In this document: positions 1 to 64,000 of the stretch, in pieces
Layout: each line of letters starts with the position of its first letter
Position numbering within the stretch: position 1 is the first letter of the stretch
Made by a program: the position numbers and the translations under genes
From: Yuukianura sp. NJ FZ-2021
Lineage: Eukaryota
Length of the DNA stretch: 64,000 bases
Direction of reading: 5' to 3'
Assembly (NCBI GenBank): GCA_046563655.1
Contig: CM102283.1
Location: 3,720,001-3,784,000, forward strand
Notes under the pieces: generated by a model
What the model was told of the DNA's origin: nothing
Databases searched by the model: none
The model's input: only the letters and a program-made list of their open reading frames with translations

Positions 1-1660
1 TTGACCTTGTAGAAAATGCGCGGCAGGTCACAGTAGGTCACGTTTGGAGTTGCTTGGTATGGGTAAATAGTGCACCGTTTCTCAGCATCATGCAACCCAT
101 AGAAACGTAGCAAACGAAAATAGGGGTCCATTTTTTCAGAATTTCGACGTTCTGTTCAAAAGAAAAATTTAAAATTTTTAAATTTTTAAAACTCAAACGG
201 TTTTTGAACGTTTTGTACCGATGTCCATGCAGGCTTTATGGAAAGTCGAAATGAGTCGGTCATTCTGTCGCAACATTTTTCCTAAAAAGTCCAAAAACGA
301 TCCAAAGTTAAAAATTCAGGAATTTTTCACAGGTTGAAATTCAAGTTGAAAGTTAAAACTCAAGTTGAAAAGTTGAAATTGAAGCTTTGTGTACCGATGG
401 TTTGACTGCTTGAGAAATCGTAGTAAATGTGTCCCGCTGTGACGAGTGCCCAGTCGTCGTCGGGGTCATTCCCCTTTTGAGCCATTGAACTTTCCCATTG
501 TTTTCCGCAAGTGAAGAGGAAGAAGTCGTTACAGGGGTCAATGACCTCGTTCATTTTGGCCAAAAGGTCAGAGGCCACCACTTTACACGCAGCAGAGTCA
601 CAGAGATACGCATTCTGCTGCGGCGCAGGCGTCAGAAGCCATCCGACTCCAGCCACAAAGTGCGCAGTCGCAAACACCACCAGCATGAAAAGTAGCAGCA
701 CAATCCGCTTGTGCCCAGGCGTAGACTGCTTTACCCACCACCTTCAAATTCAAAGTTAAAACCAGGATAAAACGTCGGTCAAAACAGAAAGTCAAAGTTA
801 AAACTTTGGTGAAAGCAAAAAGTCATAGTTAAAACGTCGCTGGAAACAAAAGGTCAAAGTGAAAAATTCAGTTAAAACAAAAGGTCAAGGGGGAACTTTT
901 AGATAAAAACAAAAAGGCGCCGTTTATATTTCATTTAAAACAAAAAGTCGCCGTTTATATTTCATTTAAAACAAAAAGTCACCGTTAAAACTAATGTTAA
1001 AACAAAAAGTCACAGTTAAAACTTCAGTTAAAACAAAAAGTCAAGGGGGAAATTTCAGATAAAAACAAAAAGTCGCCGTTTATATTTCATTTAAAACAAA
1101 AAGTGACCGTTTAAAACTAATGTTAAAACAAAAAGTGAAAGTTAAAACCCACTTTTCCAGAGTGTCTTCATCCAGATCCGTCCTTCGTGAAATGTCCAGT
1201 TCGCTTGTGATTTCCTCTGACCTTTTGACCACACTATCGTGGGTGATTGACATGCTGTCGCTGTCGGAGGAGTCCTCTGCCCAATCAAATGAGCCAATGA
1301 TCATGCCACTGCTGGGACTTGCGAGTTGGGCGACATTGGCTTCTGAGTCGCTGTTTCTCGGTGAGTGGTGTCTGTGGTGATGTCGCTTCGGCACCGCCGT
1401 GCTTTTCCGTCGATGGAACACTTCGTTCAGAGCTCGTTTCCATTGCGGCACTTTTGCAATTCTGTCCGACTTGTCCGTCGAAGATGAGCGTTTCTACACA
1501 AATCCTTCTTGAGTTAAAACTTTTTTGAGTTAAAAGTTAAAACTTGTGAGTTAAATGTTAAAAGTTTTTTTTACTATTTCTGGGCGTGACTCTTTTCTCG
1601 GACTCGGACTTGTTTTTGCAACCCAAGCGGCCACATCTTCTACTGAACGGCTTTCTGCCT
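1..1660 (-). CDS. M13 family (neprilysin/ECE-like) metallopeptidase, 5' exons; gene continues past the window start, start codon not fixed
   Basis: Spliced exons at about 1577-1660, 1153-1494, 395-741, 219-282 and <135. They give a Ser-rich cytoplasmic tail, one TM helix (IVLLLFMLVVFATAHFVAGVGWLL), CDSAAC...KMNEVIDPCNDFFLFTCGKQW and FHKACMD, matching the Peptidase_M13_N Cys pattern. A further small exon is possible near 2173-2191. Confidence 0.85.
745..1150. repeat. Intronic ~31-bp tandem repeat (AAAACAAAAAGTC..GTTAAAAC)
   Basis: About a dozen degenerate units are visible, filling the intron of the M13 gene. Confidence 0.8.
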
Positions 1661-2819
1661 TAGGCAATGAAAATATAACACGATTAGCGGCTGCCTTCAT
1701 TTTGGAAATTCAAAAAAAAATGTTTTGAAAACTGAATTTTTTTTTATAATCCTAGGAATTTCGATTGTTGTTGTTTAAAACTTGAAATTTGAAAAGAACA
1801 AAACATTTGTTGTCATGTTTAGGTTCGATTTATTTTGATTTTGGGAAAATCACACATACACTTTTTGCAAGAAATTTTAATACATTGCCCATAACCTAAA
1901 TTACGACAATTCTTGCAGCATCTATGAATAGTCCAGCATATTTGTCGTTTTTCAATTTTGAATCCCTGTTTTTCCAAAACATCTGTCAGTTTTTCGGATT
2001 TCAAAGTCAAATTTTGATTCTGGTGTGCTGAAATTGGAGAACGGAAAACAAGGGGTTTGCCACACTCTGATTTCGAAGCAAAAACAGCAACACTTTCCTT
2101 AAAAACAAACAAGGATTACAAAATGTTAAAAATTTTCTACCAAAAGTTAAAAGATTAATATGTTTTCACTCACCGAAACTGGAGATGGTTCACTAAAAAT
2201 TAAGAGCGTTGCAAAAATTTTCAAAAATATGAAATTCAAAAATGCCATTTAAAAACTTGAACAAGAAAGTGAAAAAGTATTGCTACGACTGTGAAAGTTT
2301 TCATCGATTCTATTGCCAAAAAAAATTGAAATTTTTTTTTCAAATTTTTTTTATGTATTGTTCTTCAGTGTTGTCGATTGACTAAAGACTTTGCCTTTTC
2401 TATTGAACGAGTATTTATGTGAACTGACAAAACCACCATCACCATCAGCAGAAAAGTCATAAAAGGAAGTTTGACCTTTGACCTCCGGAGAACAAAGGTT
2501 TAATTAGGAACAATTTCACATCATCCATAAATCACTTACACTCCCTCAACACCTTTTGTATTACGAAATAGTGTGATGCAACGAATTGGAGTTCATAATT
2601 TTTTCAAAAGAGATGTTTTAAAACAATACTGCCAGTACAAGGACAAGTACTGGCAGTATTTCACTATTAAAATATTCCAATTCTGGATATACAGGAAATT
2701 TTTGTTTACATTTTTAGACTACGGTGTTTTGAAGTCCATTTTTATTTTGTTTTTAATTTTTCACAATTTTAAGATTAGGATGGACAGATTCACTTATACG
2801 CGATTTCACATAAGACTTT

Positions 2820-3086
2820 TGGTGCATTTATTTCCTGATTGGTTAGTCGCTCAAAAAACTACGACCACACTTTTCGCATTAGCATACGCTGCTCCACATC
2901 CCGAGAGTTTGCTATCGGACCAAAACAGCACCCTTCCTCCAGAAAACATAGGTTTTCTGGAAGACGTTTCAGAAATCCTCGGATTTCTGCCTTCTTTTGC
3001 TTCGTACGGCAAAACAGCGAATTCTACTGCGAAAAGTGTGGTCGTAATTTTTTGAGCGACTAACCAATCAGGAAATAAATGCACCA
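2820..3086. mobile_element. MITE / non-autonomous DNA transposon with ~60-bp TIRs
   Basis: TGGTGCATTTATTTCCTGATTGGTTAGTCGCTCAAAAAACTACGACCACACTTTTCGCA at 2820 has a near-perfect reverse complement ending at 3086. No TSD resolved. Confidence 0.75.
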
Positions 3087-3157
3087 CAAGATTGGGTCAG
3101 AGTTCACAAATTTCTTGTTTACAATTTACAATTTCGTATTACGTCACTAAGAGTTGG

Positions 3158-3363
3158 GGCAACCTGAGAATTGAGGGTAAGAAATGTCTCACCCACTTCG
3201 CCATGCCTATTTAGAGAAACAGCGAATGGTTCTCAAATTTGAAATTTTACGCAGTGATTCGCGAGTTAGCATGAGTTGTACAAAATTTCAATCGTAAAGA
3301 ATCCACCCGTCCGGGTTTTGCATGATTACGTAATGTGGGATTTCTCAATTCTCAGTCGTTGCC
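3158..3363. mobile_element. Possible degenerate MITE with short imperfect TIRs
   Basis: GGCAACCTGAGAATTGAG versus CTCAATTCTCAGTCGTTGCC. No TSD resolved. Confidence 0.35.
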
Positions 3364-3683
3364 ATGTCTACAAAACGTTATTTGGGGTTATTTTTATTGA
3401 CCTGCTGTCTCTCCTTAAGTGCAATTTAGTGACTAACTTTGGCTAAAGTGGTTATTTGTCCATTTGCTTTTTAGGCACAAGTGATTTAGTTTAAATCTCA
3501 CTTGATTTCATCAATTTCAACTTAAAAGTATTTTCACGAAAAAGTATTGTCACCAATTTCCAAAATTTGTTACAATCAATCACAATTTTCAAACTCACAA
3601 AAGTTAATTTAAAATCACGTTAAGCCCTTGTCACACTTTTCTTGCTAAAAATTCCTATAATTTGTCAAGTACTGCGCATGTGA

Positions 3684-4796
3684 CTACACGTAGTATCTCT
3701 TTTCATGTCTGTTTCCTTGGTACAGGTACGCCAGAATAATCCAGAGAAAGTACAGCGTGAGGAGCAAGTTGACGCCCAGCACTGGAAACAAAACGCCCCC
3801 TGACGGAGTCATGTGAACCAAATTCACTGGATTCTCCTGCAGAAGCAGCGCCAACAAACAAGTTGCCAGAGAAAAAATTACTCCGCCAGTCACAGCTATC
3901 CAGATCTTGATTACCGTCTTGTTTCCCTAAAGTAAACAAAATTTTATGCAAAGGGACGTTCAGGGGTCATTTGATTTAAGAGACAAAGGTCATAGGGCAT
4001 CCAGAGTGTAAGAAAAATAAGGAACCGAGTGGGATTCGAACCCACGTCTCTTCAATCCAGGAAGCACTCTAACCATTGGGCTATCAGGCCCCAAGTTACA
4101 AACTCTATGCAATTCTCATCCTGTGGCTAGTGGAACTGTTCCCAAAGGTACCATAGGTCATTGACCTTTGAGTTTGACCTTTGACCTTGGACCTTCTGAC
4201 CTTATCTAGAGTCCAGAGGAGTACCACTGCTGAGCACAGTTGTAGAATTCCCCCGAAGAGTCCGTTGAGTCCGCAAATGTAAGAGACTCTCTCCATTTCA
4301 GAGTAGTCGGGAAGACTCGGGAGTTCGAGATTCTCCCGAATGGATTTCTCCTTCATCATCATGCGTTCCACTCCTTCGTTGTCGCTGAACGCCAATTGGA
4401 GTTTGAGCATGTGCTCAAACTTCTTGGCCGAGGAGGTGGACATGTTGCGACGCATGTTGGCCCAGTCAGTGTCAATTCTTCTTTTCCAGTCGTTGTACTC
4501 AGTGCGCAGGATTTTGTACAGAGGAAGGAGAGATGCGTTGTGGATCCGGTTGGCAGAGTGGATCATCATACCCTGCGTTATGATCACACCAATCGCCAAA
4601 ACCTACGTCAAACGTCAAAGTTTTTCATAAAAGTCAAAGTTTTTGCTGTATTTCATACACCAAGTCAAACTTTATGCAGTGTATCATAGGTCAAAGGTCA
4701 AAGTTTAGTATTTTGACTTACGATTGACACCGTTGCGGATACTTTTGCACAAGTATGAAGCGGAATGCAGCAAGGATCTGGAACACTAGAAAGCAT
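3684..4796 (-). CDS. Small multi-pass (about 4-TM) membrane protein, LAPTM/DUF4728-like, paralog 1
   Basis: Three exons 4796(or 4832)-4722, 4602-4201 and 3926-3684, all phase 0 with GT-AG. N-terminal CC motif, hydrophobic segments and a long first loop. The family name is inferred from architecture only. Confidence 0.75.
4021..4091 (-). ncRNA. tRNA-like Pol III-type unit (pseudo-tRNA or SINE head) in intron 2 of paralog 1
   Basis: GGCCTGATAGCCCAATGGTTAGAGTGCTTCCTGGATTGAAGAGACGTGGGTTCGAATCCCACTCGGTTCC: A box, B box, 5-bp T stem, 4-bp anticodon stem, followed by a T run. Confidence 0.75.
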
Positions 4797-5311
4797 TTTT
4801 AAGCAACACGAACTACTCCGTTCCTCAAACATTAACTTTACTTTAAAATTCACTTTTTCAACTACTAAAAAGTTAAAAAAAAGTTTTTCAAAAAAAATCT
4901 GTGTAGAAATCGACTGAAAGTGAGAATGTGGTTGTGCTTCTTGCAGGATCTGTACTTTCACCAGCAGCTTTCTCTCTCCAGCATCACTCGACCAAACTTT
5001 TGTGCTGGTATAGAGTCATATCCACCCACTGCGCTGCGCAGTCGCTTTCAAGGTCACGCAGACCCAGATTTTTCAAAAAAAAATGTAGAGAAAAAAGCTT
5101 TTGCCCTAATTTCGACACCATTTCAGCAAATTGCATCCGTTACACTCAAAATGAAAATCAGAAAAATCAAAATGAAAGGTCAAAGGTCACTTCTCGCAGT
5201 TTGAATTTATTTTGGAGTCTGTTTTATTCAAAATAGACTTATTTTTGATTTTGAAGGGTTAATTATAGTTATAAATCGTAAAGTAATTATAAATTATATT
5301 AATTATACGTT

Positions 5312-6611
5312 TTAGTTGAGTGTTGCTACAACTAGGAGAGCATAAAAGCAGAATAAAGTGTGGCTGATGACAAAGGGAATGACAAGAGTTTGTTCTGCTG
5401 CATGCTGTGGAAGTGTTGAGTCTAAACGAAGCAGCAGAAATATTGACGTCAGGAGACACAAAATGACACCCAGAGTGACACTCATCCAGAACTGAGTCCA
5501 CGCTTTGTGTTCCTTAATTACAAATTACTTATTATAATTATATGATTAGAAATTATAATAATTATGTTGTGATAGAAGAAGTTGCAGTTTTTAGAAAACT
5601 TTTTATGTGAACTACCTTATGTAGAGTGCATAGTAGAATGACTGAAGCCATCAACTGAAACAAGGATCCACTTAATGTTAAACCTCCAGTCACAAAAAGG
5701 GCGGATCCAACTGAAGACAGTTTTGATCCAATTTCTTCATTTTGGAAATTTTCATTTTGATTTTGAATAGCGAAAACTTGAGATTTGAGCAGCATCGATT
5801 TTTTCAGAATCGAGATTGAGCAACTTCCGAGCACCAGAGTCATTACCTGAAACAAAAAGTTAAAATTCGGGAAACTTTTTCCATTTAACAAAAAACTGAC
5901 ATGGTACACATGCGTGCTGGGGGGTCGGCCAAATCGTGACTTTTGTTTCCAAAAGTCCTACTGTAGAAAGTTAGAAGGTGTGATGTTGTTTTTAAAAAAT
6001 AATATTTTGGAATTTTGTAACTTTCAATAAAAAAGGAAAATGCACTTTAGTGAATTTGTTAGCCTAATCCTGACTTTTTCCAAAAGTCCTTCTGTAGAAA
6101 GTTACAAGGTGTGGTGATGTTTTAAAAAACAGTATTTTCGAATTTTCTAAATTTGTCATATATTAGGAAAATACACTTAGTAATTTTTAGCCCAAAATCG
6201 TGCTTTTAAACTAAAAAATTTGAGAGTAAAGAAATCAACTAGTAAATTACTATAGTTGGGGCAACCAAAATAGACCCAAGTTTTTCTAGAGGATACTCGC
6301 ACTCACGCCCTTCTCCAGCTGGCACCCGCTTCTCCACTCAACTCCAAAATGAACCTCCCATCTAAGAAGAGACTGCCACAAGCTTTACAGAGGTGTGAGT
6401 GCGAGTATCCTCTACAAAAACTTGGGTCTATTTTGGTTGCCCCAACTATAGTAGTAACTACGCAATTGCGGAATTACGTCATTAGTAAATGAATGAATTG
6501 TTGTTATAAACTTACAATCGAAATGTGCAAAATGACTTGAATTCCGGATTTTTGACGCAGAGCACACAAATCTGTCCTTTCTCTCCCATCCTCGTTTGTT
6601 GTCGCGTCCAT
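5312..6611 (-). CDS. Small multi-pass membrane protein, paralog 2
   Basis: Exons 6611-6516, 5846-5616 and 5512-5312 have the same phase-0 junction positions as the other paralogs (..HISI|VMTL..; ..LLCTLHK|EHKAWTQFW..). About 175 aa. Confidence 0.7.
6250..6451. mobile_element. MITE with ~60-bp TIRs and TA flanks (Tc1/mariner-type), in intron 1 of paralog 2
   Basis: CTATAGTTGGGGCAACCAAAATAGACCCAAGTTTTT.TAGAGGATACTCGCACTCAC and its reverse complement; TA at 6248-6249 and 6452-6453. Confidence 0.8.
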
Positions 6612-7817
6612 TTATGAATGAAAAATTGTATTATTCTATAATTCATAATATATATGTTTTATACAGTTTGGTATAATTTTTAAGTAACTTTATGTGTAGA
6701 TATTATGTTTTTGATCTTACGTGTGTACCAAACCGTGACTTATTTTTCAAAGCAAAAATGTTTGCCAAAAACCTAGAAAAATTTACGTGTTTAAAAATAA
6801 CACAATCCGCATAGTTTTCACTCCAACTTTCATCATTTTTGGGATTCGACAGGTTGGAAAATGTGCTTCCGCCTTTCTAAAAATGTTACGCCTGAATTCC
6901 TCAACAAAAAATTTAGAAAATTGCACACGCCTTTCAACCCAACTCTTTGATGAGCAAATAAATTTATCATTTATTATTATTATTATTTATTATTTCTCGT
7001 TCTTTACATTTTTAATCTCTAATTCGCAAAGAAATCACAAAGGAATTTTTACCCTAGAGTAGTTAAGTCTTCCAAGTTTTTAGAGTTGCTAAAAATAATT
7101 AATGTGTTTGAGCCTTTCGAGGTTAAAAGTCTCTCCGCTATTCCTTTTTACCCTAAACGTTTTTGCCAGGACTTTTCAAAAACTTGCTTTCAGCACGTTT
7201 TGGTGGGACTTTTCAAATACTTGCTTTCAGCACGTTTTGGTGGGACTTTTCAAAAATTAAAACTTTTGTCCATATGCACACACGTATTTCTCTCCATTCC
7301 CTGCGGCTGAAACTGAAACTAAAACATGTACATTTCCCCTCATTTCAAATTCAACCGCCACTCTAGAAATTTAAATTCAGGTCATCGCACAGGGGAATTA
7401 CTACAGTATGCTACAAATTCAAAAATTCGCACTGAAATTTTTCAAATACGTCCAACCTTTTTAACCTACGGCTCATGAAATCGAGCTCACACGGACAAAA
7501 TGTCAACTTGACAAATCTCAAATTAAGGTCAACAGTCATATCATACTTCAAATTTCACCAAAAAAAATTACCTAAACAGTTTTTTCTCCATAATTTTTTG
7601 CCTAAACAAAAAGAATTTCTAAAATTAGTTTACTGACATGAGCGGAAGAACTATATTTTCTTCTGCTAAATTGCAAAGACCAGCTTCACAAAACCTAAGT
7701 TTAACATTTCACCGTATGACCGTATGAGCAATAAATCTAAGCTACACTTTTTAGTAACCATGAGCAGAAATTCAAACTTTGGAAGTACTTTTTTAGCAGC
7801 ACATGCTTCGAAGTATT

Positions 7818-8913
7818 TCAGGCGCCGCCGCTTGTGCTTGGCATGTCAATTTCGTCCTTGACAAAGACGATGATGACCCAGAGGAAGTAGAGGAGGAGGA
7901 GGAAGTCCACTGCTGCCAGACTCAGGAAAACCTCCATCGTGAGGGAGTGGATGACCTCGGGATGCTTCTGCGACGCCGCAAGCACCACCGCAGTCACCAC
8001 AATCACCAGGCTAAACGTCATCCCACACCACACTTTCGCAGGAGTCTTCGTCTCCTGAAACACAAACGTCAACTGAGCTCAATGTCACGGTCAGGGGTCA
8101 CAGGGGTTGAGACATAAACAACGACAGTGTAAAAAAAATAATGGACCCAGTGGGATTCGAACCCACTTCTGTTCTAGCCAGGAAGCACTTTAACCGTTGA
8201 GCCATCAGCTCCCAGTTTACAAACTCTCCAAAGATGGAGCAATTGGAAGGCAATCCTCATCATAAACGCCACAACGGGTCACATGGCTTGTGAGACAAAG
8301 AACGAGATGTAAAAAAAATAAGGAGGGAGCAGGATTTGAACCCAAGTCTCCTCTATTCAGGGAAGCACTCTAACCCTTGAGCTATTAGGCTCCAGTGAAT
8401 AAACTCTCGACTGGGTCAAGAAGGCATGTGACTCACCTTCTCTGCTGACTTGAGGAGGAAGAAAGAAGCTAAAAAGCGAATGGATCCGCCGGTTATGCTT
8501 GTGATGGAGCAGATGAGAAGAATGTTCGTGTGTATTTCTGAGTTGACCTCGGTGACCTCTTCGTCAGTGGACTTTGGAGGGACTTTGACAGGGGTCATCG
8601 TGGTCACGAGTGGATCATCACCAACCATGAGGGCGGAGAAAGCAAACCAACAACCCATCACAAGGTAACTAGCAGACAGAGCCTGGAAAGGAAACCAAAA
8701 TTCGGAAAATTTTGAAAACCAGAGTAAAAATTTTCAAATTCAATGAATTTGACTCACCATTGACACAGTAGCGACGGTTTTGATTCCGTTTTGGATTGGC
8801 ACGACACCACAACAACAGCAGCACGGATTCACTGACAAAAATGGATCAAGGAACGGGCCACGGTCACCGTGAATCGACATTCTGGTCAACTTGGAGCCTA
8901 TCTTCTCTAGCAT
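7818..8913 (-). CDS. Small multi-pass membrane protein with N-terminal CCCCC, paralog 3
   Basis: Exons 8913-8758, 8682-8437 and 8054-7818, all phase 0: MLEKIG..NPCCCCCG..ATVSM|ALSASYL..LLKSAEK|ETKTPAKVW.. Confidence 0.85.
8143..8212 (-). ncRNA. tRNA-like unit in intron 2 of paralog 3 (distal copy)
   Basis: GGAGCTGATGGCTCAACGGTTAAAGTGCTTCCTGGCTAGAACAGAAGTGGGTTCGAATCCCACTGGGTCC followed by T8. Confidence 0.7.
8322..8392 (-). ncRNA. tRNA-like unit in intron 2 of paralog 3 (proximal copy)
   Basis: GAGCCTAATAGCTCAAGGGTTAGAGTGCTTCCCTGAATAGAGGAGACTTGGGTTCAAATCCTGCTCCCTCC followed by T8. Confidence 0.65.
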
Positions 8914-11900
8914 GCTTCAAATCAACCAATCACAACACTCTCTGGTCACTGCCGACCAATCACAGCACTGCTCTGTTCACTTACAACAATTTAGCACACT
9001 TACAACAATTTTGGTTAACTTTCACTTGGAAGTGAAATTTGCCACCTAATCGATGATTGGAGAGGCAAGGAAACACCAAAAGTGACGGAAAGTGGCTGGA
9101 AATGTCGCTGGAGAGACACTGGGAGTGTCGCCAAGTGGCTGAAATGTCGCTGGAGGACACGACCATGCGAGGGACCTTGGATTTCCCGAAGGCAGAACCT
9201 CGATGCCCAAAGTTCCTCTGACGAGTGACTCCGCTGGCCCTCCGTCGCTCCTTTTTGGAGAAAGCACAACAAAAACTCTCGCTTTCCACTCAAACTCTCA
9301 CTTTCCTGCGCCAAACTGAAACAACCTTGCAAAACACTCATTCTAAACAACTAACATTTAAAATATCAGTACAACTCTCGTGGAGGGAAATTCAAAATGA
9401 AACACAACTTCCAAGGAAAAAACACTTTTGAGCACATGGGCCACTTCAAGGCCACTTTCATAAAAGTATTTTCTGGAAATCCTGTTGTAAAAAGTGTAAT
9501 TTTGTGAATGTGTGGCCATAATTTGTGTAGCCGCAGAGTGGAAGAAGCCCAGAATGCTTTCTCTTTTTTGTCTCCGCCCACTGTCTCCCAAACTCACAAT
9601 TTATTTCACCCGCCAAAATTATTAGCAAGAACTTTCACAGTCTTTCCATTTCTCGACTTGGAGGATTCACAAAAGAAAAGAGAAGTTAATCGCAGAATCT
9701 AAAGCCAAACTTACCGTTACTCCAAAGTCAAAATTTCAAAGGAAATTTGGATTTAAAAAAATAAATGCAATTATAAGAATGAAGTTCAAAATACAGATTT
9801 CAAAAGTCGGATTTTCCAAAAGATTAAACAAAATTCTTCTTCTCAACTTTTTCGGAAGACCATAATTTCTTGAAATGACAATGGAATTGGAAATAAGCAA
9901 AATTCAGGGTCATTTTGTGTAAATGACTGCAGTGACAATTTCACAGAAATTGGAAGAGTGTGACACAAATTTTGAGTTTCCACGAACAAAGTCGTTTCAA
10001 AGTTTCAAATTCTCTCGCCCTTCGATGACTCGAGTGCGTGGGCTGCAGAATTTCCGATTTCGGAAAGATTTCATTTCGTTCAGAATCCAAATTACGTCCA
10101 TTCAATTTCAACTCTGAAAGTTTGTTGGGCAGGGCAGTTTTTGTAATGGCTGTTCCTGGAAATGTGGATTCGGATTCAAGAGATTTTGAATCGGCCAGGA
10201 AATGACTCACGTAGACCACAATTTTCATCTGTCTCCACTTGGCGCCAAATTCAAACGGAAAATGAGTTGAAACGACCTAATTCAGGTCCAATGTAGCCTA
10301 AAAACGCAACCGATTTTTAAAAAAGCGCCCACTTTTAAAATTTAAGAATTGGAAGGAGAGTGAGGAAACAAAAGAAGATGAGAGCCCTTGAGACTTTGGT
10401 CAACCTCAGAAGAGGCTCCATTTTCAAAAGTGTTCCGAAGTGGGTGGGAGGTGGGGCAGGGTGGGGTGCCTTCCATTGATGCTGACCTCCTTTCTCCTGC
10501 TTGTGACCTTGCAGCTTTCTCCGGGCTTTCCCCACTCACTCCACTTTTCGCTTCTTCTCAAAATTCTTCTTTAGCAAAAATCTCTTTGGCGGCAGATTTA
10601 GCTTCTCATTTCCTCCTTTTCAATAATTCTTTAGAATGAGCGACAGCAGAGACCACCCTTACGACACTTCATCCATCACAAAATAAGTGGAAACCAAAAG
10701 AACAGATTCATTCTTCCCTTCAAAGTTCAAACTGGACACAACTGCAGTGCTGCTCAAATGAAAGTGAAAGATGAGACAGATAATCAATAAGGATCACAAA
10801 AAGAAGACATCTCAAACAAACTGGATAAAAAACTGTAAAAACGACACTTCTGGAAAAAAAAACTGAAAGATGTGGAAATGATGATCTCTTTTTGTCTAGA
10901 ATTGTCTAAAATTCCATTTACAAATGACACCAAAGCACAAGAGTGTCACCGGAGGAGTGGACAGGACTGCATACACTTCCATTTATCACTCGGACAGACA
11001 CATGAAATAAAGTGTTGGTGCAGGAGACTTGCCTGCACAGAGGTCAAGATGACCTTGTGACCCCGGGGTCAACGGAGGCACTCATTTGGGTGGCAGGGTC
11101 AAAGGTCAACTCAAACAAACGACCAAAGAGAACTCTCGTCTCAAATTGCCCCTTATCTCCCATTTTGTCATTTGGCAAAGTGCTCTCATCTTTTTAGTTC
11201 ACAAAGCGGGAACGCTGAGATGAAAAAACAAGAAAAACTCCCGGGTTTTTTCGGTTTTTTTGCTATTAAGAGCAAGGTGGTTTTTTCTGAAAAAGAAAAG
11301 AAGTGGAGAGACTTCAGCAGAAGGACAGAAAAATTCAAGGGGACTTTTGGCACTTTGAAGTGCCTGCGCAGAACGGATTTCGTTGAAGACAGTTTTTTCC
11401 TCTGGCGACTCCTTAAAAAAATTCTTTCAAGAGAAAGTGCATATTTTACATTCTGCGAAATTCTGTGCAAAAAAGTTTTTAACACTGAATGCCTGGATTA
11501 TGTATTCCCAAAAAACAAAAAAATTGAATTGTTTTTATACCAGTTTCTCACATTTTATTTCTCTTTTCAAACTTTTTTTTCAAACAGAACTTTTTCAAAA
11601 TGTATAAATCGGAAGTTTTTTGTTTCTGAAACCAACCTTCTCTTTTTTTCATAAAGTTGCAAAGTAAACTTTAAGGTCCGTGAAAATTAGTCAATAGAAT
11701 TCATGTTTGTTGTAAATTGAGTTTAGTATAACACGGACTTGTTGATTGGTTAGCAAAAAAGTAAAGTTGGCTTGAGAAATTCTGCTTTTAAATTCACAAA
11801 CAAAGATTAAGTTATGGAGGAAGGATGAAGTTAAAACCGGGGTCAACCAAACTCGATTTCTATCTTGCATTTGACCTCAATCCAAATGAGATTCCTTAAT

Positions 11901-12380
11901 TGACTTTTGACTTGTGATGTTAGTTTTGCAAAGTAAATAGAAATTGCAAGTAGAATACGGAAGAGACCTCATTTGAAACTATGGGATTTGCATGTTAACA
12001 GTTAAAAGTAAAACCGGATTTCTCTGTTTTAAATGCAGTTTTTAAATTGTAATGATTTGCACCAGAGGAAGTCTAAACAAGGTTTCCTTTTCAACTCATT
12101 ATACTGTCATTGTCATTGTTAAAACCTTCAAGGAAATTGGCATGTGCAAAAACCATGCAAAAAAGAGTGACTTAAAGTTTAAGCAGAAATATTTAGCACA
12201 GTTAGAGAAAAAGGGAAGCCTCGTTTCAGTTTCAATCAGTTTGGCTCACAAGTCCAACCGGTCAGTAGTCACATACACCACGGTCAGTAAGTTGATGAAG
12301 GTTGTGCTAAAATTTCAAAAAAAGAGGTTTTAAGAAAAAACTTTTTCAAAAGTTAGCCTAAGATTTCAAAAAGTTTAAAA

Positions 12381-13371
12381 ATGAAGCACCTACTAAAACT
12401 TTTCTGGATTGTTGGAATTTTGGCAAAAAGTTTTTCGATCACCGTCGCTTCAGGATTTGCAAACGGGCAGTTCTATGTGATCAGCAGCGCCACCAGTTCA
12501 AAGGTGAGGATTTTCAAAATTTTGATTTTGAAAAATGAAAAAATAAAATTTTGGAAATTTTGAAGGTCTTGACTGCGGGAACAACAGGAAGTTTTAGTCG
12601 TGGAGCTTCTGTAGTACTGACGCTGTGGAACGACGATGCTAACCAAAAATGGTTAGCACTGGAAGCGCCAGCGATTGTTCAAATCAGCCCAACGGCACGG
12701 GAAATTCAAACTTCGCGCTACTTTTTAGTTCCACAAAAACAAGAATTCGATTGGTCAAAAGTGACTCAAAATGGCGCCAAAAATATCACGTCGACCAATG
12801 ACCTTCCACCATTCACCGAAGTTCTATCAATCGATTCTGTAACTGGAAATCTCACTACAGAAGTAAAAGTTTTCAAAAATTTTTTAATTTTTTCAAATTT
12901 TTTAATTTTTGGAAATCCTTGATTTTAATTGGCTAGGTGTTCAACCAATCAAGTTCAAGTCAAGCCTGGATTCCAGAGGAAGTTGGAGTAGACGGGCAAA
13001 TCTTCATCCGAAATCTAGGAAATAATCAATGCATCAAAAATTTTGAGTACACTTTTCAAAATCTCTACTCATTTTTTCTAAGTTTGGAAAAACGGTAATT
13101 TCTAAAAAAAAATTTTTTTTTCTTGATTTGTAGTAAACCTGCAAACCTCATCCAAAGAATTTTCAGCTTCATTAGACGAATTAGACAGCATCAGAAGCAG
13201 TAAGCTTGAATAACTCATTAGCAAAAAAACTAACTTTTCAACGAATTCGAAAATTTCAAAATTTTCAAAAAACTTCAATTTTGAAAAAATGTTTTTAGCG
13301 TACCAAATCCGCTAAGCACTTTCGACTGCAACGTTAAGGACGCCACGGAACGGTGGATCGCTGAACTTTGA
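12381..13371 (+). CDS. Secreted ricin-B (beta-trefoil) lectin-like protein
   Basis: Exons 12381-12503, 12566-12862, 12937-13046, 13134-13199 and 13299-13371 splice in frame. Signal peptide, QxW-type motifs (NQKW, SQAW, ERW) and IRNLGNNQCI..DC. Confidence 0.7.
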
Positions 13372-14936
13372 AAAACTTCAACCAATCAGCGCTTCGTTTT
13401 CCAGTTCCCGCCTTTGGCATTTTACCACTAATTTCAAATCGTACTTAAATTGTAATTAACTTTAGTTAACTTTAGCATAACTTAACTTATTTTTTGGCGC
13501 CAATTTCCGTCTGTATGTCGTAGTTTCAAAAGTTTCTTATTTGAAATGAAATATTTCAACATTTGAGTGAAACTTTTTTTGTATTACATTTTGAACTAAT
13601 TTTTTTTTAGATCTAAAGCACCGTGCTTATTTTTTACGTTTTAACACATTCGCAGATTGAATCCACCTTGAGTCGTCATGGAAACAAAGAAAATAGAAAC
13701 ATTGTAAATTTTGAATTTGGGCGGACTTTCATGATGGTAGTTGATTAGTTAAACTGCAGGAGAAAGCATTTCCATTCCAACACATTCTGTTTAATTTCAT
13801 GGTCTAATTTATATCAAGGAAGAGAAAGCCGGTGAAAGTGGAATTTCGGCGTCGTAAGCCTCGCAAATGAAATTGCGGCCTCGTAAGCTTAAATTTGTCT
13901 TTTGTAAATAATGGATTTGAGACTCAAATGGAGGCCATTAGTTGTGGAATGCCCAGGGTGTTGTGCTAAGTGCCCGCCAAAGTTTAAGTGACAGATTTGT
14001 CCTCAAGGAGACCAGATTAACTGCCGCCCACTTTCCCACCATTTTTTCAAAATCCAAATTTACCCCCAAATTTTCAAATTCCAGGAAATTTGGCGCCTTG
14101 GTTTCTCACTTTGCCCCCACGGCAAAGTCTAATCCTCGGTAAATATTTGGTCTGGAAACACAAGAACTTTCTCTTCTAATGGAATTACTAAAAACTAATC
14201 ATGAATTCTGCACGTAAGTGCTACTATACTAATTCAAAATTTGGAGCCAAAACCATGTTCGGTACACAAAAATGATCTTCAGGTCAAAGGGACGTGCAAT
14301 TTCAATTAACTCATCAATATTCAAATTTTGTGAAACAATAAGTTATTGTTTTAAACTTTTTTAAGCGTTCTTCTCTTTTTCCAATTTAAAAAGCATTCCA
14401 AATTCTTTAGTTAGCACCAAATTCAAATGTGCAAAAAGTTCATAAATTGCAGGAATTTTGGAGTCTGAATTTGGTGAAAGTTTGGGGTTTTATATGCCAC
14501 TAAAGGAATGTCTAAAGACAAAGGAAAAAGAAGCACCCCATCTTACCATTCGTGAATCTTTTGTGAATATTTAGAATATTTTGTAAATAAAATCTAAGGA
14601 ATATGGCATAATTCTTTCTGCAGTGCCATTCATGTACTTAAATAGTTCTGCCTTTTTACATATTGATACTTAAGGTGTATAAAGTGTACCAAAAATGTGC
14701 TTAACTGCTCTCAAGTAAAACCTTCGGTAACAATACGTACATATTCAATGGTTGTTGCGCACGCACGAATTTTGGTGTAGGGTTTATGTGCGGTTCCTGT
14801 GAGTGATTTTCATCTCTCGTTTTGAGAGTATTTAGCGGCGCATTATAGGTGCTGAAAAAGTATATACAAATAGTTCGTCGTCCGTTAACTCTTAAACAGT
14901 GGTTTTAGTTTTGTTTTAACTCGTTCGTGAATCGTG

Positions 14937-16446
14937 ATGGATACCAAAGACTACAAAAACTTTTCAGTCGTACTTTTTAAAGCCGAAAATAGGTTTTCAG
15001 TTGTTCCTTCGTCATGGCTGGCTTTTGATGACGACGAAATACGTTGTCACTGGCCATCAAAGCTAACTAAAAACGTAAGTGAACTGGCTGAATCGGCTGA
15101 GTCAACCCCAGGAAAGGATTGGAGAAAGTATGACATTGAATACATCAAATCATTCGGTAAGCAAATTACTAGTTCAATTTTTAATGAAGTACACAGTTTA
15201 CTAAATAATCAACTTTGCTAGGATTTAAATTAACTAAACGTTTACTGTTTTTTTTCAGTTTCACGTGAAAAGGCGTTAAAAAAATCCAACGCTCTGCGAA
15301 CTTCAAAAGTCCTTGAGATTCACGATACTTCAGAAAGCGAGGGACAGTCTCAGGTCAGATTACCAGCGCCGACCGTATCACTACATCACAATTTTGCTGA
15401 AGAACAGCCGAATGGCGATGAATCGGGCCTTCATACATTGACAGAGTCAGAAGGTGATTGTCATACAATTTTTTCCTTTGATTAATCTAGGTAAACTGTA
15501 ATTGTGTTATGGTTTATTTTAGTAGCAGTCAATCAAGAAGCTCCACTAAACCTGACATTGGTTAATACTGCCGTCATCGATGAACTAAACACCAGAATTC
15601 AGCAGTTGCAATACAGTATCGAGCAACAGCAATACGAGTTCCGTGGTAAGTATTTGTATCATTACACTAATCATAATTCTGAGTTTCCTAGTTTAAGTTC
15701 TGCGTATTCTTGTTACTTTCAGAATTCCAAACAGTTGTTCTTGAAAATCAGGCTACGTTAAAACAGGAATTTGCGGACTTACTGAAATTGGTTAGGCAAG
15801 CCTTGTCTAGGACGCAAGAGACGCAGCAGCAAAACAGACACGATTATCCGTCATTGCCTCTAAAGTCATTGGATGAGTTTCACAGTACTGAGTCAGCTGT
15901 GCAAGACCAACTTCAGTACAAGTTTTTGGTATGAAAAGCAAATTGTTAATCATCGCCTTAGTATAATTTTGATTGTAAAATTTGCTTGATTTGTAATACT
16001 TTCATGGATGTGCATTATTTTACGTGTTGTAGGTAGAGGAACTTGCTAGAGCAGGTGGGCCGACGGTACCCAAGACGGTATACAATACCCTACGACTTCT
16101 GCTGTCGGAGGATTTGAGAAAAGCAGTTCGAATAACAGAAAACTCCGGTAAACTTGCTTTTGGCGGTTTGAAATTAGCGGCTGCAGTGAGAGGTAAGTTT
16201 ACAGTTTCTACTTCGTCACTGTTAAATATCACACCAATCATTCCATTTTCCCATGCCAGTTATAATTAAGCAAAAAGATTAGTATATGCTTTAAATTATG
16301 ATGTTGTTATTGCAGAAGCTGTTCAGAAATCCTGCCCCGGAGAAGACGCGAGCATCTCTACACAAAATATTTACATTGGCCGATTCTTCCGCAACACGAA
16401 AAACAAAAATGGAAACTCCCAGGAGAACCAAGGCCAGACGAATTAG
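14937..16446 (+). CDS. Transposon accessory protein (DUF4806-like), 6 exons
   Basis: Exons 14937-15156, 15259-15453, 15523-15645, 15723-15928, 16033-16192 and 16316-16446 splice in frame. N-terminal VVPSSW..HWP..PGKDW domain, a coiled-coil-like segment, and C-terminal LPLKSLDEF..GG..IGRFFR. Confidence 0.7.
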
Positions 16447-18274
16447 AGGGGAAGTACAACGAAATCTTTTCAGAATTCAAAACTACAATTCACCAGCAAG
16501 CTCGTCACCAGTTCTCGACATTCCATTGTCAAACAACCCACCTCTTAGTCAAGCTACAACAAGTTGTGATTCAAGTGTGAGTAACTATTTGCTTCCAAAT
16601 TCTATTTCAACTACAAATTCTGACGATGTCTTTCAAGAACAGTTGGGCAAAAAGGATATGTTAAAAAGTTGGGCATTTGCACACAATATTACCGGAATTG
16701 CTCTTACAGATTTGCTAAAACTTCTTAAAGATTGGCTTCCTTCAGAAAATTTTCCTAATGACTCACGTTCGTTTTTGCAAACTCCGAGAGGATTGACTAC
16801 CAAAAAAGTAGCAGGCGGTGAGTTATTTTATTTCGGAATTAAGGAAAATTTGGTTCAAATTGTTGAAAGTACAGATAATTATTTTACACCTGGATCAGAA
16901 CTGCCAATTACAGTTGGAATTGATGGCGTACCTTTATCAAAAAGTTCAAACTTACAGTTTTGGCCAATCTTAGGAAAAGTAGCAGTTTGTAACCGAAAGT
17001 TTGTGTTTGTCATTTCGGTGTATTGTGGATACACAAAACCAACCGATGTGGGGGAATACTTGTCAGATTTTATAGTTGAAATTAAAGACTTGGAAGAAAA
17101 TGGTTTACGTGTTAAAAATAGTGTGCTTAAGTTTATTTTACAGGCAATAATCGCAGATGCTCCGGCTAGATCATTTTTAAAATGCATCAAACCCCATCAG
17201 TCCTACTATGCTTGTGAACGCTGTTATGTGCGTGGGACTTGGAAAAAAAATCGAGTAACGTTTCCTACGAAAACTACTTCTTTGTATACAGATTCATCAT
17301 TTAAAAAACAAATCTATAAACGCCACCATAACAGCGTATCCCCGTTAGTGGGACTTAATTTTGATGTCATTTCAAAAATGCCGTTGGACTACATGCATTT
17401 GTGTTGCTTAGGAGTTATGAAAAAGTTGCTAAGTATTTGGACAACAGGGTGTTACAAGTTATCTCATTTAGGTGTTACTAAGATATCAAAGCGTATGCTA
17501 AGCTTTAGAAAACATATACCAAAAGATTTTGTAAGGAAACCACGAGCTTTAACAGATTTAAAGCACTTCAAAGCCACAGAATTCCGTCTATTTATGTTAT
17601 ACTTAGGACCGATTGCCTTAAGAAATATATTGTCAAAGGAGAAATATGAACATTTCCTACTATATCATACAGCTATGTATATTTTAGTATCGACACACTC
17701 AAGAAACTTAGGATGGTTAGATTATGCTAACAACCTAATTTCTGAATTTGTATCTCAAATTCCAACTCTGTACGGCCAGGAACTTATGACTTACAACATG
17801 CATTCTCTACTTCACATAGCACAAGATGTGAAAATTCACGGCAGTTTGGACAATTTCAGTGCTTTTGATTTTGAAAATTTTATGCAAACATTGAAAAAGT
17901 TGCTCCGAGCCAATAGTAATCATCTTGTTCAAGCGGTCAATCGAATCAAAGAGAGGAAAAATCATTTTAACGCTGAAATTGTGCAAAAAAATAGTGCTAT
18001 CAGTAGTTTAACAACTGAAAGTTGTTACTTAACCATAGATAACAGCGTATGTGTTGTATCAAATGTAAACCAAAGTGCGGGTCTATTTGATGTAAAAGTG
18101 TATCGGAAAATTAGAAGTGTAAAATCCTATCCGTGTGATTCATCTTTGTTGGGAATTTTTATGTGTAGTGATTTGTGCAATACCCCTAAAGTTGTAAATA
18201 AGGATTACTTAAAGAAAAAGTGTATTTGTTTACCATTTAAGAAAAAATTGTTCTGTATTCCAATGTGCAATTAA
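16298..18274 (+). CDS. EnSpm/CACTA-type DDE transposase (uninterrupted ORF; alternative start M at 16409)
   Basis: Motifs GIDGVPLSKSS..QFWPIL, ADAPARSFLK..CERC, LDYMHLCCLGV, FKATEFR and YNMHSLLH..SAFDFEN, typical of animal EnSpm-like transposases. Confidence 0.9.
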   Translation: MMLLLQKLFRNPAPEKTRASLHKIFTLADSSATRKTKMETPRRTKARRIRGEVQRNLFRIQNYNSPASSSPVLDIPLSNNPPLSQATTSCDSSVSNYLLPNSISTTNSDDVFQEQLGKKDMLKSWAFAHNITGIALTDLLKLLKDWLPSENFPNDSRSFLQTPRGLTTKKVAGGELFYFGIKENLVQIVESTDNYFTPGSELPITVGIDGVPLSKSSNLQFWPILGKVAVCNRKFVFVISVYCGYTKPTDVGEYLSDFIVEIKDLEENGLRVKNSVLKFILQAIIADAPARSFLKCIKPHQSYYACERCYVRGTWKKNRVTFPTKTTSLYTDSSFKKQIYKRHHNSVSPLVGLNFDVISKMPLDYMHLCCLGVMKKLLSIWTTGCYKLSHLGVTKISKRMLSFRKHIPKDFVRKPRALTDLKHFKATEFRLFMLYLGPIALRNILSKEKYEHFLLYHTAMYILVSTHSRNLGWLDYANNLISEFVSQIPTLYGQELMTYNMHSLLHIAQDVKIHGSLDNFSAFDFENFMQTLKKLLRANSNHLVQAVNRIKERKNHFNAEIVQKNSAISSLTTESCYLTIDNSVCVVSNVNQSAGLFDVKVYRKIRSVKSYPCDSSLLGIFMCSDLCNTPKVVNKDYLKKKCICLPFKKKLFCIPMCN

Positions 18275-20982
18275 TTATTAGAATTCTGTTGGCATATAGT
18301 CTATATTTCAAAATGTTGATTAATAAAATAAAGTTAATCAGAAACTGAGACTAAATTTGTTGCTATCATTTTATCGAATATTTCGCGTACAAAAAGTAAA
18401 TGAATCGTATATACAAAAGCAGTATCGTTTAGATAGAGAAATTTTATGTATCGATTCGGTAAGGCATTTTTATACAGCGCTCCTCTCCCTGTGCGTTTTG
18501 TATACATTAGTATCCGCACCGAAAATGCATATGAAATTTGGGCAAAACCTCACTCAAGCATAACGCTCTTGTATTCACTAAGTATGTACATATTCCGTAC
18601 GACTTGGTAACATGGGACGTCCACTCTATTAACTTTCTCTTCTAAATTACTGTTTTTTAGAAAGTTCAAAAATTTCCCGTCCAGTTACGACTTTCCTTGT
18701 GTTGCACTTTTATGACTTCCAGCATCGTCATGGTCGTTGAACAGTCAAAGGTCAAAGGTCAATGACCTCTAAGCATTTCCTTTTTTTTGCTAACCTTGAA
18801 CTTTAAAGAAAGTGCTAACTTTTACATTAAATTTTAAGTTTGAAAAAGTTTCCCGCCGAAAGGGAAAAACCCTTCAGCATGTTGATGGCCGTTTTGTAAA
18901 AAAAAAAAAGTTGTGGCGGGAAAACTTTTTTTCCCGACCAATAGGAAATGAGCTTTTTAGCGTTGTATCGATAAGACAGAAGTGGGAGCAATTCCGACTA
19001 ATGTTTCAAGTCATCAAGGAATGTCACCCTACTCCTAATAGGCACTCTGCCGTGACAAATGGAGCACGATAAAAAATTCAATTGAAACTAAAGATCCGAG
19101 GGGGATTCGAAGACACGACCACCACAAAAAAATTGCGGGAAAAACAGTTTGAAAAAATCGTTAAGTTGGCACATCTCCCAAAGCGACTGTTTAGTTTTAG
19201 ACAGAACAAAAAATAGTTTTCCTACCACGCAACTTGAAATTTAAAAAATCCAATTTTAGTTTTTGAAATGTCGCCACATTTGAAATGTCGCCCTTTGTGG
19301 TCATCCTGACAATAAACAGAATGGGTCATTGTTCAAATGGAATGGAAAACAAAGACATAAATTTTTCTGAGTGTTCCACGACCTTTTTTTTTGTATGTTT
19401 CTGCGCATCCGCATTTTCCGGGCTGGAAGAGTTATAGCAAGTCGAGACTAGAAGGGGCGGGATTTGGCAAAAACCCACGGATTTTCCCACGGTGGGGCTG
19501 TTTTTTGGTGGGGCCGGTTAGGCTATGTGGTGGAGTGACATGAAAAGTTATGTCAAGTGCCGCCAAAGTTATGTCGAACATCAAATTTTATGAGCGGGAA
19601 ACCTTTTCAGCAGGAGGTATTTCCTTTCTCTCTGTTTTCTCTAATTCAAATGTAAACAAACGCAACTCTCCAGAAAAATTAACGTCCTGTGGCGCCAAAT
19701 TCAAAACAACAACAAACAAAAACACACACTACATTTCTCCCGCGTAAAAATCAATTTCAAAACTCCCGACAATTTTTTGAAAAACGAAATGCAAAAAAAA
19801 ATACCCATTAGCGACGTAAAACTTAAACAACTTTTCAAAAACCTGATTTTTGTCATCTCGTGCAAAATTTTAGGGAAAAATTTTGAAGTGAAAGTTGTGA
19901 GGTGGTGAAAGCTAGAATATGAAAATAAAAGTTTTTGTAACGACCACTTTCTCCAGGAAACTCAAATCAAACTTTTTCTTTTGAAAGTGAGAAATTTTTG
20001 CAAAAGTTGAGATTCTTTCTATACTTTTTTTTTGTAAAAATTTTCAAAACAAAATCCGAAGCTGTAATCGTGCGAGACCAGACAGGAAAACAATTTTAGC
20101 ACGAAAACTTGCTGCGCACGCAATGCAAAGTGCCAAAGTACTCCTGAATTTTTCTGTTCTTCTGCTGAAGTTTCTCCACTTCTTTTCTTTTTCCAAAAAA
20201 AAAGAGATGTGAGCCACCTTTCTCTTAATACCAAAAACCGAAAAAACCCGGGAGTTTTTCTTGTACTTCATCTCTGCTTTCCCGCTTTGTGGACTAAAAA
20301 GATGGGAGTACTTTGCCAAATGACAAAATGGGAGATAAGGGGCAATGTGAGACGAGAGATTTCTTTGGTCGTTTGTTGGAGTTGACCTTTGGCCTTGACA
20401 CAAATGAGTGTGCCTCCGTTGACCCCGGGGTCACGAGGTCATCTTGACCTCTGTGCAGGAAGTCTCCTGCACCAACACTTTCCTCCATGCGTCTGTCCGA
20501 GTGATAAATGGAAGTGTATGCAGTGCTGTCCCATTCTCCGACGACACTTTTTTGCTTTTGTGTCATTTGTAAATGGAATTGAACACAATTCTGGACTGAG
20601 AGAGATCATCATTTCTACATCTCTCGGTTTCTTTTTCAGAAGTGTCGTTTTTTTCAGTTTTTTTTATCCACTGTGTTTGAGATGTCTTTTTTTTGTGATC
20701 TTTATTGATTATGTGTCTTACCCTTCACTTTCATTTGACCAGCACTGTACTTGTGTCCAGTTTGAACTTCGAAGAAGGGAAGAATGAGTGGCTGTTCTTT
20801 GGGTTTCCATTTATTTTGTGATGGATGAAGTGTCGTAAGGGTGGTCTCTGCTGTCGCTCAATCTAAGAATTATTGAAAGGGAGGAAATGAGAAGCTAAAT
20901 CTGCCGCCAAAGAGGTTTTTGCTAAAGATGAATTTTGAGAAGAAGCGAAAAGTGAAGTGAGAGGAGAAAGGCGGGAGAAAGC

Positions 20983-21432
20983 TAGAGGTGCCCCGAATAT
21001 TGAAATGGCCGAATACCGAATAGCCGAATAATTTCGGAAAAAATATTCGCCGAAGCCGAATATTCGGCCGAATAAAATACTGCGTAGAAAGGTGGCAAAA
21101 TGAAAATTTTTTGACACATCTGAGCAGAAATTTGACCGGAAGACGTTCACAGGAGTATCAACACAAATGTGTAAACAGCATAATCTGTTTAAGCATGAGC
21201 TAATTCGATCCGCTACTATTTTCTTGTCGATTCTTGATAAGAAACTGGGAAGGCAAGGCCCCTTTTGCGATAAAATCAGTGGAATTTCTTGCGAAAATAC
21301 GCCAAATTATTCGGCCAGATATCTGGCCAGATAATTCGGCCAGATTTCCCGTCGGCCTAATATGCCGAATATTAAAAATTCCCAATATTAGCCGAATAAT
21401 TATTCGGCGACCGAATATTCGGGGCACCTCTA
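20983..21432. mobile_element. Non-autonomous hAT-type element, 450 bp
   Basis: Perfect 19-bp TIR TAGAGGTGCCCCGAATATT, 8-bp TSD GAGAAAGC (20975-20982 and 21433-21440), many subterminal CCGAATA/TATTCGG repeats. Empty site in the left arm near 10514-10521. Confidence 0.92.
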
Positions 21433-22926
21433 GAGAAAGCTGCAAGGTCAGAAGGAGAAAGGAGGTCAGCATCAATGGAAGGCACCCCCACCTCCCACCC
21501 ACTTCGGAACACTTTGAAAATGGAGCCTCTTCTGAGGTTGACCAAAGTCTCAAGGGCTCTCATCTTCTTTTGTTTGTTGACTTTTCTTCTGAAAATCAAA
21601 TTTCAAAAGTGGTCACTTTTTTTAAAAATCGGTTGCGTGTTTAGCCTACATTGGACCTGAATTAACTCGTTTCAACTCATTTTCCGTTTGAATTTGGCGC
21701 CAAGTTGAGACAGACGGAAGGTGTGGCCTACGTGAGTCATTTCCTGGCCGATTCAAAATCTCTTGACTCAGAATCTACATTTCCAGGAACAGCCATTACA
21801 AAAACTGCCCTGCGCAACAAACTTTCAGAGTTGAAATTGAATGGATGTAATTCTGGATTCTGAACGAAATGAAATCTTTCCGAAATCGGAAATTCTGCAG
21901 CCCACGCACCCAGAAAGTCATCAGAGGGCGGGAAAATTTGAAACTTTGAAACGACTTTGTTCAAACTCTTTGCGGAATCTCAAAATTTGTGTCACACTCT
22001 TCCAATTTTGAGTGAAGTTTTCACTGCACTGCAGTCATTACACAAAATGACCCTGAATTTCGCTTATTTGCAATTCCATTGTCATCTCAAGAAATTATGG
22101 TCTTCGGAAAAGTTTGGAAGAAGAAATTGGTTTAATCTTTTGGAAAATCCGACCTTTGAAATCTGTATTTTGAACATTATTCTTCTAATTGCATTTATTT
22201 CGTTTAAATCAAAATTTCCTTTGAACTTTTGACTTTAGAAGAACTGTGAGTTTGGCTTTAGATTCCGCGATTAACTTCTCTTTTCTTTTGTGAATCTTCC
22301 AAGTCGAGAAATGGAAGATTGTGAAAGTTCTTGCTAATAATTTTGGGTGGTGAAATAAATTGTGAGTTTGGGAGACAGTGGGCGGAGACAAAAAAGAGAA
22401 AGCAGAATTCTGGACTTCTTCCACTCTGCGGCAACTCAAATTATGGCCACACATTCACAAAATTACACATTTTATAACGGGATTTCCAAAAAATACTTTT
22501 ACTGTATGAAAGTGCCCTTGAAGTGGCCCATGTGCTCAAAAGTGTTTTTTCCTTGGAAGTTGTGTTTCATTTTGAATTTCCCTCCACGAGAGTTGTACTG
22601 ATATTTTAAATGTTAGTTGTTTAGAATGAGTGTTTTGCAAGGTTGTTTCACTTTGGCCCACTCCGTTTGGCGCAGGAAAGTGAGAGTTTGAGTGGAAAAA
22701 GAGAGTTTTTGTTGTGCTTTCTCCAAAAAGGAGCGACGGAGGGCCAGCGGAGTCACTCGTCAGGGCAACTTTGGCCACCGAGGTTCTGCCTTCCAGAAAT
22801 CCAAGGTCCCTCGCATGGTCGTGTCTTCCAGCGACATTTCAGCCACTCGGCGACATTTCAGCCACTTGGCGACACTCCCAGTGTCTCTCCGGTGACTGGG
22901 CAACACTTGAAAGTCCAAGTGAGTGA

Positions 22927-25577
22927 ATGAATTGTGGAGTGACTATGCGAGAGAAGCGAGGTTCCAGGTTGTCCAGGATGTCTTTTGGTGAGCGTGGACC
23001 GTTCCTTGATCCATTTCTGTCAGTCAATCCCTGTTGCTGCTGCTGTGGTGCCGTGTCAATTACAAACGGAATCAAAACTGTCGCTACAGTTTCAATGGTA
23101 AGATCAATTCCAAAAAAAAAAGTTTCAAAAAAATATGTTCTAATTTTCAAATTTTCTGTTGTCATGTTTTTGGTTGGTTAGGTTAGTTAAGCCTTCTGAA
23201 CTTTTCACAAGGGATTATGTTGAAGACGTTGTAAAAACGCGCCCAATTAGCAATTCGAATTCCCGCGCTTTCCCTGGAACTCATTTTCCCATTGTCCTAA
23301 TTCTGCTTAATCCCAGCTCAACTGTCTTGGCGGGAGAATTCTAAAAGGCATGAGAATTTGAGAATTCTTGACTTTTCTGCAGAATTCTTTGACTTTGAGA
23401 AAGAATTCTGAGAAATTTCGGGAGAATTGTGAATTGTAATTGAATTTAAATGTTGAAATGAGTGGCGGGAAGACTTAAAATTCAATTCAGAGTGAAAGAT
23501 GAAGACTTTCGGTGGAGAAAGTTGTGGAAGTAATGAGACAGTCGATATGGAGGGACCTTCTGTGTTGCGTTGGCTGCTTTTTCTTTGCTTAAAGTTTAAC
23601 AAAAACTTTGTTCTAATTTTTCTTCTCCTTTCGAATATTTAATTTTGTTTCAAAAGACCTTTTGACATGAACCACAAGAGGCCTACTAACTTTTTTTTTC
23701 TTAAGGCGAAAAACAAAGACAAAAAAAAGAAGAAAAAGGTTGGTAGCGGTTTCAAAAACTTTTCTCATAAAGTTTTTCTCGAGAAAACTTTTCTTCTTTA
23801 CGGAAGAAACAAACTGCCTGTAATCATTCACTGCCCATTCAATAATTTAGTTTACTCTAGTTTCAGTTTGCGCAACTCCAAAAAAAAGTTTCACAAAAAC
23901 GAAAAAGTATTATTTTTTTCTTGTCTAAGATTTCGAATTTTTTGAAAAAACGGAAGAAATGTTGAGGATTTCTTTGTGTGGCTTAAACGTGCCGCCATAG
24001 AATTTAATTTCTTTGGAAAAAATTCATTTTCGTGTTTTAAATTTTTTATTTCTCTGGAACTAATTTCCATTTGTGAATTAAAACTCTCCAAAAATGAGTT
24101 TTTAATTTCTGCTGGTTTAAAAGTGAATTCTGTTTGGAAATGAAAATAATGAGATGTGTTTTGTCTTTGACTTGGAAAAGTTAGTTCCTGAACCGCAGCT
24201 TTTATTTGACTTTGAGTGAAAGACTAATTCGTTCCACTTTTTCCCCAGTTTTGTTCATTCTCCTGTGCAGTTTTAATGAAAACCAAAACTCGAGAGAGAC
24301 TTTTTGTCTTCCGGTGGTTGGAGAAAAGTAATTAAAGTTGCGTTAACTCCTCCGCAAGGCACGACCATTTACTCCTTTTCAATTATTCACCCACTTCCCA
24401 CTTACTTCAAAACAACCAAAACACAAACTACTTTGGTCAAAAACACATTTCAAAACTACCGCCTTTTACCACCTTCATCTCCCGAAGGCAAATTTAAGCA
24501 CTAAAACCAACTTTCACCTTTATATTATTAACTATAAACACTCCAAAATTCAGCACATTAACATTCTCTTTTCAAAAAAAGAGTTAATGAAATCGAGAGA
24601 AAAGATCATGAAACTTCAAAATTTCACAAGAAAATCTCTGGAACTTTTTTTTATGGCGGCTGACAAGTGCCCAGTAATTTTTAGTTTCTAATTTTTTCAA
24701 TCTTTTTCTAAAGACATTTCTTAAATTTTAGATTGTGTCTGCTTGTTACCTGGTGATGGGATGCTGGTTTGCATTTTCTGCACTCATGGTGGGTGATGAC
24801 CCTGTGCTCACCCCTGCAAAACCCCTCAAAACCCCCGACGACGAATCCATCCCCGCCAGCACCGAAAACCTCATGAATATTCTCCTCATCTGCTCCATCA
24901 CGAACATCGCCGGAGGAGCAGTTCGGTTTCTAGCTTCACTCTTCCTCCTCAAATCAGCAGAGAAGGTGAGCCACATGATCTCTTGACCCCAGTTGGCAGT
25001 TTGTTGACTGGAGGCTGATAGCTCATGGGTTAGAGTGCTTCCCGGATAGAAGAGACGTGTGTTCGATTCCCGCTCGGAACATTATTTTTTTACACTCTCG
25101 TTCTTTGTGTCTCAAGCAATGTGACACCTTGTGGCGTTTAGGATGAGGATTGCCTTCCAATTGCTCCATACTTTGAAAATTTACAGACTTGGAGCTGATA
25201 GCTCAGGGGTTAGAGTGCCTCCCGGCCAGAAGAGATGTGGGTTCAAATCCCACTCGGTCCCTATTTTTTTTACACTGCCGTTGCTTGTGTCTCAACGCCT
25301 GTGACCCCTGAACGTGACTTCAACTCAGTTTGTGTTTCAGGAGACGAAGACTCCAGCCAAAGTGTGGTGCGGGATGACGTTTAGCCTGGTGATTGTGGTG
25401 ACTGCGGTGGTGCTTGCGGCGTCGCAGAAGCATCCCGAGGTCATCCACTCCCTCACGATGGAGGTTTTCTTGAGTCTGGCAGCAGTGGACTTCCTCCTCC
25501 TCCTCTACTTCCTCTGGGTCATCATCGTCTTTGTCAAGGAGGCCATTGACATGCCAGGGTTACAGCCATGCGCATAG
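22927..25577 (+). CDS. Small multi-pass membrane protein with CCCCC, paralog 4 (inverted duplicate of paralog 3)
   Basis: Exons 22927(or 22945)-23097, 24732-24965 and 25341-25577, phase 0, GT-AG. Confidence 0.85.
25010..25080 (+). ncRNA. tRNA-like unit in intron 2 of paralog 4 (proximal copy)
   Basis: GGAGGCTGATAGCTCATGGGTTAGAGTGCTTCCCGGATAGAAGAGACGTGTGTTCGATTCCCGCTCGGAAC followed by a T run. Confidence 0.65.
25191..25261 (+). ncRNA. tRNA-like unit in intron 2 of paralog 4 (distal copy)
   Basis: GGAGCTGATAGCTCAGGGGTTAGAGTGCCTCCCGGCCAGAAGAGATGTGGGTTCAAATCCCACTCGGTCCC followed by T8. Confidence 0.7.
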
Positions 25578-26468
25578 AAAAAAAAAACTTGTGCGCATCT
25601 TGAAGAAAAAGTTGTGTACATCTTACTTCCAACGTTATTTGAATGTTTCTTGACCTTTGAACTAAAAGTTTAATATGGAGGGTTTGTTGTTTCAGATTTT
25701 TGTAAAGCTGGTCTTTACACAGTCGAAAGGAGTCTCGACTTTGAAATTGTTACAATTGCGCATAGAAATTATTTTAATCATTGCTAGTCTTCTATAAATT
25801 TTAATTAATTAAATTGATTAATTATTTAACTAATTAGTTAGGTGATTGCTGCACTCAATGCCTGAGATAACAGAAGAACAACGCAAAACTAAACATTAGT
25901 TTCAACATATTTTGTAAACGAGTGTACCTGGAAAGTTGTGCATTTCAGAATTTACGAATTTTTTGAATTTTTCAACCAAGATTTCGAAATTTCGATTTTT
26001 TTTTGCGGCGGGTGGGACTAAATTTGTTGTTGTAATTGTCTTGCTTTTTATTTAAAAACATATAGAGGCTGGTAAAGAGAAATGTTTGACTTCAAAATCT
26101 TATTCGTTTGGAAAAATGGAATGATCAGGGACACAAAGTACAATATATTTAAATATATTATATTGTATTATAAAATTTAGACACCTAACAGTAAGCTAAT
26201 CTAAACTCAATTATAATTCAACTTAAAACCCGACTGCTGCAATTCCAAACCGTTGTGAAAATTCTTTCCACTTCAAGTTGTTTAAAATTTCAGCTAAAAA
26301 GTGATTTTGAAAAAGTCATTGATCTCTTAAATGGCGTGACCCGCAGAGGTCACAAGGTGACTTTAATTATAGTTCACTTAATTAGTTAATGCTTTCTCTG
26401 TGATTTGATACTTCTGGAGACTCTTGCAAGCTTAGCTTAAGAACAAATAAAAAAATGACTAACCTCAA

Positions 26469-26750
26469 GTGGGTGTTAACGGGTATTTGATGGGTGTTAT
26501 CGGGTGTTTTATGAGTGTTATCGGGTGTTTTATGAGTGTTATCGGGTGTTTTATGGGTGTTATCGGATGTTTTACGAAAGATTTTAGGCGGATATTTTGT
26601 ATTATTGAGTGTTTTGTGTTATTGGTGTTTTATCTTAAATTTCGATCTGGTGTTTTTGTATTGTCGGGTGTTTTATTGGTTTTATAAGGTGTTTTATGAT
26701 TTTGAACTGGTGTTTTTGTCTTATTGGGTGTTTTGTGTTAGTTTTTGAGC
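26469..26750. repeat. 21-bp minisatellite (GGGTGTTTTATGAGTGTTATC), decaying rightwards
   Basis: Several near-perfect units followed by degenerate ones. Confidence 0.85.
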
Positions 26751-29276
26751 GGTTTTTTTTATTTTTGGGATGAGAAATGAGGAGTGGAGTGGGCATGATT
26801 TATGACAACTTGATTCCCGTTTCTCCTTGCCCTTTGACCTCGTTTTCCCACTCCGTTTTTTCACTCTCGCGCCTTTCTCTTCTTTTTCTACTCGGATGAC
26901 TTCCGACGTGTCAAATTCAGCTCTTTCTTCTTTCATTTCAAAAAAAGACGGAAAAATGTGAAATTTGGTTTTTCTCAAAAAAAAGTGAAGGCGAGTGATC
27001 TTTGTCCGTTTATTCCGAGGAGAATTCCTTCTTTCTCGGTGTTTTTTGTGAAGTGGTCAAAAGGAATGCGAAAAAGAAGATCAAAAAACACAAAAACTAC
27101 TTTTTTCATTTTCGGAAAACTTCTAACATCAAAGACGCCGAAGAATGTTTGTGGTTAAGCAGTACTTTTGTTGTTTGGAAACATTTTAACATGCAAGCAA
27201 AAATGTTGAAGAAAATATTAATCGTAATTTTGAAAAATTAAGATGAAAACAAAAGGTTGGAAATTTTTAGGAAAAAGTTCAGAATTTTCGATTTTCTTTT
27301 TTTACTAAAAAGTTCGAACAAGGAATTCAGTGTGCTGTTTGAGTATCGTCCAAATGTGCTGGAGCAGCAGATTCAATATTTTTGAAAACTGGGGCTCCAA
27401 ATGTGCTGCTCAAGCACATTCAATATTCTTTCTTCCTAAATTTCAAACTCAACGAAGCTGAAGATTCGAAGAGATGGAGATGGAACTTCCAGAGCTCCAG
27501 GGCCCAGATCCACTTTTCAAAAAAACGAAAGAAAAAGCGGGAAAAAAAACTTTCTTAAAAAGTCTTTCCATTTTGGAGCTCCTTTCAAAATCAACCGCCT
27601 CTTTTAAAAAAAATCGAGTTCTTACAACTTCAATTCTGTTTCAAATGCAACAAAGAACGAGAGTCGTTTCAACTTTTGAAAACAGATTTTTTCAAGTTTC
27701 AAAAGTTTTGGAATCTCTTTTTTGTGGAATTTCTTGAAAAAGTGAAAGCAATATGGATAAAACTTTTCAAAAAGGATTTGAATGATTGACAAACGACTTT
27801 AGAACTTTTTTTTCTGAAAAAAAAGAGAACCGATATTGAATTTTTGGATTGACACTACTTCAAAAGTGTTCAAACAAAAAGCACTCCTATGTCCTCAATG
27901 TTAACATGAAACAAGTTTTCAAAATGTTTCAAGTTTTTTGAAAATTGAAATTTTGGATATTGGCGTGACATGTCAAACAAACAACTGAAGATGAAGGACA
28001 TAAAGCAAATCCCTCCGACATTTGTTTCCTTCCTTTGTGTTTCCAATTCCATTGTGCTTCAAAGTAAAAGTAAGTCTTTGTGTATTGTGCCAACTACAAA
28101 GTACGTTGTTGGTAGTTTTTCTTAAAAAAAAAACGAAAAAAGATCTTCGAAAAAACGAAACAACACAAATTGGACTTTTTTGAAAGCGACAAATTGGACA
28201 TTTATAATTCATGACAACACAACAACCACAAACTTTCACTTTCAAAAGGAAAGTGCCACAAAATTTTGCCAAAATGAAAGTAATTTTTAACAAAAGTTTT
28301 TTTGAGTAGCGTAGAATGGATTACTAACAAGCTGCTTTCAAAAAAACGAAAGTGAAATTTTTTAAAATTTTTCTTTCGTTTTTTAATTAGAAAAGCGGAT
28401 CAAATTTCAATGTTTACTCAACGGTGTGTAAGCTTCCCCACATTTCTTTAAAAAAAAAGTTTTTAAAATTTGCATGTTTTTTGTCTTTTTTCTTGTTTTG
28501 AAACAATTTGCATGATAGAATAGACCACTACTTTAATCAGCTTTTTTTTCTGTTCAAACATTAAAATTCCATTTTAAAACATAAATTTTTAAAACGTCTT
28601 TTTGAAAAGGGCTTTTTGTATTAGAAGTGTTTGAAAATAGGAAGTAGAAGGCCATTTATTATTGAAACTTTGAAGTGAGTTCAAGGCTACTCGCGAGTTT
28701 GCATACTGACAGCACAAGGTTAAAAAAAAAGTTTATGTAAATGGCCTTCATTTTGAACTCTAAAAGAAACTCTCTGCCTCTCCAAATGGCCCATTCCAAA
28801 AATTTAGGTTTAAATTTCAAAATTTAAACAACGACTTGACTTGCCCTAATTTTAAAACATGTTTCGCCACTACCATTCATTCCTTTTCCAAGGATTTCCT
28901 TACACTTTCCCTTCTAGGTAGAAATAGTTTTGTCAATTATAGTTTCACTTGAGAATAAAAATATTTGAACATGCAATTTCCTTAGTTTTCAAATTGGTTA
29001 CAGAAATACTTTTCATGTCGACTCGACTCCAATTTTCTTATGAAAACTTTCTCCCCCCTAATTATTTACACAATCTCTATGCAAAACTTTGGAAATGAAA
29101 CTTGAGCAGGCAATTTCCTCAAAAAAAAGTTGAACAAACTCAAATTTTCCTTTTAATTGCAAAAGATCTACACTCAAGCCCGTTTCGACTTGTTAGTTTC
29201 CTAATGAACTACAATTAAAAAAAACCTTTACTTTTCATCTCCGCAAGAGTGGTAGCGTGTTATGCTCAAACAAATG

Positions 29277-29452
29277 GCAGATGGTCGGTTGTCGCAAAGT
29301 GGTCTGTTGTCGCAAAGTGGTCTGTTGTCGTAAAGTAGTCGGTTGTCGCAAAGTGGTCTGTTGTCGCAAAGTGGTCTGTTGTCATAAAGTGCGGTCGGTG
29401 GTCGTGAAGTTATAGATGGTCGTAAAGTTGTAGGTGGTCGTGAAGTGGTCGT
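29277..29452. repeat. 18/19-bp minisatellite (AAGTGGTCTGTTGTCGCA)
   Basis: About 9 tandem units. Confidence 0.85.
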
Positions 29453-32400
29453 TAATTAACAGAAATCTTTGAGTGCCTGAGTTGAGCCTAACCTGTTTCT
29501 GGTAAGTTCTGGTAAGTTTCTTATAATTTCTGGTAACTTTGTTGACTTTGGCTTAATTTACGACAAAATGTTTCCTGAATCAAATACAAGAAACCCAAGC
29601 TAAAAATGAGAAAAAAACAGGAGGAATGGATTTTATGAGTTTTTTTTTAATGGATGGCGTGCAAAGAGAGAAAGAGTGAAAGCTTTTAGGAGAAAGTGAT
29701 TGAGTAAAGAGGAAATTAAACTAGACTTCTAGTTTCATTCATTCATAAGTCACACACTTTCCATGTACCCATGCCACTTTCTAATAAAAAAAGATTACTT
29801 TTTCAAAAAAAAGTTGGAAAAAAGTGTGATACTGAACAGTTCTGCTTCTTTTCACACTCAAAGTGTCCATTAACTTTCAAATTTAGCAAATTTAGATTAC
29901 TTTCCAACTCTAATTTCATTACAGTCGCAACTTTTTCTTTTTCCATCATTCTCCAAATATTGGCACGAAGAGGAAAATTTTACTTGGGGCAAAGTGAGAC
30001 TCTGTTCAAAATTGGCACAAAATTTGTTTAAGAATGGCGCCAAAATAGTTTTTCAAAAAAAGGTGTCAGTGTTGCTAAATTTCCCCGAGGTTACGTTAAC
30101 TTGGTTTTCAGAAAATCCATCATTTAAAATTTCCCGCTTCGATTCAAAATTTTGAAACTCCGATTCTCTCCTCCTACCAAGTATAATAAAAATCCATTTA
30201 CGTCTCAAGAGGCCGTAAATTCAAATTGAAATTTACGATTTACGGATTTACGAATCCACCCCGACGTGAATTTTTGTATATTTCTTTGAATAAAGCAAAA
30301 CTGGAACTGCAGGATTTCCAATTTCAGGAATTTCTTAAGAAAATGAAAAATACGGTAGAAAATCTTTGATTTTGAAATGGAACAGGAGCTAGAAAGTTTA
30401 GAAAGTGGAGAGTACAAAATTTGATTTTGGTGACGCGGGATTTTTTGAAAGTTGTAAAAGTAGTTTGTATGCTTGGTTTAGTTTATTGAATAAAAGTATA
30501 GGAAGTGTCAGGGGATTTGTCGTTATAAGTTGTCCAAGAGAACCAAAACTGACAGGGATTTTCTGTTTTTCTTCTCATTCGAATTCCTCCAGGAAATTGT
30601 AAACTCTGCCTAAAGATCTTGATCCTACTTCCAGAAAAAAAAAAGAAGAAAAACGAAAAATAACTGAACTATTTGTGTCTCCAATTTCAAACTTTTGTAC
30701 ATTCTATGCACTACATTTTATGTACATTTTATATGGTACACACCCCACTAAAATCTGAAACTTTATTCCTCTGAGTCGCTAAAATTCCCTTAAAAACTCA
30801 CAGCCACAAAAATAACTGAAATTTTCACTTTCTCTTACAGAATTTTTACTTTTTGAACTTTTTTTTTCTAAAAAAATGCTTTTGAGATGGATATTTTTTG
30901 ACAAGGGCTGGCCGCCCCTTGACAGAAGATGGATTGAGACAAGTCATTTTTTCCATTTTTCTCTTTATGAAAAATTTGAAATGTCCGCCTTCCTCTTTTT
31001 CTCTTTTTCTGACAGATCGAAGAATGTGGCAGGGAAAAAAGGAAACCTTGCGCAATTTGGACAGGTAGAGACTCGTTTCTCATTCTGCTCGTTTCCTGGC
31101 TGACTTTTCTCAGGAAAAAAGAGAAGGGAGAGGAATCGTGCGGGGAGAAGAGAGAGTTGGTGTAATTTAGTTCCTTTGTTGAAGGAAATAATTGAAGTTG
31201 GCGGAAGTTGTAAGTAAGAGAAGGACTAGACTCTCAATAAACAACGGAGAAAGTGATAGGAGAAATCATGGATTGAGTCTCCCTCCATTGGGAATCATGA
31301 CCGTCTTCATATTTTATAATGGTCCTCCAGAGACTTCTCCTACAGTACGACTTCCTTCTCAGACAATTCTGGAGAAATTGGTGCAAATTGGTCAAAAGTA
31401 CATTTGGTCAACAGCAAATTGGGCAAAATGACAACTGTCCTACAAGCGACGTCCTGAACAACATGAATTCAGTTGAGTTTTTGTTTCTATCTCGTCTAAA
31501 GTTTGATTTCAATTGAATTTTTAAACGTTTAAATGTTTGATAAACAAATAATTCACAAACTTATGCTGTTTCGGAATCACGCTAACCTAAGATCTCATTG
31601 GTATTATAACAGATACATGCTCAATTTTGAGTACTAATGTTGAACTTTTTGGTTTTGACTAATTTGCAATTGAGCGAAATGACTCAGTTGAACCATAATT
31701 TGGTGGAATGTTCTTAAGTTGAACCGATAGAACGAAGTTCCGCTGAGGGGCAACGGAAATGTTGTTAGAAAGCTCCCTGCTCGTTTCTCTTTTAAAAATT
31801 ATTATTTGAACAAATCCAATCACAATTCTCTTTGTTCCAATTTTTCAAAAAAGACTTTCACATCTCTTATCATTTTCATCTTTAAAAAAAATGAAAAAGA
31901 GTTAACATCATAGAAATGACATTACACTCTCCAGGCATTTTTCAGAAAGAGAAAGTAAAAAAAAAACGAACTGCAACTTTTTGCATAGAATTTTTAATAA
32001 TGTTAAATCTTTGTCTTTGTCATACATTCCAAAATCCTGTCTTTCAAATATTTCAACTTGAGAATTTTTTATTTCTTTTTGCCCCAATTTTACAGAAACT
32101 TTTACTTTCAAATTTTTTCCTTTCCCGGAATGCCCTCGTTTTTCTTTGTGTCAGTGGAGCATCTTCGCTTTGCCTGCTTAAGCCACTTTCTCCTTGTGCA
32201 TGTCTTGTAGTATAGTGTCAAAATTTGAAGTTAGCCGCCAAGCGGCGGAACTTTGAGCCACCATTAGGCTCCTCCTCCTGGTGGCTCAGTGACTTGATGG
32301 GAACTGTAAGGGGCCCCGCCACAATCAATACATTGATCTCAAGGCAGCTCCTGCTTTCTCCAGGAAATGAGGGTCCGTTAAGCCTCAACCATTTCAAAAA

Positions 32401-33280
32401 ATCCCGCTCTTTTTTTTCTTAAAAAAATTTCAAACTACTTTTTGAAGTCTTGTGCCTCAAGTCCTCGGTTTTCAACTTTGGCTTCAAATGTGGGTCAGAA
32501 GAACAGTGCTCTCGGTGGTCGTAAAATTTACGACGGCGTCTCACGTGACCTTGAAAAAAGAGAAACAAGAGAACGAGGTTACAGCCAGATTCAAAAGAGC
32601 GCCTTTTCGCGCCATTTCAAAATTTGAAATTGGAAATTCTCGAGATACAGAGTCATTATCATTATCATTTGGAGTGTAAAAGTCATTATTTCGGATTTCC
32701 AAATCGCTTTCTCCCTGGAAACCCGGGAATTCTTGGAATAAGTTGAGATTAGGTTATGTTAGGCTGCTTTTGAAGTTATAAGGTTATGCCGATGTAAAGT
32801 AGCAAAAAGAGGTTTGTCCTTTTCCTAATGAGCATTTGGCATTAGTGATGCAATCAGACCTGCTGTCTCTGCTTTTGGCGCATTCCTTCTTTTGTATAAA
32901 ATCTTCGGGAAACAGAGATTTTATGAAAATGGGAATAAATTTTGAGATGTACTAAAACAAAGTTTTTGAACTTTGCGTGCTAAATCTGTCAGACTCAGAG
33001 CAAGAAAAGTTTTAAGTTTCAGTTAAACTTTTCCGAGTTCAGAAAGTTTGAAGTAAACACTGGAATTTAGCAGATTTGGGATTTGTGAGAAGGTCTTCAA
33101 AGCAATTAAACTTTGTCCAAAATTTATTGAATTCAAATGTCAAATATGCTGAAAAAAAAACTTAAAAGTTCTGCGTTCAATCTAGACAAATGCATAGTAA
33201 ACAAAACTTGGGGCGAAGTCCCAGCACGCAAACGTAGCATGCTGGTTAAAACTAATAAAAATAATAATTAAAAAGTTAAA

Positions 33281-35060
33281 TTAATGTAAAATTTTTTGTA
33301 GTCGGACAGTAATGCCCCCACGTGGTTTGAGTACACTGGACAACATGAAGGTTGGATTTCGTGCACAATTTGGTGACGGGTCAATTTGGAAATGGTTGAC
33401 CAAGTTGGCAATGACAATTTTGGCTTCAGTTAGAGCAAACCGCATTCCTAGAATTTAAAAATCAAAATTTTGAAAATTTCAATTTTCAAAGTTATTTTAG
33501 GAACGCACCAATGCAGTTACGTGGTCCGTGTCCAAATGGTAAAAAAGTGTAGGGATGAATGTTATTTCGGTTTTTGGCAGAAAATCTTTCGGGGTCAAAT
33601 TTTTTTGGATTTGGAAAAAAAATTTGGTCGTGATGCAAACCATGAATGGGAATAGACACGATGTCGCCTCTTTTTAACACAAATTCTGTTCCTGGAATGT
33701 TGTAGTCTGATTCACTCGCACGATCCACAAATGCCACTGGAGGATAGAGTCTTAGAGTTTCTAAAAATTTCAAAATTTTTTACAATTTTGAACTTTTTTG
33801 AAATTTTTTAAAGTATAGTACCGTTGACAACCATGTCCAGATAAGGCATGTCACTTAGATCATCATAGGAAATGACTCCGAAATTTTCTCTTGCAGTAAA
33901 TTTAATTTCGGCACGCAACTTCTCTTGAATTTGTTGATTCTGCGCAAGTTCGTGCGCACAAAACAGTAAAAGTGAATGTGTCGTTTCGTATCCTGCAATG
34001 ACAAACTGGAGACAGTTGGACACAATCCCTTCGTCATCCAAAACATCCAAAATTTTGACCCGTTTTGAGTCAATTTCGGTTTTCAAAATTGCCTCTTTTT
34101 CGAAATCGCCTAATTCAAAATCTTCAGTTTTCAAAGTTCCCGCTCTGGATTCCAGCATTAACTGGATAAAATCCTGCCGTTTTTCTTGTGTAAACTGTCG
34201 GTGCTGAATTACGTCTTTGATTGTTTTGGTGAAAAAGTCTTGCACCTAGAAAACCAAAAATTTTAAAAAATGAAAATTTTGAAAAGTGAAAATTGTTAGA
34301 CCAAAACTTTTCGACTCACCTCTTTTTTGAAAAGTGCAATTTCTAAAAAGTTGGTGAGTTTTCGTGGTAGTACGGCCATTGCCAACATTTTCATTAGAAA
34401 AAGTCCACCAATTTCAAACCGAAGTTTTGTAACAACTTTTTCAAAAACAGAAGACTCTTGTTGTTCAAAGGCTTGACTATCAATGCCACAAGCCGCCGAA
34501 GCAATAATATCCATAGTAAATTTGGAATATCCTTCACTCAACTCAATTTCTCCGTTTTTTGAATTTTCTATTTCCAATTCCCAAAATTTTATCAACTTTT
34601 GTCCACTTTGTTCAAAAAGTTTAAACATTCTTTTGATTTTTCCCGTTGTAAAAGTAGGACTTAATTTTGTTCTAAGGAGTTTCCATTTTTCACCTCCTAT
34701 CAAAAACAACATTTTATGAAACAAGTAGTCCGTTTTTCCTATAAAAAGTTCCCGCCGATCAAAAAAATTTTCAAAATCTTTGACCATGATTAGTCTCAGT
34801 AAATCTGGATCAGCTACAGTTAAAGTTGTGAGTCCAAAGTCTCTTGAAACGCCAATTTTTTTGCCGCTCTTTTTAATTTTCAAGTATTGCTTCAAAACGT
34901 CTGTTACTTGTGTCGTTCCTAAAATTGCGTTTAAAAGTAAACGTAAATTTCCGTTCCCCAAGTACGTTAGTCCTTTGGACTCGTAAAATTTTCTGTTTGA
35001 CTGCTCTTGAATAAGAAAAAGCAAAAAAATCGTCACAAAAAATATCAAAATTGGCCACAT
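33281..35060 (-). CDS. Cytochrome P450, CYP3 clan (CYP6/CYP9-like), copy A, 4 exons
   Basis: N-terminal TM anchor, WKLLRTKLSPTFT, AGYETT, ETLR, PERF, PFGHGPRNCIGMRFA. Confidence 0.95.
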
Positions 35061-35150
35061 TTTGTCTTTGTTTTTAACTTCTTTTTTTTTTTTCAAATAA
35101 GTCAAAATGAATAAAATTTTATGCTTTTGCGTAGCGCTAGGTTACTTATA

Positions 35151-35322
35151 AGCCTAATTTATACTTTTCGTTTCCCTGGCGTTTCCCGGGCAAAAGTTTG
35201 TCGTAGGACACGATTTTAACGAAAACTTCATGACGTTTGTATTTAAAATTCGGTTGTTATAGACGTCTACGACAAACTTTTGCCCGGGAGACGTCAGGGA
35301 AACGAAAAGTATAAATTGGGCT
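35151..35322. mobile_element. MITE with ~55-bp TIRs upstream of CYP copy A
   Basis: AGCCTAATTTATACTTTTCGTTTCCCTGGCGTTTCCCGGGCAAAAGTTTGTCGTAG and its near-perfect reverse complement at ~35267-35322. Confidence 0.8.
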
Positions 35323-35746
35323 ATATAGCAAATTCTTTGAGGAAAATTCTGTTTCATGTTGACCAGTTTTTGTTTTGGATTAAAAATGGTTTTTCAACAT
35401 TTCATTCTGGAAGTGTGGGTGACATTGAGCAAGAATTTTTTTTTATAACTTTTTTGCTGTAGTGTAAAGTACAATTAAAGTGCCAAAGTGGATTCATCGT
35501 TTACGTGCACATTTTGATTCAAAAAGTGGTAAACAATAATTAAAATTTCAAATAATGCTAAATAAAAATTCAAAAACCTACTTTTGTTTTCCAGTTTTGG
35601 AAACGAGTTACATTTAAAACTACGCAGTCGTTTAACCTTGATTTTTTCCGCCACAATAAATTAAAACTGTGAAAAATGTGAGGTTCTGCTAAAATTTTAA
35701 TTAACATAAACTGTTTTTGTATCAGTAATTTTTTTTCAAGTTTTTT

Positions 35747-38172
<2,426 letters not shown>

Positions 38173-38702
38173 TTTAAAAAAATGTTTGAGAAACTGAAAA
38201 TTTAAAACAATTTAGTGCTCCACTATTACTGTGAAGCCGTGAATTGAGTTTGTCTGTTTTATAAACCAAGTTGAACTAACTAGTGCAATTTTGACAATTT
38301 AGTTGACGTGTTTTTGTCATACTGAAATCGTTTTTTCAAGTGCTGATAATATTTTCGTCGTAAACCTGCTGGACATGACTAATAATTATTGTGAAATTAC
38401 AGATTAATTTCATTGTCATTTTAGAAATGTCAAAAAAAGGTTTTGACAATTTACATTCATTTCCACTCGACTCAAACAATCACTTTATCTCCTTTGATTC
38501 TTTTGTCCTTGATCGTTTGTCCAGTCCAAATAGTATTTTACGTTGCTTATAGCTTTTACAACTAAAAATTTTTTAACGGATTAAATATAGTGTTTTCACT
38601 TATTTCATTATTGTTAGATTTGATTTCGACAATTTGATTTCTCAACTACGAGTGCTCCATTTTAGTGCAACTTTTTGAAAAATTGATGCGAAATTTATGA
38701 AT

Positions 38703-40530
38703 TTAGGAATGTTGGAGTTTGTTTAGTCGCAGATACATTTTTCCGCCTTGCGGTTTGAGTGAACTTGAATTTGCAAATTTCACCGGAATCAGAGTTTTAG
38801 CTGACGGTTCAATTTTGAAATTGTGGACTAAATAAGAAATTACGACTTTAGCCTCCGTCAGAGCAAATCGCATACCTGTAATTACAAAAGTAATTCAAGT
38901 AATTAGTTCGTAATTACAAGTATTTCAGAGTTTTACCAATGCAATTCCTTGGTCCTTGTCCAAATGGTAGAAAAGTGTATGGGTTGACCTTGATTTTGTT
39001 CTCGGGTGAAAATCTTTCTGGATTGAATTTTTCCGGTTCTGGATAAAAATCTGGATCCATGTGAATTCCAATCACTGGAAAAATAAAAGCTTCGCCTTTT
39101 TTCATCACGTGATTTTTCCCAGGAATTTTGTATTCCATTGTACAAGCACGCTCTGTTGCTGCCACTGGCGGGTAGAATCGAAGTGTTTCTGAAAATTTGA
39201 AAATGAAGTTTAGCAAAACTCAAAATTTTAAAATTTTGATTTTTTTTAGTACCGTTAATAATCATGTCCAAGTAAGTCATTTTGTTCATTCCATCGTAAG
39301 TAAATTTTCCACCATTTTCTTCCAAAATGGAATCCACTTCTGAACGTAGTTTGTCTTGAATTTCTGGATTGAGTGCCAGTGCATATGCGCAGAACAGAAG
39401 AAGCGACTGCGTAGTATCGAATCCAGCCAGCATGAAAAGAACACAATTGGCCACAATTGTGTCATCGTCTAACAAGTCTGAAGAAATGTTGGCCTTTTTG
39501 TCCGTGGCGTCTTTGAGCATGGCGTCTTTTTCAAAAGTGTCCAATTCTGTTTCTTCTGTTTTTAAAGTTCCCGCTCTCGCTTCAAGCATCAACTGCACAA
39601 AATCGTCTCTTTTTTCTCCCGTTGATTCGCGCTGTTTTATCACACCTTTGATCGCACCAGAGAAAAAATCTGAAATCTACAAAAACCAAAAAAAGTTTGA
39701 TTTTAAACTTTTCAGAAAAACATATTCTCAACAATTTAAGTTGTACCTTTTTAGAATATTTTTAATGTACTTACTTCCTTTGGAAAAAATGAAAGTTCCA
39801 GAAAGTTCACCACTTTGGTTGGAAAAACTGTCATTGCAATAAACTTGAAAATTTGAAATGCACCAAATTCCAGTTGCATTTTTTGTCCCATTTTTTCGAA
39901 AAGCGACGGTTCTTTTTGGTTGAATGCTTGACTGTCAATTCCGCAGGCAGCAGAAGCAATAATGTCCATCGTAAATTTGGAATATCCCTCCGTCAACTCT
40001 ATCTCTTCGTTCCCTGTTCGCTCAATTTCAGAATTCAAAAATTTGATGAATTTGGATCCACTTTGGTCGAAAAGTGAAAACATTCTTTTGATTTTGCCAG
40101 TCGTGAAAGTGGGACTCATTTTGGCACGAAGTTGTCTCCATTTGTCGCCAGTCATCGTAAAAAGCATTTTTTCAAACAAGTAATCCGTTTTTGCCGCTGG
40201 AAATTTTCTGCGATCCACAAAGTGATCAAAATCTTTTACCAGAATAGACTTGGTCAATTCTGGATCCGCAACAAAGAAAGATTTTATTCCAAAGTCCAAA
40301 GTCATTCCGAGTTGTTTTCCGGAACTTTTTAAAGTTCGGTACTGAATTGCGATGTCTTCAAAAATACTAACTTTTGTGAAAATATTTTTGACAAGGCGGT
40401 AGAATCCATTTCCCAAGTAGCAGAATCCCTTGGCTTCGTAAATCGAGCGTTGCCAAGCGTCGTGCAAAACTAGCAACAGCAGTCCAAGTACTGCTAAACC
40501 CAAAATTGAAAGTAAAATCAGCAACCACAT
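38703..40530 (-). CDS. Cytochrome P450, CYP3 clan, copy C, 4 exons
   Basis: [29 protein letters not shown]. Confidence 0.95.
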
Positions 40531-41099
40531 TTTCAAAATTCAAAAAGGAAATTTTGAAAGCTGAAAAGTAAAATTTAAACTCCAGTTAGGAACTGTGTCA
40601 AATAATCAAATGGGAACTTGATATAAATGGATGACGAAAACTGAATGTAGACACTTTTTAGTCATAAAGTGCTACTTAAGAATGTTTTTGAAATGACAGA
40701 TTGTGTTAGCTTTGAAGTGTTTTTGTCACTGTTGATAATTTGACCAAGATTACAAAATTTATCTAACAAAAGGCTGTTTTTGACGAACCAAAATCTGTCA
40801 CATGACTAAAGTCCACAAAAATAGTAACACAAACACTCTGTTAGTGTAATTTTTTGTCCAATTTCAGCAATTGCCTTGAGTTAAATTTTTTTATGAACTA
40901 AAGCAGAGAGCTACTCATCTCCAATTTTATTTTAAATTGTAGTTTTTAACTTTGCTAAAAAATTTGACCTTCAATCTCTGTTGTAAAATTGTAGAATTTT
41001 ACTTGCACACCACACACTGCTTTCAAACAATGAATATTTTTTGTCAAATTGAAAATATGAACAAAAAAAATTTAACATAGAATTTTAATGTACGTTATT

Positions 41100-42901
41100 T
41101 TACGAATGTTGGATTTTGTTTAGTCGAAGATACATCCCGCCATCCGGTTTTAGTGAACTCGTCTGTGCATATTTCATTGGAATCAAAGTTTTAGCTGATG
41201 GTTCAATTTTGAAGTTGTGCACTAAATAAGCAATTACGACTTTAGCCTCCGTCAGAGCAAATCGCATACCTGTAATTACAAAAGTAGTTCAAGTAATTCA
41301 AGTAATTAGTTCATAATTACAAGTGTTTCAGAGTTTTACCGATGCAATTCCTTGGTCCTTGTCCAAATGGTAGAAAAGTGTATGGGTTGACCTTGCTTTT
41401 GTTCTCGGGTGAAAATCTTTCCGGATTGAATTTTTCCGGTTCTGGATAAAAATCTGGATCCATGTGGATTCCAATGACTGGAAAAATAAAAGCTTCGCCT
41501 TTTTTCATAACGTGATCAATTCCAGGAATTTTGTATTCCATCGTACACGAACGATCTGTAGCAGCAACTGGCGGGTAGAATCGCAGTGTTTCTAAAAATT
41601 TGAAAAAGAAATTTAGTTAAATTCAAAATTTTAAAATTTAAATTTTTGAGTTACCATTGATGACCATGTCCAAATAAACCATTTTGTTCATTCCATCGTA
41701 AGTAAATTTTCCTCCGTTTTCTTCCAAAATGGAATCCACTTCTGAACGTAGTTTGTCTTGAATTTCTGGATTGAGTGCCAGTGCGTATGCGCAGAACAGA
41801 AGAAGAGACTGCGTCGTATCAAATCCTGCAAGCATGAAAAGAACACAATTGGCCACAATTGTGTCGTCATCGAGCAACTCAGCTGCCGTGTTGGCCTTTT
41901 TGTCCGTGGCGTCTTTAAGCATGGCGTCTTTTTCAAATGCTTCCAGTTCACTCTCTTCTGTTTTTAAAGTTCCCGCTCTTGCTTCAAGCATCAACTGCAC
42001 AAAATCGTCTCTTTTCTCCCCAGTTGATTCTCGCTGTTTTATCACACCTTTGATTGCACCGGCAAAGAAATCTTGAACCTAAAAATTTTTTTAAAATTCA
42101 AAATTTCAAAATAATTTGTTTTCTAAATCTAAATGTTCCATTTACGTCTGTCCCAAAAAACGAAAGTCCGAAAAAGTCCGAGATTTTGACCGGCAGCATA
42201 GCCATTGCCAAAAATTTGAGAAGTTTAAGACCACCGAATTGAAACTGCAATTTTTGTCCCATTTTTTCGAAAAGCGATGGTTCTTTTTGGTTGAATGCTT
42301 GACTGTCGATTCCGCAGGCAGCAGAAGCAATAATGTCCATCGTAAATTTGGAATATCCCTCCGTCAACTCTATCTCTTCGTTCCCTGTTCGCTCAATCTC
42401 ACAATTCAAAAATTTGATGAATTTGGATCCACTTTGGTCAAAAAGTGAAAACATTCTTTTGATTTTGCCAGTCGTGAAAGTTGGGCTCATTTTGGCACGA
42501 AGTGGTCTCCATTTCTCTCCTTCCATCATGAAAAGCATTTTCTCAAACATGTAATCCGTTTTTCCAAATGCAAATTTTCTTCGGTTGACAAAATGGTCGA
42601 AATCTTTGACCAGAATTAATTTGATTAGTTCTGGATCCGACACAATGAAGGAAGTAATTCCAAAGTCTCTGGTCATTCCAAACTTCTTTCCAGACCTTTT
42701 CAAAGTGTTGTGAATATTTGAAATGTCTTCTAAAAAAGTGATTCTTTTGATAGTGTTGATCAATAAGCGGAACATTCCATTTCCGTAGTAGTGAAATCCC
42801 TTGGCTTCGTAAATTGATCTTTGCCAAGCATCGTACAAAAATAACAACACAATTCCGACCACTGCGAGGACAAAAATTGAAAGTAAAATAAACAACCACA
42901 T
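41100..42901 (-). CDS. Cytochrome P450, CYP3 clan, copy D, 4 exons
   Basis: Same motifs and exon structure as copy C. Confidence 0.95.
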
Positions 42902-43645
42902 TTTTCAAAATTTTTGAAAAACTGAAAATTAAAATTTCAAGTTGCACTGATCACTGTGTCAATTGAGCACCTTGTTTGAAGTTTAAATATAAAACTGAAA
43001 TTCAATACAGTCACATTCTTGTGACTTACACACTTAAAAAGTTTTTGAAATGACACTGATTGTGAAAATTTTTAAGTGTTTTTGTGTCTAATTCACAGTT
43101 TGAACCGGATTTCCAAATTTATCTGCCGCTGAAATCTTTTGATTGACTTGACACTTAGGTATGAATCAGAGTCATTGGAGTAAAGTTGATGAAATTTTTT
43201 AAAATTTTGAGTAATGAAAAGTACTAACCGAAAATAGGATCAATGAAGTGTTAGTTTTTGTGCAATTTGAGCAACTGCCTTTGAATCCAATTTTTTTTAA
43301 CTGGAAGAAAACCAACTCCGCCTAAAAAAATTTTTTTGGGTCAACTTTTGTGTTTGTTCTGTTTGTTTGCTGGTCTGCAAAAAAATTGACCTTGAACAAA
43401 GTAATTCATGGATATTAATTGCGTCATACCACACTCACTTAAGCCCAAATTTACCATACATTACATCATGCAAAAATTTTAGAAACAGTGATTTTTTCAA
43501 ATCCTCTTTTGAAAAAGTGCTTGATTTACTTTTTACTAACAACGTTAGTTGACTTACACAGAAAAAACTTAAACTGCTACGATTTGGTTAACAGAAGAAC
43601 ATTTTGACATTTAAATTTTAGCAGGATTTTTAGTTTTGGCAAAAC

Positions 43646-45439
43646 TTAGTGAATTTTGACCAGCCGAAGATGCATTCCACCTTCTGGTTTGAGTGTAGTC
43701 TGGTTGGAGTATTTCATTGGAATCAAAGTTTTAGCGGACGGTTCAATTTTGAAATTGTGGACTAAATAGGAAATTACGACTTTCGCCTCCGTCAGAGCAA
43801 AGCGCATACCTGTAATTACAAAAGTAATTAAGTAATTCAAGTAATTACGAGTTCGTAATTACAAGTATTTCATAGTTTTACCAATGCAATTCCGTGGTCC
43901 TTGCCCGAAAGGTTGAAATGCGTATGGGTTGATTTTGTTTTTGTTCTCGGCTGAAAATCTTTCAGGATCAAATTTGTGTGGATTTGGGAAAAAATCTGGA
44001 TCGAGATGCATGCCGTTGACTGGAATTGCAACTACTTCGCCTTTTTTCATAACGTAGTCAATTCCTGGCAATTTGTAATCTGCAACACAACATCTATCTG
44101 TAGCTGCAACTGGGGGATAGGCACGCAGCGTTTCTAAAATTTTTAGAAGAAAAAAGATTTTCAAAATTCGAAATTTAAAAAATTTTGATTTTTAGTACCG
44201 TTAATAATCATGTCCAAGTAATTCATTTTGTTCATTCCGTCGTAAGTAAATTTCCCGCCGTTTTCTTCTAGAATAGAATCCACTTCTGAACGTAGTTTGT
44301 CTTGAATTTCTGGATTGAGTGCAAGTTCGTATGCACAAAACAGAAGAAGTGACTGCGTAGTATCAAATCCTGCCAACATAAACAGAACGCAATTGGCCAC
44401 AATTGTGTCATCGTCTAACAATTCTGCAGAAATGTTGGCCTTTTTGTCCGTGGCGTCTTTGAGCATGGCGTCTTTTTCAAAAGTGTCCAATTCTGTTTCT
44501 TCTGTTTTCAAAGTTCCCGCTCTCGCTTCAAGCATCAACTGCACAAAATCGTCTCGCTTTTCACCAGAAGCTTCTCTTCGTTTAATCAAACCTTTGATTG
44601 CTCCAGAGAAAAAATCTTGAATCTAAAAAAAATTAACAGATTTTAAACAATTTCAAAATTTTCTTGAAAGATTTGAAAATTTCGATTCTTACGTCTTTTC
44701 TCATGAATCCAAGACCGAAAAAATCGGCAACTTTGACAGGGAGGACCAACATTGCCAAAATCATTGCAATCATTTTTCCGTTGAATTGAAATTGTAATCC
44801 GACCGCCATTTTTTCAAAAAGTGACGGTTCTTTTTGGTTGAATGCTTGACTGTCAATTCCGCAGGCAGCAGAAGCAATAATGTCCATCGTAAATTTGGAA
44901 TATCCCTCCGTCAACTCTATCTCTTCGTTCCCTGTTCGCTCAATTTCAGAATTCAAAAATTTGATGAATTTGGATCCACTTTGGTCGAAAAGTGAAAACA
45001 TTCTTTTGATTTTGCCAGTCGTGAAAGTGGGACTCATTTTGGCACGAAGTTGTCTCCATTTGTCGCCAGTCATCGTAAAAAGCATTTTTTCAAACAAGTA
45101 ATCCGTTTTACCAGAAAAAAATTTGCGCCGATCAACAAAGTGGTCAAAATCTTTAACCAAAACGGACTTGATCAAATCCGTGTCCTTGAGAAAAATCGTG
45201 GTGACGCCAAAGTCGTTTGAAACTCCGATTTTTTTGCCCGATTTTTTTAAATTTTGGTACTGATTCATAACGTCTCCTTGAAAATTTACGCCGTTGATGG
45301 TGTTGAAAATGAGTCGAACGATTCCGTTTCCCAAATAAGTGAATCCCCTTGCTTCAAAATACGATTTTTTCAAAAAATCTTGTGCAATTAAAAAAATTAT
45401 CACCAAAACTAAAACGGAAAGTAAAATCCACGCCCACAT
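43646..45439 (-). CDS. Cytochrome P450, CYP3 clan, copy E, 4 exons
   Basis: Same motifs and exon structure as copy C. Confidence 0.95.
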
Positions 45440-47367
45440 TTTGTCTAAATTGCTTTAGAAATTAAAAATTTCAGAAATTGCAAGACTCGTAAAAGTAAAA
45501 TGTTTTGTGAAATTTTGAAATCAACTGCGGCGTTGTATGCTCCGTTGAAATTTTGCCACTTTTTGAATGATACCGAGTGTTTTTGTTCAAGTGCCGTTTG
45601 GTTTTTGCGTTTTTGTGTCCAGTGTTACTGTGGAGTGTTTGTGCAAAATTTATCTTCCAGCAGATCTGTTGCTACTGACCGAAAAACCTAAGTGGCGTCA
45701 CATGACCATGACAAAAACTGAATTTTTTTCATAATGTAAGTAGTAGTTGTGTGGTTCGCGTGCAATTTAGTTTGCCTGGAGGCTAAATTCTTTAAGCTGC
45801 ACAAAGCTGCTAACATTAGTTTCAATTTTTTTAGGCGATGATGCTGGTTCTGGACACTACTTACAATTTTTTTGGACAAAAAAGTGAAACAGCCTTGAAT
45901 CTACTACAAACTACAAAAACTACAAGAAACTACAAAAATCACGGCTTCTCAAAAATTACGAAAAATACAAAAGAATTTGAAATTCTTTCAAAATTTGGTC
46001 GGATTTTGAGCTTATTCCTCATTCTTTTGTTATCAACTGTTGCGGATTAGTTCATCAATTAAGTCAGCAGCTTTGCCTTTAAAGACAATAAAAGTTTACA
46101 AAAAATTGCGAAAAAAAATTGGCACAGGCACAAAGTTATTAACCTTAACCTTGAAATGAATCTTGATCTGAACCTCTTCTTCTTCCGCTCACATCGTTTC
46201 TTCAGGTTTACAACTTAACAATAACTTGACGTCATTCTTACAAACTATAACACTTAACTCAACTTGTAATTAAAGTTAACTTGTTAAAATTAATTTAATT
46301 TCCTGGAGATTAAGTCATGTTCTATTCAAGTTGTTAAAAAACAGTCGAAGGTCCACGAACCGGAAACTCGTTGAAGAAAAACTGGAATTAATCAAATTAA
46401 TTTCAAAAACAACCACAAAAAAAAAAAAAAACAAAATGGAAAAAAAAGTTCCAGAAAACAATGGACACTTAAATCATAAAAAGTAACAATTTTCATCAAG
46501 GTTTAACTCTTAATTGTAAACTTCATTTCAATTTCCTTGAAATTTTAGAACAATTTCATTTACATCTAAAGAATTTATCAACTTTTCAAAATTTCTGGAA
46601 AAATTTCATGCCTAACTTTTTTGTCTAATTCAAATTATTCGCTACTGACATGCAACATTTCTAGCAAATGAAGACGGAAAAAAGGAAAAGTTGTTTGTTT
46701 TTATAAAAATGTTTAACATTGAACAGTTGTAGTTGGGTTGTAATTACTTTTCAATGAAAGTTTTCACACCAACTTTGAAATTTTAATTTGTCTACTCTTT
46801 ACTAAAAACAAACTTTGCTTGTTTTCTGCATGTTGAGAACCAATTCCAAACTCGCCCACCATGACACGGTTTCTTTGTTTTTGAAAATAACCGCAGTTCA
46901 AAGAAAATTCAAAAGTTGATCTTGAAAATAAACAATTCTACAACATGCCAAACACACAGGAAAGTGCCAATTACTGCCCATGCGCAGAACAACCTACGGT
47001 CATTCCTTGTGCGCAGCCTCCAAAATTCCAATTGGAGCAGAAATTAATCACAGAGTGTTTAGCATTTAACTAACTACTTAATTTATACAATCTTGAACAC
47101 TCTGTTGCACTTCCGATACGCCTCCAAATTGCAAAATGGAAATGCAATAACTTCAATGTTACATTTTATAAGTTTTCGAAATGCAAATTTAAAATTGGCA
47201 ATCAATCATCTTGAATTGTACAACCTGTCATGCACTCCCTTTTGTAATTTATTTGAATTGATTTCCGCGTAGAGTCGTGATTTGCAAAAAGTTGTGACTT
47301 GTGCGTAAACTGTTTGACAAGAGAGGGCAAGTGACCTGGTGATGATCGTGCCCAAGGTCAACAAGCC

Positions 47368-47440
47368 TCCTGATTGGTCATGAAAAGAAATCCTGAATTC
47401 TGATTGGTCATGAAAAGAAATCCTGTCTTTTGATTGGTCC
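47368..47440. repeat. 31-bp tandem repeat carrying three inverted CCAAT boxes (TGATTGGTC)
   Basis: (C)TGATTGGTCATGAAAAGAAATCCTG twice, plus a third TGATTGGTC. Confidence 0.6.
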
Positions 47441-48407
47441 TCGTGAAAACTACACTTGAAGTGTTGAAACTGTAAATCATAAACCTACATTTGATCATAC
47501 TCAAAAAAAGTGACCGTCAACTCATGCAAAAATCCATTGAAAATTTATTCTCGTCATCAAACCAATCATCTCCTTTGTTAGTCCTTTCACCTTGGACAAA
47601 AATTTCTGAAGATCAAAATTTACATTTTCAGTTTCAAAATTTCGAAAACATCAATAGCCATAAAATTGAATCTGGGTTAACTACCGGCATGCAATTTTTT
47701 AGGTTAATTTAAATCCATAATAAACTCATTTTTTTTTATTTTGCAATCCACTTGAGCTGTAAACCGACTTTTTGCTCCTTTTTTTTAATTTTGAAAATGT
47801 GTCCAACTTTTTCATTTGAATTTAAACATTATAACTTTGATTCAAAATTCAAAATAACTTTCAAGTCCAAAATGCAAAAAAAAAAGTAGTTACAAGGGGA
47901 TGAGTTTGCTGTTAAAGCAAGGTTAAGTTAATTGCTGGTGTAATTAGAAATTGAATAGAGATTAAATACACTTTAATCTTTTTATATTCAAACTCCCCCA
48001 CCCACAGATCAACTCAACTTCCTCAATCTTTTCCATAGAAAATCATAACGATAGTTTTTGGACGTAATTCAAAAATTTTATGTTGTACTTTTCAGTTTTT
48101 GTGTACAAAAAGTTCTTTTTTTTTGTGTGAAATCCTGGAAAAAGCAAAATTTTGGCTGGGATTGTTTGATAGGCAATGGATTATTGATGGAATGATTAGA
48201 AAAGTAAGGAAATCTGTGAGGGTCGTGAGGGGGACCCTGAAAATTTACTCATCAAGGGGTGCAGCTATCTAGGGATGCAGAGGTGCAGTTGTCTAGAGAT
48301 GAAGGGGTGCACATATCTAATTGTAGTTAGACTTAACATAATTGTACTATCTATAGTTAGTTAGATGGACAATTGGAAGTTGAATCCAGAAATTGAAACA
48401 ATTTGAG

Positions 48408-48415
48408 TATAAAAG
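48408..48415 (+). promoter_or_regulatory. TATA box of the cuticle protein gene
   Basis: TATAAAAG lies ~105 bp upstream of the ATG at 48513. Confidence 0.65.
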
Positions 48416-48512
48416 GATGTCGGAGTTCCTTGGTCAAATCACACTCGCCTTCCAATCACTTCCAATCAGCTTCACTTTTTGAGTTCTACTCACCAAAAAC
48501 CAAAACTTCACC

Positions 48513-49372
48513 ATGAACACCGTAAGGAATCAAAATTTTGAAAAAATTGTGGAGTTGAAATTTTTTGAAAATTTGAAGTCTAACAAATATTTTTGAAATT
48601 CAGTTCATTGTCGTCCTCTCCATCATCGGAATGGCTTATGGCGGAAACCTCTACGGAGGCCCAGCTCTTGCCACCTATGCCGTAAGTTTTCAAAATTTCG
48701 AAAAACTTCATTTTTCTTTTAATTTTGAGTGCAAAAACTAAAACGGTGTTTGAATTTCACATTTCCAGGCTGCACCAGTCGTAGCTGCTGTAAGAAACTA
48801 AGAACCTTAGGCCAAAAAGTGCCTAAAATTGAAAATTTACTGGAAATTTTTTATGAACTTTATCTTTTTTAACTTTTTTTGAAAAACGGATTTAAAATTT
48901 TGAAAATTTCGGAAACGCTAATTAGCAATTCCCGTATTATCAGGCCCCAGCAGTCTATGCCGCTCCAGCGGTCGTGAAGACCCACACTTATGCTGCTCCA
49001 GCAGTCTATGCTGCCCCAGCAGTTGCTCCAATTGTCAAGGCCGTAAGTTTTTCAAAATTTTCAAAATTTTGAACGATGGCGGGAAATTTCAAAAGGATTT
49101 AAATAATTGACGCAATTTGATTGGGATTGAAGTATAATCCGGGTTTCTTGCAGGCTCCAGTCGCCTACACTGCCCCAGTCTACCAACCAGCCATTGCCAA
49201 GGTATGAATTACTTCTAATTACAAGTAATTACAATTGTAATTACTTAATTACACCTGCAATTACTTAATTACATTAATTTGTAATTAATAGGTCCACGCT
49301 GCCCCAGCAGTGTACAGCGCCCCACTCTTGGGAGGTGCCTATGCCGCCCCATACGGAGCCGCCATCTTGTAA
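48513..49372 (+). CDS. Low-complexity Ala/Pro/Val/Tyr-rich cuticular protein (AAP(A/V) repeats), 111 aa, 6 exons
   Basis: Exons 48513-48521, 48604-48681, 48769-48789, 48944-49042, 49154-49201 and 49292-49372: MNTFIVVLSIIGMAYGGNLYGG..AAPVVAAAPAVYAAPAVVK..YGAAIL*. Absent from the ORF track. Confidence 0.9.
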
Positions 49373-50195
49373 ATTATTTCCACCGAAACCAAAATATCGA
49401 AAACTTTGTCACCGAAAACAACTTGAGCGACAAAAGTTAAAACGAAAGCGGATTTTTATATTTTCTAAAACACACTGTTACCTCAATTCCGTAGATTAGA
49501 CACCCCCTCCTTCATAATTTGTTATGATGCACAAAAAATACTGGAGAATTTGTAATTTTTACAACTTTTTTTTAAAGAAACTTTTGTAATTAATTACTTT
49601 TGTCCATAGAAAAAAATTAGTCATGATCAGAACTCAAAATATCGAAAAATGCAAAAAGCACAATAAATTGGCAAATCATTGTTTGTAGAAACTTTCAAAG
49701 TGTATCTTTCATTCATACTTCTTTACATTTTTTCTCACCTAAATTTAAAACTCAAAAATTAAATAAATGTTAATTCCAATTAACATTTTAGCACCATTCT
49801 TAATTTTAATCGAAAATTTTCGAATTTAAAAATTTTCGTCTGGATAAGGACAACCGACGCTATACAAGAATTCACATGATGCCGCCGGCAGAAAGCCCGC
49901 GAAATTTTTCGGCAGAACACACGTGACGCGGAATTCAAAATTGTAAACAAACAATTCAATTCGAAAATTCTATTTAATCGATTATAATTAGTTAATCGAT
50001 TACTTAAAGTAGAGCTGACATTAACATTGACATCAGTGGACGGACACTTCGGAAGAAAGAAGGTACAGAACAGTGGTAAGTCATAACAGACTACGTCGGT
50101 TGCTCAGTAACCTTTGCTTCTTAATTTCTGTTTACATTAATCGATTAATCCAAGATCCAACTTAACATAAGTGTCCTTTTTTCTAGGTCCTTGAC

Positions 50196-51624
50196 ATGAT
50201 GTTGGTCCGAGGATTGGGACAGGTTACAACTTACATTTGTAGAGACAAGGTGGCCACAGCACTGGTCAAAGGTAACAGCATCGGATCAGATCAACTTAAC
50301 GTCGTTAACGATAATCATAAGTTGATTAATTTTGTCTCTTCTTGTTACTAGGTAACCTACGCAGCTTTGGATTGTGTTCAACCAACTTCCAACAAGAACG
50401 AGATCATAAACCGAGGTATTACATCCCATGGAAAGATGAAGTCGAAGCTATGAAGAGGACGAGAGCCGAGGAGCAGAAGAAGGTGGACCAGATTCAGAAA
50501 CTAGCACAACAGCGACAGCTCAAGGACGAAGTCGACAAAGTTCCGGTTCGTCCAAACCGAAACCCAAAGTACGAACTGGAAGAAGACTTCGCTCCGTTCC
50601 GGTACATCTATCCAGAATTCCTGCCAAATCCAAGACTTGACTGGAGAAACAGAATTAGAGAGAAACTGGAGAGGATGGACATGCTCAGGAGGAGGTCAAA
50701 TATTGAAATTCCTGAATTCTATGTTGGTAAGTTCTAACTTTTCAACCAATTAGTTTAGTCAAAGTCAATTAGTTTAACTTTTAGTGTCATTTGTGTTCCA
50801 CAGGCAGCATTATGAAAGTTGGTGTCGCGGACAAGTATGCTACTACTGGGAAAGTCCATGAATTTGTTGGACTTTGTATCGAGAGAGATGGGTATGGACT
50901 AAGAGCGAACTTTACTCTCCGCAATGTCATAGACGGTCAAGGTAAGATCATGTTGTCATTTTTAACTAATTGGTAATTTATTACTAATTGAGTTTTGTTT
51001 TTAGGTGTAGAGATTCGTTACCAAATGTACAATCCACTTATCCAGTTCATTCAAGTGCTGCGACTAGAGAAGCGATTGGACGAGAGTTTACGATACTTGA
51101 GAGACTGCCCACTGGAGTATTCTACGATTCCAACTGACATGCAACCGGAACTCAGAAATCCAGATGCCCCAGTGCCAATTAACACAACTTTGGTAAAAAC
51201 AGGAATTTGGTTTCGAAAAACGAAAATTGTAAGATTTTTCTCGTTTTTAGGTCAGGATAAAACCAAAACCGTGGACAGTGAAGTGGCACCTTCATGAAAT
51301 TCGGGGAATTGAGAATCTGTATGAGCAGATTGATGAGAAATGGCAACTGAAGAAATGGCATGACCAACGGATATGCGCCGGAACTGAAACTAATGAATAC
51401 GATTTGATGAAAACCTACAGGTGAGTACAAAAATCTAAAAAAAAAAAATCAAAATTTTTGTTCAAGATTAATTTCATGATTTTTGGATTTTTAGGGCGAA
51501 TATTTCTGCTGAAGAGCAAACCCAAATCTACAGTGAAATCAGTCCGCAACTTGCTAATCTCACACAAACGCTCAAGAAGCAAAAGAGGAAGCGAGTTTTT
51601 GCTAAACCCCAAAAAATGGCATAA
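50196..51624 (+). CDS. mRpL19: Mitochondrial ribosomal protein L19 (bL19m)
   Basis: Six coding exons; [79 protein letters not shown]. Confidence 0.95.
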
Positions 51625-51956
51625 TTTTTACAATTGGATTAATTATTTAGCAATTATCAATTAATTTGCATTAAAAATTTCATTCTTAGAAGAATCGATC
51701 GACGTAAGGAATAACGACCGTCATTGTAGCCGGACACTGTTGCCACTCAGCAATTTAGACTGCCACGAGGTGGCTCCACCTGAGTGGCTACTCAATAGTT
51801 TCCTACTAACCTAAAGGGGCAACATAAGTTGCCACCTGTTGTAGCTACTAAAGATGGCCGGAGTGGCAACACTGTGTGGGTACATTGGTGGTGGTTGAGC
51901 CTTACCCCAATCGAAAAATCATGTTGGTATTAATTTAAGGTTCATGTAGATTTGTA

Positions 51957-54153
51957 TCAATCACTGTCCTCATCTATATTTGAACTTCCTCCATGGTTAC
52001 GCCATGATCCAGGAGGAATCGTCGATGAACGATCGAAGTCTCGAGATTGCGCTGATCTCCAGTTCTTATCTTCGCGTTCCCTGGCACTTTTCTGACGATA
52101 GAACTCTGAATTCTTCTCTTCTGCTTCATCCACCATTTCCTGAAGTTTAGTAATCTCGTCCACTACTTCCAATTGTCGCTGCTGGATGGCGGCCAGGGCG
52201 TGTCGGACGGCGCCAAATCTCAACGGATGATCGTTCGGCCAGCGGAAACGAGCTCGGAATATTTCCAGCGACTGTAAATCATAGGAACCATACTTATACG
52301 TACATTTCTATAAATAGTAGGGTCTAGTATGAACAAAACAAAATTGTTAAGTTGAGATGTTGCCAACTTTAAAACCGTAGAATTCCCGTTTCAAGGATTT
52401 CCGCCAAAGTTTGACTGCTTTTTTGTGGAACCCAGTAAGAAAGGCCAGACAGCCCTCGAAAAAATCGAACGCTCCAAGTTCAGATATCGTCCATTGATGT
52501 TCCAGCGTTCTAGCATCTTCCAGAACTTCCTGTACTTTGACTTCATTTTGCTTGTAATCTCGAAGAAGTGCCGCAAGAAGGTCGATCCACGCTGGGAAAC
52601 TTCTTGGAGCCAACTTAATGGCTTGCTCGAAATAGTAGATTGCGTCCTTAACATCTCGATTCTACAAAATATTTTAGAATACTTTTCCAAGCCAAGTTGA
52701 TCCGAAAAAATTAGTATTTGGAAATCGTTCCAGGTCATTAAGACTAAAACAATAAGCGCAAATTGTACGACTTGGCAACACTGAACCTGCATTACCAGTA
52801 AAAGCTAACACACCCTGTTAAAAACTGCAAAGACAGTTTCACTGTTGCCAACTTGCTCAATTCGCGCTTATGGTTTTCGCGGTTACGACCTAATCCCACG
52901 CCAGAATTTATTGGTCTTACGGCACTGATGATGATGGCTCCCATTTTGTGATTTGCTTTGGAGTTGTCAGGATATTTTGTACACACCGTTTTTAGGCAAG
53001 CCACAGCGATTATGTAATCCCGATACTTAGACGGAAGGCTAACTCCAAAAATTTCTCCAAATCGGACCAACTCGTTAAATCGCCAACTTGGCGAGAATAA
53101 CGCTTCCCTTCAAAAATTGTACAAAGTTATGGTTTTAGTTTTAATTTTGTTGATTCTATGTAAAACTCAATTTAGATTTTTTACGTTGCATGTGTTTTGA
53201 TATGATTCACCATGCTGTCGACACTTGGGTATTTCTTGTCCAACGTGACTGATTGGAACCTTCCTGTTTTACTTTGAAAGGCAACAATATCCGCCAAACA
53301 TTGGCACAAATTGGCGATACACCGTGCTCGACCTTTGGATTGGTCATTACCGACATGCTTGAGTGCATTTGTCACGAGGTCAATTTCATCTTGTGATGGA
53401 CCAGATAGTTCAGCAGTAAAGCAGCCACTGTGTTTTCTAGCGAAGCGCACTCGGGTGTACGCTAGGCTATACCAGTACCAATTCTTTTCATCCAACTTAG
53501 TAACCTGAAAACAAAAATAATTTTGAAAACGCTTTAAAAAAACCTCTCTTCTTTTTTGTCTAAATTACGTCGATAATAATTCCTGGTAGCTCTTCACGAC
53601 GATTGTAGTTGGTTGAAATAAGCATCCAACAAGCTACAACGACGACACATTTGCTTTTATTTCCCAATTCATTAAATTCCTCCTCCAAGCCGAATTGAGT
53701 CGGTGGCGGGTCTTGTACTGTCAAGCCATGCTTTAGTTTGTCGTACTTGGCCACATGTTTGAAGGCCAGATGAAAGTGAAGTTGGACAAGGTCGTGCAAA
53801 TACTCGAATCCAGGAATGTACTCTTCACTAAATTTTGTTTCGCAGGTCATCAAGATCATTGTGTCATCAACTTCATTCAGCATCTCCTGTGCCTTTCTCA
53901 AGTCTCCGGCAACGATTTCGAAAAAGAGCTGAACAAAGGGAATCAAGCAGCGCTGGAGATTCCGCATTTCTTTGCACTCGTCGTCCTCTTCTTCTTCTTC
54001 TTCTTCTGAAGATAGCACTGAACCACTAGTTTCTAACTTCAAAGAATTGAATGCTTTCATTTTTTCTGGAATCATGTCAGAGGTCACTTTGTCCACACCA
54101 TTCCACTGGAGAAAGTAGTGTTGAAAACCAGCTAGGTCTTCAAGCGTTTCCAT
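51957..54153 (-). CDS. TPR-repeat helical protein, ~566 aa, 5 exons
   Basis: Exons 54153-53569, 53504-53185, 53107-52921, 52661-52368 and 52271-51957 splice in frame. TPR-like SKANHKMGAIIISANRDVKDAIYYFEQAIKLAP spans the exon 3/4 junction. Confidence 0.7.
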
Positions 54154-54574
54154 TTTGATTTGATTCTGGGTGTTTTTTGGTCAACGAATTTTGAAACTGC
54201 AAATTTTGGATGCTGGAAAAAAAATTTTCACGATCGTTTTTTAATTTCGATTTCGATCGTTGAACTGAGCATAGGTTATTTTTTGTAGAGATTATTTTCA
54301 AAAATTTTTCCTTGTTTTTGTTTTATTCTACTGTGACTGTGATGCGAATACTGTTTATCTTATCATCGTACTTCAAAACACAAAGATGCAATTTGATATC
54401 CGCAACTGACGTGATGTACCAAGTTCAGGGTCAACTCGGTCAATCCCACTCATGATTTATTTCTTGGACAATTACCAGCAGGGTCATAGCAGTGCCGAAA
54501 AATTTGACTTAAAAGTAAATGAATATGCTACGGTGCAGAATGGGTCTCTCTAAACTGAAAAGTTCAAAAAAAAT

Positions 54575-54660
54575 TCCTTCGAACCGGATTTGAACCAGTG
54601 ACCGTCCGATGACTTTTAAACAACTACAGTCGGACGCTCTACCAACTGAGCTATCGAAGG
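54575..54660 (-). tRNA. tRNA-Tyr(GTA) with 13-nt intron
   Basis: CCTTCGA TA GCTC AGTTGGTA GAGC G TCCGA CTGTAG[TTGTTTAAAAGTC]A TCGGA CGGTC ACTGG TTCAAAT CCGGT TCGAAGG A. C1:G72, A73, downstream T8 terminator. Confidence 0.95.
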
Positions 54661-54854
54661 GCAGTTGAAAATTTGTGCAAATAAACACACTAGCATACTC
54701 AATCTGACAAAAAAGTTGTGCTAAATTCCGAACATTGCCGATTTTGTTTTGGCGCCATTCTCATAAATTCAAAATTTGACAGATTATGAATCTTGTAATT
54801 AAAATTAAAGTTAAAAATTGTTTTAATACTTAATTAATTAGTTTGATTTTACCA

Positions 54855-57178
54855 ATGAGACTCGGAATGGAGAAGGTGATTCTTTTTGCAGTTGGTTCCT
54901 ACAACCCTCTGACGATTATGCACTTGCGAATGTTTGGTAAGCTTACATTAATTATCTTAGATTAAGTGATCAATTTGATTGATTTAATCGTGATTAAATT
55001 TAACTTTGCAGAGTTGGCTCGAGACTATTTCCGTGGAACTGGTCGTACGTCTGTCATTGGCGGAATCGTGTCACCAGTCAACGACAAATATCCGAAGCGG
55101 GTGATTTTGATAAAAAACGAAGAAGAAACTACTGAGTAATCTGTTAATCGATTAATTGTGTAAGCAGGGTCTAGCATCAGCTGAGCATAGGTTTCAAATG
55201 GCATCGCTCGGGGCAAGTACCAGTCCAGACCGATGGGTCAAAGTGTCACCGTGGGAAACTCTAGAAACGTCAGACTGGACAAGAACTTGTGTTTCACTTA
55301 TACATCACCAGGTACAACTCATCTCTAATTAGAATTTTGGTAATCAACGATTTCTAGTCGATTAATGTTGATCACTTTCTTGCAGACTCAAATAGACGAA
55401 TTTTTAAAAGGAAGCAAGTTAACTGAACCAACGAAGACCTGGATGCCGCAGACTGAAGAATTTAACGATGTCACTGGAAACGTCCATGTCAGACTGAGAC
55501 TTCTGTGTGGCGCAGACGTTCTGGAGTCGTTCAACATTCCTGATCTCTGGAGCGACGAACATGTAAGATCACAAAAACCCCAAAGATCACAAAATTAACC
55601 ATTTCCTGATCTGACATGACTCGATTTGTCATCAATGTTTTCTCGTCTGTCCAAGAAATTCCTGATTCTTGTCCATTTGGCGTTTTCCTTTGAAAGTTGA
55701 AGTACTTTTGGTTTCTAATCTTGGAAATCGAGTATCTTTGGATCTCTTTTTCCCCTCTCTCATTTTTCCAAAAGAAAACTAATTGAAGTGGTCCCTAGAA
55801 AGGAAAGTCATGTAAGAAATGCAAGGGGAAAGTGGGAAATTACGGAGAAATTGGAAGAGGGAGACTGTACAAAGTCCTTTTTGAATTCATGGGAAAAGAT
55901 CTTTATGGCGGTGGGGGAATTTTTAGTCTTTGCACTTTCTCTCCTGTAGTTACTCCCTCTGCTTACACTCCCGCAGTTACTCCCTCCGCATACACCAACT
56001 TTCACATTTTGATGTCTTTTTTTCTATAAAATTTGAAAATTTGGTAGGGTACTAAAGGTCTTGTTACTCCAACCGTAACGTCCGCCAAGAAACTTAAAAT
56101 TGCGTGACGGACGTAAAGTGCGTGCGGACCGCCGACGTGATGTTTCTGTTGGGAATAAAATTTTGGTTTATAAAATTTCAGTTTTCCAACTTTTCATTTT
56201 CAACTTTTCAACTTTGTTTGATTAGGTGGTAGATTCAATGTCAAACGACTCTGACCTTCTTAAGAATATGTTTTTGAAAAGGAATTTTTTTTTAATTTTG
56301 GTTTTTTGGAATTTTGAATTTTTCAGACGGAAATAATTGCAAGAGACTTTGGAATTGTCGTAATAACTCGCAATGGACAAGATCCTGAGGCGTCAATAGA
56401 GCGAAATCCAATTCTAAAGAAATACAGAGTAAGTTTTACAGTACAATTAAAGTTAACTTTAAATGCTAAGCACGTCCACCCAATAACTTTAACTTTTGTG
56501 CAATTAACTTTTGCTTTTGTTCTTTTTAATTAATGGGCTGAATCATGTTTTGACTGTCGCAGCTCGCAGGAGCTTATAAACCCAAGGCTATTTTTCCACT
56601 TCGTTAAAAATTCTGGTCTTGTAACTTTTTTTTCAAAGACAAGATTTTTTGTGAGATATTTTGAGAACTAAAGTTAATTGTTAATTATTTAACAAAAGTT
56701 AACAATGAAAGTGGAGGATGAGAACTTGACCTTCCAGTGGAAGACATAAACGATTGTTTTGCATTGCAAAGTGCTCTGAAGCATGCAATCGATTTTCCAT
56801 GCGTGCAAGCTGCTACTTTTTACTTCTAAAAAATGTAATCCATGAATTATGTAATCGTAAAATTTTAGTATCCGCCCTACACAAAAAGAGAAAAGCCGAA
56901 ATTTTGTGCTGTGCTTTTGAGCCATTTTTACTTTGTAGAATTTGTTCACTGCTCAGTTTGATATTTTGGTCGAATTTCTTACTTTGAATTTAGAGTTTCT
57001 TTAAAATGTTTTTTGTTTTTGAATGTTTCAGAGTAATATTTTCATAGTAGAAGAAAAAATTAAGAATGAAATTTCATCAACTAAAGTTCGAGAAGCAATT
57101 AGAAGTGGGGAATCCATTCAATACATTGTTCCGGATCCAGTCGTACAATACATCCACAAGCATCAGTTGTATCGATAG
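54855..57178 (+). CDS. Nmnat: Nicotinamide/nicotinate mononucleotide adenylyltransferase
   Basis: Six exons; [52 protein letters not shown]. Confidence 0.95.
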
Positions 57179-58612
57179 AAAACAATTAATTGAAAACTTA
57201 ATTAATTAATTAACATATTAATTGGTATTTAGTCGAAACTTATTCTTAGAATTTTTGAACTTTGACTTCGAAGATTTCCAGCAACATTTTCTGTATTTTT
57301 ATTTTCTGTGTTTGATTTTGTATAATCTAAGACGTAGTTACCTTAGTGTAGGAACTGGTAAGCTAAACGCAAATTTAACATGGAAATATAAATAATCTTC
57401 ACTTAATTTAGTTAATCAACGTTAAAGTTAATTAACATTAACTTAAATCTAGATTTTAAGGAGAGGCTTAACTTTTAGCACGGGTCAAGTGACTTTTTGT
57501 GACAAATGCAAAATTCCTGAGAGGCAGATTTTAGTCATGCACAGGCGCACGACCAGTTTTGTTTTTACAGTCATTTGGAACTATTTTACAACGGATTGAA
57601 AAAAAATCAGAAAAACGAAAGTTGTAATTTCAAAACTTTCCACCATGCTTATCTCATCAGTCATTTGTAAAAAATATACTTAAATCTGTAAATGTGCTAC
57701 AAAATAAATCAAAAACTTAACTTTAAAGCTACAACTGTCTGTGTAAACTTAAAAACAAACACCAAATTCACAAATTTTTCGAAATTTTGTCCAAAAAGGT
57801 CTCATAATCCATTGGACATCTCATACCGAGTGCACCATTACCCCCCGTAAAAATTTTCTCTTGGTAACTCCATTACCTAATTGAAAACGCTCATTTCTAA
57901 AATCTAAAAATATTTTGTTTGTTTGGAAGAAAACTTTGACGAAAAAAATTTTTTTGTCAGTTTTCTGTACGGTTGAGAGGCGACATGTTTTTGAATTTGA
58001 GATTTGTGAATCTAATTTAGTCAAAGGCGACTGCAGCTTTTCCAAATTCAAAATTTGGGAGTGTGGTGCAGAAAATTAGAATTTCTAAATTAAAATTAGA
58101 CTTTCATATTTGTAGTTTGGTAAAAATAAAAGGTGTTAATTAGTTAATTACGAATGATAGAGACAGGTACACTTCATAACTACTGAAATTTCAGTATGTC
58201 CGAACATGTTTTGGAGCAGTTACGCTTTTCAACTCACACAAAAAGTCTTATGAATATTTGTACCAGGACATTAAACTTTTAGGGGGACTTGTAAGATTTA
58301 ATTAGTAATATTGCTAATACACACTTTTCAACTAATTAACTAAAACTAATCAACTAAAATTCAGATCCACGCCCATTACCCGCCAAACTTTTTTTCCGAC
58401 TCTCAAAATGGCAGCTTTTATGGCTCTTTAAGCCAAAAATCTTAATTTCTTACAATTCTAATGATTTGTCGTCACTCCCGCTCCCTGGTGATGATTTTCG
58501 CACTTTTGGCGCGAAAAAAAGCTTAAAATAGGCTTAACTTTCTTTTTAACTTTACATTTTTTAGAACAAGTCTTGAAATACATGGGATGAGGGCTGTACA
58601 GGGGACGTGTAA

Positions 58613-61600
58613 TTAGTGGAACTGTGTAAAGTAGATGAGAGTGACCAATCCGCTGATTAACGCGAAACTTTGAAATTCACGTCGCGTGCTGCCGTTGCCT
58701 GAGAGTTTTGACGACGCTGAAAAAGTGAGAGTTTCGCTGCTGGTGTGCTGGTCGCTTAGCATTTTTTCTTTGTCCTTGCCCTCTGTGGCTCTTGACTTGT
58801 TACTTTTGGGGAATGACGTTGACGCAGATGTCGTAGACCTTGACGTGGTTGACGTTGTCGTAGTTGTCGTAGTCGTTGTCGTAGTAGTTGTCGTAGGTTC
58901 GGGAACGTAAGTTCCGTTGTTGATGAAGTATGGACGACCATACTCCAAGCGAATGTTTGTCACTTGGAGGAGTTTGCGTGCTCCGCCGATGTAGCGCGTC
59001 GCTGCGAATCCGTCTTTGTAGTGTGTCCGAAGTGTCGCCCAGTACAGCAAGTCGCCACTGAGTTTAGTGCCTTTCAAGGTCATGTTGACGGCAGTGCCAC
59101 TCAGAAGATCCGCTGAAGCAGTCACGGTTTCACCAGTACCTGGCCAGTTTAGAAACAAAGTGTTTTTAGAATTTTGAAAAGTGTTGAAAATTTAGAAAAA
59201 GTGTTTTTTGATACCAAAAAAAAAAAAGTTTGAACGTGACCGCGGGAGAGGAGCCCTGTGTGACATGTGTACTTAAATGCACCGATAAATCTCTTCTGAG
59301 AAAAAAGAAAAGAAAGTCTTTCTCGCAAAAACCTCTCAAGATTTTTCTTTGCTGAAGATTTTCTCCAAAAAAATCGTGTCAAGAATTTCTTGATGAGAAA
59401 AAAGAGAAAAGACAGGAAAAATCGGAAGTTAGGACACAGGAAATAAACATTTCTGGAATTTCGGAATTTCCTGACACTGAAAGACTAATGGGTTTCCGAT
59501 TTTCAAAAACACAACAAAAATGCCACGTTTTTTCAAAGTGTCACCATAATTCAATTGTCTCTCGTAATTTCAATTTTCATATAAATTGAAACTCAAGCTT
59601 TACATCACGTCTTTTTTACAACGTATTTCAGGAATTTTAATTTCCTCTTTTGTTTTCTTTTTTATGTTTATATTTTCATATTAAAAGGCTCGGATCCCAC
59701 CGTTACATCATAGCGACGCGTGAGTTCAAAATTTCGCGCTCCGCTGAAAATTGTGTTTGCGTCATCATCTTTTTTGTACCTCAGAAAACCTAATTCCTCT
59801 ACCACAGCATTTCATTTCTGCTGTGTAGCTGTGTTCTATTCATTCTCTGTCCATTCATCTTTTCATTTCAAAATTTTGAAAAACAAAATTGGATTTTGTT
59901 TCCCTCCCTGCTTTGTAATTATTTCTAACCAAAAATAAAAGCGAGTGAACTCGGGAGAAAGTTCAAAATTTGTGTTTAAGAAAAAATGAAAATAAATTTA
60001 ATTACAAAACAACGCAAGTTTTTCAAGAAACGAAAACGAACTCTGACATTTTCCTCTTTCTTTTTCAAAACAGAAAACATTTTGCCCGTTGAAATTCAAA
60101 ATGAGGTCAACTTTGAGACAAACAGAGAAAGTTTGAGTAAAAGCCCGCAGCGTTTTTTCATTTCGTCAACCCTTCAGTGTGTAATCCTATCTGATTAAAA
60201 TTTCGCAACAGCCAAAGCAATTAAACAAAAAACTTCGAAAACAAAAGAATAAACTTTTCAAAAACCAAACACTTTTTAAAATTTTTCATACTTTTCAAAA
60301 ACTAAAACTTTTAAAACGCAAATCCATTGTTTGACTTTTCCTCAACATCAGAACCAGAAAATGACCAAGATAAATGTTTCTCTCTGAAGAAAGTGAAAAT
60401 TTAGCCTAACCAGAAAGTGAAAGGACAACCTAGCCTAACATTAGCCTAACTTTAACCTAATCACTTTTTCTCTTTTTGCCAAGTCCGATGACTTAAGGAA
60501 GCCATAAACCTTTCTCCAGAGAGAAATCACTTGATTAAGGTCACTCTACCATCTTAGCACGAAAGGCTAAAAAAGCTGACCTAAAAGACTAAAATTTGAA
60601 ACTTCCGCGCATGCTCCGTTCCTCGTTCGTGTTTGCATTTTGAGGCCTTGGAATGAGGACAGTATGAATTATTGGAGAGGACTAAAAGCAAAGAGGCCAA
60701 AGGAGACTATAAGGCCACTTTGCATTTTTAGTACTTATGTTAAAAGGACTATTGATTTTCCTGGAAATGCTAAAGACTAGCAGCAGCAGGAGAGCTATAG
60801 ACTAAAAGTCTAAAGCAGTTTTTAGTGCACTCTAGCGCAGTTGGATGCAATTGGATTCGAGGAGATAGGCGTTTGGATTAATTTGGGCCTAACAAAGATG
60901 TCCTCGTCCTTGTCCTTGGATTTAGCTTCATTACAAAGTCATTAGTAACTGTCTAGGACTAGTGCATACGATAGGCTTTTAGACTACTGGAATTTATAGT
61001 CTTGTGTCACCTTGAGCTAGGACAACCAGAAGCCACACCTAGAACTGTCTACACTCCTGTCCAGTTTATAGGCTTTTCCAGATAATGAGGATGTCCTACA
61101 AATTCTGAAGCTTAACAAATTTTAACCTTGACAAAATTTGTAAAATTTCCAAGCTGAACAAAATTTCTTTGCCAAAAAAAAATTCAACGTTGGGAAAATT
61201 TTTCCGTGAAAAGACCAAGGGTTGGGAAAATTTTCGCTAAAAGATTCTTTCAAGAACTGTCTTAAAAAAACTTCTCATTTCGTATTACTTTAAATTCGGT
61301 TAAATTTAGCCGTGTACCGTGAATTTTCAGATAATTGACGGGCGTTTATAATTTGAAGGCTTGTTGAGCTACGAAACGGAAGTGAGGAAACTATTTTGTA
61401 ATGATTTAGCACAGCGAATGGTGACTATAGAGTGAAGGACAATGATGATGCATGGGCGTGGTCTGACGTAAAGCAAACAATGAAGAAGCTCCTGTGTGCT
61501 CTCTATTCTTTTTGCAAACTGCCAACTTCAAAGTCTCTCAACCGTGACAAGGTTGTGCCTAATTAGCTAAAATTTGTCTTTTTTCTTACCACCCCCATAA

Positions 61601-63982
61601 AACATAACATAGTGTAATGTACACAGTGTAATTTACATAGTGTACAACATAAGTGTCATCGTACAACTTATAGACAATGGTCACTTTGCATGAGAGGGAA
61701 AGACAAAAATGTTGAAATTTGCAAAATTAAAAAGTTGAAGTTTGATGAAGTCTCATTTCTTGTTCAACTCAACTGAATTTGAGGTCACTTTGATTATAAT
61801 GTTATGTCCAATGTCAGATGAGAGAATAAGCTCACTTAATGGAAAACGTCAACACACGTCAAAAATTTCACAAAAGTGTGTCAAATTTACCCACCCACAT
61901 TTGGCTCAATTCCTTTCCAATTTCGAAAAAAAAAGGAAATGGAGCTAACATGCTCACTTAAATAAAAAATTCCCTCCTGTTCCATTTGTTTCGAACACAA
62001 AAAAATCTAAAAGCTTTCTCTCGTTTTCTCTCGCTCCAAAAAGAGAGAAAACTTTTCTCTTTTTAACTTTGATCAATTTTGACCAATATTTTTTGAAATG
62101 ACAGAAGGTTGATGACAATTGAACCAAAAATTAAACTTTTTTGTGATGATGATAATGAAACTTTGTTTTCAGCGCATGACTTGCTACGTAATTTGGGCAA
62201 AGTGGAAATTCATGTCATCATCATCTTTCTTCAACGGTTGAGAAGTGGAAGTTGATTTTCATAATTTCAAGTCATCGGAGCCTCATGAAGGCTTTTAGTA
62301 TCATTAGCTTATGCTTTTACTTGATCATTTTGTTCCAAATTTTGAAAAAAATTTAGTCAAAGAATGCCGAGAAACTAGAACTAACGACGTCATTCCTGAG
62401 CAGGAGCAGGAGGATTTACTAAAAAAAATTTGTTGGTCAAGCAACTTTTTTTTTGCTGAGTCAAGGCCGATTGGAGCTTGTTTTGATTAAAACTCAAAAT
62501 TTCGAATTTTAGATTTCAAAGAAGCGATGACGCATAAAAATTTTGGCGGCGAAAGATTATCTTCTAACAAGAAAAACAGCGTTTGCAATCAGGCTTGCTC
62601 CATTTTTGCATGAACTTTGATCTAAAAAAAAACAAGTTTTCAAAAAAATATGTTTGCTCAAAGGATGAATTTCAATTTGGAAAAGAACCTACAGGCTTCC
62701 CACGCTCCGTCTTCTATGACGTCCCAATTTCAAAAAAGTTTTCTAGTTTGAGTTTGTTAGAATTTGAAATTTGCATCGTAATATGAGATGAAATTCAATT
62801 GAAAATGGATTTTCCTAACACTGTCTGTCTGTCCAGGAAGTTCCTGTGATCCTAATACCCGCCATCCAAACTTTCTCACAGGAAAACAAACAAGCCGCTT
62901 TCACTTTCCTGTCCAAACCTAACTGGAAGTTTCGAGGGAAAAGGCTTAAAAACACTTCCAAATCAGTCGGCAGTAGACTGGCGGGAAATTTCAAATTTTA
63001 AGTCAACCAGAAACTCATTCGCATGCCCAGGTATTCAATCTTTATCTCTTTATGGCCCAATAGTTACTCCCTCCACTACTCCTAATTCAGTGTCACAATA
63101 GTTACTTCTTCCACTATCTTGGATTTCTTCGTTTCGAAAGATAGTTACTCCCTCCACTACCACATTTCCAAAATAGTTACTCCCGCCAATACCTTAGTTT
63201 TGAGAATAAGTTACTTCCTTCCTCTAATACTTCTCGTTTTGAAAATAGTTACTTCCGCCACTACTCCTAGATCTCTTCGATTTGAAAATATTTGTTCCCT
63301 TCACTGCTTGTCGATTTGAAAACAGAGATAGTTACTCCCTCCATTACTCCTGTCTTCATTTTGACATTAGGGAATCTTCTGGGCGTTCTTATTTTGATTT
63401 ATGGCTTTGACCTAACTTTGACCTCACAATTCGACAGGAGTCCATTACGATTGCATTGTCCTTCCACTTGAACAAATCCACCCTCCACCGCATCTCTACT
63501 CAACTGTAGTTCAAAAGTGGTCCACCACAAATGAAACGACGTCAGTCACTCTAGTCTTTGGAACAATGAAACTCTAAAACCAAAATACTCTTGGTTTTGT
63601 GTTAAAACGCAACAAAAACTAACTTTTTGTTAACCTAGCCTAACGTCTAATGGTTCAGGAAGAGCGGGAAGATGTGAACAGAACAAAGGAAATGATGAGA
63701 TGAAAGGTTTATATTCAGCTGGGAAAAGTCGATGTTTTTGTTTAAATTTTTATGGAGGGAGTAACTAACACTGAGATTTTTTTCCAAGTGGAGCTTTTGA
63801 ACAACCTCCATTGTCTGTTTGAACAAATTCTGTTTGAACAAAATCTCTTCCTATTGTAACTTTTTTGTAAAGCATGAGCGAAAAAGTAAACAGAATTTTA
63901 TGTCTCTATTCAGTACGTTTCAGATTTTTCAAAAAGATTTCTGGACAGAGGTTATCTCTCGTCGTCAGAATAAAGTAGTAAG
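58613..63982 (-). CDS. 3' exons of a probable GPI-anchored or cell-surface protein with a Thr-rich stalk; gene starts beyond the window end
   Basis: Last exon 59139-58613 has PEP(T)n and a hydrophobic C-terminus. Phase-compatible upstream exons lie at 63982-63917, 63718-63645 and 63503(or 63573)-63428; their linkage across the 4.3-kb intron is inferred. Confidence 0.6.
63058..63352. repeat. Degenerate ~40-bp tandem repeat (ATAGTTACTCCCTCCACTAC core)
   Basis: About 7 units; related short cores at 55947-55990 and ~63755-63770. Confidence 0.7.
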
Positions 63983-64000
63983 CTGTTTTCAAAAAAGCGG

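Follow-up and report, generated by a model that had tools for sequence, protein, structure and literature searches.

Position of the units in the host genes

Five tRNA-like sequences lie in the homologous intron of three related genes, which raises the question of what brought them there and whether they act on these genes. The original prediction, made on the window (the whole stretch of 64,000 nucleotides analysed here), saw in them a possible non-decoding structural RNA, processing signal, or Pol III regulatory cassette linked to these genes, with a tRNA-derived SINE inserted before the gene duplications as the plainer alternative.

The host genes A, B, and C are paralogous genes for small four-helix membrane proteins. 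Protein P0006 from Allacma fusca aligns to all three exons of gene B, and P0011 links a fourth gene, D, with A and B/C. Neither the host exons nor the full-length relatives P0006, P0013, and P0011 gave a Pfam family at or above the cut-off. P0009 and P0012 were dropped as repeat-protein false positives. The genes and the tRNA-like cores are as follows.

3684..4800, minus strand: host gene A; exon 3 3684-3926, intron 2 3927-4200, exon 2 4201 to about 4602, exon 1 near 4713-4790 (ORFs, sequence, tblastn)
5312..5957, minus strand: gene D, fourth family member in the window; intron of about 105 nt at the same position, without a unit
7818..8916, minus strand: host gene B; exon 3 7818-8054, intron 2 8055-8436, exon 2 8437 to about 8680, exon 1 within 8740-8916
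22942..25577, plus strand: host gene C, inverted-duplicate paralogue of B; exon 1 22942-23109, exon 2 about 24747-24965, exon 3 25329-25577
4021..4091, minus strand: tRNA-like core u4021 in intron 2 of gene A, least decayed copy (Rfam 40.0 bits over 4021-4090; ARAGORN Ser-GGA)
8143..8212, minus strand: tRNA-like core u8143 in gene B, the unit proximal to exon 3 (Rfam 26.2 bits over 8142-8211, below gathering)
8322..8392, minus strand: tRNA-like core u8322 in gene B, proximal to exon 2, strongly decayed (Rfam 20.8 bits over 8328-8385, partial, model 7-64)
25010..25080, plus strand: tRNA-like core u25010 in gene C, counterpart of u8322 (Rfam 21.7 bits over 25014-25081, and alignment)
25191..25261, plus strand: tRNA-like core u25191 in gene C, counterpart of u8143 (Rfam 35.4 bits over 25192-25261)

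The coordinates of the five units were confirmed, and their placement in intron 2 of the three paralogues, each sense to its host (three on the minus strand and two on the plus strand), is borne out by open reading frames, tblastn, and alignment. With cmscan, two of the five units reach the curated gathering score of the Rfam tRNA model RF00005 (29 bits) and three miss it; the genuine tRNA in the window (54575-54660) scores 59.8 bits. ARAGORN calls one of the five, at 4020-4091, and types it as Ser-GGA. A degenerate 43-nt core pattern matches four times in the window and not once in 100 shuffles, and an nhmmer profile of the extended unit described below finds just the five units in the 64 kb (E 1e-42 to 2e-56; next match E 0.034). 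Therefore, the units are not chance resemblances, and the statement that the 64 kb hold no further complete copy stands. A degenerate core pattern had no match in metagenome and genome contig collections, where the scans were exact-match, the content mostly prokaryotic, and the outcome little informative.

tRNA and promoter features

A working decoding tRNA has an anticodon stem of 5 bp, a loop of 7 nt, and a purine at position 37. In all five units, the cmscan alignment shows an anticodon arm shortened by 2 nt, with a stem of 4 bp, as had been predicted; position 37 carries T in some copies and A in others, and the stem has mismatches in two of the five. The units are non-decoding tRNA look-alikes, and on this point the original prediction was right. 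Reading of the sequence confirmed the loop sequences that it had reported, together with a run of T5 to T8 directly after the core of each unit. The T arm of u4021 is perfect, and its acceptor stem has one mismatch.

An A box and a B box had been ascribed to every unit along with the T-run. When compared at the motif level with box consensus sequences, A-box-like and B-box-like stretches are intact in four of the five copies, with two changes in the B box of u25010. Judging from these motifs and the T-runs, some copies (u4021 and u25191) may have kept the capacity for Pol III transcription; there is no sign that it matters to the host genes. The retention of motifs and T-runs in most copies, together with the sense orientation of all five units in a homologous intron, would suit a functional element that regulates the host genes through Pol III transcription, excision by RNase P/Z, or binding of TFIIIC. 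The mascRNA-menRNA model (RF01684) speaks against it, with 20.5 bits (E 7.3) on 8143-8212 only and a gathering score of 42.5 bits that is not reached.

The extended unit and its duplication

Alignment and nhmmer show that the repeated unit measures about 180 bp, not 70, and consists of a leader, the core, the T-run, and a trailer of about 55 nt.

3960..4140, minus strand: extended unit of about 180 bp around u4021 (nhmmer profile positions 13-191, E 1e-42; alignment)
8091..8451, minus strand: two tandem units of about 180 bp in gene B (nhmmer 8273-8091 and 8451-8272)
24951..25311, plus strand: two tandem units of about 180 bp in intron 2 of gene C (nhmmer 24951-25131 and 25131-25311)

The tandem units of gene B are direct repeats at a spacing of 179-181 nt and occupy nearly the whole of its intron 2 (about 382 nt). 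Within the set of four B/C copies, one pair mirrors the other through an inverted segmental duplication (7839-11371 versus 25556-20112). We infer the following order of events and route into gene A. Since the anticodon arm is 1 bp short in all five copies, the founder would already have been no working tRNA by the time it multiplied. A tandem duplication inside intron 2 of the B/C ancestor may then have given two units, and the inverted segmental duplication four. The fifth copy, which lies at a distance of 4 kb in intron 2 of gene A, would have come by secondary local copying at the DNA level or by insertion of the extended element.

As to insertion, a MITE or DNA transposon is unsupported, since the unit ends share no terminal inverted repeats; those found are short (9-15 nt) and copy-specific, and none recurs at the ends across the three introns. 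Part of the gene A copy lies between direct repeats of 10 nt (3991-4000 and 4152-4161, 90%), which were rejected as a target-site duplication for this copy because the homology to the B/C units continues beyond them. By eye, leader and trailer pair in some copies so as to prolong the acceptor stem, inconsistently across the five.

Conservation, folding, and age

A look at orthologous introns in related species had been proposed as a check. L001 and L002 are orthologue-like loci of gene A from other organisms, with exon 3 residue identities to A of 82% and 86%. Their intron 2 measures about 107 nt and 98 nt, respectively, and holds no unit, with no Rfam match at E<=1, no ARAGORN call, no nhmmer match, and no blastn match outside the exons. 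The unit is also absent from the same intron of paralogue D. In B-type relatives, read-through at the N-terminus serves as a weak proxy; it covers about 195 nt upstream of exon 3 in P0007 and about 330 nt in P0011, and these stretches neither align to the B/C intron nor show, by eye, a translated T-arm motif.

When genes B and C are compared, conservation of the cores does not exceed that of the intron flanks. Counterpart cores are identical at 59/71 and 56/71 positions (115/142, 81%), and counterpart flanks at 46/50, 42/49, 41/51, and 42/51 (171/201, 85%). Paired stem cells amount to 82% overall and 65.7% in the acceptor stem, values that 500 of 500 shuffles reach, and the other 18% of stem cells are broken across the units. 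No unit folds better than its shuffles: the MFE z-scores lie between +0.50 and -0.17, whereas the genuine tRNA at 54575-54660 has -3.08. Compensatory changes had also been suggested as a sign of function; none of the 20 cloverleaf pairs is altered on both sides, a comparison of five sequences only and thus of low power. The best-kept part of the core is the D-arm/A-box region, with 14/19 invariant columns versus 5/14 in the acceptor stem (counted by eye), and this could mean mild constraint on the promoter.

The core of u4021 is 79-82% identical to the other four, and its trailer 68-73%. At third codon positions of exon 3, the identity of A to B/C is 0.34-0.36, compared with 0.41 to L001, 0.51 to L002, and 0.88 between B and C; the silent sites of A versus B/C are saturated. 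By these identities, the gene A copy and the B/C copies share an ancestor much younger than the split of genes A and B, so the segment of about 180 bp entered the homologous intron secondarily. So young an ancestor points to local copying at the DNA level, or to insertion of the extended element, and not to inheritance from the ancestral gene.

An insertion older than the A/B gene duplication and kept ever since by purifying selection would explain why intron, orientation, and flanks are common to A, B, and C. It would have to hold the units at 79-82% identity while the silent sites became saturated, and selection of such strength should keep the B/C cores better than their flanks, which is not the case; L001, L002, and gene D are without the unit as well. 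This explanation is therefore extremely unlikely.

Copies elsewhere in the source genome

The original prediction had called for copy number and context genome-wide, and these were taken from Logan contig pile-ups of four DNA runs (X1-X4) at a likeness of at least 80%, which is not a genome count. The summed depth, which by the tool's own account does not equal copy number, is 13,480, 10,893, and 2,252 in X1-X3 for the bin of u4021 (3962-4142); at 80% likeness, true tRNA genes or other organisms in the sample could have contributed to this pile-up. In the bins one and two steps removed, the depths are 248-551, 337-439, and 42-46, and the adjoining bin 4143-4323 is itself raised (1,504, 1,025, and 203). 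In X1, the two unit bins of gene B have depths of 2,216-2,660, and single-copy contigs 175-210. Immediately beyond the T-run (position 4013), 47, 43, 30, and 21 contigs (X1-X4) leave into sequence with a consensus agreement of 0.44-0.48, and at the 5' edge (4089/4093) 5-13 contigs depart likewise (agreement 0.52-0.54). X1 and X2 each have another 10 contigs with a B-type trailer (agreement 0.70-0.74). The core is thus a multi-copy family in the source genome and has unrelated flanks elsewhere; that there are many such copies is answered by contigs, 21-47 of them departing per run.

This multiplicity counts against the functional reading, since the core also occurs in 21-47 contigs per run with unrelated flanks. 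The conserved D-arm region would favour regulation of the host genes, and the secondary arrival of the gene A copy in the homologous intron might hint at selection or targeting. Set against these are the unit-free introns of L001, L002, and D, cores kept no better than flanks, 18% of stem cells broken with no compensatory pair in 20, and folds no better than shuffles. Regulation by the units appears quite improbable, and the evidence does not support a structural RNA, a processing signal, or a Pol III cassette linked to these genes.

A canonical tRNA-derived SINE, retroposed independently into the introns of gene A and of the B/C ancestor, would agree with a multi-copy family and a core resembling an internal Pol III promoter; SINE-like 'Ser' tRNA expansions are also suspected in springtails, according to the portion of PMC5644144 available. 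However, the T-run straight after the core would terminate a Pol III transcript. The flanks diverge right past the T-run, and hence the dispersed copies share no tRNA-unrelated body and no A-rich or LINE-like tail. The A and B/C copies do share the trailer of about 55 nt past the T-run and part of the leader, which a Pol III transcript inserted by retroposition would not carry, and the sole candidate target-site duplication is crossed by homology. Such retroposition is unlikely. The SINE proposed originally, inserted before the duplications, fits better than the functional reading, with two amendments: nothing points to a SINE body or tail, and the gene A copy cannot predate the A/B duplication.

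Therefore, the five units are probably (about 0.7) decaying, non-decoding copies of a many-copy tRNA-derived repeat family that was spread locally by DNA duplications, in what is probably a springtail genome. They look ordinary and not like a new regulatory device.

Relation to known elements

The springtail Holacanthella duospinosa has 548 'Ser' tRNA predictions, where other isotypes average 18, and the authors regard many of these 'Ser' predictions as likely SINEs, as stated in the same portion of PMC5644144. The likeness to the present family lies in the many tRNA-like copies typed as Ser, as ARAGORN types u4021, and read as SINE-like. Here a subset has an extended unit of about 180 bp, in tandem inside introns, a difference that likewise refers to that portion of the paper. 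Should the families be the same, collembolan annotations could better distinguish real tRNA genes from repeats. The literature search gave no description of this tRNA-like repeat family, which the supplementary tRNA or repeat tables of springtail genomes might hold.

Canonical tRNA-derived SINEs, as characterised in the accessible part of SINEBase (PMC3531059), are alike in having a tRNA-related head with A/B-box-like motifs and in being multi-copy and decaying; in contrast, the present family has the T-run directly after the head with no tRNA-unrelated body or A-rich/LINE-derived tail, and its local copies were moved at the DNA level, flanks included. Human nimtRNAs (PMC7722341), intronic look-alikes reported to influence splicing, and nested RNA genes of Caenorhabditis (PMC3342880) are likewise tRNA-shaped sequences in introns of protein-coding genes. 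Unlike these, as far as the partial texts describe them, the present units are of nuclear tRNA type, they are not conserved in related introns, and a candidate effect on splicing is without support. Elements of the mascRNA/MALAT1 type (RF01684) also have a non-decoding tRNA-like fold, recognisable in principle by RNase P/Z, but they stand at the 3' end of a long non-coding RNA, whereas the units are intronic and only one has a score (20.5 bits).

The locus calls for caution, since a multi-copy repeat and local duplications suffice to place tRNA-shaped sequences, their promoter boxes seemingly intact, in a 'conserved' intron. Such an origin is exposed by comparing orthologous introns, core-versus-flank conservation, and copy number. 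The puzzle of biological note that remains is the arrival of a 180-bp segment in the homologous intron of so distant a paralogue; such a coincidence is unlikely a priori, and the repeat-family explanation does not account for it. It is conceivable, but very doubtful, that, after speciation, a Pol III-type tRNA-like cassette of about 180 bp was specifically copied to the same intron in a paralogue at saturated distance, which could mean targeting to, or selection in, intron 2, with u4021 and u25191 perhaps tuning their hosts as Pol III genes or TFIIIC sites. A possible route for targeting is the TGACC/AGGTCA-rich sequence that intron 2 carries in several family members.

tRNA-like units and their host genes

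The window has a G+C content of 36.6% and is eukaryotic nuclear DNA. The five tRNA-like cores, named by their start in the window and listed below with the position and score of their match to the Rfam tRNA model (gathering score 29 bits), lie at the positions originally predicted, and ORFs and tblastn bear out that each is sense to its host gene and within the homologous intron.

tRNA-like cores
u4021: 4021-4090 (-), 40.0 bits, above the gathering score; the only one of the five called by ARAGORN (Ser-GGA)
u25191: 25192-25261 (+), 35.4 bits, above the gathering score
u8143: 8142-8211 (-), 26.2 bits, below the gathering score
u25010: 25014-25081 (+), 21.7 bits, below the gathering score
u8322: 8328-8385 (-), 20.8 bits, below the gathering score

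Host genes, from ORFs and tblastn
Gene A: 3684 to ~4800 (-), one unit in intron 2
Gene D: 5312-5957 (-), no unit
Gene B: 7818-8916 (-), two units in intron 2
Gene C: 22942-25577 (+), two units in intron 2

An anticodon arm shortened by 2 nt to a 4-bp stem and a run of T5-T8 directly 3' of the core were likewise confirmed in all five units, and a degenerate 43-nt pattern has four matches in the window versus none in 100 shuffles. A unit profile finds just these five in the 64 kb, in agreement with the claim that no complete copy lies elsewhere. The next match, a weak one (E 0.034) at 19086-19117 (-), is a T-arm/acceptor-like fragment adjoining a T-rich stretch, and may be what is left of a sixth copy that lay in no host intron.

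Judged by sequence, the four genes belong to a single family encoding small membrane proteins with four helices, and the intron after LLxxxxK is at an identical position in all of them. A Pfam search of the host proteins gave no family match, and among 1.84 billion protein representatives only seven were found at E<=0.001, two of which were rejected as repeat-protein false positives. Of the relatives only one is named, a 'transmembrane protein' of 167 aa from the springtail Allacma fusca, 66% identical across exon 3; therefore, the window is probably from a collembolan.

Extended unit and duplication history

Homology among the five copies runs both upstream and downstream of the core, and the nhmmer match spans ~180 nt in each, so that the alignment puts the true repeat length at ~180 bp and not 70. 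Genes B and C each carry a head-to-tail pair of these units (spacing 179-181 nt), which occupies nearly the entire 382-nt intron 2. Self-comparison revealed an inverted segmental duplication, or palindrome (7839-11371 versus 25556-20112, 84-90% identity, spacer ~9 kb), of which genes B and C align as the two images; u8143 is therefore the counterpart of u25191, and u8322 that of u25010. On this alignment the tandem pair would predate the inverted duplication, and thus the five copies reduce to two placements, one in the B/C ancestor and one in gene A.

At the nucleotide level genes B and C share 92% identity in exon 3, and their exon 2 is clearly more diverged, which suggests gene conversion or uneven selection. 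The palindrome spacer holds a 659-aa open frame (16295-18274, +), probably a transposase-like gene, with sub-threshold Pfam hints only (DUF1258 and DUF4218).

Constraint on the RNA

The original prediction favoured a structural RNA, a processing signal or a Pol III cassette, and none of these is supported. Between B/C counterparts the cores are 81% identical (59/71 and 56/71), no better kept than their flanks at 85% (46/50, 42/49, 41/51 and 42/51). Cloverleaf cells are paired in 82% of cases overall and in 65.7% in the acceptor stem, values reached by 500 of 500 shuffles, and none of 20 pairs is altered on both sides, although with five sequences the power to see compensatory change is low. 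No unit folds better than its own shuffles (z +0.50 to -0.17). As a positive control, the genuine intron-bearing tRNA gene at 54575-54660 (-), with a 16-nt intron after the 'GT.' anticodon (Tyr-like by eye), scores 59.8 bits in Rfam and has a cloverleaf as its MFE fold (z -3.08). Overall, nothing in the sequences indicates RNA-level constraint, with a possible exception at the D-arm/A-box, the best-kept part of the core by eye (14/19 columns invariant versus 5/14 in the acceptor), where mild promoter constraint is possible.

Related introns and age of the gene A copy

With gene A exon 2 as query, five relatives at 64-82% identity and two metagenome loci, L001 and L002, were found, the latter two 82% and 86% identical to gene A in exon 3. 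Their intron 2 is only ~107 and ~98 nt long, and the 8.6 kb of both loci gave no Rfam match at E<=1, no ARAGORN call, no unit-profile match and no blastn match beyond the exons; these related introns lack the unit. The gene D intron at the same position (~105 nt) also has no unit, and intron 2 of gene A (274 nt) minus one 180-bp unit leaves ~94 nt, a length like that of these unit-free introns. In L002, the equivalent of the window's exon 2 in the gene A relative is interrupted by a further intron (L002 1820-1900), so introns have been gained or lost in this small family.

The core u4021 is 79-82% identical to each other core, and its trailer 68-73%. Third-codon-position identity in exon 3 is saturated between gene A and B/C (0.34-0.36); it is 0.41 for A and L001, 0.51 for A and L002, and 0.88 for B and C. 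No intron sequence is alignable between gene A and L001 or L002. Therefore, the units of A and of B/C descend from a common ancestor that postdates the A/B gene split by far and, apparently, also the divergence from the L001 and L002 organisms. Inheritance of the unit from the ancestral gene was excluded because of this young ancestor and the absence of selection on the B/C core.

The more mundane alternative, a tRNA-derived SINE inserted before the duplications, holds in part: a tRNA-derived repeat fits, but the gene A copy postdates the A/B split. Moreover, since no SINE body or tail is seen and the T-run stands directly after the head, the units fall outside the definition of a canonical SINE. 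A Pol III transcript ending at the T-run is not the intermediate, because leader and trailer were also copied. The gene A copy probably arose instead by DNA-level copying, with local template switching, ectopic conversion, renewed insertion of a single tandem period and insertion of the extended element as candidate routes. Its landing in the homologous intron is one odd, unexplained placement.

Copy number in the genome

Logan contigs from four DNA runs (X1-X3 from one sample of organism A, X4 from organism B) were mapped to 3600-9000 at >=80% likeness. Summed contig depth, which is not copy number, was 13,480, 10,893 and 2,252 (X1-X3) in the u4021 bin (3962-4142) versus 248-551, 337-439 and 42-46 in bins 3781-3961 and 4324-4504, was also raised in the adjoining bin 4143-4323 (1,504, 1,025 and 203), and in X1 reached 2,216-2,660 in the gene B unit bins versus 250 at 8487-8667 and 743 at 7944-8124. 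Contigs that match and then depart are more direct evidence: among the joints listed, 47, 43, 30 and 21 contigs (X1-X4) depart past the T-run at 4013 with a consensus agreement of only 0.44-0.48, and 5-13 do likewise at the 5' edge (4089/4093). Thus, by pile-ups and departures, the genome carries multiple copies of the core, and the supposed tie to this gene family is not upheld, as 21-47 contigs per run lead into differing flanks. Among the same joints, 10 contigs each in X1 and X2 enter a trailer like that of gene B (agreement 0.70-0.74), and at several joints an A-type core is linked to a trailer of the B type, so the extended form seems to occur at further loci too.

Bin 4143-4323, at ~5x neighbouring depth, holds a cluster of AGGTCA/TGACCT half-site-like repeats at the gene A exon 2/intron 2 boundary (4155-4203), with a perfect 13-nt palindrome (4155-4167) and four copies spaced 13-14 nt, which we take to resemble nuclear-receptor response elements; intron 2 likewise carries TGACC-type motifs in L001 and in B/C. 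At 5946-6192 lies a 131-bp tandem repeat (1.9 copies), whose bin has a summed depth of 925,358 in X1 versus ~250-350 nearby, and which is therefore very high-copy and satellite-like in this genome. In X4, one 2,377-nt contig (depth 341.6; flanking contigs ~4) covers 4153-5884 and parts of 6092-6638 and links 6638 back to 4153 through 108 letters of other sequence. In organism B this ~2.5-kb segment thus appears to be tandemly amplified or circular, and one of its breakpoints falls at the border of the gene A unit.

Relation to known elements

The units behave as, and most probably are, decayed tRNA-derived repeats; apart from the one unexplained placement, the family is an ordinary one. None of the five is a working tRNA, and mascRNA is no match either (20.5 bits versus a gathering score of 42.5). 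In the springtail Holacanthella duospinosa, the text consulted reports 548 'Ser' tRNA predictions versus 18 on average for the remaining isotypes, many of which its authors consider likely SINE-like copies (PMC5644144). The Ser typing of u4021 recalls this expansion, and identity of the two families is conjectural. No description of this repeat family was found in the literature consulted, springtail genome papers included.

Other features of the window

A tandem array of ~5 cytochrome P450-like genes, 72-95% identical and assigned by eye from ORF translations including the Cys-heme motif and not by Pfam, occupies 33500-45450 (-). At 768-1148 there is an A-rich tandem array with a 31-nt period, ~12 copies, and higher-order periods of 62, 125 and 156 nt.
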